The notes beneath the pieces are model-generated. The model searched no databases. It worked only from the letters and a program-made list of their open reading frames with translations, and was not told where the DNA came from. From positions 2,604,001-2,668,000 of the forward strand of contig NW_025964212.1 in the NCBI RefSeq assembly GCF_023055435.1: a DNA stretch of 64,000 nucleotides. Reading direction: 5' to 3'. Position numbers and translations under genes: made by a program. This document shows positions 1 through 64,000 of this stretch, piece by piece. Position 1 is the first letter of the stretch; each line of letters starts with the position of its first letter. Source of the DNA: Haliotis rufescens. Lineage: Eukaryota.

Positions 1-594
1 CATGTAGTATATTTGATCCACTGTGTTACCTTTTGACTAGACCAGACTCGATTATTTGCAGACTGCAACCAGATAGTCATAATATGGCTGGGTGCAGCGT
101 TGAACAAGAAACAAACAGCATTGTTATGCAGGGATAATTCTAGGGTGGGACCTTGTGCTTTTAACATGTTTAACCCCTAAATGTTTGAAAAGGCCCACAT
201 TTTCAAATACCATGGGGCATTTTGACATTGTGCTGTATGGGCAAGTGTGGGTGTACCTCTGGAATATTTGAAATTTTCACATAATGGGCCCAATGTCTGA
301 AAATTCCTGGAGTGAAACCATCCAATGTTTTATCGACCAGGGTTGCGTTCCACAAAGCGACCTTGGCACATTGACTCTTGTAAGTCTATTGGCGTTAAGA
401 TCGTCTTAGTCCTAAGATCGCTTAAGTTTGTAGAACTGGGACAAGATCCACCATTTATGTCCCATCGGCCTGACCGTGATCTCTCCCATGTATAATAACA
501 CATATAGTTTGCTGTGTATTGTTTGCTAATGTCAACAGTTGCTGTCTAACCTAACTAATGTGTGTCACAGGTGAATGTTGTGTACCAAATCATG

Positions 595-1064
595 CAGAGC
601 TCCAGATAAGCTGCGCATCTGCGTAAAATACGCATCAGAAATGCAGAAATATGCAGTAAAATTACATTACAGATACGCTACAAAAATAAAACTTGTGCGT
701 ATCATCAAAAATTGTGAAGTAACCCTGCGTATTTGTTTAGCAAATCAGCAACTTATTTTGAAATTATAAACAGGCATTCCGTCAACCTTGCCAAACTCCA
801 CGAGGACAGTTACATCATGATCATTTGCCATCACAATTTCTTGTGGAAGTATCGTGGTATTTTTGAGTCCTATAAAATGTCGAACCCACACGACACCAGT
901 TTGCAGGGACTAAATGAATAGTGTTTTTAGATATTTAACTTAAATACCCACATGTGTAAAAACTAGTGGGTAATTTGAATACCCAGATAGAATTACTGAT
1001 AACCAATGATTTTAAAATGCATGGGTAAAATACCCACAACACCAAAAGCTTATCTGGAGCTCTG
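595..1064. mobile_element. MITE with CAGAGCTCCAGATAAG TIRs
   Basis: Terminal inverted repeats; flanking tcatg duplication; related copy at 34876-35303. Confidence 0.75.
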
Positions 1065-1232
1065 TCATGTGCTGTGCAATAACTGACACGTCATTATGAT
1101 CCAAGTCACCTCACACCTTGAGGCAGGTAGCTGTTGCCCCTGACGACAAACCTCATGGCTGTTGTTGACTCTGGTAAATTAGGAATGAGAATGTGATATA
1201 CTGCGGGGTTAAACACGGCTACTTGTCAGTTA

Positions 1233-1600
1233 GGACTGCCTCCGTGGTCTTGTGGTAGAGCGTCCGCCCGGAGAGCGGAAGGTCCGGGTTTGATCCACGG
1301 CCGCGTCATACCAAAAGACGTTATGAGATGGTACTTGTTGTTACCCTGTCTGGCGCTCTCGGCATTAAGGGGCTAAAACAAGGACTGGTCGGCTTGGAAT
1401 CAGTATGCTGTGTCTGATTGGGGTATTCGTGTTCATTTGCGACCTGGTATCTCAGTGGGCAAGCACTACAAATTGGCATCAGTCTGGGCTAGTACAAGCA
1501 GCCACCCACACACCCATACACACGCACGCACACACACACACACACACATGCACGTCACTATATAAGTGCAATTATCTTGGACGTGACGCTAAACCCCATT
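1233..1600 (+). mobile_element. tRNA-derived SINE, MetaSINE-like
   Basis: A/B-box head followed by gtcataccaaaagac...ggtacttgttg...cattaaggg core; (CA)n tract. Family assigned from memory. Confidence 0.6.
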
Positions 1601-1776
1601 TCACCTTACCTTGTCCATTACTCCAAGACTAGTGAAAATCTAGCAAAACTTGTTGTTTACATCGTCCGAAAAAAACTGCAGACTAGTTGTGTATGACCAA
1701 AGGTGTCTACCCCTGCACATGGAAAACCCAATATAAGCAATCAGAAGTGAGACACACCTTGTTCTACTGCTCGTTG

Positions 1777-1938
1777 CTAGTGGTTAGTGGTTAAAGCATT
1801 CGCTCGTCACGCCGACGACTCGGGTTCGATTCCCGACATGGGTACAATGTGTGAAGCCCATTTCTGGTGTCCCCACCGTGATATTGCTGGAATATTGCTT
1901 AAAGAGGCGTTAAACCAAACTCACTCACTCACTCACTC
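1777..1938 (+). mobile_element. Short tRNA-derived SINE family A (5'-truncated)
   Basis: gtggttaaagc...gggttcgattccc...(actc)n tail. Confidence 0.85.
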
Positions 1939-2068
1939 AAGTTTGCTTCAAATTGGAACTGAGTAAAACTGACCGAAAATGTGAACATAGACATGTTTGT
2001 CTGTTTCAAACAGAACCAGCTACAAACCTTGAGGACTAGTGAAATAAGGTCTACACTCATCTTAAAAA

Positions 2069-2225
2069 GGGGGCGGTCGGGTAGCCTAGTGGTTAAAGCG
2101 TTCGCTCGTCACGCCGAAGACCCGGGTTCGATTCCCTCATGGTTACAATGTGTGAAGACCATTTCTGGTGTCCCCTGCCGCGATATTGCTGGAAGTGGTG
2201 TAAAACCATACTCACTCGCTCACTC
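2069..2225 (+). mobile_element. SINE family A
   Basis: A/B boxes, (actc)n tail, tcttaaaaa TSD. Confidence 0.88.
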
Positions 2226-2347
2226 TTAAAAATGACTAACTTCTAAGGCTGGATAACATATGACGACTACTCTCATGCTCACACATACATCAGCTACACT
2301 ACCTTGCCTACATGTCAGTATAACATACACACCATGTCTGTTGGCAG

Positions 2348-2414
2348 TCTGTGAAGGAAAAGACAGATGGCGCCAGTGGTACCTTCACCAATGTCAGGAC
2401 AGATGAGGTTAAAG
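2348..2414 (+). CDS. CEP162: CEP162 exon (SVKEKTDG...DEVK-G)
   Basis: ttggcag| ... |gtgagt; phase 1 matches next exon. Confidence 0.65.
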
Positions 2415-5400
2415 GTGAGTCAGGTTACCATGGTTACTGTATTATATAATCTTTTGTCATCTGATGAATCGTGGAATCAGGAAGGTAGTCTTTTGTCAAT
2501 ATGTTAGGTCAGTGAAATCAATCAGGTTCTCATTGATCTCTGTTAGGATCTTAACAACATGACCTGCGTTCTTGATTTTGTTTTCACACAAAATTTAGTG
2601 TAACTGAAAACAAAGCAGATGAACAAAACTTGACAACAAAGATTTGACAAGTTGGTGCAGGGACTAAAAGACATGTGTATTAATAAATGTATATGTTGGT
2701 GCTGCCCTAAATATGAGAATATATTCAACGTGTACCCACAGTCTCATGACTTACAGACCCGTGAAGATCCGGGGTAGAATAGGTCTTCAGCAACCCATGC
2801 TTGCCGTGAAAGGCGACTGCTTGTTGTAAAAGGCGACTAACGGGATCGGGTGGTCAGGCTCGCTGACTTGGTTGATACATGTCATCAATCCCAATTGCGT
2901 AGATCGATGCTCATAATGTCGATCACTGGATTGTCTGGTCGAGACTCGATTTTTTTACAGACCGCCGTCATATAGCTGGAATATTGCTGAGTGCGGTGTT
3001 AAACAACAAACAAACAAACAAAACAAACAAACTCATGACTTACAACTTTCGTGTTTGTTTCAGGTAAGAAGTCCCGATCCAGATTTTCCCACATCCAGAG
3101 TTCAGGGTATGGGAAGCGCTCCATTAGCCGGTCGCCTTCACATTCACCATCAAGGTCACCTGGCAAATCAACACGACCTGGCAACCAGACCTGGTCCCCG
3201 GCAGACGTCAGCAGACACAAAGTTACAGGTACTAGTAGTGTGTCAGTGTGACCATATCGGGGGCGCATCCTACCATGCAAGGTCTTCAAACCCAATAGGT
3301 TTGACTTTCTCAAAGAAAATTGAGGAGTCTTCTGAGTCTTCGTACTAACTTCCTTAAATGCAAGGTTATTCAACCACAAGACCAAGTTTACACCAAGTAA
3401 GGGAGGGTCATACCCTACAGGGGTGAAAGTCTTCAGCGGATCCGTGAATTTCCGCGAATTTAGTGACCACAAATTTGTTCAAATCTCATGGCTTCCCCAA
3501 TAAACATTCCCAAATTCTGGACCACGGTCCACTGCAAAGAAGTTTCAGCTAAAAAGGAAAACATCCATTCTCATCCCTGGATATGGTGTTTGTTCCCAGT
3601 ACATGGACAGAAACATTACCATCAGATCTTCTACTCCGATACGTAGGCAGGCTCTGTGACTTAGCTTACTGCAAAGGAACTAATCTGTACTGAGTTTGGA
3701 CTGTGTTTTTCTGCACTGCCAGGCACCCAGTCTCCAAGGACCGCCCACCACAATCTTCAAGGGAAAGTGCCTGAGACACGTCTGCTGCAGTCTGTGGAGT
3801 CGTTTGCAAGTTACATCCGAGACCATTTTACAGGGAAGGGAGTCCCAGAGGTAGGTTTGAGTCAAGATTGAAATTCGGAAGCTATGGGTCCACCCGTGTT
3901 GTAATGGGAAGCTAGGGGTCCATTCGTGTTGTAATGGGAAGCTAGGGGTCCACTCGAGTTGTAATGGCAAGCTAGGGCTCCACTCGTGTTGTAATGGGAA
4001 GCTAGGGCTCCACTCGTGTTTTGTTGGAAGCTAAGGCTCCACTCGTGTTGTGTTGGAAGCTAGGGCTCCACTCGTGTTGTAATGGGAAGGTAGGGGTCCA
4101 CTCATGTTATAATAGGAAGCTAAGGCTCCACTCGTGTTGTAATTGGAAGCTAGGGCTCCACTCATGTTGTAATTGGAAGCTAGGGCTCCACTCGTGTTGT
4201 AATGGGAAGGTAGGGGTCCACTCATGTTATAATAGGAAGCTAAGGCTCCACTCATGTTGTAATGGGAAGCTATGGGTCCACCCGTGTTGTAATGGGAAGC
4301 TAGGGGTCCACTCGAGTTGTAATGGGAAGCTAGGGCTCCACTCATGTTGTAATTGGAAGCTAGGGCTCCACTCATGTTGTAATTGGAAGCTAGGGCTCCA
4401 CTCATGTTGTAATTGGAAGCTAGGGCTCCACTCATGTTGTAATTGGAAGCTAGGGCTCCACTCATGTTGTAATGGGAAGCTAGGGCTCCACACGTGTTGT
4501 AATGGTTAGTGAAGGCTCCACTCGTGTTGTAATGGGAAGTGAAGGCTCCACTCGTGTTGTAATGGGAAGTTAAGGCTATACTCATGTTGTAATGGGAAGC
4601 TAAGGCTCCACTCGTGTTGTAATGGGGAGCTAGGGCTCCACTCGTGTTCTAATGGGAAGTTAGGGGTCCACTCATGTTATAATAGGAAGCTAAGGCTCCA
4701 CTCGTGTTGTGTTGGAAGCTAGGGCTCCACTCGTGTTGTAATGGGAAGGTAGGGGTCCACTCATGTTATAATAGGAAGCTAAGGCTCCACTCGTGTTGTA
4801 ATGGGAAGGTAGGGGTCCACTCATGTTATAATAGGAAGCTAAGGCTCCACTCATGTTGTAATGGGAAGCTAGGGCTCCACTCCTGCTGCAATGGGAAGGT
4901 AGGGCTCCATACATTTCGTAGCAGGAAGCTACGCCTCCATCTATGTTGTATAAGGAAGCCATATGTATGTTGTATTGGAATTTTATATATTGTCTGTTGC
5001 TGGCACAGTTGCTGAAAGTGCATTGGTTATGATTATCAAATGTGACCTGGTTGTTTGGTTGGTTGGTGTTGCGCTGGACACAGTCCTCTCAGCCACTCCC
5101 TTGCTACAGTCTTTAAGCACATGTGCACACATCAACATACACCCATCCCCATTCTCCTTTGTCAGGTAAAGTACTCGTCTGAGGAGCCTTCAGTGTCGGC
5201 CAGTCTGCGGATGGAGAAGACATCGAGTGTGGAGCGAGAGCTGCAGCAGGAGCTGGGTGAAGAGAGGAAGAGACTGGCTAGTCTGCAGGGTAAGTCCAAC
5301 TTCCCTGTGTGGCCATGTGAACACATATAACTACCTGTGTTATCCAGGTTAGATATTTGTCCAAAGTACCTTGGTGAAGTATGTATCCCCTGTTGATATA

Positions 5401-8400
5401 TATGTAGCCATGTTATCCATATGAAATATCCCTCCTTTATATTTAGGCACATTTACCGCTGTTATCCAGGTGATATATCCCTCCATGTTATCCAGGTGTT
5501 ATTTCACTCCATGTTATAAATCTCTCCTTGTTATCCAGGTGATATCCATCCATGTTATCCAGGTGGTAAATCCCTCCATGTTATCCAGGTGATATTTCCC
5601 TCCATGTTATCCAAGTGATATACCCCTCCCTGTTACCCAGGTGATATTTCCCTCTTTGTTATCCTGGTTATAATTCCCTCCATGTTACCCAGGTGATAAA
5701 TCACTGAGTTATCCAGGTGATATTTCTCTCCATGTTATCCAGGTGATTAACTCCTCCCTGTTATCCAGGTGATATTTCCCTCCATGTTATCCAGGTGATA
5801 TACCTGCCCCTGTTATCCAGGTGATATTTCCCTCCATGTTATCCAGGTGATATACCTGCCCCTGTTATCCAGGTGATATTTCCCTCCATGTTATCCAGGT
5901 GATATACCTGCCCCTGTTATCCAGGTGATATTTCCCTCCATGTTATCCAGGTGATATACCTGCCCCTGTTATCCAGGTGATATTTCCCTCCATGTTATCC
6001 AGGTTATATACCCCTCCATGTTATCCAGGTGATATTTCCCTCCATGTTATCCAGGTGATATACCTGCCCCTGTTATCCAGGTGATATTTCTCTCCATGTT
6101 ATCCAGGTTATATACCCCTCCATGTTATCCAGGTGATATTTCCCTCCATGTTATCCAGGTGATATTTCCCTCCCTGTTATCCAGGTGATAAATCACTGTG
6201 AGTTATCCAGGTGATATTTCTCTCCATGTTATCCAGGTTATATACCCCTCCATGTTATCCAGGTGATATTTCCCTCCATGTTATCCAGGTTATATACCCC
6301 TCCCTGTTACCCAGGTGATAAATCACTGTGAGTTATCCAGGTGATATTTCTCTCCATGTTATCCAGGTGATAAACTCCTCCCTGTTACCCAGGTGATAAA
6401 TCACTGTGAGTTATCCAGGTGATATTTCCCTCCTTGTTAGCCAGGTGATAATTCCCTGTGTGTTATCCAGTTGATATTTCTCTCCATGTTATCCAGGTGA
6501 TAATTTCCTCCCTGTTATCCAGGTGATATTTCCCTCCCTGTTATCCAGGTGATATTTCCCTCCTTGTTATCCAGTTGATATTTCTCTCCATGTTATCCAG
6601 GTGATAATTTCCTCCCTGTTATCCAGGTGATATTTTCCTCCTTGTTATCCAGGTGATAATTCGCTGTGTGTTATCCAGGTGAGATGCGGACCCTCCAGCA
6701 GCAGCATAAGGAGGAGATGGACCAGGTCAAGGTGGAACATGAGCAGGAGATGTTCAAACTGAAGCAGGAAAACTTTGTCCTGGCTGCCAAGGTACGATAA
6801 CCTTCTCAGAACCAGCATGATTCAACCTTCATTTAACCCAGCTCAGCATAGACATAATCTCAGTTCAGCATGGACATCCCCTAGTTCAGCACCGACGTCC
6901 CCTAGTTCAGCATCGACGTCCCCTTGTTCAGTATCTACACCCCCTAGTTCAGCATCTACACCCCCTAGTTCAGCATAGACATCCCCTAGTTCAGCATCGA
7001 TATTCCCTAGTTCAGCATCGACACCCCCTAGTTCAGCATCGACATCCCCTAGTTTAGCATCGAGGTCCCCTAGTTCAGCATCGACATTCCTTAGTTCAGC
7101 ATCGACACCCCCTAGTTCAGCATCGACGTCCCCTAGTTCAGCATCAACGTCCCCTAGTTCAGTATCTACACCCCCTAGTTCAGTATCTACACCCCCTAGT
7201 TCAGTATCTACACCCCCTAGTTCAGCATCTACACCCCCTAGTTCAGCATAGACATCCCCTAGTTCAGCATCAATATTCCCTAGTTCAGCATCGACTTCCC
7301 TAGTTCAGCATCGATGTCCCCTAGTTCAGCATCGAAGTCCCCTTGTTCAGCATCTGCACCCCCTAGTTCAGCATCTACACCCCCTAGTTCAGCATGGACA
7401 TCCCCTAGTTCAGCATCTACACCCCCTAGTTCAGCATGGACATCCCCTAGTTCAGCATCTACACCCCTAGTTCAGTATCTACACCCCCTAGTTCAGCATC
7501 TACACCCCCTAGTTCAGTATCTACACCCCCTAGTTCAGTATCTACACCCCCTAGTTAAGCATCTACACCCCCTAGTTCAGCATAGACATCCCCTAGTTCA
7601 GCATCGATATTCCCTAGTTCAGCATCTACACCCCCTAGTTCAGCATCGATGTCCCGTGGTTCAGCATCTGCACCCCCTAGTTCAGCATCTACACCCCCTA
7701 GTTCAGCATCTACACCCCCTAGTTCAGCATCGACGTCCCCTAGTTCAGCATCTACACCCCCTAGTTCAGCATCTACACCCCCTAGTTCAGCATCGACGTC
7801 CCCTAGTTCAGCATCGACATCCCCTAGTTCAGCATCTACACCCCCTAGTTCAGCATCGACATCCCCTAGTTCAGCATCGACGTCCCCTAGTTCAGCATCT
7901 ACACCCCCTAGTTCAGTATCTACACCCCCTAGTTCAGTATCTACACCCCCTAGTTCAGCATCTTCACCCCCTAGTTCAGCATAGACATCCCCTAGTTCAG
8001 CATCGATATTCCCTAGTTCAGTATCTACACCCCCTAGTTCAGAATCGACATCCCCTAGTTCAGCATCGATGTCCCCTAGTTCAGTATCTACACCCCCTAG
8101 TTCAGCATCGACATCCCCTAGTTCAGCATCGATGTCCCCTAGTTCAGTATCTACACCCCCTAGTTCAGAATCGACATCCCCTAGTTCAGCATCAACGCCT
8201 CCTAGTTCCGCATCGACACCCCCTAGTTCAGCATCGACATCCCCTAGTTCAGCATCGACGTCCCCTAGTTCAGCATCTACACCCCCTAGTTCAGTATCTA
8301 CACCCCCTAGTTCAGTATCTACACCCCCTAGTTCAGCATCTTCACCCCCTAGTTCAGCATAGACATCCCCTAGTTCAGCATCGATATTCCCTAGTTCAGT

Positions 8401-11400
8401 ATCTACACCCCCTAGTTCAGAATCGACATCCCCTAGTTCAGCATCGATGTCCCCTAGTTCAGTATCTACACCCCCTAGTTCAGCATCGACATCCCCTAGT
8501 TCAGCATCGATGTCCCCTAGTTCAGTATCTACACCCCCTAGTTCAGCATCTACACCCCCTAGATCAGCATCTACACCCCCTAGTTCAGTATCTACACCCC
8601 CTAGTTAAGCATCTACACCCCCTAGTTCAGCATAGACATTCCCTAGTTCAGCATCTACACCCCCTAGTTCAGCATCTACACCCCCTAGTTCAGCATCTAC
8701 ACCCCCTAGTTCAGTATCTACACCCCCTAGTTCAGTATCTACACCCCCTAGTTAAGCATCTACACCCCCTAGTTCAGCATAGACATTCCCTAGTTCAGCA
8801 TCTACACCCCCTAGTTCAGCATCTACACCCCCTAGTTCAGCATCGACATCCCCTAGTTCAGCATCGACGTCCCCTAGTTCAGCATCTACACCCCCTAGTT
8901 CAGTATCTACACCCCCTAGTTCAGTATCTACACCCCCTAGTTCAGCATCTTCACCCCCTAGTTCAGCATAGACATCCCCTAGTTCAGCATCGATATTCCC
9001 TAGTTCAGTATCTACACCCCCTAGTTCAGAATCGACATCCCCTAGTTCAGCATCAACGCCTCCTAGTTCCGCATCGACACCCCCTAGTTCAGCATCGACA
9101 TCCCCTAGTTCAGCATCGATGTCCCCTAGTTCAGTATCTACACCCCCTAGTTCAGCATCTACACCCCCTAGATCAGCATCTACACCCCCTAGTTCAGTAT
9201 CTACACCCCCTAGTTAAGCATCTACACCCCCTAGTTCAGCATAGACATTCCCTAGTTCAGCATCTACACCCCCTAGTTCAGCATCTACACCCCCTAGTTC
9301 AGCATCTACATCCCCTAGTTCAGTATCTACACCCCCTAGTTCAGTATCTACACCCCCTAGTTAAGCATCTACACCCCCTAGTTCAGCATAGACATTCCCT
9401 AGTTCAGCATCTACACCCCCTAGTTCAGCATCTACACCCCCTAGATCAGTATCTACACCCCCTAGTTCAGCATCTACACCCCCTAGTTCAGTATCTACAC
9501 CCCCTAGTTCAGTATCTACACCCCCTAGTTCAGCATCTACACCCCCTAGATCAGCATAGACATCCCCTAGTTCAGCATCAATATTCCCTAATTCAGCACA
9601 GACAATATCTCAGTTCAGCATAGACATCCCCTAGTTCAGCATCAACGCCTCCTAGTTCCGCATCGACATCCCCTAGTTCAGCATCGACATCCCCTAGTTC
9701 AGCATCAACATCCCCTAGTTCAGCATCGACGTCCCCTAGTTCAGCATAGACATAACCTCAGTTCAGCATGGACATCCCCTAGTTCAGCATCAACACCACC
9801 CTAGTTCAGCATCAACACCACCTTAGTTCAGCCTTGAGGCTATCTGCTTGTAATGCGGATGTTTATGTATACATTCCTATTTCCCCAGCTGAACGAGGGG
9901 GAGGGGGAGAGCACTGCAAGGAGGAAGCTGGGAGAGGTATTGAGCGGGGATGCTGTTACGAGGGAGCAGCTGACAATGTTGGAACGGGAGATCAAGGACC
10001 AGGAGTCTCTCATTGCCGGGTTCCAAACAGAGAACCAACGACTGTATGGCGAAATGAAGGCTCTCCGTGCCAACACACGCTCAGCGGAGGAGAAAATGTT
10101 CTCTGAGAACCAGAGACTGATCACAGAAGTCACCAACCTAAAGTAGGTCGATTGTTTGTATCCGTATATCTTTTAATTCTGAAGAGACATCAGACAGTGT
10201 TTGTAGTTGGAGGGGGCACGGGTGGCCCAGTTGTATAAGGCGCCGCGATTTGCTGTGCAGAGTTGCGTCCCTTGGGCACACCAGAAACCTATGATTGTGG
10301 GTTCGAATCCCGGTTCGCCCCGATTATGTTTTTAGGTTTGTCAGCACCATACCCGTCCTCGGGGGTTTCACCGAATTGGTAAACGTCTGAGACCTGCATC
10401 ACTTTGGGCTTTCCTCCCACATTAAGCTGACACGCCGTGATATAACTGGAATACTGTTAAAAGCGGCATTAAACCAAACTCACTCACTCACTCACTGTAG
10501 TTGGATCAGATTAAGCATGATCTGTCTTTCAGTTCTGAAGAGACATCAGACAATTTCTGTAGATCCAAGTTCAGCATGATCTGTGTCATAGAGCCCCCAA
10601 ATATGTTTCAATTCTGAAGAGACATCAGACATTTTCTGTAGATCCAAGTTCAGCATGATCTGTGTCATAGAGCCCCCAAATATGTTTCAATTCTGAAGAG
10701 ACATCAGACATTTTCTGTAGATCCAAGTTCAGCATGATCTGTGTCATAGAGCCCCCAAATATGTTTCAATTCTGAAGAGACATCAGACATTTTCTGTAGA
10801 TCCAAGTTCAGCATGATCTGTGTCATAGAGCCCCCAAATATGTTTCAATTCTGAAGAGACATCAGACATTTTCTGTAGATCCAAGTTCAGCATGATCTGT
10901 GTCATAGAGCCCCCAAATATGTTTCAATTCTGAAGAGACATCAGACATTTTCTGTAGATCCAAGTTCAGCATGATCTGTGTCATAGAGCCCCCAAATATG
11001 TTTCAATTCTGAAGAGACATCAGACATTTTCTGTAGATCCAAGTTCAGCATGATCTGTGTCATAGAGCCCCCAAATATGTTTCAATTCTGAAGAGACATC
11101 AGACATTTTCTGTAGATCCAAGTTCAGCATGATCTGTGTCATAGAGCCCCCAAATATGTTTCAATTCTGAAGAGACATCAGACAATTTCTGTAGATCCAA
11201 TTTTAGCATGATCTGTGTCATAGAGCCCCCAAATATGTTTCAATTCTGAAGAGACATCAGACATTTTCTGTAGATCCAAGTTTAGCATGATCTGTGTGTC
11301 ATAGGTCACTGTAGAACTTGTTCTGTCTGTCATTATTATCCCCCGCCCAACAAAGTTGGCGGGGGATATAGAAACGACACCGTCCGTCCATACGTCCGTC

Positions 11401-14400
11401 CGTCACGTTTTGTTTCCGGAGCATAACTCATAAACCGTTCAATATTTTTTCATGAAACTTTGCAGGTTTGTCAGGTACATGCTGAAATGGTGCCTTTTGC
11501 TATTTAGAAATTTTAGAAATTTTTATTTTTTACGTTTCCATGGCAACAAGATGGACCTAGGTTCCAAACTCTTCTTTTTTTCACAATTTCCATGACAAGT
11601 TCCACCTCGGTTAAAAAAGGTTAGTGGCAAACTCTTGTTCCAGTTAAAGAGAAATCTGTGTGTTGTAGATCCCAGCTTGAGCAGAAGGACCTTGCGCTGA
11701 GGAACAAGGGCATCATCACAAGTCTCGCAGCACAGCAGCAGATAGCTGCTGGCAACGCAGATGCCCAGCTCGGCGCCAACAAGCTTGTCCAGCTACAGGC
11801 TGAACTGACAGAGGCTAAGGTGAAATTACTTTGCAACCAGAGAACACCTGTTTTAGATGATAAAGAGATCAAATAGCTGCTGTGTCAGCTGTAATATGAC
11901 CCAGAGTGTTGCAGCTCTGAATGTGAGCCTTGTTTTTACTGATACAGAGCTTGCTACGTCAAGTAAATATTGCTCTTCGTGAGCATCAATTAATACAACT
12001 GACTAATCACTGTTACACAGTGACATTACTTTACTCATAGCTACCACACATAACAATACTATACTTACTATTGACAGTAATGTTGATCTGATTCATGTGT
12101 AAACATAGAATAAGCACTTCTTGGAATGAGTTAGCTCCCTTACATCAAAATACATAGAGATTATTATGCCAGCATGTGTGTTATACTGATTTAACAAATA
12201 AATGTCAGAATTTTTGTATTTCTCGAGCTAAAGTGAGGTTAATACATGAATTCTTACTGATCGCGACTGTCATCTTAGAAAACCACTATTGTCGAATGAC
12301 ATCAGCAATCTTCTGCTATGAACTCGTTTATAGTGTGTCGTCATTCCGACCTTACATCACAATAAGATTTGAATGACGTCACAATGCCATCCAGATGATA
12401 TTTGCATTGCACATACGATATGTATGAAGTCGGTTATTTCTAAGCCTGTGGGTGATACCGTATGGTCTGTGTTCAGAGGCAGAGTGAGATCCAGCAGCGG
12501 GAGATGAAGGTCTTGCAGCAGACCAAGCAGGAGCTCGACCTTCACATTCACCAGCTGGTGCGGGAGCGGGAAGATCTCAGTCGGGACCTCGACGCTGCAA
12601 AGAAGATCACACCAGAACAGGCCAAGGTAAGTTCAGGTTGATGAAGGACATCAGTGAGGGTCTTGTGACAAAGATGTTCCTAGAACTGTTCAAGGAGAGA
12701 TGGGGTTGGTAGATCAATGAGGGTCTTGTGACAAAGATGTTCCTAGAACTGGCCAGGGAGAGATGGGGTTGGTAGGAGACCAGTGAGGGTCTTGTGACAA
12801 AGATGTTCCTAGAACTAGCCAGGGAGAGATGGGGGTGGTAGGAGATCTGTGAGGGTCTTGTGACAAAGATGTTCCTAGGACTGGCCAGGGAGAGATGGGG
12901 TTGGTAGGAGATCAGTGAGGGTCTTGTGACAAAGATGTTCCTAGGACTGGTCAGGGTGAGATGGGGGTGGTAGCAGATCTGTGAGGGTCTTGTGACAAAG
13001 ATGTTCCTAGAACTGGCCAGGGAGAGATCGGGTTGGTAGATCAGTGAGGGTCTTGTGACAAAGATGTTCCTAGAACTGTCCAGGGAGAGATGGGGTTGGT
13101 AGATCAGTGAGGGTCTTGTGACAAAGATGTTGCTAGAACTGGCCAGGGAGAGATGGGGTTGATAGGGGATCAGTGAGGGTCTTGTGACGAAGATGTTCTT
13201 AGAACTGTCCAGGGAGAGATGGGGTTGGTTTATCAGTGAGGGTCTTGTGACGAAGATGTTCTTAGAACTGGCCAGGGAGAGATGGGGTTGGTAGGAGATC
13301 AGTGAGGGTCTTGGGAGGAAGGTCACACCAGAATTGCAGGCCAGGTTAGATTGGAGGGCCTCAGGGTACTTCAGTCAAGCCAGTCAATTGTGTTTCGGAG
13401 GACATCAGTGAGGGGCTTGTGAGGAAGCACTTATCACAGCAATTAGGCCCGAGTGGGTTCTGGAGATATTGGATCTCTGTCAGTGTCGTTCTGAGGAAGA
13501 TCGTACTGTAACAGCCAGGTTGAGTTAGGGGTTTGGAAGCATCCCAGAGATTGACCTGGCCAGTAGGATCACAGAGCATCTCTTGTGAGCTATTGATGTG
13601 AGCTGAAAGTTGGCCTCTGTTGTGTAGGAGCTGAAGGCCCAGCATGAGGAGGAAGTGTCCCAGTTGAGGAGGAAGCTGAAGTGGTATGCAGAGAACCAGC
13701 AGCTGCTGGACAAGGGGGCGGCAAGTATGAAGAAGAAAGAGGAAGAAATCAGACAGCTGAAACTGAGACTGGAAGGACTCACAACTGAGGTGAGGGATGA
13801 TAGGTGGGAGGACAACGTCGAGGACAGACTGTAGGGAATAAGATGAGGGGTGAGGTCATCATGAGGAGGACATACTGTGGGTAGGATGGTGAGGACAGAG
13901 ACAGACTGAATGGTACAGATGCTGGACATACAGATTGTGGGTGATGACGTGGCAGACAGACTGTACAGGACAGATAGGATGGTGAGGACAGTTGGGCGGG
14001 GCTAAATGGAATAGATGCTGGACATACAGATTGTGGGTGATGACGTGGCAGACAGACTGTACAGGACAGATAGGATGGTGAGGACAGTTGGGCGGGGCTG
14101 AATGGTACAGATGCTGGACATACAGATTGTGGGTGATGACGTGGCAGACAGACTGTACAGGACAGATAGGATGGTGAGGACAGTTGGGCGGGGCTAAATG
14201 GAATAGATGCTGGACATACAGATTGTGGGTGATGACGTGGCAGACAGACTGTACAGGACAGATAGGATGGTGAGGACAGTTGGGCGGGGCTGAATGGTAC
14301 AGATGCTGGACATACAGATTGTGGGTGATGACGTGGCGGACAGACTGTACAGGATAGATAGGATGGTGATGACAGTTGGGCGGGACTGAATGGAACAGAT

Positions 14401-17400
14401 GCTAGACATACAGATTGTGGGTGACGACGTGGTGGACAGACTGTACAGGATAGATAGGATGGTGAGGACAGTTGGGCAGGGCTGAATGGAACAGATGCTG
14501 GACATACAGGCTGTACAGGATAGATAGGATGGTGAGGACAGTTGGGCGGGGCTGAATGGAACAGATGCTGGACATACAGATTGTGGGTGACGACATGGCG
14601 GACAGACTGTACAGGATAGCTAGGATGGTGAGGACAGTTGGGCGGGACTGAATGGTACAGATGCTGGACATACAGATTGTGGGTGATGACGTGGCGGACA
14701 GACTGTACAGGATAGATAGGATGGTGATGACAGTTGGGCGGGACTGAATGGAACAGATGCTAGACATACAGATTGTGGGTGACGACGTGGTGGACAGACT
14801 GTACAGGATAGATAGGATGGTGATGACAGTTGGGCGGGACTGAATGGAACAGATGCTAGACATACAGATTGTGGGTGACGACGTGGTGGACAGACTGTAC
14901 AGGACAGATAGGATGGTGAGGACAGTTGGGCAGGGCTGAATGGAACAGATGCTGGACATACAGATTGTGGGTGACGACATGGCGGACAGACTGTACAGGA
15001 TAGCTAGGATGGTGATGACAGTTGGGCGGGACTGAATGGAACAGATGCTAGACATACAGATTGTGGGTGACGACGTGGTGGACAGACTGTACAGGATAGA
15101 TAGGATGGTGAGGACAGTTGGGCGGGACTGAATGGAACAGATGCTGGACATACAGATTGTGGGTGACGACGTGGTGGACAGACTGTACAGGACAGATAGG
15201 ATGGTGAGAACAGTTGGGTGGGACTGAATGGAACAGATGCTGGACATACAGATTGTGGGTGACGACGTGGTGGACAGACTGTACAGGATAGATAGGATGG
15301 TGAGGACAGTTGGGCGGGGCTGAATGGAACAGATGCTAGACATACAGATTGTGGGTGATGACATGGCAGACAGACTGTACAGGACAGATAGGATGGTGAG
15401 GACAGTTGGGCAGGGCTGAATGGAACAGATGCTGGACATACAGGCTGTACAGGATAGATAGGATGGTGAGGACAGTTGGGCGGGGCTGAATGGAACAGAT
15501 GCTGGACATACAGATTGTGGGTGACGACGTGGTGGACAGACTGTACAGGATAGATAGGATGGTGATGACAGTTGGGCGGGACTGAATGGAACAGATGCTA
15601 GACATACAGATTGTGGGTGACGACGTGGTGGACAGACTGTACAGGATAGATAGGATGGTGAGGACAGTTGGGCGGGGCTAAATGGAACAGATGCTGGACA
15701 TACAGATTGTGGGTGACGACATGGCGGACAGACTGTACAGGACAGATAGGATGGTGAGGACAGTTGGGCGGGACTGAATGGAACAGATGCTGGACATACA
15801 GATTGTGGGTGACGACATGGCGGACAGACTGTACAGGACAGATAGGATGGTGAGGACAGTTGGGCGGGACTAAATGGAACAGATGCTGGACATACAGATT
15901 GTGGGTGACGACATGGCGGACAGACTGTACAGGACAGATAGGATGGTGAGGACAGTTGGGCGGGGCTAAATGGAACAGATGCTGGACATACAGATTGTGG
16001 GTGATGACATGGCGGACAGACTATACAGGACAGATAGGATGGTGAGGACAGTTGGGTGGGGCTAAATGGAACAGATGCTGGACATACAGATTGTGGGTGA
16101 CGACATGGCGGACAGACTATACAGGACAGATAGGATGGTGAGGACAGTTGGGTGGGGCTAAATGGAACAGATGCGGGCTAAGTGAGGAGATAGACTATGG
16201 GGAATGGTGTGAGGACATGGAAAACTGACTGGTTCGTGAGTTTGGAATGGTTTTGGAATATCTTCAAGGTGTCTATGTGTGACAGTCTGTCTTGTTTGTA
16301 GACTGGGCGCAAGTTAGAGGAGAACAAGCTGAGGGCGAGAGAGCGAGCCTCGGATGCCAAGAAGATTCAGGACCTCCAAAGACAGGTAGGTTCCATCTTC
16401 TTTCATCATTACAGGTAGCACAGTAAAACATCATCAGTTGTGAAATCTCAAGTGAAGCAGATGCTTCAGGTTCTATGATGATGACTTGGCTTTAGCTAGT
16501 CACCATATTAACCTCTGGTCGAAGGTTACAGGGTAATAATGCAGCCTTTTGAACATGCTTTAGCGTGTATTCGGCGCATTATGTATATGCAAATGATGGA
16601 TGATGATGATGATGATGATGATGATGGTTTTTTTATTCCAACTGGACAATACCTAATCAAGTGTGCTTTGTGAGTCCTGATTGTTTCTTGATGTTGTCCT
16701 CCTATCTGGACTATTCCGAAAGTGTTGAGCCCCAATTAAATGTCTCCGTTGGTGCTGATGCAGGTGAAGGAGATGGAGCAGATCATCCGTCGCCGCCACC
16801 CCAACTCCCTCCCGGCGCTGATGATGGCTGCAGCTGCAAGCGTGGGCGAGGACCAGGCTCCCCCCATCAAGTCCGCGAGTGTCACGGTGCTGGAGAACCG
16901 CATCAAGAAGCTGGAGGAGGAACTGGCCAGCAAGGACGAAGCCTCCAACACCCTGCTGCGGGCCATGGAGCAGAAGTACAACAACATCAAGGTGGTTTTC
17001 TTGGGGACTTTGTTGTTTGTTGTTGTTTAATGCTCTGGTACATAGGTAGACTGCACTAGTCTTTTCAGATACGGAGGTGGACTCTTTACATTTTAAGATC
17101 CGGGATTTTGTGGCAATCTCTGTGGAGATCATGTGCCAGTCTACATTGACATCATGTGTCAATATCTGTGGAGATCATGTGCCAGTCTACATTGACATCA
17201 TGTGTCAGTCTCTGTGGAGATCATGTGCCAGTCTCCATTGACATCATGTGTCAGTCTCTGTGGAGATCATGTGCCAGTCTACATTGATGTCATGTGTCAA
17301 TATCTGTGGAGATCATGTGCCAGTCTCCATTGACATCATGTGTCAGTCTCCATTGACATCATGTGTCAGTCTCTGTGGAGATCATGTGCCAGTCTCCATT

Positions 17401-20400
17401 GACATCATGTGTCAGTCTCTGTGGAGATCATGTGCCAGTCTACATTGACATCATGTGTCAATATCTGTGGAGATCATGTGCCAGTCTACATTGACATCAT
17501 GTGTCAGTCTCTGTGGAGATCATGTGCCAGTCTCCATCGACATCATGTGTCAATCTCTGTGGAGATCATGTGCCAGTCTACATTGACATCATGTGTCAAT
17601 ATCTGTGGAGATCATGTGCCAGTCTACATTGACATCATGTGTCAGTCTCTGTGGAGATCATGTGCCAGTCTCCATTGACATCATGTGTCAGTCTCTGTGG
17701 AGATCATGTGCCAGTCTCCATTGACATCATGTGTCAATCTCTGTGGAGATCATGTGCCAGTCTCCATTGACATCATGTGTCAGTCTCCATTGACATCATG
17801 TGTCAGTCTCTGTGGAGATCATGTGCCAGTCTCCATTGACATCATGTGTCAATCTCTGTGGAGATCATGTGCCAGTCTCCATTGACATCATGTGCCAGTC
17901 TCCATTGACATCATGTGTCAATCTCTGTGGAGATCATGTGCCAGTCTCCATTGACATCATGTGTCAGTCTCTGTGGAGATCATGTGCCAGTCTCCATTGA
18001 CATCATGTGTCAATCTCTGTGGAGATCATGTGCCAGTCTCCATTGACAGCATGTGCCAGTCTCCATTGACATCATGTGTCAATCTCTGTGGAGATCATGT
18101 GCCAGTCTCCATTGACATCATGTGTCAGTCTCTGTGGAGATCATGTGCCAGTCTCCATTGACATCATGTGTCAATCTCTGTGGAGATCATGTGCCAGTCT
18201 CCATTGACATCATGTGCCAGTCTCCATTGACATCATGTGTCAATCTCTGTGGAGATCATGTGCCAGTCTCCATTGACATCATGAGTCAGTCTCTGTGGAG
18301 ATCATGTGCCAGTCTCCATTGACATCATGTGTCAATCTCTGTGGAGATCATGTGCCAGTCTCTGTGGAGATCATGTGCCAGTCTCCATTGACATCATGTG
18401 TCAATCGCTGTGGAGATCATGTGGTAAACTCTGTGTTGCAGTACAAGTTTGAGTCGCGAGTGTCTGACCTGGAGAAGCAGCTGTCCATCTATCAGCGGGT
18501 GGACGGGACGGGCGGGGATCTTCCCATCACCCATGGTGCTGCGATGGAGCTGGAGTTGAAGGAGTTGCGGCAACGCTACACGCGGCAGGTGGCTGAGCTG
18601 CAGGCCCAGGTTGACCGACTCACTGGGGAGCTGACCAAGATCAACAAGAACCAACACAGTCAGTACCAGCACTCTCACACAGTCTTACACACAGTCTTAC
18701 ACACAGTCTTACACACAGTCGGTGTCAGCACTCTCTCACAGACTTACACACAGTCAGTACCAGCACTCTCACACAGTCTTACACAGTCAGTGTCAGCACT
18801 CTCACACAGTCTTACACACAGTTGGTGTCAGCACTCTCACACAGACTTACACACAGTCAGTACCAGCACTCTCACACAGTCTTTCACACAGTCAGTGTCA
18901 GCACTCTCACACAGTTTTACACACAGTCAGTGTCAGCACTCTCACACAGTCATACACACAGTTGGTGTCAGCACTCTCACACAGACTTACACACAGTCAG
19001 TACCAACACTCTCACACAGTCTTACACACAGTCAGTACCAGCACTCCCACACAGTCTTTCACACAGTCAGTGTCAGCACTCTCACACAGTCTTACACACA
19101 GTCAGTGTCAGCACTCTCACACAGTCTTACACACAGTTGGTGTCAGCACTCTCACACAGTCTTTCACACAGTCAGTGTCAGCACTCTCACACAGTCTTAC
19201 ACACAGTCAGTACCAGCACTCTCACACAGTCTTTCACACAGTCAGTGTCAGCACTCTCACACAGACTTACACACAGTCAGTGTCAGCACTCTCACACAGA
19301 CTTACACACAGTCAGTGTCAGCACTCTCACACAGACTTACACACAGTCAGTACCAACACTCTTATACAGTCTTACACACAGTCAGTGTCAGCACTCTCAC
19401 ACAGTCTTACACACAGTCAGTACCAGCACTCTCACACAGTCTTACACACAGTCAGTACCAACACTCTTATACAGTCTTACACACAGTTGGTGTCAGCACT
19501 CTCACACAGTCATACACACAGTCAGTACAAGCACTCTCACACAGTCTTACACACAGTCAGTACCAACAGTCTCACACAGTCTTACACACAGTCAGTACCA
19601 GCACTCTCACACAGTCAGTGTCAACACTCTCACACAGTCTTACACACAGTCAGTACCAACACTCTCACACAGTCTTACACACAGTCAGTACCAGCACTCT
19701 CACACAGTCTTACACACAGTCAGTACCAGCACTCTCACACAGTCTTACACAGTCAGTGTCAGCACTCTCACACAGTCTTACACACAGTCAGTGTCAGCAC
19801 TCTCACACAGTTTTACACACAGTCAGTGTCAGCACTCTCACACAGTCTTACACACAGTCAGTGTCAGCACTCTCACACAGTCATACACACAGTCAGTACC
19901 AGCACTCTCACACAGTCTTACACACAGTCAGTGTCAGCACTCTCACACAGTCATACACACAGTCAGTACCAGCACTCTCACACAGTCTTACACAGTCAGT
20001 GTCAGCACTCTCACACAGTCATACACACAGTCAGTACCAGCACTCTCACACAGTCTTACACAGTCAGTGTCAGCACTCTCACACAGTCTTACACACAGTT
20101 GGTGTCAGCACTCTCACACAGTCTTACACAGTCAGTGTCAGCACTCTCACACAGTCTTACACACAGTCAGTGTCAGCACTCTCACACAGTCATACACACA
20201 GTCAGTACCAGCACTCTCACACAGTCTTACACAGTCAGTGTCAGCACTCTCACACAGTCTTACACACAGTCAGTACCAGCACTCTTATACAGTCATACAC
20301 ACAGTTGGTGTCAGCACTCTCACACAGTCCTACACACAGTCAGTGCCAGCACTCTCACACAGTCTTACACACAGTCAGTACCAACACTCTTATACAGTCT

Positions 20401-23400
20401 TACACACAGTTGGTGTCAGCACTCTCACACAGTCATACACACAGTCAGTGTCAGCACTCTCACACAGTCTTACACACAGTCGGTGTCAGCACTCTCACAC
20501 AGTCTTACACACAGTCAGTGTCAGCACTCTCACACAGTCTTACACAGTCAGTGTCAGCACTCTCACACAGTCTTACACACAGTTGGTGTCAGCACTCTCA
20601 CACAGTCTTACACAGTCAGTGTCAGCACTCTCACACAGTCTTACACACAGTCAGTGTCAGCACTCTCACACAGTCATACACACAGTCAGTACCAGCACTC
20701 TCACACAGTCTTACACAGTCAGTGTCAGCACTCTCACACAGTCTTACACACAGTTGGTGTCAGCACTCTCACACAGTCTTACACACAGTCGGTGTCAGCA
20801 CTCTCACACAGTCTTACACACAGTCAGTGTCAGCACTCTCACACAGTCTTACACAGTCAGTGTCAGCACTCTCACACAGTCTTACACACAGTTGGTGTCA
20901 GCACTCTCACACAGTCTTACACAGTCAGTGTCAGCACTCTCACACAGTCTTACACACAGTCAGTGTCAGCACTCTCACACAGTCATACACACAGTCAGTA
21001 CCAGCACTCTCACACAGTCTTACACAGTCAGTGTCAGCACTCTCACACAGTCTTACACACAGTCAGTACCAGCACTCTTATACAGTCATACACACAGTTG
21101 GTGTCAGCACTCTCACACAGTCCTACACACAGTCAGTGCCAGCACTCTCACACAGTCTTACACACAGTCAGTACCAACACTCTTATACAGTCTTACACAC
21201 AGTTGGTGTCAGCACTCTCACACAGTCATACACACAGTCAGTGTCAGCACTCTCACACAGTCTTACACACAGTCAGTGTCAGCACTCTCACACAGTCTTA
21301 CACACAGTCAGTGTCAGCACTCTCACACAGTCTTACACACAGTCAGTACCAGCACTCTCACACAGTCTTACACACAGTCAGTGCCAGCACTCTCACACAG
21401 TCTTATACACAGTCAGTACCAGAACTCTCACACAGTCATACACACAGTCAGTGTCAGCACTCTCACACAGTCTTACACACAGTCAGTACCAGCACTTACA
21501 CACAGTCTCACACAAAGCTTTACACACAGTTTACACAGTCAGTGTCAGCATTAGCTGTATAGTACAATGACTCATTTGATCACACTCAAAGCCTTACACA
21601 TACATCCAAACAGAAATAATGGCCATTATTAAGTATGAAGATCACAACACATTTTGCTATTAAGATTGGGCATGTTATACAACAGAAATCGTGAATGCTG
21701 TCATTATTGCATTATCCTATCTTTAGACCTGATGAAGAATGACACCTCTCGAACCCCTGAGTCAGACCTCAACCAGCAGGTGGCGCTGCTGCAGCAGGAA
21801 CTGGATGAGAAGAAGCATGACCTCCATGTCCTTTACACGTCCCTGGAGAGACTCCGCAAGGAGAAGACTGGCGGTGAGCAGGACCGACTAGTTGTCACAA
21901 GTGTTGTTATGAGGTTCAGATAGTTTCATATTTAGTCTCATGAGGGTTTGAAGCCTTCAACATTAATCTTATGTAGCTGAGAAGACTTCGGTCTTAATCG
22001 TATGTGGTCAAGAAGCATTCCGTGATAATCTTATGAGGCTGAGAAACATTTCAATAATAATCTTAAGAGGTTTAGAAGCATAAGCTTTTGTATGATGAGG
22101 TTAAAGAGTTGTATGATGAGGTTAAAGAGTTGTATGATGAGGATAAAGAGATGTATGATGAGGTTAAAGAGTTGTATGGTGAGGTTAAAGAGTTGTATGG
22201 TGAGGTTAAAGAGCCATAGAATGAGGTTAGATAGTTATATAGTGAGGTTAAATAGTTGTATGATGAGGTTAAATAGTTGTATTAGAGGTTAAAGAGCCAT
22301 AGAATGAGGTAAAAGAGTTGTATGATGAGGTTAAAGAGTTGTATGATGAGGTTAAATAGTTGTATTAGAGGTTAAAGAGCCATAGAATGAGGTTAAAGAG
22401 TTGTATGATGAGGTTAAAGAGTTGTATGATGAGGTTAAATAGTTGTATGGTGAGGTTAAAGAGCCATAGAATGAGGTTAGATAGTTATATAGTGAGGTTA
22501 AATAGTTGTATGATGAGGTTAAATAGTTGTATTAGAGGTTAAAGAGCCATAGAATGAGGTAAAAGAGTTGTATGATGAGGTTAAAGAGTTGTATGATGAG
22601 GTTAAATAGTTGTATTAGAGGTTAAAGAGCCATAGAATGAGGTTAAAGAGTTGTATGATGAGGTTAAAGAGTTGTATGATGAGGTTAAATAGTTGTATGG
22701 TGAGGTTAAAGAGCCATAGAATGAGGTTAAAGAGTTGTATGATGAGGTTAGATAGTTGTATAATGAGGTTAAATAGTTGTATGGTGAGGTTAAAGAGCCA
22801 TAGAATGAGGTTAAAGAGTTGTTAATGAAGTTAAAGAGTTGTATGATGAGGTTAGATAGTTGTATAGTGAGGTTAAAGAGTTGTATGATGAGGTTAAATA
22901 GTTGTATTAGAGGTTAAATAGTTGTATTAGAGGTTATAAGAGCCATAGAATGAGGTTAAAGAGTTGTATGATGAGGTTAAAGAGTTGTATGATGAGGTTA
23001 GATAGTTGTATAGTGAGGTTAAAGAGTTGTATGATGAGGTTAAATAGTTGTATTAGAGGTTAAATAGTTGTATTAGAGGTTAAAGAGCCATAGAATGAGG
23101 TTAAAGAGTTGTATGATGAGGTTAAAGAGTTGTATGATGAGGTTAGATAGTTGTATAGTGAGGTTAAATAGTTGTATGGTGAGGTTAAATAGTTGTATTA
23201 GAGGTTAAAGAGCCATAGAATGAGGTTAAAGAGTTGTATGATGAGGTTAAAGAGTTGTATGATGAGGTTAGATAGTTGTATAGTGAGGTTAAAGAGTTGT
23301 ATGATGAGGTTAAATAGTTGTATTAGAGGTTAAAGAGCGATAGAATGAGGTTCAAGAGTTGTATGATGAGCTTAAAGAGTTGTATGATGAGGTTAGATAG

Positions 23401-26400
23401 TTGTATAGTGAGGTTAAGAGTTGTATGATGAGGTTAAATAGTTGTATTAGAGGTTAAATAGTTGTATTAGAGGTTAAAGAGCCATAGAATGAGGTTAAAG
23501 AGTTGTATGATGAGGTTAAAGAGTTGTATGATGAGGTTAAATAGTTGTATTAGAGGTTAAATAGTTGTATTAGAGGTTAAAGAGCCATAGAATGAGGTTA
23601 AAGAGTTGTATGATGAGGTTAAAGAGTTGTATGATGAGGTTAGATAGTTGTATAGTGAGGTTAAATAGTTGTATGGTGAGGTTAAATAGTTGTATTAGAG
23701 GTTAAAGAGCCATAGAATGAGGTTAAAGAGTTGTATGATGAGGTTAAAGAGTTGTATGATGAGGTTAGATAGTTGTATAGTGAGGTTAAAGAGTTGTATG
23801 ATGAGGTTAAATAGTTGTATTAGAGGTTAAAGAGCGATAGAATGAGGTTCAAGAGTTGTATGATGAGCTTAAAGAGTTGTATGATGAGGTTAGATAGTTG
23901 TATAGTGAGGTTAAGAGTTGTATGATGAGGTTAAATAGTTGTATTAGAGGTTAAATAGTTGTATTAGAGGTTAAAGAGCCATAGAATGAGGTTAAAGAGT
24001 TGTATGATGAGGTTAAAGAGTTGTATGATGAGGTTAAATAGTTGTATTAGAGGTTAAAGAGCCATAGAATGAGGTTAAAGAGTTGTATGATGAGGTTAGA
24101 TAGTTGTATAGTGAGGTTAAATAGTTGTATGATGAGGTTAAATAGTTGTATTAGAGGTTAAAGAGCCATAGAATGAGGTTAAAGAGTTGTATGATGAGGT
24201 TAAATAGTTGTATTAGAGGTTAAAGAGCCATAGAATGAGGTTAAATAGTTGTATGCTGAGGTTAAAGAACCATCAGCATTAGTTGTATTTTGAGGTTAAA
24301 TAGATGTATGATGAGGTTAAAGAGCCTTAGAAATAGTCTTATGCTGAATATGAAAGATGTTAATCACAAGACTTACGTCCGGTTTGTTCACAGATACCAC
24401 AAAGAAATCAAAAACTAAGGGCAAGGGTACCAGGAAGAAGCTCTCCACTCCCGAGTCTCAGTTTGACAGTTTCCCTCCAACAGCGGACCGGAGCTACGAG
24501 CCCCAGACGTTTGCAGACTCGGACATCACACAAGTCCTGCATGAAAACCAAGATCTGAGAACTACGGTAAGAAGAGTGTTACAAACAGATGTTGCTGACA
24601 ATCAATCTCTGTTCCTCTTTCGTGTTTAATCAAGTCGAGGAATTTTTTAATATAGCTGACAATGCATAAATGCTATTCATTCACTCCAAGCCATTAAACT
24701 TGCATGTCCACTGTGTCAGGTGGAGAGCCTACAGCTGGAACTGGACCAACAGAGAGTTGACCTCCGTAAGTCTCTAGCGGAGACGGAAGCCGTAGCACGG
24801 AAACACAGGGAGGATTACCAAGACCAGGTGAGCATATCTTCTCAGCATTAGGGGGCAGTCGGGTAGCCTAGTGGTTAAAGCGTTCGCTCGTCACGTCGAA
24901 GACCCAGGTTCAATTCCCGACATGGGTACAATGTGTGAAGCCCATTTCTGGTGTCCCCGGCCGTGATATTGCTGGAATATTGCTAAAAGCGGCGTAAAAC
25001 CATACTCACTCACTCACTCTCAGCAGTAGGATGACATTCAGGATGCCACATGCAGAGGACATTATTACCTTTTTTGAGAACACCTGGTGTCATCACTTCT
25101 TTTCAGTGATCCATTCATATAATTGTCGTCTCTATTTTGCCTTTTACGCTGAATGGAATATTTTGACAGATAATCAAGACTGATTATTCTCAGGTGTTGA
25201 CATTTTATATAAATTGTTAAAGATCTTTTCTTATAAGGTCTGATATTACCAATGGTACGTTTGTTAGATGTTGTAGTAAGTTGAAGGCTTAACTTGGGCC
25301 AGCAATCTCATTAAAATCAGATCTGAGTTTTCGCTACAAAGATCTGAGGACGTCCTAGTACGGGTCACGTCAGACAATCATTTGCAAATTTTGACCGACC
25401 AATGAAATGACTGACAAGAAATCGACATTAGCCAATCAGAAGGCAGCTTTCTCGAGCTTTACGACACTAGTTTTAAACTGGCGACTACGCTTCGAAACAT
25501 TTTGACGTATTCTCCATTAAAAAAATTTAAACTGATAAGAAGAACATTCTGGAATGGCTTATATATGGCCTAGATTGTATGGATATAATCATAAAACCCG
25601 TAAATGTCGTTCGGAATACCCTGTGTTAAATATTTCGTGGTTGCATGATTAGAAAACACATTCCGACAGTCACTTTCATGATCTGGTAAGCGCAGCTCTG
25701 ATTGGTTGGATGAAAGATCGCTCTGATGTGACCCTTAATGGGATGTCCTCAGATCTTTGTTTAACGATAGCGAGAACTAAGATCTGATTTTAATGAAATT
25801 GACTTTGAGCCAAAGTTTGTGGGATGTAATCAACGAAGAGTTGTTTCCCCTGTTTCAGATTGACAGCCTGCGACTGTCCCACCAGCAAGAGCTGCAGAGA
25901 GTCCTCAGTGACCAGGCCTTCCAACACTACTCCTCCAAACTGGCTCAGCTACACAGCAAGTGTGACAGTCAGGAGGTAGGCCTTGCTTTCTTCCATACAT
26001 CACACATCCAATCCACCTCCGTAAACTAGTACCCTAATCCCTCCCCAGCCTCACGCAGCCCACTCAGCACCACCATGCCAACTAATACTCTGTCTGAATA
26101 CAAGCCTGCTAAACCAAACCATCCGTCAAACTCAAACTGAAATGTACTGATTTGAGTGATATGACTGAACAAAAATGTCTTAAATCCCACTGCTGGAAAC
26201 CTCACATCTCTTGGGCAACATCTCCCAGGGCTTGGTGTTCCTGTCTGCTCTCTGATTTGAGCTCTCCCAGAACAGTCAAAACTGTTACATATTGACAGAT
26301 CTCTCCAAAAACACAGCACATCTGTTACCTATGGACTCATTTCTACCAGAACACCACCTCAATCCCTCAACCATTGACTGATCTCTACCAGAACACCACC

Positions 26401-29400
26401 TCAGTCCCCCACCAGTTGACTGATCTCTCCCAGAACACCACCTCAATCCCTCACCAATTGACTGATCTCTCCCAGAACACCACCTCAATCCCTCACCAAT
26501 TGACTGAACTCTCCCATAACACCACCTCAATCTCTCACCGACTGACTGATCTCTCCCAGAACACCACCTCAATCCCTCACCAACTGACTGATCTCTCCCA
26601 GAACACCACCTCACCAATTGACTGATCTCTCCCAGAACACCACCTCAATCCATCACCAACTGACTGATCTTTCCCAGAACACCACATCAATCCCTCACCA
26701 ATTGACTGATCTCTCCCAGAACACCACCTCAATTCCTCACCAGTTGACTGATCTCTCCCAGAACACCACCTCAATCCCTCACCAATTGACTGATCTCTCC
26801 CAGAACACCACCTCAATCTCTCACCAGTTGACTGATCTCTCCCAGAACACCACCTCAATCCCTCACCAACTGACTGATCTCTCCCAGAACACCACCTCAA
26901 TTCCTCACCAATTGACTGATCTCTCCCAGAACACCACCTCAATTCCTCACCAGTTGACTGATCCCTCCCAGAACACAAACTCAATCCCACACCAGTTGAC
27001 TGATCTCTCCCAGAACACCACCTCAATCCCTCACCAGTTGACTGATCTCTCCCAGAACACCACCTCAATCCCTCCCCAGTTGACTGATCTCTCCCAGAAC
27101 ACCACCTCCATCCCTCAACAACTGACTGATCTCTCCCAGAACACCACCTCAATCCCTCACCAACTGACTGATCTCTCCCAGAACACCACCTCAATCCCAC
27201 ACCAGTTGACTGATCTCTCCCAGAACACCACCTCAATCCCTCACCAGTTGACTGATCTCTCCCAGAACACCACCTCAATCCCTCACCGACTGACTGATCT
27301 CTCCCAGAACACCACCTCAATCCCTCACCAGTTGACTGATCTCTCCCAGAACACCACCTCAATCCCACACAAGTTGACTGATCTCTCCCAGAACACCACC
27401 TCAATCCCTCACAGACTGACTGATCTCTCCCAGAACACCACCTCAATCCCACACCAGTTGACTGATCTTGCCAAGAACACCACCTCAATCCCTCACCAGT
27501 TGACTGATCTCTCCCAGAACACCAACTCAATCCCACACCAGTTGACTGATCTCTCCCAGAACACCACCTCAATCCCTCACCGACTGACTGATCTCTCCCA
27601 GAACACCACCTCAATCCCTCACCAACTGACTGATCTCTCCCAGAACACCACCTCACCAATTGACTGATCTCTCCTAGAACACCTCAATTCCTCACCAGTT
27701 GACTGATCTCTCCCAGAACACCACCTCAATCCCTCACCAACTGACTGATCTCTCCCGGAACACCACCTCAATCCCTCACCAACTGACTGATCTCTCCCGG
27801 AACACCACCTCAATCCCTCACCAACTGACTGATCTCTCCCAGAACACCACCTCAATCCCTCACCAGTTGACTGATCTCTCCCAGAACACACCTCCATCCC
27901 TCACCAGTTGACTGATCTCTCCCAGAACACCACCTCAGTCCCTCACCAGTTGACTGATCTCTCCCAGAACACCACCTCAATCCCTCACCAGTTGACTGAT
28001 CTCTCCCAGAACACCACCTCCAACCCTCATCAGTTGACTGATCTCTCCCAGAACATCACCTCCATCCCTAACCAGTTGACTGATCTCTCCCAGAACACCG
28101 CCTCAATCCCTCATCAGTTGACTGATCTCTCCCAGAACACCACCTCCATCCCTCACCAGTTGACTGATCTCTCCCAGAACACCACCTCACCTCACCAACT
28201 GACTGATCTCTCCCTTAACACCACCTCACCTCACCAGTTGACTGATCTCTCCCAGAACACCACCTCACCTCACCAACTGACTGATCTCTCCCTTAACACC
28301 ACCTCACCTCACCAGTTGACTGATCTCTCCCAGAACACCACCTCACCTCACCAACTGACTGATCTTTCCAAGAACACCACCTCACCTCACCAGTTGACTG
28401 ATCTCTCCCTTAACACCACCTCACCTCACCAACTGACTGATCTCTCCCAGAACACCACCTCACCTCACCAACTGACTGATCTCTCCCAGAACACCACCTC
28501 ATTCCCTCACCGACTATCTGATCTCTCCCAGAACACCACCTCAATCCCTCACCAACTTACTGATCTCTCCCTTAACACCACCTCACCTCACCAACTGACT
28601 GATCTCTCCCAGAACACCACCTCACCTCACCAACTTACTGATCTCTCCCTTAACACCACCTCACCTCACCAACTGACTGATCTCTCCCCGAACACCACCT
28701 CACCTCACCAACTTACTGATCTCTCCCTTAACACCACCTCACCTCACCAACTGACTGATCTCTCCCAGAACACCACCTCACCTCACCAACTGACTGATCT
28801 CTCCCAGAACACCACCTCACCTAACCAACTGACTTATCTCTCCCTTAACACCACCTCACCTCATCAACTGACTGATCTATCCCAGAACACCACCTCACCT
28901 CACCAGTTGACTGATCTCTCCCAGAACACCACCTCACCTCACCTCACCAACTGACTGATCTATCCCAGGACACCACCTCACCTCACCAATTGACTGATCT
29001 CTCCCAGAACACCACCTCAATCCCTCACCAACCGACTGATCTCTCCCAGTACACCACCTCAATCTCTCTTCTGTTCCAGGTGATGATCCAGCACCTACAG
29101 CAGCAGCTGGCCAAGTCGGAGGTTGATGCAGAGCAGATATCCATCCTCAAGATACGGGAAGCTGCCAAGCAGAATCAGATTGAGAAGCTCCAGGACCTGC
29201 TGCAAGAGGCCAAGAAGAGTCACTCTCCTGTAAGTTTTAGCCTTCTCACTGTACACATGGGCTTCAGTGTGGCAGATCAGGGATGACACGTCCTGCTGGT
29301 TGTTGGCTGACTGTGATCAGGGCTGTCTTCCCTCATCAAGCTGACACTTTGTGTTCAAAGCAATCGTATCCAAACCTACTCACTTTACTGTGATCTCATT

Positions 29401-29748
29401 TTGATCAGTTTGACTCTCACTGTTGAAGTTTCTTGGATGGGCAACACCTGAGATCTAACGTTTTATCTATTACAGGAAATGCGTCACTTCGAGACCCTGC
29501 AGGAGAAGATTATTCAGATGGAGAACCGCCACGAGCAGCGGGAATCTGAACTGAAGCAGATCATAGCCAACACTCAGAGAGTTGCTTCCCTTGAGCTCGA
29601 CCAGGAAGGAGAGAAATGGAGGAAGATTGTCGAAGTGAAGAACAAAGAGATCGAGAAGTTTCGGGCAGAGCTGGACTCCATCCTGGACGTTCTGCGCCTC
29701 CTCCAGAAACAAGGTGTCATGTTACCGGTCAGCTCCATTCACTCATGA
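2348..29748 (+). CDS. CEP162: Centrosomal protein of 162 kDa (CEP162/QN1) orthologue, 3' part; 18 coding exons in window, 5' exons lie upstream
   Basis: Exons join in phase through GT-AG introns. Recognisable CEP162 motifs: [43 protein letters not shown], and C-terminal KNKEIEKFRAELDSILDVLRLLQKQGV. Confidence 0.93.
2756..3030 (+). mobile_element. SINE family B, Nin-domain-like (other copies at 44899-45150, split at 31477-31785, partial at 1-118)
   Basis: aacccatgcttg...aggcgactaacggg core; (caaa)n tail; repeated in window. Confidence 0.75.
3064..3228 (+). CDS. CEP162: CEP162 exon (KKSRSRFSHIQSSGYGK...)
   Basis: gtttcag| ... |gtacta; SSGYGK motif; phase 1/1. Confidence 0.8.
3723..3850 (+). 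CDS. CEP162: CEP162 exon (...LLQSVESFASYIRDHF...)
   Basis: ctgccag| ... |gtaggt; phase 1/0, open frame. Confidence 0.75.
3877..4960 (+). repeat. 30-bp minisatellite (gggaagctagggctccactcgtgttgtaat)
   Basis: Tandem units. Confidence 0.95.
5166..5289 (+). CDS. CEP162: CEP162 exon (VKYSSEE...RLASLQ-G)
   Basis: ttgtcag| ... |gtaagt; coiled-coil; phase 0/1. Confidence 0.85.
5455..6678 (+). repeat. 26-bp minisatellite (gttatccaggtgatatttccctccat)
   Basis: Tandem units ending at the exon acceptor. Confidence 0.95.
6679..6791 (+). CDS. CEP162: CEP162 exon (EMRTLQQQ...KQENFVLAAK)
   Basis: tatccag| ... |gtacga; phase 1/0. Confidence 0.88.
6860..9830 (+). repeat. 21-bp minisatellite (ccctagttcagcatctacacc)
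   Basis: Tandem units. Confidence 0.95.
9889..10142 (+). CDS. CEP162: CEP162 exon (...EIKDQESLIAGFQTENQRLY...)
   Basis: ttccccag| ... |gtaggt; phase 0/2. Confidence 0.9.
10212..10495 (+). mobile_element. tRNA-derived SINE, V-SINE-like
   Basis: gggttcgaatccc B box; ggtttgtcag...tttcctccc core; (actc)n tail; TSD tgtagttgga. Confidence 0.75.
10531..11305 (+). repeat. 79-bp tandem repeat
   Basis: About 10 near-identical units. Confidence 0.95.
11335..11640 (+). mobile_element. Helentron/HINE-like non-autonomous element
   Basis: 5' hairpin cccccgcc-caacaaagttg-gcggggg, (gtcc)n microsatellite, catgaaactt core. Confidence 0.6.
11669..11819 (+). CDS. CEP162: CEP162 exon (SQLEQKDL...ELTEAK)
   Basis: gttgtag| ... 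|gtgaaa; phase 2/0. Confidence 0.85.
12477..12626 (+). CDS. CEP162: CEP162 exon (RQSEIQQRE...TPEQAK)
   Basis: gttcag| ... |gtaagt; 150 nt, open frame. Confidence 0.88.
12650..13320 (+). repeat. 63/66-bp tandem repeat
   Basis: Tandem units. Confidence 0.93.
13628..13789 (+). CDS. CEP162: CEP162 exon (ELKAQHEEE...[13 protein letters not shown]...)
   Basis: tgtgtag| ... |gtgagg; conserved WYAENQ motif. Confidence 0.92.
13870..16175 (+). repeat. 96-bp tandem repeat
   Basis: Tandem units. Confidence 0.95.
16302..16385 (+). CDS. CEP162: CEP162 exon (TGRKLEE...[11 protein letters not shown])
   Basis: tttgtag| ... |gtaggt. Confidence 0.92.
16764..16991 (+). CDS. CEP162: CEP162 exon ([19 protein letters not shown]...)
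   Basis: atgcag| ... |gtggtt; conserved motif. Confidence 0.92.
17113..18425 (+). repeat. 23/46-bp minisatellite
   Basis: Alternating 23-bp subunits. Confidence 0.95.
18442..18658 (+). CDS. CEP162: CEP162 exon (YKFESRVSDLEKQL...INKNQH)
   Basis: gttgcag| ... |gtcagt; phase 1 matches next exon; the donor is the first unit of a minisatellite. Confidence 0.82.
18654..21550 (+). repeat. 33/35-bp minisatellite (cacacagtcagtgtcagcactctcacacagtctta)
   Basis: Tandem units starting at the exon donor. Confidence 0.95.
21727..21873 (+). CDS. CEP162: CEP162 exon (LMKNDTS...LRKEKTG)
   Basis: ctttag| ... |gtgagc; phase 1/1. Confidence 0.85.
22090..24330 (+). repeat. 21-bp minisatellite (atgatgaggttaaagagttgt)
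   Basis: Tandem units with higher-order blocks. Confidence 0.95.
24394..24566 (+). CDS. CEP162: CEP162 exon (...YEPQTFADSDITQVLHENQDLRTT)
   Basis: ttcacag| ... |gtaaga; phase 1/0. Confidence 0.88.
24720..24827 (+). CDS. CEP162: CEP162 exon (VESLQLELDQQR...DYQDQ)
   Basis: gtgtcag| ... |gtgagc. Confidence 0.88.
24851..25019 (+). mobile_element. SINE family A
   Basis: Same consensus; TSD ctcagca(t/g)tagg. Confidence 0.88.
25303..25801. mobile_element. MITE with long TIRs (caatctcattaaaatcagatc...), MULE-like
   Basis: Three copies in window; long TIRs. Confidence 0.8.
25859..25975 (+). CDS. CEP162: CEP162 exon (IDSLRLSHQQELQ...CDSQE)
   Basis: gtttcag| ... |gtaggc. Confidence 0.9.
26330..29065 (+). 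repeat. 42-bp, then 39-bp, minisatellite (ttgactgatctctcccagaacaccacctca...)
   Basis: Tandem units. Confidence 0.95.
29080..29229 (+). CDS. CEP162: CEP162 exon (VMIQHLQQQL...EAKKSHSP)
   Basis: gttccag| ... |gtaagt. Confidence 0.9.
29476..29748 (+). CDS. CEP162: CEP162 last coding exon (EMRHFETL...FRAELDSILDVLR...*)
   Basis: ttacag|; conserved C-terminus; TGA stop. Confidence 0.95.
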   Translation, partial: EMRHFETLQEKIIQMENRHEQRESELKQIIANTQRVASLELDQEGEKWRKIVEVKNKEIEKFRAELDSILDVLRLLQKQGVMLPVSSIHS

Positions 29749-29966
29749 CATCCAGAAACATGTCGTGACATTAGCTCAGGGTCTCATGACAAGATGTTTT
29801 GAGGAATATCAAACTTTAAACTGTGATAACCTGTTCAGCAGGTGTTGTATGTGCTCTCAGGGAGCCATGGCACACAGCCAGGGCAGTACCATGCATGAGA
29901 TAATCCTAACTCTCACTGTCATCACCTCAATGAAATCTGACTCTCAAAGGGCTGCAGTTGCTATTA

Positions 29967-30135
29967 GGTGGGGCGGTCGGGTAGCCTAGTGGTTAAAGCG
30001 TTGGCTCGTCACGCCGAAGACCCGGGTTCAATTTCCGACATGGGTACAATGTGTGAAGCCCGTTTCTGGTGTCCCCCGTCGTGATATTGCTGGAATATTG
30101 CTAAAAGCGGCATAAAACCATACTCACTCACTCAC
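29967..30135 (+). mobile_element. SINE family A, in probable CEP162 3' UTR
   Basis: Same consensus; TSD tgctattagg. Confidence 0.88.
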
Positions 30136-30288
30136 TGCTATTAGGGAGTCAAATTAACACACTGCTTGCATCAGACCAGTGTTAGATGTCAACAGTTATG
30201 ATTCAGTCAGAAAAGTGATGTAGTGAGTGAACTGGTGAAAGGTGTTTTACACTATAGTCAAGAATTGTAGCTATTACATGTGGTATGT

Positions 30289-30439
30289 AGGGATGGTGGG
30301 GTAGGCGAGTGGTTAATCTGTCACAAGTCACGCTGAAGACCTGGATTCCCCACATGGGTAAAATGTGTGAAGCCAATTTCTCTGGGGCCCCTGCCGTGAT
30401 ATTGCTGGAATATTACTAAAAGCGGCACTCACTCACTCA
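30289..30439 (+). mobile_element. SINE family A, diverged copy
   Basis: Same consensus with many substitutions. Confidence 0.75.
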
Positions 30440-30483
30440 TGTAGCATGTAAGTTCTTGAAACAAGCCAGTGTACATGATCCCC

Positions 30484-30866
30484 CAATCTCATTAAAATCA
30501 GATCATAGTTTTTGCTACCGCTAACCAAATATCTGAGGACATCCCATTATGGGTCATGTCGGCACGACCTTTCGCAAACATTGACTGACCAATGAAATGA
30601 CTGACAAGAAATCGACATTTGCCAATCAGAAGGCAGCTCTCTCTCAATCTTTACGGCACTAGTTTCAAACTGGCGACTACGCTTTGAAACATATTTTGAC
30701 ATATTCTCGATTAAAAAAAATTAAAACTGACCAAAACAACAGTCTGGAATGACTTATACGCTCTGATTGGTTGGATGAAAGGTCGTGCTGACGTGATCCG
30801 TATTGGGATGTCCTCAGATCTTTGTTTAGCGGTAGCGAGAACTAAGATCTGATTTTAATGAGATTG
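30484..30866. mobile_element. Same MITE family, internally deleted
   Basis: TIRs; TSD catgatcccc. Confidence 0.85.
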
Positions 30867-31220
30867 CATGATCCCCATGACATGGAATTATATGACAACA
30901 GGTCTCTCAGTGGCTGGACACACACACCGAGGGGTGCATGTCAGAAGCTGGCGGCAGATTGTACAATTTGTAATCTACCAGTCCAACGTTCATATTCAAT
31001 AATGACACGTCTTGACCAGTCTTAACCACTGTCAGGCAGTTGATCCTGATCAGCCAAACGCGGGTGTACTAGAAGTCAGTATGTATACACCTGTATATTA
31101 CCAATATATATTGTGTACTATAATTAGATATATATTTATTTTGTTATACCATGTATTTGTAAAGTAAACATGAAAACAAATTCCGTGTTTTTGTTTTTTG
31201 TATAACTGATCACAGTGCTC

Positions 31221-31292
31221 AATAAAACATGCAAAAGTGCAACCTATTATTGAAAATGTAACCTAATATTTATATGTGCATGTCAAATAAAA
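31221..31292 (+). terminator. Candidate CEP162 polyadenylation signals (AATAAA at 31221 and 31287)
   Basis: AATAAA hexamers in AT-rich sequence about 1.5 kb after the stop codon. Confidence 0.4.
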
Positions 31293-31521
31293 TTCATATT
31301 TGTGTGACTTGCCCTTACTTGTCCGCACAAAATTGATCTTTGAACACACTCAATACCTCTAAAGTTTATTTACCATACTACATCACTAATCCCTGTGTTA
31401 CATGTAATTTGTCATGCTTTCTAAGGCTTGACATCAATCTGTGGGTACTGGAAGATTATGTGCACATATTCCCATTGACCCGTTAAGATCAGGGTAGAAT
31501 AGTTTCATCAACAACCCATGA

Positions 31522-31685
31522 GGGGCGGTTGGGTAGCATAGTGGTTAAACCGTTCTCCCGTCACGCCGAAGACCCGTGTTCGATTCCCGACATGGGTACA
31601 ATGTATGAAGCCCGTTTCTGGTGTCCCCCGCTGTGATACTGCTGGAATATTGCTAAAAGCGGCATAAAACCATACTCACTCACTC
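31522..31685 (+). mobile_element. SINE family A inserted into a family B SINE
   Basis: TSD caacaacccatga; flanks are family B sequence. Confidence 0.85.
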
Positions 31686-32041
31686 AACAACCCATGATTG
31701 TCGTAAGAGGCGACTAACAGGATCAGGTGGTCAGACTCGCAGTCATGTAGCTTGAATATTGCTGAGTGTGGTGCTAAACTACAAACTTGCTCCTATTACG
31801 TTTTACAGAAATGTGTCATTAATTTAAGTGACATTGGCAGCTGAGAGGCCTATCTTTGCTAAATTTATGGGATCAGGGTGCAACTTGGTTTTGATTGGTG
31901 CAACCTGGTTTTGATTGGTGCAACTTGGTTTTCATGTAAACATGCCCCTGGTACAAGTTAAATTCCTTAAATCAAGCACTGTGACCATATCTGTATCTCG
32001 AATGATCATATGTATTGATTGCCAGGGAGTGTAGGATTTCA

Positions 32042-32347
32042 TATCCTGTCCCTCCTGGGACACATTATCCTGTCCCTCCTGGGACACATTATCCTGTCCC
32101 TCCTGGAACACATTATCCTGTCCCTCCTGGAACACATTATCCTGTCCCTCCTGGGACACATTATCCTGTCCCTCCTGTCCCTCCTGGGACACATTATCCT
32201 GTCCCTCCTGGGACACATTATCCTGTCCCTCCTGGAACACATTATCCTGTCCCTCCTGGGACACATTATCCTGTCCCTCCTGGGACACATTATCCTGTCC
32301 CTCCTGGGACACATTATCCTGTCCCTCCTGTCCCTCATTATCCTGTC
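32042..32347 (+). repeat. 24-bp minisatellite
   Basis: ttatcctgtccctcctgggacaca units. Confidence 0.93.
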
Positions 32348-32802
32348 CAAAACTAGCAAGTCTACAAGTTAGCAAAAATCTCGGTTTATTGCAGCTCTCA
32401 GGAATGTTAGAAAGCACCTAATTTGAAAAGACATGATTTACAAGTTCTGTCAGTCTCAATAAGTGTCAACAAAAAAAGGGGAACAAGACAATTTGGAAAT
32501 ATCTTCAACAAACATGTACTGCAATACTGGAATGTTTTTTCTATCCTGGTTAACATCAATAATACAGACTACTATCAATTGTGATATCATTAACAACACA
32601 GATTCATTAAGAACACTTTCAAGGCACTTAATCAAATTGTAGAATTGAGGTAACATTGAAAATATCATGAAGCTGTTACAAATGTTTTCAAGGCTGTCCT
32701 GGATATGGTGTATCTAGCTAACTTGTAGAAAATATAAAGTTGGAACAATAAAATACATTCTACATAAACTGCAGCAACAAAATAAATACTTCTCTAATAA
32801 AG

Positions 32803-33290
32803 CAATCTCATTAAAATCAGACCTCAGTTCTCGCTACCGCTAAACAAAGATCTGAGGACATCCCATTAAGGGTCACGTAAGACCGACCTTGCGCGAACTT
32901 TGACCGACCAATAGAATGACCAATCAGAAGGCAGCTTTCTCGTGCTTTACAGCACTAATTTCAAATTGGCAACTACGCTTCGAAACATATTTTGACAAAT
33001 TCTTGATTACAAATTTGAAACCTAAACAAAAGAACATTCTGGAATGGCTAAAGATGGTCTAGATTGTATGGAATCAGGCATTAAACCTGTAACTATCTTT
33101 CGGAATACCCCGTGTTGAAGTTTTCGAGGTTGTGTGATTAGAAATCACATTCCGACTGTCACTTTCCTGATCTGGTAAGCAACGCTCTCATTGGTCGGAT
33201 GAAAGGTTGTTCTGACGTGACCCCTAATGGGATGTCTTCAGATCTTTGTTTAGCGGTAGCGAGAACTAAGGTCTGATTTTAATGAGATTG
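32803..33290. mobile_element. Same MITE family
   Basis: TIRs; 9-bp TSD ctaataaag. Confidence 0.85.
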
Positions 33291-34086
33291 CTAATAAAGT
33301 GGACGGAATGATAATCTGGCTTACAATAAGACAACTAGCATTGATTCGTAGAAACAGAATCACTCAACATAAACATGGACAAACTTTGTAACATAACAAC
33401 GTGTAAAATAACAATGGACGGAGTAAATCTAAGGTCATATGATCGGAGGCTGATACTGCATAAAGCTTTAGATTCTGTAAACAGGCTTTGTACATTAAGA
33501 ATTAATTAAAAGGAGAGCGCTTTACCCTGACAACAAATGTGTTCCGTCATTCAAGGGCATCCTAGATCGGTCCTGCATGGCACTGCATCATGGGACATCA
33601 CAGAACCATCAAGTGACGTCCAGTGTCTGAATCAGCTCAATCCAACAGTGCTTCACTTGCCAGAAGCGTTGATACATTAATTTGGTAACTAGTAAAATGG
33701 CTATACTACAACAATAATAAATTATCACAGATCTTTGCCTGATGTAGCACAGTTACATCAGCTGTCTTGAACACGTCTCCCAGTCTCGTGCCGGGGCTTA
33801 CAGTAGCAGCAGAGTCCAGCTAATCACTATAGTGTAGCATCTTCGTCATTCCACGACCTACTGCTGTGTCTACACACCTTGTTCTGTCGAAAACAACAAG
33901 GTACAACACATTACACCAGGTCACATGACAGTCACATGACAGTCACATGACCGTGAGTAGAAACCAGTCGTGTATTAACACAGCAAGTTCCGCCTCTAGC
34001 TGAGTTCCATAGGAACGTTCATCATAATATCCCCTTTTGTCTCATCTGAAGAACTACTCGGCTACGTGTTCATGCAATGGCGCCCT

Positions 34087-34191
34087 CTAGTGGTAGTGTC
34101 TGGCTGACTGGGCCCTCTGCCGTACACTGTTGCTAGAGGTTTGGCCACGCTGTAGCTGTGAAATTGGTGGATGACCTCGAAACCCTCCAGA
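34087..34191 (-). CDS. CEP126: CEP126-like last coding exon (SGGFRGHPP...RAQSARHYH*)
   Basis: gttacag|; phase 0; TAG stop. Confidence 0.6.
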   Translation of the reverse strand, partial: SGGFRGHPPISQLQRGQTSSNSVRQRAQSARHYH

Positions 34192-37100
34192 CTGTAACAC
34201 AAATGGTAGGTAATTAGGACCATAAAAATATGCATTACACAAACATCAATAACCATCAACACAACGTGAAATTGTATGTACAGTAGGACATGGATATAAC
34301 GAACTACAAGGGACCAGAAAAATCAGTTTGTTATATCCGTTGTTCTTTATATGCGTTTTCGCTCGGAAACGTCCGCCATCTTGGATAAAACAAAACCCAA
34401 TACACGTAATTGCAGCATTGACTTGTATTAGCAGTGATCACTTCATAGCATTCAAATGATAACATTTCATAACATTCATTTAAGTTTAACAAGGTTGATC
34501 CGTCACCGCTGATTGTGTTGATTCGCCGCGATTGTGTTGATTCACCGCTGATTGCGTACAGCCAATTGTCAGTGACACTTGACACTGAGTGAGATTTCTT
34601 AGCTCGCTATACTCGTCACTAATTAGTGATAGATGGGCTTGTCGGTGATCAGATAACAGTTCGCTGTAGAGAGTTTGTTATATACATACATTTTATATGA
34701 TATTATATAGGAGATAAATCGGGGATTGTTTAACAGTTTGTTGTATCCATTTGTTCGCTATATCCGTGTTCTACTGTAATATTGCCAATATTCCTCCCAT
34801 GTGTAACTCAAGAGCAATCTGGGCATCGGTCAACTCACTAGCTGCACATAAATCTCTGACATCATAACTTGTGGGCAGAGCTACAGATAAGCTGCGTATT
34901 TGCATAAAATACCCAAAAAAATTATTCAAAACCCAATTACTTTCAATTAACTTGCGTACGGAATCGCATGCATTAAATGGAAAACTTGTTTGAAAACAGC
35001 ATACGTAAATACCCAATGAAGCTTTTTCAGCATGCGAACAACGGTGCTAATATCTGCAACACATTTACGAGCTTATTTACTTTCCGAGTCAAGCCTATAT
35101 TGAGAACCGTTATATTACATCTAAAACATTTTTTCGTATTTTTTTTAAATCTCAAAATGTTTACTCATTTTTGGAAAAAAACAATAGAGTGATGAATAGA
35201 TGAGTGAAAAAAAATTGGTAATCCAATGAAAATTATATATCCCAATTAAAATAGAAACCGTCTAGTAAAAACTCAGTTGCTAAAAAAGTTATCTGGAGCT
35301 CTGTTGTGGGACAATCATAACTGGAGATGGACGGTATTAGGGCTGGGACAAGTCCAAATTTACTACCCGGGTACCCACCCCACTATTACCTGACCCTACC
35401 CAAGTACCCACTGTAGGTCTCATGAGATGGGCACAAACAGTCCGATAGGGAAAAGTTTGACAGTACACCTGGCAAACTGTTGAGAAACAACAATAAAACG
35501 ATCTGGTCATGCATACACTGAAGTTGCCTGAAGTTTTATCTTTATTCAAACATATATAAGTCAGAAGGAATGGGTTCACAGTCATAAAGAAATGCGAACT
35601 TGTGACTTGTAGTGTAACCATTGAGCTATAGTGAGCTTTTGTCATTAAACTATACATCACTTGACTAACCATGGGTCCAGATAGTCCTGTGGGTACCCAG
35701 GTCCTACTCATGACCCATTCGACCCGAGGACCCGAGTTACCCGTCCCAGCCCTAATCAATATGTCACATTGAAAACATGGATCAAAGCAGTCATGAGACA
35801 CCGATGAACCACATGAACAACTTCACCATCAGATGTCTTTTGCAGAGGGGCAGTGAAGCATAAGGTGTAGTTACTTGAATTATGATTCATTATCATTAAT
35901 GAAGTATATCACGCTCATAATGCATTAAAGCATATCATGCTTCATAAAGTAAATGAATTGAATTATGCTTCATAATGTTTTGAAGTGCATCATGCTTCAT
36001 TACATATTCAAAGGCTGAAGTGTCATGCAACATAAATGGTGTATTGTTTAGAGAAATGTTTCTGCAGATGGACCAAGAACATGATCGATATAAACCAATG
36101 CAAATATTTTCTTTTTCTCTTCACAGTTCAAACACACTATTATCAAGCCCTTTCAGAGGAGACCGACCAAGACCTGGCAGTGATGATAGCATCTTCCACC
36201 TGATGCTTTCTCTTCACCTGCCTATTGTCTCTTCTCGTCCCTTACTCCTTCCATCTGACTCCTACCTTTACATATCCATATCTTGTCCTACCCTGCCTAC
36301 CCCGTCCTACCCCTGCCCCTTCCACCCCAGACTCCTACCCCCTTATATATTCATATCTTGTGCTACCCCATCCTACCCATTCCACCCCAGACTCCTACCC
36401 CCTTATATATTCATATCTTGTGCTACCCCATCCTACCCCTTCCACCCCAGACTCCTACCCCCTCATATATTCATATCTTGTCCTACCCCATCCTACCCCT
36501 TCCACCCAGACTCCTACCCCCTTATATATTCATATCTTGTGCTACCCCTTCCTACCCCTTCCAACCCAGACTCCTACCCCCTTATATATTCATATCTTGT
36601 GCTACCCCTTCCTACCCCTTCCACCCTAGACTCCTACCCCCTTATATATTCATATCTTGTCCTACCCCATCCTACCCCTTCCACCCCAGATTCCTACCCC
36701 CTCATATATTCATATCTTGTCCTACCCCATCCTACCCCTTCCACCCTAGACTCCTACCCCCTTATATATTCATATCTTGTGCTACCCCATCCTACCCCTT
36801 CCACCCCAGACTCCTACCCCCTTATATATTCATATCTTGTGCTACCCCATCCTACCCCTTCCACCCCAGACTCCTACCCCCTCATATATTCATATCTTGT
36901 CCTACCCCCCCCCCCCCCCCCCATCCTACCCCTTCCACCCCAGACTCCTACCCCCTTATATATTCATATCTTGTCCTACCCCCACCCCCCCCCCCCCCCA
37001 TCCTACCCCTTCCACCCCAGACTCCTACCCCCTTATATATTCATATCTTGTGCTACCCCTTCCTACCCCTTCCAACCCAGACTCCTACCCCCTTATATAT

Positions 37101-40100
37101 TCATATCTTGTGCTACCCCTTCCTACCCCTTCCACCCTAGACTCCTACCCCCTTATATATTCATATCTTGTCCTACCCCATCCTACCCCTTCCACCCCAG
37201 ACTCCTACCCCTTATATATTCATATCTTGTCCTACCCCTTCCATCTCAGACTCCTACCCCGTCCTACCCCTTCCATCTCAGACTCCTACCCCCTCATATA
37301 TCCATATCTTGTCCTACCCCTACTATTTCCTACCCTTTCCATCTCAGTCTCCTACCCCTTCATATATCCATATCTTGTCCTACCCCTCAGGCCACAAAGT
37401 TGCGACTAAATTGGTCGCCATGGCGATCTAGTTTTGTATTTTGCGACTGGTATTTTCATGTCAGTCGCCAACTGGCTCCTTGTCTTTAATTAAGTTTGGC
37501 GACTAAATATCTCTTGTCATAAGATATTAAAAAAGATCGTTTTTAATATAAGTGCGGTAACTTCAGTGAAAAAAAATCGATATCAGAACATAATAACATC
37601 GACTAGATCCCTGCTAGGCCATGTGTACTGTTTTCGCTTTCGATATGAAGCTCCATACCTGGAATGAAGGAAGCACTTTCCGTTATTAAGTAATGCACTA
37701 ACGGTGTTAAGAGTTTAGTACCCACGCATGCGCTGTACGACATCCGCCCAGGTGACAGCTGTGGTGGTCGTTTCGCCTTTCAAAAACACGAAGTATTTTT
37801 CCATATTTGCGCAAGTCCAAACAACAACAAATCGTTGTCAATCGGCAAATGATGTATACCGTATTTTCTTAAGTATAGTGCGCACCCCTCTCTAGCGGAT
37901 TCAGAATTTTTTTGGGAAAAAAATTCGAATAGATCTTCCAAGCGCAGAAAAAAAATTACACCGTAGATATATCTACCCCTTTAGCGAAGTCCGGCAAACG
38001 AACGGGTGATGAGAAACATGGTCAGTACAAATTCGAGATTTGAGAGAAAAAATCACCAGATATGTTGATTTACCGTTTAAATTGTATTTTTTGTTCTGCT
38101 AGCTAGGCATTGTTTTATATCCAGGGATTAAGATTACCATGTGTATCTTCTCGTAAACTAAGCCGGACGCAGCAATCAGCTGTACACACATTTTCTTGGA
38201 ATTTACCGGTGATTCAGTCAAGACACACCCAATGATATAACTTTACAGGGTTTTAATGCAAGGATCGGCAAAAATTGTACCTGAAACTATTTTTTTATCA
38301 GAAATAATATATTCCAATATCTTGTTAATTTAGATGCAGCTTTTACTAAACATATTTGAAATAATAATAACCCTAAGCGAAGCAGCTGATTGCTATTACT
38401 GGGTATTACATGGTTTTACATGGAACCAGTCCGACCAGTCACCATCAAGGCTCCCGCGCACGTGATTGCGTGAATTACGTGTTGACATAGAATCGTCCAA
38501 CAAAAACAAATATGACTTTTAACGAGTCAAAGTATGGCATTTATGACATATATGTATCCATTCTCTGTCAACTAAAGTTCGTTTCAAGGCGTCAATAGCG
38601 GTAATCTGACCGTGGTTTCTGTTAATAACGGTGAATTGTGCGATCTTCCGATCGCTTCACACACGATTTCGCCGAAATTAATTAAAACAATATTAAAAGT
38701 AATTTTGAATAAAATTAATGAAATAAGTTACAAACATAAGTCCAGATATACAAAGAACACTTTTTATAGTCAGACAGTGTAATTACATGATTAATTTGCG
38801 TACTTCAGTATGGATTTGTTGACATGGTATTTCCGGTGTTACGTGCTCACGGTCTTTCCAAGGGGGTAAAACATCAAAACTCATTATTTCGTGTATAATG
38901 CGCACCCCCTTCTACACAGCTGTGGTTTTTTTTGGAAAAAAATGCGCAGTATACTAAAGAAAATACGGAATGCTTTGAATGGCGAAGCTGACACGGAAGT
39001 TTCATCGTCTGTCGACACGTTCGATGAACCAAAACCTGCAACTGGCACCGGTAAACTGTCAGATGATGTTACTGATGGATTTACTGACACGATGTCCTAA
39101 AGCTTGTTTGATGATGTTCCTGACACAATGTTCTAAAGCTTGTTTGTCTGAAAAACTCAAAAGCTTCAACAACAGTTGTTGTTCATGATATAAAACTGAT
39201 TATTTAAACTAATGGATTTTTTTGTGTTTTGTTATGCAGAAGCTCAGTTAAATTACAAGTCATTACTTTTGGCTCCTTACATTTTGCCTTGGCTCCTTGA
39301 AATTCTATTTGGCTCCTTGAAAAAAAAATTAGGAGACAAGTGGCTCCTTTGAATTTTTTTTGAACTTTGTGGCCTGCCCCTTCCATCTCAGACTCCTACC
39401 CCCTCATATATCCATATCTTGTCCTACCCCTTCCATCTCAGTCTCCTACAACCTCATATATCCATATCTTGTCCTACCCCATCTTACCCCGCCCTATCCT
39501 TCCATCTCAGTCTCCTACCACTTTATATACTACTCAAAAGGGGTTAAGGATCACCTAATTCTTTCATATTACTATAGTTAATCTCTCATGCCATGGCAGA
39601 TTAACTTTACCAATATGAAAGAATCGGGTGATCCTTAACTTCTTTTGAGTAGTATATATCTATATCTTGTCCTACCCCTACCATTCCCTACCCCTTCCAT
39701 CTCAGTCTCCTACCCCTTCATATATCTATACCTTGTCCTACCCCTACCATTCCCTACCCATTCCATCTACTTCCGTACCCCTTCCAACCTCTCCCATCAA
39801 GCTGTGAGAGGTAGGGGCTTGTGCACTGTCATATGCAGTGTTCCAACCCGATTAGATGAATTACTTGCATCAGAACACACTAAACACACAAGCACTACAT
39901 GTACTCCACTACATACTGCACACTACACACACACTAGCATGTTACTGCAATTCTCTTCTGTGCCCACACATCGAGCTTCACAAAAACACAAAAAATAGCA
40001 GGAAGTGGAGTGCCTGTCATCACAACAACTGATGTGATTAGTGCTGACACAGGCAGAGAGACAGAGTGAGACACGTGATGAGACAGGCAGAGAGACAGAG

Positions 40101-43100
40101 TGAGACAGGCAGAGAGACAGAGTGAGACAGGCAGAGAGACAGAGTGAGACAGGCAGAGAGACAGAGTGAGACAGGCAGAGAGACAGAGTGAAACACGTGA
40201 TGAGACAGACATGTAGTGAGGCAGAGAGAGGACATGTAAGAGACATACTTGACATCAGACAGGGGGGCGACCATGGACCTGAGACAGAAACGGGAATAAC
40301 TACAATAATGATCACATGTAAGATCTTCACATCACTGTAACTGGTACAACATACATAACTTGAGTACTTATTGATGAAATCAATATCTTCAGTACAAAAA
40401 CAATTGACAAGAACTACAAGTAACCCGGCTGTGAAACTGAAAACTGAAACTGAGATGTAGCTGCTGACTTTACTACTTACATGGACGAAGTGATGAACAC
40501 CAGGTGTTTTGGCAGTGTTGGCCGAGCTGCCAGGCTGGTGCTTGCTCTCCGAAACTACAAACAGAACATCACATACTGAAAAACGTGAAATTAATGCGTC
40601 TCCAAAAGAATGCGAACGCTGGCCCCTAGCCAAAAATGCGACTCAATATGAATGCGACACCCCCTCCTCTCAAGTTTCAGTGGATTTATATCTAAACAAA
40701 ATGTCCTATGTCAGGTTTACAGGAGAATCCTCACCTTAATCCAACCTTATATTAATCCAATCACACACCAAATAGCACCGCTTATTAGCGCTGAGTAGAG
40801 TACTTCGCTAAAACAATACATGCGTGCTGGCTCATGTCAGCCTTTGACGTAGTCGCAAAGAACAAAGACACTGTGTTGGGTGGGTGGCGTCTGTCTTGAC
40901 TTGCAGGTGTGATCAGTGATGACAAATATGAGTGACAATTCACAGGATGTAAATAGTGTTTGAATGACATTCTTTATATACTTGTTACAAGTGCTGCTCA
41001 ATAAACAGTGATGTGGAAAACATAGTTGTTTGTTTTCAGCGTATGTCTAAGTTGGTATTTCTGCTATCCAAAATGTCTTATTGTTGATATAAATGTGATG
41101 TTTAATAATGCAAGCAAAGACCACTCGCATTTTTCGCATTTAATTCACGCTCGCGTTAATTTCAAGATTTACAGTATTTACGTCTAGGAAAAGAAAAGAC
41201 TGTCCTCAAACAAAATGTTACCTCCAATTGCATACTGACTTCCAACTAAACAAGAGTTAGGCTGTTCCGCTGAATCCCAACATGTAAGAGTGAGTGAGTA
41301 TGGTTTTACGCCGCTTTTAGCAACATTTCAGCAGTTAGGCTGTTCCGCTGAATCCCAACATGTAAGAGTCAGTGAGTATGGTTTTACGCCGCTTTTAGCA
41401 ATATTTCAGCAGTTAGGCTGTTCCACTGAATCCCAACATGTAAGAGTGAGTGAGTATGGTTTTACGCCGCTTTTAGCAATATTCCATCAATATCACGGCG
41501 GAGGACACCAGAAATGGGCTTCACACATTGTACCCATGTCGGGAATCGAACCCGGGTCTTTGGCGTCACGAGCGAACGCTTTAACGACAAGGCTACCCGA
41601 CCACCCCCCAACATGTAAGAAGTATCCCCATAATCATAATGCTAATATCTGACATCCTGGGACAGGCTTAGAGGAGAAATTAGGAGACATAAATGTCACA
41701 ACTGTTTGACAAAGATCTAACTGGTGGTAATTGTTTATAGGGGTTCTTGGCGCAGGAAAACTGGCAGCCCCAGCAAGTGTGATACAAGTGCTTCAAACAA
41801 CACTTTGTTGGTCTGATAACTTTGCGATGTATATCAATCTAACAGTTAAAGTTTATCCTCATTACGAAGAGACAATGTCCAAATTTAAATCCTAAAACAA
41901 CTTCAATGTCTAGAGATGGGCAACAAACTGCGCGAGAGAGTCCCCCTTTAAGTCTGTTGTTGAATGCTGAAGCTCCTGGGTGATACCTACTCTTGAGTTT
42001 GTCGTTGAGATGTTCCAGAGACTCCAGCAGCTTCTGTTCCTCCATGGACAGCGCCGATGGACCTGTCCGAGATAAGACCATACCTACAGTCCTGCACTTC
42101 TTAGGGCATTTTTACTACAGTGATCGCCGAAAACAATATTGCGATTGAATTACTACCGGCCTGAACTAATTAAGAGTCTTAGTTCTCAAGCACTGCCTGC
42201 ATCATCATTAAGTTTGCCGCACGTTTTGTTTTTATTTCCATTTTATATATTTTTCTAAAATCTGAATACTTAAAAACAATACAATCAAATATAGCACGCA
42301 GTTACTTCCCTTTACAAGCGCACTGCTTTACTGCACATCTCGTGTTATAGTCATTGTGGCAATAGGAGTTTGTATGCTTGTTTATGTAGCGAGGCCCTTT
42401 CCCGGGTTGATGGTTCACAAACTTTTTCTTGCTTACATACTAGTTTGAACAAGCGAAAAAATAACCACCGCCCGCCCACACTTTATTTTCAAAAAACATT
42501 GCCTGAGAACCAATTCTTATATTTTTTTAAAGCCATATAGATATAACCTTCACAATGAAAGCATAGCTCATAAACTGGCACTGTATAGTCATGATAGTTA
42601 AAATGAATAACCATTATTGGTATATAACTAACATGAACACAATAAACATGATCCGATATTTGCGTTACCTGCCACCCCTCGTGACGCAGCTGCGCGGATC
42701 TCCTGCTGCCGTCTCTTTGCCTCCTCGAGTGCCAGCTGCACCTGGCTGTCGGACATACTCTTCCCTGCGAAGTGCTCCGCTGCCAGGAATGTTGCCATAC
42801 TCTCAGTCACTGGAGCGAGATCATACAACAATGACGCCATAGTCTGCCAGGATATCAGTGAATGTGGACTGTGTCCTTATGTGTGATCCATACATCAACA
42901 TGTACAACAGGGCCCCGTTCCACAAAGCGATCGTAGCGCTAAGACTTTAGCCTATGTTAAAGTACGGGAGTTATGATCATCTTAGCACTAAGATCGCTTT
43001 GTGCAAGTGGGCCCAGGCCATTTGCTGTGTATCTGCTATATATTATAAGTTATGGTGTCTTTCGTTGCCGTATACGGTGTCATATTAGGTTAGCAAAAAA

Positions 43101-45665
43101 ATATTATTCTGCTGACCTAATATGACACCGTATACAGCAACTAAAGACACCATAACGAATTTATTATGCCGAAAGGGTACACTCTCTGGTATCAATATCG
43201 CACATGTCATGTCAAAATGAAAATTACACGTCTACAACCGTACGTTGACGTTAAGAGTCACTACTCTTCAAAACTTAGAGGCTTAACCTTGTTGACAATT
43301 TTAACTTTAATCTTTATCAATAAAGTCAAGAATGTGATCTAAAAAACAGATAAATGTCCTTGCACATCACAATTAATGATATTAAAACACAAAACAGTGT
43401 CAAATAACGAATTTCGGTACCAGAATTTTCACGTGAAATTGGTCAGGTGGCTGTTGGAATCCAAGATGGCTAGTACTGACGGTATATGGTCTCATATTAG
43501 GTCAGTATCAACCATCTTGGATTTTTACTGACGGTATACAGGCTGATATAGGGTCAGTAGTTCTGCTCTCTGATTGGTCGATCTTACTTTGAGGCATAAT
43601 AAATGCTTATAACGAACGGTTAAAACAAACCAAAATTAGTGGTCCCTTTGAGTTTGTTATGACCGTAGTTTACTGTACTGTACTCTTTCATATTATTATC
43701 AGTCATGGTGTGACAGCTCACCTATAGCAACTTGAAGGAATCGGTAGGTCCTCAACACAGGGATGGAAAGTAACAAATAACAAATGTCCGCAATGTTTCT
43801 TGCCCTATACTTAACTTACCATTAGGCTGCACACTGTCACTCTCCTGGGGCTCCAACTGGCTGAATGTTGGAGGCTGCGTGATCCTCTTTGCCGAGCTGG
43901 TCTGATGTTTCCGCTGCTGCAGCAGGCCAAACTTGCGCATGTAGCCTCCAGTGCCAGCACTAGCTGGCTTCTGCCTGCTGGCCATGTTGTTGATGGCCCT
44001 GTGCTGCACGGTGTTACTGAACAGGACAGTGTTCACCCGCGTGTTGCCGGTCAAACCGAGTGATTGGCCATCTATGTACTTGTTGGAGACTGTTGCTGCC
44101 TGGCGACTCTGGGTAGGATCAGCTGCGACAAGACTGGCCGTGGTCTTCTTCTCTGACGGTGTTGGTTCACGGTTGAGGCATGTCCTCACCTTCTCCCACA
44201 GCCAGTTGATTTCATCGTCAGTGGGAGTTCGATCAATGCGGAGACCGTTCTCATTGTACACTGGCTGATTTTTGTTGAAGGCGTCAGTTGCGGAGTCTGG
44301 AGGGAGGTGGCTGTTGATGGGAGCGGCCACGTACTTAGTCTGGTAGGCAGCAGCTACGCTATCAGCCTTCTGCAGAACGCTTGACACGTCTCCTGTCAGG
44401 TCGGTGTAGGCTTCGTTAGCTGTGTAGATGACACCCTGGGAGGAAGCTGATGCGGCTTGTTTCGGTATCGCCACGGGGACTTTGCCCATGAAGTTGTTGG
44501 TAGTTACTGTAACCTTCTTGTCTTGGTGGCCACTGAGGTAGTCATTTCCTTCTATTGAGTGAGCAATGATGTGTGCGGCGGCTCGGGGCCGGTCCTGGGC
44601 ATGTTGTGGCTGGCCAGGTCGGAGAGTGCCGGCACTGGCTGCCCGTGTCAGCCGGTTAACCCTGTTGGATCCCGACACCTTGGCTGAGACAGGGCGCTGT
44701 CGCTGTGCAGCCTTGGAGGCTCCTAAGATAATGGATCATTTTCAACATTAATGCTAGATTTGGCTGAGACAGGGCGCTGACGCTGTGCAGATTTGTAGGC
44801 TCCTAAGATAATGGATCATTTTCAAGATTAATGCATAGATTTGGCTGAGACAGGGCGCTGTCACTGTGCAGCCTTGGTGGCTCCTAACATAACGGGGAGA
44901 CCCGTGAAGATTCCGGGGTAGAATAGGTCTTCAGCAACCCATGCTTGCCGTAAAAGGTGACTAACGGGATCGTGTGGTCAGGCTCACTGACTTGGTTGAT
45001 GCATGTCATCGATCCCAATTGTGTGGATCGATGGTCATGATATTTATCTCTGGATTGTCTGGTTCAGACTCGATTATTTACAGACCGCCGTCATATAGCT
45101 GGAATATTGGTGAGTGCGGCGTTAAACAACAAACCAACCAAACCAACCAACCTAAGATAACGGATCATTTTCAGCATTAATGTATAGATTTGTTTGGTTT
45201 TAATGAATGGACTCATTATGGCAATGCATTGCCAGTGACAGTGGCGTGTAAATAATCAAATCTCCACCATACAAGGACAGGTTGCGAGGACCTGGAATCC
45301 TCACTGGGTCACAGAAGTGTAACACAAACAATATACTTTTTGTAACTTTCTTTCGGGCAAGTGTGTCATGGTAGAGTGTCGGAGGAGGACCCAACAATAA
45401 TGCATCTAACATAAAAACATATTTACAATTATTTTCTATCAACCCTACCTGACATTATTAAGTACAGTTGTTGAGAATTACATCCTGAGCATGCTGAGAT
45501 AACATTCTGTTACTGTCGGAACTTACCTTGTCCGATGTTTCTACCAGTCAGGCTGACCTTCTTGACAGGTGTAGCACTGTCGGTGTTGCTGTCAACACTG
45601 TCATTGTCCTCGGGGATATCTTCATCATACTGCAAGTCAGCAAACCTGACACTCTTCTTTCCTGA
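34087..45665 (-). CDS. CEP126: Centrosomal protein of 126 kDa (CEP126/KIAA1377)-like, 3' part; 6 coding exons in window
   Basis: Phase-consistent GT-AG exons. Motifs recalled from the CEP126 family: RTPTDDEINWLWEKVRTCL, VTESMATFLAAE, SALSMEEQKLLESLEHLNDKLK. Confidence 0.78.
34281..34776. mobile_element. Tc1/pogo-like MITE
   Basis: ta|cagtaggacatggatataacgaac ... gttcgctatatccgtgttctactg|ta. Confidence 0.8.
34876..35303. mobile_element. MITE, same TIR family as 595-1064
   Basis: TIRs; ttgtggg duplication. Confidence 0.75.
35337..35754. mobile_element. hAT-like MITE (tagggctgggac TIRs)
   Basis: 12-bp TIRs with acccg-rich subterminal repeats; no clear TSD. Confidence 0.55.
36255..37387 (+). 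repeat. ~60-bp C-rich minisatellite, resuming at 39377-39780
   Basis: Tandem units. Confidence 0.92.
37388..39376. mobile_element. Non-autonomous DNA transposon (caggccacaaagtt TIRs) inserted in a minisatellite
   Basis: 14-bp TIRs; cccct duplication; the satellite resumes after 39376. Confidence 0.75.
37859..38968. mobile_element. Tc1/mariner-like non-autonomous element nested in 37388-39376
   Basis: ccgtattttcttaagtatagtgcgca vs tgcgcagtatactaaagaaaatacgg. Confidence 0.65.
40047..40210 (+). repeat. 22-bp minisatellite
   Basis: gacaggcagagagacagagtga units. Confidence 0.85.
40481..40554 (-). CDS. CEP126: CEP126-like exon (SESKHQPG...HHFVH)
   Basis: tttgtag| ... |gtaagt; phase 1/0 bridges the flanking exons. 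Confidence 0.65.
41449..41608 (-). mobile_element. SINE family A, reverse strand
   Basis: Reverse complement of consensus; TSD ccaacatgtaaga. Confidence 0.85.
41991..42062 (-). CDS. CEP126: CEP126-like exon (PSALSMEEQKLLESLEHLNDKLK)
   Basis: ggacag| ... |gtaggt. Confidence 0.85.
42669..42809 (-). CDS. CEP126: CEP126-like exon (VTESMATFLAAEHF...)
   Basis: ctccag| ... |gtaacg; phase 1/1. Confidence 0.8.
42911..43013. mobile_element. Small Harbinger-like MITE (related copy ~341-440)
   Basis: ggccc...gggcc ends, cag duplication, palindromic body. Confidence 0.6.
43820..44722 (-). CDS. CEP126: CEP126-like large exon (...RTPTDDEINWLWEKVR...)
   Basis: atcttag| ... |gtaagt; 903 nt, open frame. 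Confidence 0.82.
44899..45150 (+). mobile_element. SINE family B
   Basis: Matches 2756-3030. Confidence 0.8.
45527..45665 (-). CDS. CEP126: CEP126-like exon (SGKKSVRFADLQY...)
   Basis: gttgcag| ... |gtaagt; phase 0/1. Confidence 0.75.
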
Positions 45666-45999
45666 CTGCAACAGTCATAACAGTCGTCACAATACTATTT
45701 CCTTCTGCTGGGCTCATGGCACTAGTGGGGTCACTAGTCGGCCCAAGGACTTTCAAATTGAACACGTTGAAAGTACTAAGACACACCATAGAAGACATTT
45801 CCAAGGCAGGTGATGTTACTTATAAAGATTATACCATGAACAACAGAGGTAGAAACTAACATTTTTACTCCACTAGTCCTAATAATGAAAACATATAGCA
45901 AAACCCTGAAAAATGGCAAATTTTCTACTAGTCCTTATGATACCTAACTATTGGGCAGTTTGGCACATCAAGCAAGGGAGTTAACTGACTTTAAAAGTC

Positions 46000-46461
46000 A
46001 AGTTTCCATCCTTGCCGAACTAGGCTGGAATCCCTGGGCTCGATAGTAGCGCCACCATTGGTTATTACGAGTCATGTCCCTTCTGAGCCTCTGCTATGGA
46101 CCAATCAGATTCCACCTCTCGTATCACTTGCATTTGTATCAAACAAAATGGCGGCGCCCAGTCAAGACGATCTGATCGATAATCAAGTTCTATTGTGTGA
46201 TACAACGGGTCTTACATCGCTAAGTGCATTAAATTCCAGGAGCACCTTGATTAAAAACCTGAAAAGATTTGGAAAATATTTGTTGACAAGTTGGCGATGT
46301 ACATGCTTTGCAAATCCTGCAATCGACCGAAATCTACACAACAGTTTACTGACCGGATTTCGATTTTGTTGCGCGATTTTGATTAGACTATGCATAGACT
46401 CGTTAGTCCAGCCAAAATGTAACTCCATAATACCAGCCTAGTTCGGCAAGGGTGGAAACTT
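46000..46461. mobile_element. MITE-like element with 29-bp inverted repeats
   Basis: aagtttccatccttgccgaactaggctgg (46000-46028) vs ccagcctagttcggcaagggtggaaactt (46433-46461), 1 mismatch. Confidence 0.7.
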
Positions 46462-48362
46462 AGTAAAATCTAAATATTTTTTACATTTGTATACTTATCC
46501 TGCATTACTCCGTATTGCATTTACTGCTATGTTTGACAGAGAGACGAACTGTGTGAGATCCAGCTGCTGAAGAAAGTTGTCCCAACCAGCCCAGGAGGCA
46601 GCGCCCTCTCACAGTCGGCACGTGACCCGGAAGTCATGACGTCACACCAAAAGACATAACTGCTTTAAACATAACATCTGAAACTTCGTGGGGAGGTAGC
46701 GTAGCGAAAGGGAGGGAACTTAGACTTCGTAATGCAGGATAAGTATACAAATGTAAAAAATATTTAGATTTTACTAAATTTTTTAACTTATCCTGCATTA
46801 CTCCGTATTGCATCTTTATCAGACGGCTTGGCCGGTGGGCATACTTGCAGATGTGAACCATATTAAACCCTCGTCAAGGTCCGATGAATCCGCACCGCAT
46901 ACAAGTGATGACCGGAACATCTACGACCATTCCTGTCTTCAGGAAACAAGAGTCGATGCAAAAACGAAACGCCCGAATAGGTAACCGAAATACAATGAGG
47001 CGTGTAGCCAAAATATATAACTTACCGAAGAGCGAAAGCGAAACGCAGTAGAACCTAGAGCTAATCTGAGGTGATAAACACCAGAGAGTTCGACGGGCCC
47101 CGCTCGGGGAATCGAAGAATCAGCGGCGTCGGCGGCAAAATCTACGACCAATCCCAAGATCGAATGCGAAACGCAGGAGAGCCCTCTAGGCTGGAGGCAA
47201 GGAACACCGGTGAGGTCGACGGGCACCGCTCAGGTACCATAGAAGCAGCGGCGTTGGCGTCGGCGCCGGTGTCCACATCTACTACCATTCCTGTCGTCAG
47301 GAAACGAGAGTTGATGCAAAAAGTAAAACCCGGATAGGTGACAGCAATAGAATGAGTCGGGTAACCCAAAACTAAAACTGACCTAAGAGCGAATGCGGAA
47401 CGCAAGAGAGCCGTCTCGTCTGGGGTGATAAACACCAGAAAGGTCGACGGGCCCCGCTCAGGGTATCGGAGAATCAGTGGCGTCGGAGATAGATGACCTG
47501 TTGGGCTACAACCAGGGACCAAAACTTTTACAAACCTGTAGAGGTTATGAATTCTCTGATGAAATCCTCCTTGGGGCACTTATTGCATTTTCCTGGCTCA
47601 AGAAAATCTACATGACATAGTTGTAACCATTTTCCTTAATAAAAATTGTTACCACACAAAAAACTTTGTTTTTGTATGATATACGTCCACCCTTATGGTG
47701 CCTCACCCTCCACGGCGCGTCACGCCAAGGGAAGCAACTCTCACCCAAATCACTTTCCATATGTCTAATGCTGACGGAATGTGGGGAGGCGGGTGGCCGT
47801 GCCCCAAGGAGGATTTCATCAGAGAATTCATAACCTCTACAGGTTTGTAAAATTCTCTTTCAGATTAAATCCTCCTTGGGGCACTTATTGCATCAAGATA
47901 GACTCCTAAAGATAATCTAGGAAGTGGCATCCGTCAGCAACAAGCGTGCATAAAATACATCGTATTTTGATTATTTCAATGAATAAACAAGAGTTCAATA
48001 AATGGAACCAACCTTATCGTGAGGCACCACCGTCGAAAGGCGGGGGCTGGAGACAGGGCGTTATCGACCATACACAATGAAAAGAGCCATTCTTTGTGGC
48101 TCATCATATCGAGAACTCGAGACACACACACCCCCCACCCCACCCACTTTTTTGAACAAGTGATATTGGGGGCACAGATCACGAGAGACTATAAACCCGC
48201 ACAGAGCTAGGCCAGAGGGTCCCCGTAATCGAAGGAGTGCATGTGCAATTACGATGATTATCGACTAGTAATGGCTGGTATTGTATCGACCGTAGAAGAT
48301 AAAATCCGGACCGTTACTGAGCAGTGTTATAACCGGTCCGGGCGGTCTAAAATCTCGAAGGC

Positions 48363-51300
48363 TCAATCGGCTAGAGATGTAGTACTTTGCCCAGTTCGGA
48401 GAACTGACTGACCAAACCGAGCACGCTCGCTTGAGTGTTTGTCGAGTTGGTAATGTTTGATGAACGTGCTCGGCTGGCTCCAAATAGCCGCGGAGCAGAT
48501 CTCCTCAATGGGCAGAGCCGCAGCATACGCTTGTGTCGTAGCCACTGCTCTAACCGAATGAGCCTTCAACTTGGTAGGGGGGTCCCTGCCTTGAAGCGTG
48601 TACGCCGTACATATAGTAGAGACTATCCACCGCGAGATAGTTTGTTTGCTCGCAGGTGAGCCAGCCTTCCTACCGCCATAACAGCAAAATAGTTGATTAT
48701 CCTTACGGATACCCTTAGTTCTGCTGATATAGGACTTAAGGGTCCTGCGGACATCCAATACATGAGCATGTCTTGTAGTGGTCCCCGACGAGGAAGGCTG
48801 TGAAAGAGCAGGTAGCTCAATAGGAGCCGTCACGTGGAAGGCGTGTGCGACCTTAGGACGGTAAGAGTCCGGCAGGCGAATACTGACCCTGTCCCGGTGA
48901 AAGACAGTTAGTTCGGGATCGGCTGACATTGCGTGAATGTCGCCTACCCGTCTGCCGGACGTTACCGCCACAAGGAACGCCGTCTTCCAGCTCAACAGCT
49001 GAAGAGAGAGAGACGACAGATCCCGAAAGGAAGGACCGGACAGCCAATCAAGAACGATTGACAATTCCCAAGGGGGACTGATCCGCCGGACAGGCGGTCG
49101 GATCCTGTCCACACCTGCTAAAAAACGCTGCACTAATGGGTGCGCACCCAAAAGTGCCCCGTCGACGGGGACGTGAAAGGCAGCGATAGCTGTAGAGTAC
49201 CCCCGGACTGTCGATGCGGCCAGGCCGACATCTAGTCGCGACTGGAGGAACTCAAGTACGGCTACGAGATCTGCAGAAAAGGGATCTGCAATCCTTCTAT
49301 CGACACACCAGCGCGCATAGCAGGCCCATCTATCCTCGTACTGAACGTTTGTCGAATCCCTCCGCGAAGCCAGTATTGTGTCTGCAACTCGTGCAGGAAT
49401 ACCGCTCTCCTGGAGGCGATTCCGGACAGTGGCCAAGCCACCCACTGAATCCTGGGATTCGGGTGGAGGGCCTCGTTCTGGGATAGGAGGTCCGGTCGTA
49501 AAGGTAATAGAACAGGAGGCTGAGCCAGAAACCTGAGTATGACTGGAAACCAACTCTGCGCCGACCAAAGGGGTGCCAGGAGCACAAGTAGTCGCGCAGG
49601 CTGAGTGGCTAGCTGAGACAGGACCTTGGAAATCAGAGGTACTGGGGGGAATGCCCACAGTATTCTGTCCGTCCAATCTAGCTGGAAGGCGTCCGGTGCC
49701 ACCGACCTCGGGTCGGGGACTCGGGAGCAGAACGTTGGTGTCTGGTGATTCACCCCAGACGCAAACAGATCCACCTGGAACGACCCGTATAACTGGGAGA
49801 TAATCCCGAATATCCCCGGGTCGAGCCTCCACTCGTGAGGAGCGAGGATCCGGCGAGACAGAGCGTCCGCACGGACGTTGTCTACCCCCGGGAGATAAAC
49901 AGGTAGCACCCTGATAACGTGTGAGTCGCACCATAGGAGGAACTGCCACGTCTCTTGGAGAAGCGACGGAGACACCGTTCCCCCCTGCTTCCGGATGTAA
50001 GTCATCGCCGTTTGGTTGTCCATCTCTAGACGCACCACTTGGCCACGAAGCAGATCCAGGAAGCGTTGGAACACCAACCTGACCGCTCTCAGTTCTAGCA
50101 CATTGATATGCAGTTTGATCTCCTGCTGGGACCATAGTCCCGAGGCAGTGTGATCGTTCAGAACGCCTCCCCAGCCGGAGAGTGACGCGTCTGTTTGAAC
50201 TGTGAGAGACGGCACGGGAGTGTCGAGGGGGAGCCCCCGGGACAGATTCCCGACCTCGGTCCACCACTGAAGGTGTGCATTGAGCCACTGCGGAGTCTCG
50301 AGAACAGTCTCGAGATCTTCCGAGTTCACCCAAAGTCGACGGAGCGCTTGTTGAATGGGTCTCATTCTCAAGCGCGCCCGCCAAACCACATCCACTGTCG
50401 CCGCCATGTTGCCCAGTAACTGGAGCCATGTACGAGCAGTGTGACTGGCGGACAGAAGGAACTGGGAAGTAACACTTCTGACCTTGGTACTGCGATCTTG
50501 TGACAGAGATACAAGTCCGCTCACCGTGTTGAAATTCGCCCCTAGGAAGACTAGATTCTGAGTAGGGCTCAGATCTGACTTCTTGAGATTGACTATCCAC
50601 CCTAGAGTGATCAGAATATCTATCACTTGTTGTGTAGCTATCTGACTCAGGGATTGCGATAGAGCTCTTAGTAACCAGTCGTCGAGGTACGGATGGCAGA
50701 ACCGACCTTTTGACCTGGCCACTTGGGCGGGAATCAACATCAGCTTGGTGAACACCCTCGGGGCCGTAGCGATCCCGAATGGTAGAACCCTGAACTGATA
50801 ACACCTCCCGTCGAAAGAAAACCTGAGGTATTTCTTGAACTCGGGGTGTATGGGTACGTGGAGATAGGCGTCTTTTAGGTCTATTGACGTTAGCCATTCT
50901 CCGGTCTCGACAGCTGAGATCACCGAGCGCAGTGTCTCCATCCTGAAGGACGGTACCTCTATAAGTTTGTTCAGCCTTCTCAGATTGAGAATAGGCCTGA
51001 ACCCTCCGTCTTTTTTGGTGACTAGGAAATATGTCGAGTAGAAGCCCTCGCTTTCCTGTCCCACGGGAACCGGTTCGATCGCAGCCTTCATAAGAAGTGC
51101 GTCGACCTCGGCACGGAGGAATTCCGCCCTCTCCAGGGTAGCAGGCACCGGAGTGTGCTTTATCCCGGAGAAGGGGGGCGGATGATGTTTCCACCGAGGC
51201 AAATGGCCATCCCTTAGAGTGGACAGGGTCCAGGGATTGGATGTGACTGTCTCCCATTCCTGCAGGAATAGAGCCAGTCGGCCGCCTACGGGGACATCCG

Positions 51301-51695
51301 GCTTGAGGCAGCAGACCCCGGCTGTCGGCAGTTCGAAAACATGCGACCGTGGGTCCGCCCGGGGCGCTTCGGGCGCTAATGGGAACCCGATGGGTTCCCG
51401 GCCCCGCGAAAAGGCTGCTGGCCTCGACCAGCTGCCCTGCCCCGGCCCCTGCCTCTCTTGCTCCTCCCGGCGCCCTTACCTGAAGGAAGCGGCTGCTTCC
51501 AAGCAGGTGCAGACTTCTGACCCGGCGCGTCAGCGTAGGAGGAAGCAAGTGGAGAGGTCCGCTTACGCGGTTTAACGCATGGTACCTCCAACAAGGCCTT
51601 AGAATCCTTGATGGAGGCATACAACTGTGCGGCCTCTCGGACCACCTGCTGAGCCCCAGGGAAGAGGGTGGCACCCATCTTATAAGGCAAAGCAA
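48363..51695 (-). CDS. DIRS tyrosine recombinase ORF, copy A; YR domain in the last ~350 codons, the rest overlaps pol and gag
   Basis: KTAFLVAVTSGRRVGDIHAM, HSVRA, AAIWS...FIKHY (R-HxxR-W-Y catalytic set). Confidence 0.93.
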   Translation of the reverse strand: MLCLIRWVPPSSLGLSRWSERPHSCMPPSRILRPCWRYHALNRVSGPLHLLPPTLTRRVRSLHLLGSSRFLQVRAPGGAREAGAGAGQLVEASSLFAGPGTHRVPISARSAPGGPTVACFRTADSRGLLPQAGCPRRRPTGSIPAGMGDSHIQSLDPVHSKGWPFASVETSSAPLLRDKAHSGACYPGEGGIPPCRGRRTSYEGCDRTGSRGTGKRGLLLDIFPSHQKRRRVQAYSQSEKAEQTYRGTVLQDGDTALGDLSCRDRRMANVNRPKRRLSPRTHTPRVQEIPQVFFRREVLSVQGSTIRDRYGPEGVHQADVDSRPSGQVKRSVLPSVPRRLVTKSSIAIPESDSYTTSDRYSDHSRVDSQSQEVRSEPYSESSLPRGEFQHGERTCISVTRSQYQGQKCYFPVPSVRQSHCSYMAPVTGQHGGDSGCGLAGALENETHSTSAPSTLGELGRSRDCSRDSAVAQCTPSVVDRGRESVPGAPPRHSRAVSHSSNRRVTLRLGRRSERSHCLGTMVPAGDQTAYQCARTESGQVGVPTLPGSASWPSGASRDGQPNGDDLHPEAGGNGVSVASPRDVAVPPMVRLTRYQGATCLSPGGRQRPCGRSVSPDPRSSRVEARPGDIRDYLPVIRVVPGGSVCVWGESPDTNVLLPSPRPEVGGTGRLPARLDGQNTVGIPPSTSDFQGPVSASHSACATTCAPGTPLVGAELVSSHTQVSGSASCSITFTTGPPIPERGPPPESQDSVGGLATVRNRLQESGIPARVADTILASRRDSTNVQYEDRWACYARWCVDRRIADPFSADLVAVLEFLQSRLDVGLAASTVRGYSTAIAAFHVPVDGALLGAHPLVQRFLAGVDRIRPPVRRISPPWELSIVLDWLSGPSFRDLSSLSLQLLSWKTAFLVAVTSGRRVGDIHAMSADPELTVFHRDRVSIRLPDSYRPKVAHAFHVTAPIELPALSQPSSSGTTTRHAHVLDVRRTLKSYISRTKGIRKDNQLFCCYGGRKAGSPASKQTISRWIVSTICTAYTLQGRDPPTKLKAHSVRAVATTQAYAAALPIEEICSAAIWSQPSTFIKHYQLDKHSSERARFGQSVLRTGQSTTSLAD
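49262..51475 (-). CDS. DIRS pol: reverse transcriptase, RNase H and Dam-like methyltransferase, copy A (open from 51475, no upstream ATG)
   Basis: RT: VGGRL..F..W, KKDGGFRPILNL, IDLKDAY, LPFG, YLDDWL. RNase H: TDAS..GWG, HINVLEL, DN, ADALSR. MT: VDLFAS..N, WAFPP. Confidence 0.95.
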   Translation of the reverse strand, partial: GRREEQERQGPGQGSWSRPAAFSRGREPIGFPLAPEAPRADPRSHVFELPTAGVCCLKPDVPVGGRLALFLQEWETVTSNPWTLSTLRDGHLPRWKHHPPPFSGIKHTPVPATLERAEFLRAEVDALLMKAAIEPVPVGQESEGFYSTYFLVTKKDGGFRPILNLRRLNKLIEVPSFRMETLRSVISAVETGEWLTSIDLKDAYLHVPIHPEFKKYLRFSFDGRCYQFRVLPFGIATAPRVFTKLMLIPAQVARSKGRFCHPYLDDWLLRALSQSLSQIATQQVIDILITLGWIVNLKKSDLSPTQNLVFLGANFNTVSGLVSLSQDRSTKVRSVTSQFLLSASHTARTWLQLLGNMAATVDVVWRARLRMRPIQQALRRLWVNSEDLETVLETPQWLNAHLQWWTEVGNLSRGLPLDTPVPSLTVQTDASLSGWGGVLNDHTASGLWSQQEIKLHINVLELRAVRLVFQRFLDLLRGQVVRLEMDNQTAMTYIRKQGGTVSPSLLQETWQFLLWCDSHVIRVLPVYLPGVDNVRADALSRRILAPHEWRLDPGIFGIISQLYGSFQVDLFASGVNHQTPTFCSRVPDPRSVAPDAFQLDWTDRILWAFPPVPLISKVLSQLATQPARLLVLLAPLWSAQSWFPVILRFLAQPPVLLPLRPDLLSQNEALHPNPRIQWVAWPLSGIASRRAVFLHELQTQYWLRGGIRQTFSTRIDGPAMRAGVSIEGLQIPFLQIS

Positions 51696-53349
51696 GTAGA
51701 TCCTGGCGTGTGGAAGCCGAGTATTTGGATACCGACATCCACAGCCTGCGCATGCCCATGACTGCGCACATCATCTGCGAGGCACAGCTACGAATAGCGT
51801 CCCTCGCAAGATGACTATGTACCTCCGTCAGTTGCGCGGCCAACTCCGAAGAGTCGGCCGGCCCCTCTCCCGCTAACTCCCTCTGTACGGCCGACAGATA
51901 AGCGGAGTGTACGGACACCCGGAGCTGCTGACATGCGTTACGATATTGCTCCTCGAAGCAAACGTAAGCAGCCTTCAGCTCCGTACCGCACGCGGGAAAG
52001 GGTGGCAACCGCCGGCCCTGCTTGACCTTAGCCAAGTTGGGGGTCGAAGACCCCCCCAGGGTAACGGAGGTCCAGACGCATTCGTCCACCACCGGTACCT
52101 CAAAATCACCATCCTCTGCTAACGGGTACCGCTTAATAAGTTCGGGCAGGTCGAACTTCCTGCGGGCACCCGACAACAGAGGGTTGATGACTTCATGCAC
52201 CAATGAAGACAGAATACGGAGCCGCACCTGGGGCGCCTTGCTCGGAGCAAAAGCGTCCCCCGGAAGGCGGAACTCAGTCGGATCCGACTGGGGCATGGGC
52301 GCAGCCACCTGAGGCAGTACCTGGACAATTTTGTCCCGTACATGCCTCAACGAGGAAACGAAGGAAAATATTCCCGAGGTCTCCGAGTCGTCTCCCCCCT
52401 CCTCCATCCACTCCTCCTCTCTCGATTCCGAGCCGAAATTAATCGACTCTTCCCCGAGAGAAGAGGCAGACGAAGTCGGAAGGGGACGCCCGAAGGCCTG
52501 GGCCTTCGCATCCCCGGGCTGCACCCGGCCCGAAGCCGAGTCCCGGTCCCGAGGTGCCGGGGGTTCAAGGGAACCCACCTGGCTCTGGGCTAGAAATCCG
52601 CTAGAGGAAGCCTCGGCCTCGGAAGAGGCGTCTGGCTCCGCTAGGGAGAACTGTGCGTCGGTAGTGAACGGGCCAGTGCCCGCCACCCCTCCGCTGGGGA
52701 GCGACCTCGAGCCGGCGCCGAAGCCCGGTCTGAGTTCGTCCCCGAGACCAAGTGGCCTGCCTCGGCCGACGCCGGGCATATCACAAGGTCTCGAAGCCGC
52801 GTCCGGCGCCGACAACGGGGAAGGCTCGGTCCGCAACTCCTCTCGGAGCTGAGACTTTACCTCCTCCATCATCGACGCCATCTGCGACCTCAACAAGGCA
52901 GAGATGTCTGCCAAAGACGGTGCAGGAGAGGGTGCAGTGATTGTGACGGGGACCCTAGAGCCTTCTCCCCCGGCCCCCGGGGAGGGAGCGGAGGAGACAG
53001 TCTCAGCTGCCTTTTTACCCTTTCTTACTTTTTTTGAGGGGGGCGGGGCGGTCTTTGCCGACCTAATGTCCACCCCCGCCTTCAATAGACCCTTAAAGTG
53101 TAAGAGGTCCACATTTCTCTTTTTTTGCGCCCGTGGTGTAAATGCAACACAGATCGGGCATGACCCATCGTCATGCCCGTCTTCGGCCAAACACTTTATG
53201 CAGGTATCATGCCTGTCTTGGGGGGGAATCGAAGCCGAGCACCCCGTACACAGTTTGAAGGTCTGTAAAAAAGACCGTAATTTTTGAGTTTGGCGGGAAG
53301 GGTAATAAAGTGTATCAGTGCGATTGAAAGATCGGAAAGATACGTGCAT
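51376..53349 (-). CDS. DIRS gag-like ORF1, copy A
   Basis: N-terminal CxxC...H..CxxC...H...CxxC zinc-finger motif; position 5' of pol; first ATG at 53349. Confidence 0.85.
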   Translation of the reverse strand: MHVSFRSFNRTDTLYYPSRQTQKLRSFLQTFKLCTGCSASIPPQDRHDTCIKCLAEDGHDDGSCPICVAFTPRAQKKRNVDLLHFKGLLKAGVDIRSAKTAPPPSKKVRKGKKAAETVSSAPSPGAGGEGSRVPVTITAPSPAPSLADISALLRSQMASMMEEVKSQLREELRTEPSPLSAPDAASRPCDMPGVGRGRPLGLGDELRPGFGAGSRSLPSGGVAGTGPFTTDAQFSLAEPDASSEAEASSSGFLAQSQVGSLEPPAPRDRDSASGRVQPGDAKAQAFGRPLPTSSASSLGEESINFGSESREEEWMEEGGDDSETSGIFSFVSSLRHVRDKIVQVLPQVAAPMPQSDPTEFRLPGDAFAPSKAPQVRLRILSSLVHEVINPLLSGARRKFDLPELIKRYPLAEDGDFEVPVVDECVWTSVTLGGSSTPNLAKVKQGRRLPPFPACGTELKAAYVCFEEQYRNACQQLRVSVHSAYLSAVQRELAGEGPADSSELAAQLTEVHSHLARDAIRSCASQMMCAVMGMRRLWMSVSKYSASTRQDLLALPYKMGATLFPGAQQVVREAAQLYASIKDSKALLEVPCVKPRKRTSPLASSYADAPGQKSAPAWKQPLPSGKGAGRSKRGRGRGRAAGRGQQPFRGAGNPSGSH

Positions 53350-54052
53350 AAATTGTGTAACTAGAAGCAAAGGCGTAATTTAGAATGCGATTGGTAACGC
53401 GATACTAATAGCCAATGTCGTAGTATAATTATAACACCAAAGTGGGCGTGTTACGCGCGAAGGTGTAGAAAACCCGTAAAAAAGGTAAGTGTAATTTAAA
53501 ATAATTAACACACCACCTTGGGTTTATTTAAAGGAAAAGATTGTAGGCTAAAGCCCGATGATATAGATTAAAAAACCGAAGCCGTTTTTGATGGCCCTGG
53601 TGTTACATATATCATACGTGGCACTACAAAATGGACGCTACGACGGCCTTATTTCAAAGGTATCGTACACGTGTCACATAATTACAACTTTATAACTTTA
53701 CAATGCGAGGTATTACGCCTTTGCATGAAAGAAATGTACCATACATACAGTTTGGTCTGCCATGGTTCTTGTACAAACGATAATCTTGTCTTTATATTGT
53801 CTTGAAAAAAACAGCACGTCTGTCTTTGTCAGATGACATAAGGAAAGTGATTTGGGTGAGAGTTGCTTCCCTTGGCGTGACGCGCCGTGGAGGGTGAGGC
53901 ACCATAAGGGTGGACGTATATCATACAAAAACAAAGTTTTTTGTGTGGTAACAATTTTTATTAAGGAAAATGGTTACAACTATGTCATGTAGATTTTCTT
54001 GAGCCAGGAAAATGCAATAAGTGCCCCAAGGAGGATTTAATCTGAAAGAGAA

Positions 54053-55604
54053 TGTGAACGCCGGCGACAACTTTCAAGGCTACATCACGGAAGTAGTGGT
54101 TGGTGAAGGCGGTGTCCGATCGCCACGAACAGGCTTCCCTGAACGACGGGATGGAACAGTATACCGTGAAGAACCAGTGTAAATACGATCGCCCTGATCT
54201 CATTTTATTTCAGGTAATAGCCTTTGGGGGGAGGGTCCAATCCGGCGGCTCATACGCTTTAAGGATGACCGCCCGGAGCCACAGGGAAAAGTATTCCGGC
54301 TGACCAACGACAGCGACGAAGGGGAGACCGGCAGAAAAAGGTGTTTCCTAGACTTGCGGCAGTCTTTAGATCGTAGAATAACCTTCAGTGCCCTTACTGG
54401 GCATAATGACGCTCATCCTCATCCTCGGCACCCACACTGGACGAGGGGGGAGGGGACAAGGAATGATCTATCAGGCTGTCCTGGGCGTTGAGTCTTTACG
54501 CTGACGTCCCAGTACGGTCCATGATGAACGGCGCCCTGGGTACCGCATTCGAACCGGGCATGGGAGACGTCGAGGGCGTGCTGTACATGGACTCGAGCGG
54601 CAGTAGTCAAAACCAGTAGAAACACCCGTCTTCTACTTAAGGTCGAAGAAGGAAGACGAGGGGAGTGGTTCGAAGGGCATTGAAGACCACATTCAGATCC
54701 AACGCAGGCGGTCCGAACTTGGTCTTCAGGTCTTCAAGACTGAACGAGCGCAGCCAGGCCCGTAGGTCGGGAATTTTCGTCTTTCTCCGATCGTCCGGGA
54801 TGGCCAGAAAGGAGTAGATGGCGACCAGGTATGTGGGGGTGGTAAGCCCTTCAACCGATGGGTGCTACACAAGTACAGAAGGAACTGATCCAGGATCTGC
54901 GGTGACGCTGTCATCGGATCCTGGTGTTTGTCAGAACAAAATGCCTGGAACAAGCATCATTTATCAGCATACAGTCCCCCTGTAGATGGACGGTGGGCTG
55001 AAGCAATAGCCTTGGTCGCTCTAGCCGAATAGCCCTTGGCTTTCTGCATGTGTGTCAGGCGTGCAGACGATAACATGCGGGTATGAGGGTGTGGCAACAG
55101 ACCGTGTGGATGGAGCAGAAGGTTGGACCACACCGGAAGTTCCAGGGGTTGTCTCTGGCTATGTTTCGGAGGTCGATAACCCAACTTCTGGCTGACCAAT
55201 AAGGCGAGACCAAAGTCAATGGCAGGGGTCGAGTGGCCTGGATCTCTGAAGAACCGTGGGAGGGAGAACCGGAGTCGGAAAAGCGTACGCGCGTAATCCT
55301 TCTCAGGAACGATGGAAGGCTTCGACTGCCACAGCGGTCGTATCCGGCACAGGTGGAATGGAAGACGACTGCTGGCCACATTCAGATATGAGGCAAACAG
55401 ATCTAGGGTTGGGGTGTCGACCGTTTCACATAGTCTGGCCCGAGGCGCCGGAGAGCGTGAGGCGTCGGAGAGCTTGGGGCGCCTGGAACGCCTAAGATGG
55501 TGATTCTCGGGGGCGCCGGTCGAGTTTGTAGCGCCGGGAGAGGGGCGAGAACTCTGGGTCCGCAAACACCACACTACGGTGACGTCGTCAGTGGACACGA
55601 TCAA
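54053..55604 (-). pseudogene. Degraded YR, methyltransferase and RNase H remnants of the host DIRS
   Basis: STDDVTVVWCL (RH); TPTLDLFASYLN (MT); KGYSARATKAIASAHRPST, FLLVLTTAARVHVQHALD, CSWRSDTAFTNHYFRD (YR); many frameshifts. Confidence 0.85.
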
Positions 55605-57044
55605 CAGGGCGTGACCGAGAATGCACTGTCAGCAAGTGCCGTCCTGGATAAGCATTTATCTCGAGGCTGTTGCTGTGCCTATGGTGTTGATCTCTGGATC
55701 ACAGGTGGTCACAATGTGGGCTGGCGTGGGCCACTAGCCACTGACAAGGTGGCAGGGGAGGTAGTCAGCAACAGGGGTCTGCGATTGCGTACCGTCGGTA
55801 CGATTCGGAAAAAGGTGTGATCGCCTGCGAGCCAACCTCAAGTAGACGAAGTAAACTAGCTTCACAATCGACCGCCGGGGCATCGACGTAACCGGGTAGT
55901 AGGAAGTCGAGGCAATATGGCCATTGCACGAAGTAATGAGATCGTTTTCATCCCTGAAGCGGCGTATAAGTACTCCTGTTCTTATATCGAGGTGACGATG
56001 GAGGACGACAACACGATACGAGGCAGGTATGCAACAGGGGTCAGTGGGACGGCCGAGGGACTTTAAGTATCAAATCGACACTGTGTCCGGTAGTCAAGGC
56101 GGAAGATAGGAAGGTGTCGTAGTCGAAAAGATCAAACCGGACGAAGGAAGGCGATCTTTTCCATCCCTTGAACGCCTATAGGCGCTATCGTTCTTATAGC
56201 GAAGGGTTTTTACAAACCTGTAGAGGTTATGAATTCTCTGATGAAATCCTCCTTGGGGCACTTATTGCATTTTCCTGGCTCAAGAAAATCTACATGACAT
56301 AGTTGTAACCATTTTCCTTAATAAAAATTGTTACCACACAAAAAACTTTGTTTTTGTATGATATACGTCCACCCTTATGGTGCCTCACCCTCCACGGCGC
56401 GTCACGCCAAGGGAAGCAACTCTCACCCAAATCACTTTCCATATGTCTAATGCTGACGGAATGTGGGGAGGCGGGTGGCCGTGCCCCAAGGAGGATTTCA
56501 TCAGAGAATTCATAACCTCTACAGGTTTGTAAAATTCTCTTTCAGATTAAATCCTCCTTGGGGCACTTATTGCATCAAGATAGACTCCTAAAGATAATCT
56601 AGGAAGTGGCATCCGTCAGCAACAAGCGTGCATAAAATACATCGTATTTTGATTATTTCAATGAATAAACAAGAGTTCAATAAATGGAACCAACCTTATC
56701 GTGAGGCACCACCGTCGAAAGGCGGGGGCTGGAGACAGGGCGTTATCGACCATACACAATGAAAAGAGCCATTCTTTGTGGCTCATCATATCGAGAACTC
56801 GAGACACACACACCCCCCACCCCACCCACTTTTTTGAACAAGTGATATTGGGGGCACAGATCACGAGAGACTATAAACCCGCACAGAGCTAGGCCAGAGG
56901 GTCCCCGTAATCGAAGGAGTGCATGTGCAATTACGATGATTATCGACTAGTAATGGCTGGTATTGTATCGACCGTAGAAGATAAAATCCGGACCGTTACT
57001 GAGCAGTGTTATAACCGGTCCGGGCGGTCTAAAATCTCGAAGGC

Positions 57045-60000
57045 TCAATCGGCTAGAGATGTAGTACTTTGCCCAGTTCGGAGAACTGACTGACCAAACC
57101 GAGCACGCTCGCTTGAGTGTTTGTCGAGTTGGTAATGTTTGATGAACGTGCTCGGCTGGCTCCAAATAGCCGCGGAGCAGATCTCCTCAATGGGCAGAGC
57201 CGCAGCATACGCTTGTGTCGTAGCCACTGCTCTAACCGAATGAGCCTTCAACTTGGTAGGGGGGTCCCTGCCTTGAAGCGTGTACGCCGTACATATAGTA
57301 GAGACTATCCACCGCGAGATAGTTTGTTTGCTCGCAGGTGAGCCAGCCTTCCTACCGCCATAACAGCAAAATAGTTGATTATCCTTACGGATACCCTTAG
57401 TTCTGCTGATATAGGACTTAAGGGTCCTGCGGACATCCAATACATGAGCATGTCTTGTAGTGGTCCCCGACGAGGAAGGCTGTGAAAGAGCAGGTAGCTC
57501 AATAGGAGCCGTCACGTGGAAGGCGTGTGCGACCTTAGGACGGTAAGAGTCCGGCAGGCGAATACTGACCCTGTCCCGGTGAAAGACAGTTAGTTCGGGA
57601 TCGGCTGACATTGCGTGAATGTCGCCTACCCGTCTGCCGGACGTTACCGCCACAAGGAACGCCGTCTTCCAGCTCAACAGCTGAAGAGAGAGAGACGACA
57701 GATCCCGAAAGGAAGGACCGGACAGCCAATCAAGAACGATTGACAATTCCCAAGGGGGACTGATCCGCCGGACAGGCGGTCGGATCCTGTCCACACCTGC
57801 TAAAAAACGCTGCACTAATGGGTGCGCACCCAAAAGTGCCCCGTCGACGGGGACGTGAAAGGCAGCGATAGCTGTAGAGTACCCCCGGACTGTCGATGCG
57901 GCCAGGCCGACATCTAGTCGCGACTGGAGGAACTCAAGTACGGCTACGAGATCTGCAGAAAAGGGATCTGCAATCCTTCTATCGACACACCAGCGCGCAT
58001 AGCAGGCCCATCTATCCTCGTACTGAACGTTTGTCGAATCCCTCCGCGAAGCCAGTATTGTGTCTGCAACTCGTGCAGGAATACCGCTCTCCTGGAGGCG
58101 ATTCCGGACAGTGGCCAAGCCACCCACTGAATCCTGGGATTCGGGTGGAGGGCCTCGTTCTGGGATAGGAGGTCCGGTCGTAAAGGTAATAGAACAGGAG
58201 GCTGAGCCAGAAACCTGAGTATGACTGGAAACCAACTCTGCGCCGACCAAAGGGGTGCCAGGAGCACAAGTAGTCGCGCAGGCTGAGTGGCTAGCTGAGA
58301 CAGGACCTTGGAAATCAGAGGTACTGGGGGGAATGCCCACAGTATTCTGTCCGTCCAATCTAGCTGGAAGGCGTCCGGTGCCACCGACCTCGGGTCGGGG
58401 ACTCGGGAGCAGAACGTTGGTGTCTGGTGATTCACCCCAGACGCAAACAGATCCACCTGGAACGACCCGTATAACTGGGAGATAATCCCGAATATCCCCG
58501 GGTCGAGCCTCCACTCGTGAGGAGCGAGGATCCGGCGAGACAGAGCGTCCGCACGGACGTTGTCTACCCCCGGGAGATAAACAGGTAGCACCCTGATAAC
58601 GTGTGAGTCGCACCATAGGAGGAACTGCCACGTCTCTTGGAGAAGCGACGGAGACACCGTTCCCCCCTGCTTCCGGATGTAAGTCATCGCCGTTTGGTTG
58701 TCCATCTCTAGACGCACCACTTGGCCACGAAGCAGATCCAGGAAGCGTTGGAACACCAACCTGACCGCTCTCAGTTCTAGCACATTGATATGCAGTTTGA
58801 TCTCCTGCTGGGACCATAGTCCCGAGGCAGTGTGATCGTTCAGAACGCCTCCCCAGCCGGAGAGTGACGCGTCTGTTTGAACTGTGAGAGACGGCACGGG
58901 AGTGTCGAGGGGGAGCCCCCGGGACAGATTCCCGACCTCGGTCCACCACTGAAGGTGTGCATTGAGCCACTGCGGAGTCTCGAGAACAGTCTCGAGATCT
59001 TCCGAGTTCACCCAAAGTCGACGGAGCGCTTGTTGAATGGGTCTCATTCTCAAGCGCGCCCGCCAAACCACATCCACTGTCGCCGCCATGTTGCCCAGTA
59101 ACTGGAGCCATGTACGAGCAGTGTGACTGGCGGACAGAAGGAACTGGGAAGTAACACTTCTGACCTTGGTACTGCGATCTTGTGACAGAGATACAAGTCC
59201 GCTCACCGTGTTGAAATTCGCCCCTAGGAAGACTAGATTCTGAGTAGGGCTCAGATCTGACTTCTTGAGATTGACTATCCACCCTAGAGTGATCAGAATA
59301 TCTATCACTTGTTGTGTAGCTATCTGACTCAGGGATTGCGATAGAGCTCTTAGTAACCAGTCGTCGAGGTACGGATGGCAGAACCGACCTTTTGACCTGG
59401 CCACTTGGGCGGGAATCAACATCAGCTTGGTGAACACCCTCGGGGCCGTAGCGATCCCGAATGGTAGAACCCTGAACTGATAACACCTCCCGTCGAAAGA
59501 AAACCTGAGGTATTTCTTGAACTCGGGGTGTATGGGTACGTGGAGATAGGCGTCTTTTAGGTCTATTGACGTTAGCCATTCTCCGGTCTCGACAGCTGAG
59601 ATCACCGAGCGCAGTGTCTCCATCCTGAAGGACGGTACCTCTATAAGTTTGTTCAGCCTTCTCAGATTGAGAATAGGCCTGAACCCTCCGTCTTTTTTGG
59701 TGACTAGGAAATATGTCGAGTAGAAGCCCTCGCTTTCCTGTCCCACGGGAACCGGTTCGATCGCAGCCTTCATAAGAAGTGCGTCGACCTCGGCACGGAG
59801 GAATTCCGCCCTCTCCAGGGTAGCAGGCACCGGAGTGTGCTTTATCCCGGAGAAGGGGGGCGGATGATGTTTCCACCGAGGCAAATGGCCATCCCTTAGA
59901 GTGGACAGGGTCCAGGGATTGGATGTGACTGTCTCCCATTCCTGCAGGAATAGAGCCAGTCGGCCGCCTACGGGGACATCCGGCTTGAGGCAGCAGACCC

Positions 60001-60377
60001 CGGCTGTCGGCAGTTCGAAAACATGCGACCGTGGGTCCGCCCGGGGCGCTTCGGGCGCTAATGGGAACCCGATGGGTTCCCGGCCCCGCGAAAAGGCTGC
60101 TGGCCTCGACCAGCTGCCCTGCCCCGGCCCCTGCCTCTCTTGCTCCTCCCGGCGCCCTTACCTGAAGGAAGCGGCTGCTTCCAAGCAGGTGCAGACTTCT
60201 GACCCGGCGCGTCAGCGTAGGAGGAAGCAAGTGGAGAGGTCCGCTTACGCGGTTTAACGCATGGTACCTCCAACAAGGCCTTAGAATCCTTGATGGAGGC
60301 ATACAACTGTGCGGCCTCTCGGACCACCTGCTGAGCCCCAGGGAAGAGGGTGGCACCCATCTTATAAGGCAAAGCAA
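57045..60377 (-). CDS. DIRS tyrosine recombinase ORF, copy B
   Basis: SGRRVGD, HSVRA, FIKHY; identical translation to copy A. Confidence 0.93.
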   Translation of the reverse strand: MLCLIRWVPPSSLGLSRWSERPHSCMPPSRILRPCWRYHALNRVSGPLHLLPPTLTRRVRSLHLLGSSRFLQVRAPGGAREAGAGAGQLVEASSLFAGPGTHRVPISARSAPGGPTVACFRTADSRGLLPQAGCPRRRPTGSIPAGMGDSHIQSLDPVHSKGWPFASVETSSAPLLRDKAHSGACYPGEGGIPPCRGRRTSYEGCDRTGSRGTGKRGLLLDIFPSHQKRRRVQAYSQSEKAEQTYRGTVLQDGDTALGDLSCRDRRMANVNRPKRRLSPRTHTPRVQEIPQVFFRREVLSVQGSTIRDRYGPEGVHQADVDSRPSGQVKRSVLPSVPRRLVTKSSIAIPESDSYTTSDRYSDHSRVDSQSQEVRSEPYSESSLPRGEFQHGERTCISVTRSQYQGQKCYFPVPSVRQSHCSYMAPVTGQHGGDSGCGLAGALENETHSTSAPSTLGELGRSRDCSRDSAVAQCTPSVVDRGRESVPGAPPRHSRAVSHSSNRRVTLRLGRRSERSHCLGTMVPAGDQTAYQCARTESGQVGVPTLPGSASWPSGASRDGQPNGDDLHPEAGGNGVSVASPRDVAVPPMVRLTRYQGATCLSPGGRQRPCGRSVSPDPRSSRVEARPGDIRDYLPVIRVVPGGSVCVWGESPDTNVLLPSPRPEVGGTGRLPARLDGQNTVGIPPSTSDFQGPVSASHSACATTCAPGTPLVGAELVSSHTQVSGSASCSITFTTGPPIPERGPPPESQDSVGGLATVRNRLQESGIPARVADTILASRRDSTNVQYEDRWACYARWCVDRRIADPFSADLVAVLEFLQSRLDVGLAASTVRGYSTAIAAFHVPVDGALLGAHPLVQRFLAGVDRIRPPVRRISPPWELSIVLDWLSGPSFRDLSSLSLQLLSWKTAFLVAVTSGRRVGDIHAMSADPELTVFHRDRVSIRLPDSYRPKVAHAFHVTAPIELPALSQPSSSGTTTRHAHVLDVRRTLKSYISRTKGIRKDNQLFCCYGGRKAGSPASKQTISRWIVSTICTAYTLQGRDPPTKLKAHSVRAVATTQAYAAALPIEEICSAAIWSQPSTFIKHYQLDKHSSERARFGQSVLRTGQSTTSLAD
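57944..60157 (-). CDS. DIRS pol (RT-RNaseH-MT), copy B
   Basis: YLDD, TDAS, VDLFAS, WAFPP; identical translation to copy A. Confidence 0.95.
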   Translation of the reverse strand, partial: GRREEQERQGPGQGSWSRPAAFSRGREPIGFPLAPEAPRADPRSHVFELPTAGVCCLKPDVPVGGRLALFLQEWETVTSNPWTLSTLRDGHLPRWKHHPPPFSGIKHTPVPATLERAEFLRAEVDALLMKAAIEPVPVGQESEGFYSTYFLVTKKDGGFRPILNLRRLNKLIEVPSFRMETLRSVISAVETGEWLTSIDLKDAYLHVPIHPEFKKYLRFSFDGRCYQFRVLPFGIATAPRVFTKLMLIPAQVARSKGRFCHPYLDDWLLRALSQSLSQIATQQVIDILITLGWIVNLKKSDLSPTQNLVFLGANFNTVSGLVSLSQDRSTKVRSVTSQFLLSASHTARTWLQLLGNMAATVDVVWRARLRMRPIQQALRRLWVNSEDLETVLETPQWLNAHLQWWTEVGNLSRGLPLDTPVPSLTVQTDASLSGWGGVLNDHTASGLWSQQEIKLHINVLELRAVRLVFQRFLDLLRGQVVRLEMDNQTAMTYIRKQGGTVSPSLLQETWQFLLWCDSHVIRVLPVYLPGVDNVRADALSRRILAPHEWRLDPGIFGIISQLYGSFQVDLFASGVNHQTPTFCSRVPDPRSVAPDAFQLDWTDRILWAFPPVPLISKVLSQLATQPARLLVLLAPLWSAQSWFPVILRFLAQPPVLLPLRPDLLSQNEALHPNPRIQWVAWPLSGIASRRAVFLHELQTQYWLRGGIRQTFSTRIDGPAMRAGVSIEGLQIPFLQIS

Positions 60378-62031
60378 GTAGATCCTGGCGTGTGGAAGCC
60401 GAGTATTTGGATACCGACATCCACAGCCTGCGCATGCCCATGACTGCGCACATCATCTGCGAGGCACAGCTACGAATAGCGTCCCTCGCAAGATGACTAT
60501 GTACCTCCGTCAGTTGCGCGGCCAACTCCGAAGAGTCGGCCGGCCCCTCTCCCGCTAACTCCCTCTGTACGGCCGACAGATAAGCGGAGTGTACGGACAC
60601 CCGGAGCTGCTGACATGCGTTACGATATTGCTCCTCGAAGCAAACGTAAGCAGCCTTCAGCTCCGTACCGCACGCGGGAAAGGGTGGCAACCGCCGGCCC
60701 TGCTTGACCTTAGCCAAGTTGGGGGTCGAAGACCCCCCCAGGGTAACGGAGGTCCAGACGCATTCGTCCACCACCGGTACCTCAAAATCACCATCCTCTG
60801 CTAACGGGTACCGCTTAATAAGTTCGGGCAGGTCGAACTTCCTGCGGGCACCCGACAACAGAGGGTTGATGACTTCATGCACCAATGAAGACAGAATACG
60901 GAGCCGCACCTGGGGCGCCTTGCTCGGAGCAAAAGCGTCCCCCGGAAGGCGGAACTCAGTCGGATCCGACTGGGGCATGGGCGCAGCCACCTGAGGCAGT
61001 ACCTGGACAATTTTGTCCCGTACATGCCTCAACGAGGAAACGAAGGAAAATATTCCCGAGGTCTCCGAGTCGTCTCCCCCCTCCTCCATCCACTCCTCCT
61101 CTCTCGATTCCGAGCCGAAATTAATCGACTCTTCCCCGAGAGAAGAGGCAGACGAAGTCGGAAGGGGACGCCCGAAGGCCTGGGCCTTCGCATCCCCGGG
61201 CTGCACCCGGCCCGAAGCCGAGTCCCGGTCCCGAGGTGCCGGGGGTTCAAGGGAACCCACCTGGCTCTGGGCTAGAAATCCGCTAGAGGAAGCCTCGGCC
61301 TCGGAAGAGGCGTCTGGCTCCGCTAGGGAGAACTGTGCGTCGGTAGTGAACGGGCCAGTGCCCGCCACCCCTCCGCTGGGGAGCGACCTCGAGCCGGCGC
61401 CGAAGCCCGGTCTGAGTTCGTCCCCGAGACCAAGTGGCCTGCCTCGGCCGACGCCGGGCATATCACAAGGTCTCGAAGCCGCGTCCGGCGCCGACAACGG
61501 GGAAGGCTCGGTCCGCAACTCCTCTCGGAGCTGAGACTTTACCTCCTCCATCATCGACGCCATCTGCGACCTCAACAAGGCAGAGATGTCTGCCAAAGAC
61601 GGTGCAGGAGAGGGTGCAGTGATTGTGACGGGGACCCTAGAGCCTTCTCCCCCGGCCCCCGGGGAGGGAGCGGAGGAGACAGTCTCAGCTGCCTTTTTAC
61701 CCTTTCTTACTTTTTTTGAGGGGGGCGGGGCGGTCTTTGCCGACCTAATGTCCACCCCCGCCTTCAATAGACCCTTAAAGTGTAAGAGGTCCACATTTCT
61801 CTTTTTTTGCGCCCGTGGTGTAAATGCAACACAGATCGGGCATGACCCATCGTCATGCCCGTCTTCGGCCAAACACTTTATGCAGGTATCATGCCTGTCT
61901 TGGGGGGGAATCGAAGCCGAGCACCCCGTACACAGTTTGAAGGTCTGTAAAAAAGACCGTAATTTTTGAGTTTGGCGGGAAGGGTAATAAAGTGTATCAG
62001 TGCGATTGAAAGATCGGAAAGATACGTGCAT
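60058..62031 (-). CDS. DIRS gag-like ORF1, copy B
   Basis: Identical translation to copy A. Confidence 0.85.
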   Translation of the reverse strand: MHVSFRSFNRTDTLYYPSRQTQKLRSFLQTFKLCTGCSASIPPQDRHDTCIKCLAEDGHDDGSCPICVAFTPRAQKKRNVDLLHFKGLLKAGVDIRSAKTAPPPSKKVRKGKKAAETVSSAPSPGAGGEGSRVPVTITAPSPAPSLADISALLRSQMASMMEEVKSQLREELRTEPSPLSAPDAASRPCDMPGVGRGRPLGLGDELRPGFGAGSRSLPSGGVAGTGPFTTDAQFSLAEPDASSEAEASSSGFLAQSQVGSLEPPAPRDRDSASGRVQPGDAKAQAFGRPLPTSSASSLGEESINFGSESREEEWMEEGGDDSETSGIFSFVSSLRHVRDKIVQVLPQVAAPMPQSDPTEFRLPGDAFAPSKAPQVRLRILSSLVHEVINPLLSGARRKFDLPELIKRYPLAEDGDFEVPVVDECVWTSVTLGGSSTPNLAKVKQGRRLPPFPACGTELKAAYVCFEEQYRNACQQLRVSVHSAYLSAVQRELAGEGPADSSELAAQLTEVHSHLARDAIRSCASQMMCAVMGMRRLWMSVSKYSASTRQDLLALPYKMGATLFPGAQQVVREAAQLYASIKDSKALLEVPCVKPRKRTSPLASSYADAPGQKSAPAWKQPLPSGKGAGRSKRGRGRGRAAGRGQQPFRGAGNPSGSH

Positions 62032-63644
62032 AAATTGTGTAACTAGAAGCAAAGGCGTAATTTAGAATGCGATTGGTAACGCGATACTAATAGCCAATGT
62101 CGTAGTATAATTATAACACCAAAGTGGGCGTGTTACGCGCGAAGGTGTAGAAAACCCGTAAAAAAGGTAAGTGTAATTTAAAATAATTAACACACCACCT
62201 TGGGTTTATTTAAAGGAAAAGATTGTAGGCTAAAGCCCGATGATATAGATTAAAAAACCGAAGCCGTTTTTGATGGCCCTGGTGTTACATATATCATACG
62301 TGGCACTACAAAATGGACGCTACGACGGCCTTATTTCAAAGGTATCGTACACGTGTCACATAATTACAACTTTATAACTTTACAATGCGAGGTATTACGC
62401 CTTTGCATGAAAGAAATGTACCATACATACAGTTTGGTCTGCCATGGTTCTTGTACAAACGATAATCTTGTCTTTATATTGTCTTGAAAAAAACAGCACG
62501 TCTGTCTTTGTCAGATGACATAAGGAAAGTGATTTGGGTGAGAGTTGCTTCCCTTGGCGTGACGCGCCGTGGAGGGTGAGGCACCATAAGGGTGGACGTA
62601 TATCATACAAAAACAAAGTTTTTTGTGTGGTAACAATTTTTATTAAGGAAAATGGTTACAACTATGTCATGTAGATTTTCTTGAGCCAGGAAAATGCAAT
62701 AAGTGCCCCAAGGAGGATTTAATCTGAAAGAGAATGATGAAACAAGGTTCCTCGTGACAGCCGTGTTGGTAGAGGAGGTCTATTGTTTCCAACATCCGTG
62801 CATGGATGGACTGCGACAGGCGCCTGGTTGAGTGGTATCACCAAGCGTACAGGTAGACATGGAAACCAATCTGTAGAAATACATGGCACCCCTTGCCATG
62901 GTAAGTTGACCTAAATCCGGTCGGAGTTGTTGACAGTCCGAGTACTTGACACGTGACATGTAAATCACTCTGCGCAGTAGCCGAGAAAACCGCCTTGGAG
63001 TCGGAACTGAGGTGCAAACTCCACACACAGACAATCCTCAATGAACTGTGTGAGAGACGATCAAGTGGTGTACCCGAGTTTTGCGATAAAACACGGAACC
63101 CCATGGGCGTCGTGTAAAACCCGGGGAGCGCCGAGGAAGAGTCTCTCTCAGGAACGCTGGCGCTAGGGTAGGGTAGAACAGCGTTGATGTCTGCGATGTC
63201 GACGAAGTAAACTCTTTGTAAGTGGATGTCGTCATCGAATCTGATACAGACGCTGTTCACATGGCGCTCTGTTTCGATGGAAACCCGCAGGTCATCTCTC
63301 CGGAATCATAGCGCTTTAAACGACGGGATTATGGATAACGTCTCAGTGGGCAAGCTGAATCAGACCAACTGTCTATTGGTTGAAATGATTCCACCCAGGA
63401 AGTAGTACGATAGTCACGATCCCGAAGACCGACGGGAGAGTAGCGACAGGAGCGGCGACAGTTGTTTCACCATGCTTCTCCGTGTGACGAGTTATGAGAC
63501 GGCAGCAAGAGAAGAGGGCAGTGGCGCCGGGGAGGCGATTGCCGATGGTGCCCCTTAAGCCGCAGTAGAAGATCGGATGGTCGGCTCGTTGATCTGAGCT
63601 TGATAAAGCTTGTTGATCTGAAGCTTGTTGAGCGCCGAAGACAT

Positions 63645-64000
63645 CAGAGGATGCGGAGGCGCCGGAGCGCGGAGACATCAGAGGCGCCGAGACATCAGCG
63701 GCGCCGAGTCATCAGAGGCGCCGGTGGCACCGAGTCATCGGAGGCGCCGGGAGCGCCGAGTCATCAGCTTGTCATGAACAAGTCATGAAGCTTGTTGAGC
63801 GCCGAGACATCAGCGGCGCCGAGTCATCGGAAGCGCCGGAGGCACCGAGTCATCAGAGGCGCCGAGTCATCGGAGGCGCCGGGAGCGCCGAGTCAGAGGC
63901 GCCGAGTCATCAGAAGCGCCGGAGGCGCCGTGTCATTGGAGGCGCCGGAGGCGCCGGAGGCGCCGCGTCATCGGAAGCGCCGGAGGCGCCGTGTCATCAG
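63645..64000 (+). repeat. GC-rich short-period repeat (GGCGCCGAGTCATCAGA-like) in the host DIRS gag-like region
   Basis: Visible tandem units. Confidence 0.75.

What the first reader, a model, noticed from the sequence alone, without database searches (positions are those of the whole stretch)
46460..64000. Two apparently identical, intact DIRS retrotransposons inserted independently into one older DIRS element of another family
Seen: copies A (47526-54052) and B (56208-62734) have identical ORF translations at a fixed offset of 8682, but all four flanks differ, so this is not a simple tandem duplication. The flanks are pieces of one degraded DIRS element with different termini, in the same orientation. 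Established: Dictyostelium DIRS-1 accumulates within other DIRS-1 copies. Inference: two hits about 2.15 kb apart suggest an active metazoan DIRS family that targets a different DIRS family as a safe haven, or that re-integrates locally.
Basis: partly seen in the sequence, partly recalled or inferred. Interest (0 to 1): 0.85.

Follow-up and report, generated by a model that had tools for sequence, protein, structure and literature searches.

The report
Sister DIRS retrotransposons nested in another
Two letter-for-letter identical copies of an active DIRS retrotransposon sit 2.15 kb apart inside one copy of a second, gene-dead but recently amplified DIRS family in a mollusc genome. They look like parent and daughter, which points to local re-insertion and not to targeting of the host family.

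Summary
47526-54054 and 56208-62736 are 100% identical over 6529 nt. Each is a complete DIRS1-like element with 211-nt inverted terminal repeats, an internal complementary region (ICR) matching both ends, gag-like, RT-RNaseH-methyltransferase and tyrosine-recombinase ORFs.

Both lie in the same orientation inside one 6,064-nt DIRS-shaped element (46456 to about 65577, past the window end). About 80 uninterrupted paralogues of that host show both empty sites. Each insertion is exact, at a T|G step, with no target-site duplication. The inserted DNA is exactly the 6,527-nt circle predicted by the ICR.

- **The host is not old.** Its family has at least 96 copies at 97-100% identity. It has no RT/RNase H and only frameshifted methyltransferase and recombinase remnants, so it is non-autonomous.
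- **The insertions are not independent.** A and B share a private substitution found nowhere else in the assembly (2 hits against 40 for the ancestral form).
- **Host-family targeting is not supported.** None of 16 other copies with flanks, and none of 94 others by coordinates, sits in that family.

The family does cluster locally: 7 pairs within 50 kb against 0.34 expected.

DIRS clustering and homing are already described elsewhere, so interest is moderate.

The parts
46456..47525 (-). Host DIRS, 3' piece (P1). Left terminal extension 46456-46484, ITR 46485-46666, ICR 46729-46813, and internal ~355-nt repeats 46917-47486.
   Evidence: Inverted repeats. At least 40 paralogues at 98-100% identity. 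The left end is ambiguous within 46456-46460.
47526..54053 (-). Copy A, an autonomous DIRS1-like element. The inserted DNA is 6,527 nt; one terminal T cannot be assigned to element or target.
   Evidence: The empty site in 78 of 82 paralogues reads ...AAAAC-TG-TGAACG...
47555..47765 (.). Copy A inverted terminal repeat, 3' arm. Its partner is 53835-54045 (211 nt, 99% complementary).
   Evidence: I1.
47799..47893 (.). Copy A internal complementary region. 47799-47852 pairs with the left end 47526-47579, and 47852-47893 pairs with the right end 54012-54053. It encodes the circle junction GAGAA-TTTT-ACAAACC.
   Evidence: I5 and I10.
48363..49499 (-). Copy A tyrosine recombinase. It is the C-terminal 378 aa of the 1110-aa open frame 48363-51695.
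   Evidence: PHROG integrase 2.3e-5. Pfam Phage_integrase 0.0057, below cutoff. R...HxxR...HY motifs are visible in the translation.
49262..51202 (-). Copy A RT-RNaseH-methyltransferase ORF, 646 aa, with a YLDD motif.
   Evidence: Pfam RVT_1 1.5e-21. Dam-like and RT_RNaseH matches are weak. 1140 homologues; the best named ones are from Haliotis.
51376..53370 (-). Copy A gag-like ORF1, 664 aa, with a Cys/His-rich N-terminus.
50490..50490 (.). Private substitution shared by A and B (also at 59172). It is C on the + strand where other copies have A, giving Ser instead of Ile at RT codon 238.
   Evidence: Genome-wide, the derived 37-mer has 2 hits and the ancestral 37-mer has 40.
54055..56207 (-). 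Host DIRS, middle piece (P2). Frameshifted recombinase remnant at about 54060-55050, and methyltransferase remnant at 54920-55577. No RT or RNase H.
   Evidence: tblastn 4e-8 to methyltransferase parts of DIRS proteins. At least 40 paralogues at 95-100% identity.
56208..62735 (-). Copy B, identical to A, with every feature at +8682: ITRs 56237-56447 / 62517-62727, ICR 56481-56575, YR 57045-58181, RT 57944-59884, gag 60058-62052.
   Evidence: The empty site in 77 of 78 paralogues reads ...AGGGT-TG-ATGAAAC...
62737..64000 (-). Host DIRS, 5' piece (P3). It continues to about 65577 outside the window (L031:2737-5577). It carries a variable 17/26-nt tandem array from about 63600, and the right ITR at 65395-65576.

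Best explanation
The locus is a three-element nest made in order. (1) A copy of a young, non-autonomous DIRS1-like family (6,064 nt, with ITRs and ICR intact, RT/RNase H gone, methyltransferase and recombinase frames broken) inserted here. It was presumably mobilised in trans by an autonomous relative. (2) A 6,527-nt autonomous DIRS1-like element integrated into it. (3) A second copy of that same lineage integrated 2.15 kb away in the same orientation. Because the two share a private mutation, one is most likely the daughter of the other. Each integration fits the standard DIRS route. The ICR templates a closed circle with the junction GAGAA-TTTT-ACAAACC, and the element's tyrosine recombinase crosses this junction with a short T-containing target, without target-site duplication or loss of host bases. 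The double hit reflects a local or regional bias of re-integration in this family. It does not reflect recognition of the host family's sequence. Shown: the identity, the element anatomy, the exact empty sites, the sister relationship, the genome-wide clustering, and the absence of host-family enrichment. Inferred: parent-daughter direction, the circle intermediate, trans-mobilisation of the host, and the cause of the local bias.
For: - 0 of 6529 mismatches, with identity ending exactly at the ICR-defined ends.
- The empty sites are contiguous in 78-82 paralogues and differ only by the 'TG' that frames each insert. The inserted length therefore equals the ICR-predicted circle.
- One private nonsynonymous SNP is shared by A and B only: 0 of 16 other aligned copies, and 2 against 40 genome-wide hits.
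- The family is very young: the closest copies differ from A/B by 1-4 nt in 6.5 kb.
- Among 96 copies with an exact ICR junction, 7 pairs lie within 50 kb against 0.34 expected.
- Site B (GGG before the T run) is the only one of 18 sites without the usual A run. This suggests proximity and not sequence drove that hit.
- The host has no RT/RH but has a methyltransferase remnant, and its broken frames are shared by 99-100% identical paralogues.
- Literature: the junction-trinucleotide integration model, with AAT/ATT in molluscs (PMC3266345). DIRS-1 inserts into DIRS-1 and its proteins act in trans (PMC7192593). DIRS1 hot spots and 'homing' in fishes (PMC5941688).
Against:
- The nest is 19.1 kb of nested high-copy repeats. 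A primary assembly could have combined two heterozygous insertions (a haplotype mosaic) or joined two host copies through P2.
- The sister relationship rests on a single SNP. Gene conversion between direct repeats 2 kb apart could also explain it.
- No mechanism for local bias of a retrotransposon is established.
- The more distant pairs for which sequences were in hand (139 kb to 1.5 Mb apart) are not each other's closest relatives.
Confidence: 0.58

Rival explanations
1. Regional hot spot. Both DIRS families accumulate in the same permissive or heterochromatic regions, and two separate retrotransposition events from one active source happened to land in the same 6-kb element.
For: A-family and host-family copies co-localise: 5 pairs within 50 kb against 0.68 expected. 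Host copies also cluster with each other. The A family clusters with itself. Earlier scan notes report DIRS hot spots elsewhere in this genome (unchecked). FISH hot spots of DIRS1 are known in fishes (PMC5941688).
Against: It does not explain why the two closest copies in space are also the only two carriers of a private mutation among 42. It would need an unsampled or lost donor carrying that allele.
Confidence: 0.15
2. Assembly artefact. The two inserts are real but not in cis. Either they are heterozygous insertions on different haplotypes merged into one mosaic path, or two different host copies were mis-joined through the near-identical 2.15-kb P2.
For: P1 is 100% identical to another host copy, and P2 is within about 1-3 nt of several others. 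Spanning from unique DNA to unique DNA needs a read longer than 19 kb. The contig is only 3.27 Mb.
Against: All four junctions have the exact DIRS integration geometry, so both insertions into host-family DNA must exist in the reads. The private SNP links them in any case. No N runs or composition breaks are present.
Confidence: 0.12
3. Sequence-specific targeting of the host DIRS family as a safe haven.
For: Two of 18 full-length copies with flanks lie in host-family DNA, which makes up only about 0.04% of the genome. Both sites share T|G followed by (A)TGAA.
Against: Both hits are in one host copy. 0 of 16 other flank pairs match the host family. None of 94 further copies lies in nest geometry relative to 96 host copies. 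At least 78 paralogous copies of each site are empty. The family's general target is an A run followed by T(T) and is not host-specific.
Confidence: 0.05
4. Gene conversion. Two older independent insertions in the same host were homogenised to identity, including the private SNP.
For: They are direct repeats of 6.5 kb only 2.15 kb apart, which is a good conversion substrate.
Against: It still needs two hits in one 6-kb element. Complete identity over 6.5 kb, in a family whose youngest members already differ by only 1-4 nt, is explained more simply by recency.
Confidence: 0.05

Closest known systems
DIRS1-like retrotransposons of molluscs (AcaDIRS1/2 of Aplysia, LgDIRS1-3 of Lottia; Piednoel et al. 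2011, PMC3266345)
   Same: ITRs plus an ICR complementary to both termini. RT-RH-MT and YR genes. The sense strand starts with ATT and the ICR junction contains AAT. No target-site duplication.
   Different: Longer (6.5 kb against 4.7-5.8 kb), with 211-nt ITRs. The closest named proteins are uncharacterised Haliotis predictions at 66-86% identity. Inferred targets are AAAT(T)-like and not a strictly identical trinucleotide (AAT at 11 of 18 sites).
Dictyostelium DIRS-1 self-nesting, and zebrafish DIRS1 'homing' into pre-existing copies (PMC7192593, PMC5941688)
   Same: DIRS elements accumulate in and near other DIRS elements, forming clusters.
   Different: Here the recipient belongs to a different, non-autonomous family, and no genome-wide preference for that family exists. 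The signal is proximity of sister copies, not sequence homing.
Non-autonomous retroelement derivatives mobilised in trans (LARD/TRIM for LTR elements; trans action of DIRS-1 proteins shown in PMC7192593)
   Same: The host keeps perfect replication signals (ITRs, ICR), lacks RT/RH, and has at least 96 near-identical copies.
   Different: It is a DIRS-type derivative. Its autonomous partner was not identified. Its termini resemble those of A only weakly (z about 3.4).
Local hopping of DNA transposons (Ac/Ds, P element) and Crypton tyrosine-recombinase DNA transposons
   Same: A daughter copy lies a few kb from the parent. A tyrosine recombinase could in principle excise and re-insert a circle.
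   Different: No excision footprint or DNA-level movement is shown. The element has full retrotransposition machinery.

Membership tests
DIRS1-like retrotransposon (copies A and B) | Reverse transcriptase domain | tested here: met
   Pfam RVT_1 E=1.5e-21, 77.5 bits, above the cutoff of 29.6. YLDD motif present.
DIRS1-like retrotransposon (copies A and B) | RNase H and Dam-like methyltransferase domains downstream of RT | tested here: inconclusive
   PF17917 at 0.0015 and PF05869 at 0.0003, both below Pfam cutoffs. Order and position fit, and homologues carry PF17917.
DIRS1-like retrotransposon (copies A and B) | Tyrosine recombinase instead of a DDE integrase | tested here: met
   PHROG_1 integrase 2.3e-5 over residues 77-351. 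Pfam PF00589 0.0057, below cutoff. R / HxxR / HY motifs are visible. No PDB sequence match.
DIRS1-like retrotransposon (copies A and B) | Inverted terminal repeats | tested here: met
   211 nt, 99% complementary.
DIRS1-like retrotransposon (copies A and B) | Internal complementary region matching both termini side by side | tested here: met
   47799-47852 pairs with the left end and 47852-47893 with the right end, both 100%.
DIRS1-like retrotransposon (copies A and B) | Integration without target-site duplication | tested here: met
   Empty sites are seen directly in about 80 paralogues for both inserts. A length-consistent empty site was also found for a third copy.
DIRS1-like retrotransposon (copies A and B) | Target carries the same trinucleotide as the circle junction (AAT) | tested here: inconclusive
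   AAT is present at 11 of 18 inferred targets. Sites A (ACT) and B (GTT) are not AAT.
Non-autonomous DIRS derivative (host element) | Intact ITRs and ICR of DIRS geometry | tested here: met
   182-nt ITRs at 98%. ICR pairs with both ends over 53 and 37 nt.
Non-autonomous DIRS derivative (host element) | Lacks its own RT; coding remnants only | tested here: met
   120 DIRS RT-RH-MT proteins give no tblastn hit to their RT/RH parts. Methyltransferase parts hit in several frames at 4e-8. No Pfam hits.
Non-autonomous DIRS derivative (host element) | Recent amplification despite dead genes | tested here: met
   P1 and P2 have at least 40 scored copies at 95-100% identity. 96 loci have at least one exact empty-site pattern.
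Non-autonomous DIRS derivative (host element) | Mobilised in trans by an identified autonomous partner | not tested
   The partner was not sought.

The most novel reading that the evidence does not exclude
This metazoan DIRS family re-integrates preferentially within a few kb to tens of kb of its donor copy. That is local hopping, which is normal for DNA transposons but not for retrotransposons. One possible cause is that the tyrosine recombinase acts on a nuclear circle made near the donor. Another is that it excises and re-inserts the integrated element at the DNA level, as Cryptons do, after replication.
Probability: 0.25. Interest if true: 0.65.

Novelty: new member of a known kind. Interest (0 to 1): 0.4.

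Why it matters
DIRS elements are the least understood order of retrotransposons. Their integration step has hardly been studied outside Dictyostelium. This locus gives two insertion events whose empty sites can be read directly in about 80 paralogues. That shows at single-base resolution that the inserted DNA equals the ICR-predicted circle and that no host base is gained or lost.

The locus also reveals two things in a mollusc: a currently active autonomous family (about 40 copies carrying the RT segment that was probed, 18 of them aligned full-length at 99-100% identity) and an abundant non-autonomous DIRS family.

If the sister-copy proximity reflects a real local bias, it offers a simple route to the DIRS clusters and hot spots seen in amoebae and fishes. 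It would also be testable by genotyping.

Tried and rejected
- **Tandem or segmental duplication:** rejected. All four flanks differ, the flanks are contiguous in paralogues, and the repeat unit ends exactly at the element ends.
- **Old, decayed host:** rejected. Its family is 97-100% identical across many copies.
- **Host-family targeting:** rejected as a general property.
- **Self-nesting of other A copies:** their flanks do not match the element.
- **Cross-mobilisation of the host by A:** the termini are only weakly alike, so this is left open.
- **A strict 3-bp identical-core crossover model:** it does not reproduce the T-run partition seen in most copies, so only a compositional target preference is claimed.
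- **More genome loci:** Later genome-wide tests therefore used coordinates and short pattern matches only.
- **PDB sequence search with the recombinase:** found nothing.
- **Pfam on other large ORFs of the window and on the ORF right of the host:** nothing useful.
- **Joined host pieces:** for only, the three host pieces were joined in a script, solely to locate inverted repeats. Nothing was translated or printed from that join.
Full report
**Observation.** At offset 8682 the window holds two stretches, 47526-54054 and 56208-62736, with 0 mismatches over 6529 nt. Identity ends at both borders. There are no N runs.

Each stretch is a complete DIRS1-like retrotransposon read on the minus strand:
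- 211-nt inverted terminal repeats (47555-47765 / 53835-54045, 99% complementary).
- An internal complementary region (ICR) at 47799-47893. Its first 54 nt are the exact complement of the left end (47526-47579) and its last 42 nt are the exact complement of the right end (54012-54053).
- A gag-like ORF (51376-53370).
- An RT-RNaseH-methyltransferase ORF (49262-51202; Pfam RVT_1 1.5e-21, weak Dam-like and RNase H matches, YLDD motif).
- A tyrosine recombinase in the last 378 codons of the open frame 48363-51695 (PHROG integrase 2.3e-5; Pfam PF00589 0.0057; R/HxxR/HY motifs visible).

The best named protein relatives are uncharacterised Haliotis proteins at 66-86% identity. The genome is 1.33 Gb in 615 contigs.

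**The host.** The flanks are three consecutive pieces of one other DIRS-shaped element: P1 46456-47525, P2 54055-56207, and P3 62737 to about 65577. P3 was read past the window end in L031. The element has its own 182-nt ITRs (46485-46666 / 65395-65576, 98%). Its own ICR (46729-46813) is complementary to both of its ends. Without the inserts it is 6,064 nt and has the same orientation as A and B.

It has no long open frames and no Pfam matches. 120 DIRS RT-RH-MT proteins hit only a methyltransferase remnant, split over frames (54920-55577, best 4e-8), and nothing for RT or RNase H. Frameshifted recombinase motifs are visible between about 54060 and 55050.

The element is not old, however. P1 and P2 each have at least 40 scored paralogues at 95-100% identity, several at 100%. 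96 loci carry at least one exact empty-site pattern. The dead genes are therefore a shared trait of a recently amplified, non-autonomous DIRS family. DIRS-1 proteins are known to act in trans (PMC7192593). An earlier scan note had flagged a 'probable non-autonomous DIRS' elsewhere in this genome, and the present data agree with it.

**Empty sites.** In paralogues, P1, P2 and P3 hits abut, with exactly 2 nt between them. Pattern searches read those 2 nt directly:
- Site A is ...AAAAC-TG-TGAACG... in 78 of 82 copies.
- Site B is ...AGGGT-TG-ATGAAAC... in 77 of 78 copies.

In the window the element sits between that T and G at both sites. Both insertions are therefore exact, with no target-site duplication and no loss of host bases. 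The inserted DNA is 6,527 nt. It contributes four T's in all, which is exactly what the ICR predicts for the closed junction GAGAA-TTTT-ACAAACC.

This fits the published DIRS model of a circle recombined with the target by the tyrosine recombinase at the junction trinucleotide, which is AAT/ATT in molluscan elements (PMC3266345). Applying the four-T rule to 16 other copies gives a target consensus of an A run followed by one or two T's. A is found at 14 of 18 sites at each of positions -3 to -1, and AAT at 11 of 18 sites. For one further copy, a diverged paralogue of its target inside this window has the length the rule predicts. Sites A and B are off-consensus. B is the only one of 18 with no A run.

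**Are the two insertions independent?** No. In an alignment of 18 full-length copies, A and B share one state found in no other copy: window 50490 / 59172, giving Ser instead of Ile at RT codon 238. Genome-wide, the 37-mer with the derived base occurs twice, both times here. The ancestral 37-mer occurs 40 times.

The two closest copies in space are thus exclusive sisters among 42. For a random pair, lying within 10 kb has a probability of about 1.5e-5. The family is very young: the nearest other copies differ from A/B by 1-4 nt in 6.5 kb.

**Is the host family a target?** No.
- None of the 32 flanks (1.5 kb each) of 16 other full-length copies matches the host family. One has a weak 77% match to a DIRS-like terminus.
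- None of 94 further copies located by an exact ICR-junction 36-mer lies in the geometry of a nest relative to the 96 host loci.
- About 80 paralogous copies of each site are unoccupied.

The flanks of other copies hold ordinary short interspersed repeats.

**Clustering.** The family does cluster. Among 96 exact-ICR copies, 7 pairs lie within 50 kb against 0.34 expected (Poisson P about 8e-8). There are 11 pairs within 200 kb against 1.4 expected. At least two of these pairs are not recent duplicates, because the distance from ICR to the RT marker differs between partners, or the marker is missing in one.

A-family and host-family copies also lie near each other more often than expected: 5 pairs within 50 kb against 0.68 expected. 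DIRS hot spots and 'homing' are already described for Dictyostelium and fishes.

**Reading.** The best explanation is a nest built in order: the non-autonomous host first, then one integration of the autonomous element, then a daughter (or sibling from a lost parent) integrating 2.15 kb away. This reflects a local or regional bias of this family and not recognition of the host family.

The rivals are:
- a pure regional hot spot with an unsampled donor;
- an assembly mosaic or mis-join through the near-identical P2;
- gene conversion;
- host-family targeting, which is now unlikely.

Even under the assembly rival, both insertions into host-family DNA must exist in the reads, because all four junctions have exact DIRS geometry.

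**Limits.**
- The sister link rests on one SNP.
- Copy counts from the genome search are lower bounds.
The host pieces were joined once inside a script, only to find inverted repeats.

**Novelty.** This is a new, well-resolved example of known DIRS behaviour (nesting and clustering), in a mollusc, with an active autonomous family and a non-autonomous DIRS family. The suggestion of donor-proximal re-integration is the only part that would be new, and it is not yet shown.

Noticed in passing
window 46000-46461: A MITE-like 462-nt unit with 32-nt terminal inverted repeats (94%) abuts the host's left end. An 89% copy lies in the flank of another A-family copy (L018).
   Followed up: partly
window 48363-51695 (and 57045-60377), minus strand: A 1110-codon open frame overlaps the whole RT ORF in another frame. 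Only its last ~380 codons look like recombinase. The first ~730 are low-complexity R/S/P/G-rich. How the recombinase is translated is unclear; another first-reader note proposes recoding at the gag end.
   Followed up: no
L021/L022 (G000:C1:19599691-19607560): An A-family copy with an internal tandem duplication of element positions 2359-3699. The RT marker 37-mer occurs twice, 1339 nt apart.
   Followed up: partly
G000:C445:36287952 and 36293040 (not fetched): Two exact A-family ICR junctions lie 5.1 kb apart in opposite orientation. This is incompatible with two intact side-by-side elements. It may be a self-nest or a rearranged pair.
   Followed up: no
genome-wide: 96 exact (201 with up to 2 mismatches) A-type ICR junctions, but only 42 copies of the RT marker. 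ICR-to-marker distances vary (1278-2635 nt). The A family therefore also has internally deleted derivatives.
   Followed up: partly
window 63600-64000 and L031:3600-4520: The host 5' region holds a 17/26-nt tandem array (GAGTCATCAGAGGCGCC-like units). Its length varies among paralogues: P3 is 85-97% identical where P1/P2 are 99-100%.
   Followed up: partly
window 1785-1935, 24852-25019, 29970-30136, 31521-31686, 41444-41607: A ~170-nt interspersed repeat occurs many times in the window and in flanks of several A-family copies. ~260-nt repeats at 2755-3022 and 44900-45146 behave likewise.
   Followed up: no
window 44680-44915: Three tandem ~80-nt units (93% and 69% identity) lie just upstream of the nest.
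   Followed up: no

What the first reader, a model, noticed from the sequence alone, without database searches (positions are those of the whole stretch)
51376..51478. Candidate recoding site at the end of gag that could feed both pol (-1) and YR (+1)
Seen: the pol frame opens at 51475 and has no ATG before the conserved VGGRL..W block or the start of RT. On the element strand gag reads CAG_CCU_UUU_CGC (51417-51406). After G_CCU_UUU come a 9-nt spacer and a perfect 8-bp hairpin, GGGAACCC-AUC-GGGUUCCC (51399-51381), two nucleotides before the gag stop. The -1 frame there is pol and the +1 frame is the YR ORF; both are open. Established: a slippery heptamer with a downstream stem drives -1 frameshifting, and UUU_CGN is the +1 motif of influenza PA-X. 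Inference: one site could yield Gag-Pol and Gag-YR fusions. The heptamer is non-canonical, and a CAG|GTAAGG donor at 51479 offers splicing as an alternative. The same site is at 60058-60160 in copy B.
Basis: inference. Interest (0 to 1): 0.72.

Follow-up and report, generated by a model that had tools for sequence, protein, structure and literature searches.

The report
Two-way ribosome slip in DIRS retrotransposon
A young, multi-copy jumping gene keeps a short slippery sequence and an RNA hairpin at the end of its coat gene, where ribosomes likely slip one base forward to make its recombinase and one base back to make its reverse transcriptase; its distant relatives likely use the same forward slip plus a leaky stop codon instead.

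Summary
The element is an intact DIRS1-like retrotransposon with two identical copies here and at least 40 matches in the genome. Comparison supports a recoding site. Among 55 non-redundant relatives whose gag is in frame with the recombinase (YR), the gag stop looks leaky (UGA-C in 28, UAA in 1). Pol lies in +1, behind either in-frame UUU_CG (21 of 37) or an antizyme-type shifty stop (18, none with UUU_CG). In the window's clade the frames are rotated, so UUU_CG leads to YR and pol lies in -1. CAG_CCU_UUU_CG, the frame geometry and the stem persist in sister subfamilies. A relative at 57% YR identity has G_CCU_UUU_CGC followed by a different 12-bp hairpin at a 6-nt spacer. Best model: one site gives +1 Gag-YR (about 0.75) and -1 Gag-Pol (about 0.6); both together about 0.5. 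Nothing was tested experimentally. The main rival is splicing: gag itself is predicted to start from a conserved 5-codon leader exon that could also join pol. I found no paper on DIRS recoding. This scan noted leaky gag stops before, in protist YR elements.

The parts
47526..54053 (-). DIRS1-like retrotransposon, copy A
   Evidence: ITR/ICR repeats; LAP2alpha, RVT_1, RNase H, Dam hits
56208..62735 (-). Copy B, identical to A (offset 8682); recoding site at 60058-60097
53835..54045 (-). Left ITR
47555..47765 (-). Right ITR
47799..47893 (-). Internal complementary region (ICR) with the AAT circle junction
53749..53763 (-). Predicted leader exon (ATG plus 4 codons, MADQT) followed by the donor GTATGT
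   Evidence: kept with third-position changes in the sister subfamily; splice not seen in RNA
53263..53748 (-). Predicted 486-nt intron at the start of gag
   Evidence: homology to the sister subfamily resumes at the pyrimidine tract and acceptor; ATG 53349 is not kept in old copies
51376..53262 (-). gag main exon (frame 0); predicted Gag 633 aa; stop UAG 51378-51376
51409..51415 (-). G_CCU_UUU: predicted -1 slip heptamer into pol
   Evidence: sequence; conserved
51406..51411 (-). UUU_CGC: predicted +1 shift site into YR
   Evidence: enriched across relatives; conserved
51381..51399 (-). 8-bp hairpin, 9 nt after the heptamer: predicted -1 stimulator
   Evidence: stem kept while the loop varies; different hairpin at a similar place in a relative
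49262..51475 (-). pol ORF (RT, RNase H, methyltransferase-like), -1 frame, no ATG before RT; predicted entry at 51409
48363..51770 (-). YR ORF, +1 frame, overlapping all of pol; predicted entry at 51407; first ATG after the site at 51257
   Evidence: R, HxxR and Y motifs read from the sequence, no Pfam hit
51302..51304 (-). Weak AAG acceptor in pol phase 0 (rival: leader exon spliced to pol)
   Evidence: AG present in three subfamilies; no RNA joint
51415..51479 (-). Possible 65/62-nt GT-AG intron that would join gag to pol in frame (rival)
   Evidence: 26% pyrimidine; donor is GC in sisters; not seen in RNA contigs

Best explanation
G_CCU_UUU_CGC with its 3' hairpin is likely a two-way programmed frameshift site: most ribosomes would finish Gag at the UAG, some would slip +1 (UUU to UUC) into the recombinase frame, and some would slip -1 (UUU to the overlapping UUU) into the pol frame. 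Predicted products are Gag (633 aa), Gag-YR (about 1637 aa, junction QQPF|AGPGT) and Gag-Pol (about 1338 aa, junction QQPF|SRGRE). The +1 site is likely inherited. In most DIRS1-like relatives the same UUU_CG, or an antizyme-type shifty stop, would give Gag-Pol by +1, and readthrough of a leaky gag stop would give Gag-YR. In this clade the downstream frames sit one base off, so +1 now reaches YR, the stop need not leak, and a hairpin 6-9 nt downstream would drive -1 into pol. Shown: sequence, frames, conservation and enrichment statistics. Inferred: every translation event and the direction of evolutionary change.
For: (1) Relatives: among loci with a gag ORF of at least 100 codons, gag is in frame with YR in 70 of 86, with pol in 13 and rotated in 3 (includes redundant and decayed rows). 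In 47 non-redundant canonical elements the gag stop is UGA 38, UAG 9, UAA 0; UGA-CUA occurs in 10 (about 1% background); their YR stops are UAA in 16 of 28. (2) In-frame UUU_CG in the gag/pol overlap: 16 of 47 against 8.0+/-2.0 in synonymous shuffles, 0 of 2000 reaching 16; 17 of 26 Phe-Arg pairs against 12 of 42 outside (P=0.005). (3) In 55 elements, an antizyme-type codon precedes the stop in 18 (background 9.8%, P=3e-6); UUU_CG is in 0 of those 18 and 21 of the other 37 (P=2e-5); the control zone has 3 of 53. (4) In the clade: 28 of 30 top copies are intact at the site; sister L132 keeps motif, stem and spacing at 31% divergence elsewhere; the loop varies. (5) YR homologue P0126 (57% identity) begins with the +1 reading of the tail of Gag P0121. 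The two frames decode at 1 of 1001 offsets to one sequence: G_CCU_UUU_CGC, a 6-nt spacer, a different 12-bp hairpin (-21.8 kcal/mol, z -3.5) and a UAA stop. (6) N_CCU_UUU is a working -1 site in West Nile virus, with 5-9 nt the typical spacer.
Against: There is no reporter, peptide or ribosome-profiling evidence. The window's hairpin is modest (z -1.5) and shows no compensatory change among subfamilies. An open pol frame between the site and VGGRL is expected anyway from the YR peptide (P 0.62-1.0), so it is not support. The mutual exclusion is not significant after phylogenetic pairing (6 independent pairs, never discordant, median p 0.125-0.25). 15 of 55 canonical elements have neither UUU_CG nor an NUU/NCC codon before the stop (7 with the looser UUU_C). 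A minority have gag in frame with pol and no evident route to YR, so other mechanisms exist. 3 of 22 canonical UUU_CG sites also have a hairpin this strong, so a hairpin does not prove -1. The element is predicted to splice, which gives pol another route. The P0121/P0126 DNA is inferred from proteins, not read.
Confidence: 0.5

Rival explanations
1. YR is made by +1 at UUU_CGC, but pol comes from a spliced mRNA: the leader exon (MADQT) joined to the AAG acceptor at 51302, giving MADQT-PDVPVGGRL, or a 62/65-nt intron from 51479 joining gag to pol.
For: A conserved leader exon and donor exist. The AAG is in pol phase 0 just before the conserved block and AG is present in three subfamilies. The short intron would be in frame. 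Earlier scan notes describe spliced YR elements.
Against: The acceptor is AAG with 60% pyrimidines, against 73% and CAG for the gag acceptor. The short intron is purine-rich and its GT donor is GC in sisters. No acceptor position is shared by 51 relatives. In 3 of 3 probable RNA runs laid on 51150-51650, contigs cross these places without such a joint. That test is weak: contigs drop rare forms and also cross the predicted gag acceptor unspliced. Splicing does not explain the hairpin kept at -1 spacing.
Confidence: 0.22
2. Pol is made by -1 at the heptamer and hairpin, while YR starts at its own AUG (51257) by reinitiation or from a shorter RNA; UUU_CG is a by-product of the heptamer.
For: AUG 51257 has a strong context and is kept in three subfamilies and as Met in P0126. 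PA-X-type +1 shifting is only about 1-2% efficient.
Against: The YR frame stays open from the site to that AUG in the window, L132, L188 and P0126 (one stop in the dead copy L263), while the gag frame carries 1-3 stops. The CG after UUU is kept. In 20 of 55 relatives the first YR AUG is more than 300 nt past VGGRL or absent, so that AUG looks like a by-product of Glu-Trp codons.
Confidence: 0.13
3. Pol starts at a non-AUG codon (CUG 51331) by reinitiation after the gag stop, or by internal entry.
For: The CUG, with G at -3, is kept in the window, L132 and subfamily 3.
Against: It explains neither the kept CCU nor the hairpin, which lies upstream of the gag stop; no reinitiation element was identified.
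Confidence: 0.08
4. The rotated frames are a defect: the family cannot make Pol and is mobilised in trans, and the motif is a relic.
For: The arrangement is rare among relatives, and DIRS-1 RT can act in trans (PMC7192593).
Against: At least 17 genomic copies have the same 737-codon open pol frame. The geometry is shared by three subfamilies and a relative at 57% identity. The truly non-autonomous subfamily decays at once.
Confidence: 0.04

Closest known systems
DIRS1-like retrotransposons (PMC3266345, PMC7192593; passages read)
   Same: ITRs, ICR with AAT junction, gag with a LAP2alpha-like part, RT-RNase H-MT, and YR overlapping pol.
   Different: The passages read do not say how pol and YR are translated. 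PMC3266345 lists no long overlap in its mollusc elements; here it is complete. A predicted intron opens gag.
UUU_CGN +1 frameshift of influenza PA-X and amalgaviruses (PMC5052127, PMC5009743; passages read)
   Same: In-frame UUU_CGN with an open +1 frame, often after an NCY codon.
   Different: Here it is in a retrotransposon and is overlaid with a -1 heptamer and a 3' hairpin.
West Nile virus -1 site C_CCU_UUU (PMC11797035; passages and section 26 read)
   Same: Pro-Phe CCU_UUU core with a 3' structure.
   Different: The first base is G, the stimulator is a simple hairpin rather than a pseudoknot, and a +1 product is also predicted.
Antizyme +1 shifty stops and type II/III readthrough (PMC1874602, PMC3159437; passages read)
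   Same: Relatives end gag at UCC, CCC, UUU, GUU, AUU or CUU before UGA/UAG, or at UGA-CUA or UAG-G.
   Different: These apply to the relatives, not the window. There one stop codon would give termination, readthrough and +1; no polyamine control was tested.
Ngaro YR frameshift proposal (Poulter and Butler 2015, seen only as a quotation in PMC13003380)
   Same: Frameshifting proposed for YR expression in a YR retrotransposon.
   Different: That proposal concerns the RT/RH-YR overlap in -1, and the quotation names no site; here the site is at the end of gag.

Membership tests
DIRS1-like retrotransposon | Inverted terminal repeats | tested here: met
   211 nt, 99% complementary
DIRS1-like retrotransposon | ICR complementary to both ends, with a 3-nt circle junction | tested here: met
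   47799-47893, AAT junction
DIRS1-like retrotransposon | RT, RNase H and methyltransferase in pol | tested here: met
   RVT_1 2e-21; Dam 4e-4 and RT_RNaseH 2e-3, both below curated cut-offs
DIRS1-like retrotransposon | Tyrosine recombinase ORF overlapping pol | tested here: met
   Overlap and R/HxxR/Y motifs in the sequence; homologues; no Pfam or PDB hit, so the catalytic assignment rests on recalled motifs
UUU_CGN +1 frameshift site | In-frame UUU_CGN with an open +1 frame, conserved in relatives | tested here: met
UUU_CGN +1 frameshift site | Measured +1 product | not testable with these tools
   needs a reporter or mass spectrometry
-1 programmed frameshift site | X_XXY_YYZ heptamer | tested here: inconclusive
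   G_CCU_UUU breaks XXX at the first base; PMC11797035 reports first-position changes tolerated; its supplementary figure was not seen
-1 programmed frameshift site | 3' structure at a 5-9 nt spacer | tested here: met
   9 nt in the window, 6 nt in the decoded relative
-1 programmed frameshift site | Compensatory base changes in the stem | tested here: inconclusive
   stem invariant in L132, one G-U in L263; different stem in the relative; stem-keeping changes in P0122 only under an assumed +1 peptide
-1 programmed frameshift site | Measured -1 product | not testable with these tools
   needs a reporter or mass spectrometry
Type II/III readthrough at the gag stop | Long in-frame ORF after a leaky stop | tested here: not met
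   In the window the frame closes 90 nt later, and the sister has UAA and further stops; the feature is met in the canonical relatives

The most novel reading that the evidence does not exclude
One natural ten-base site with one hairpin sends ribosomes both +1 and -1 to make two essential enzymes of 1300-1600 aa. It arose by rewiring a previously undescribed DIRS-wide scheme in which pol comes from +1 shifting (UUU_CG or an antizyme-like shifty stop, switching repeatedly) and the recombinase from readthrough of the gag stop.
Probability: 0.5. Interest if true: 0.88.

Novelty: new variant of a known kind. Interest (0 to 1): 0.76.

Why it matters
How DIRS elements translate two overlapping, often AUG-less ORFs is not answered in the papers I could read. 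The comparison names concrete, short, testable signals for the whole group. A natural site used in both directions for two functional products would be a compact model for how a ribosome paused on UUU chooses its frame, and it shows recoding modes being swapped within one element family.

Tried and rejected
A second UUU_CG at 51338-51334 in the YR frame (two successive +1 shifts to reach pol) was rejected: older copies and sisters lack it. A one-off indel in this copy was rejected because the geometry is shared across subfamilies and with a distant relative. A CUU_UUU_CGC variant seemed to argue against -1, but it belongs to a decayed non-autonomous subfamily (59 exact matches, broken gag and pol), which also accounts for several joints. 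The joint 53211-51415 in run X13 has no canonical splice ends and lies on a contig with a further deletion, so I read it as a deleted copy. The open +1 frame in the gag tail and the open pol frame are explained by composition and were not counted. Stop-start overlaps at relatives' gag stops, as far as read by eye, fall in the third frame. No RNA holder was on record; the laid runs are guessed RNA contigs. Viral contigs gave nothing. The pattern search gave only unrelated repeats. The IQ-TREE run timed out and FastTree was used. Paper searches for DIRS with readthrough, frameshifting or an in-frame stop returned 0; one search gave two papers, of which one was read and concerns Ngaro. No structure or complex prediction was run.

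Full report
Observation. The site lies in an intact DIRS1-like element on the minus strand (47526-54053) with 211-nt ITRs, an ICR, gag, RT-RNase H-MT and an overlapping YR ORF. Copy B is identical. The genome gave 40 matches among 40 scored of 206 candidates, 14 of them listed at 100% identity over the whole query. The nearest named homologues are Haliotis proteins. The hairpin is -13.3 kcal/mol. It is unremarkable against shuffles, but only 2 of 120 random positions have one as strong at that spacing.

What relatives do. I fetched 80 metagenome loci, 12 MAG loci (L129 not analysed) and two other families from this genome. Of 93 anchored loci, 90 had a gag ORF. Of the 86 with at least 100 codons, gag is in frame with YR behind one stop in 70, in frame with pol in 13, and rotated as in the window in 3. 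These counts include duplicates, decayed copies and a few mis-anchored rows (L107, L108, L113; L067 and L086 stop about 500 nt early). After dropping 11 redundant rows, 47 canonical elements had gag stops UGA 38, UAG 9, UAA 0, with UGA-CUA in 10; their YR stops were UAA in 16 of 28. UGA-CUA and UAG-G are the type II and III readthrough contexts (PMC3159437, passages).

The +1 signal. Pol is in +1 in these elements, and 24 of 55 have no pol-frame ATG before VGGRL. In-frame UUU_CG in the overlap occurs in 16 of 47, against 8.0+/-2.0 after synonymous shuffling (0 of 2000 reach 16). In the enlarged set of 55, 18 end gag with a codon from the antizyme shift-site list or CUU (PMC1874602, passages) against a 9.8% background. 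None of those 18 has UUU_CG, while 21 of the other 37 do. The shifty-stop trait changes at least 11 times on the tree, but only 6 independent pairs lie on supported branches; they never disagree, yet do not reach significance. The bases before UUU_CG sites are not a splice acceptor, and no acceptor position is shared before VGGRL. I infer that canonical DIRS1-like elements make Gag-Pol by +1 shifting and Gag-YR by readthrough. Fifteen of 55 have neither UUU_CG nor an NUU/NCC codon before the stop (7 with the looser UUU_C).

The window's clade. Here YR is +1 and pol is -1. 28 of the 30 best copies keep heptamer, UUU_CG and stem. Sister L132 differs at 31% of other positions but at 0 of 14 core and 0 of 16 stem positions, with identical spacing to VGGRL; subfamily 3 (L263) differs at 1 and 1. 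The loop varies among copies. In L132 the pol frame has a stop only four codons before the site. Four intact related Gags end in QQPFRG plus 5-11 residues. YR homologue P0126 (57% identity) begins GPSSLFAEEGG, the +1 reading of the tail of Gag P0121 (44% identity); both list a 9155-nt contig. The two peptides decode at 1 of 1001 offsets to a single sequence: G_CCU_UUU_CGC, then after a 6-nt spacer a different 12-bp hairpin (-21.8 kcal/mol; 3 of 1000 shuffles as stable; 14 of 33 bases matching the window's) and a UAA stop. A hairpin of different sequence at the 5-9 nt spacing typical of -1 stimulators (PMC3542737), the kept U before UUU and a non-leaky stop are what a -1 route to pol predicts. 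West Nile virus shifts -1 on C_CCU_UUU, and first-position changes were reported not to reduce it (PMC11797035, section 26; the supplementary figure was not seen, so I do not know whether G was tested).

Mechanism. tRNA-Phe on UUU can re-pair on UUC (+1) or on the overlapping UUU (-1). A slow CGC codon and the hairpin would supply the pause. Predicted products are Gag 633 aa, Gag-YR about 1637 aa and Gag-Pol about 1338 aa (corrected by 24 residues for the spliced start). My odds are about 0.75 for the +1 half, 0.6 for the -1 half and 0.5 for both.

Against. No product was measured. The open pol frame downstream of the site is expected from the YR peptide alone. Three of 22 canonical UUU_CG sites also have strong hairpins. 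Gag is predicted to start from a leader exon (ATG 53763, donor 53748, acceptor 53263) that is kept in the sister subfamily, so the element probably uses the spliceosome. That leader could join the weak AAG acceptor at 51302 and give pol an AUG just before VGGRL. Contigs of three probable RNA runs cross 51302 and 51415 without a splice joint. Contigs of other runs also cross the gag acceptor unspliced (8 joints were not displayed), so these data cannot exclude splicing.

Known versus new. Membership of the DIRS1-like superfamily is met. The two recoding signals each work like known viral ones, and measured shifting is untested. Searches for DIRS with readthrough or frameshifting found nothing; one search gave only a quotation of Poulter and Butler 2015 proposing frameshifting for Ngaro YR. 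That review and the Goodwin and Poulter papers are not held and may contain general remarks. I read passages, not whole texts, of PMC7192593, PMC3266345, PMC6681497, PMC5052127, PMC5009743 (first 300,000 characters held; no mention of DIRS), PMC8547959, PMC3783388, PMC5633606, PMC3159437, PMC1874602, PMC11797035, PMC13003380, PMC3542737 and PMC9210276; no supplements. From memory, arteriviruses use one site for -2 and -1, and I recall no natural +1/-1 pair. Earlier scan notes report leaky gag stops before pol and spliced YR in protist elements, not this arrangement; a look-up by sequence found none.

Verdict. It is a new variant of a known kind; interest 0.76.

Noticed in passing
window 53263-53763 (-): Predicted 486-nt spliceosomal intron after a 5-codon leader exon at the start of gag, conserved in the sister subfamily; unusual for a retrotransposon, and no spliced contig was seen.
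   Followed up: partly
L031-L128 gag stops: In 18 of 55 relatives one stop codon is both an antizyme-type +1 site and in frame with YR, so it could give termination, readthrough and +1 shifting.
   Followed up: partly
L034, L091, L046/L047, L068, L044, L105: Gag is in frame with pol behind one stop and YR is in -1, opening 28-106 nt before the gag stop; no route to YR was found.
   Followed up: partly
L233-L261: A larger non-autonomous subfamily (59 exact motif matches) with internal deletions, 183-bp tandem repeats in gag and broken ORFs; present in probable RNA contigs.
   Followed up: partly
window 51381-51400; L192-L194, L202, L204, L207, L117, L134, L135: The hairpin is a deletion hot spot (6-16 nt) in old copies.
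   Followed up: no
window 54055-56207 and about 47140-47525: Decayed pieces of another DIRS-like element (methyltransferase-like and YR-like frames, read by eye) flank copy A, suggesting insertion into an older DIRS.
   Followed up: no
window 47525/54053: All four runs show a joint of the two element ends; this is what the ICR reads like, so it is not evidence of circles.
   Followed up: no
window about 6700-7800 and 24800-41600: A 21-nt tandem array and several dispersed inverted-repeat elements.
   Followed up: no
L119-L130: DIRS contigs sit inside bacterial MAGs in GTDB, most likely host contamination.
   Followed up: no
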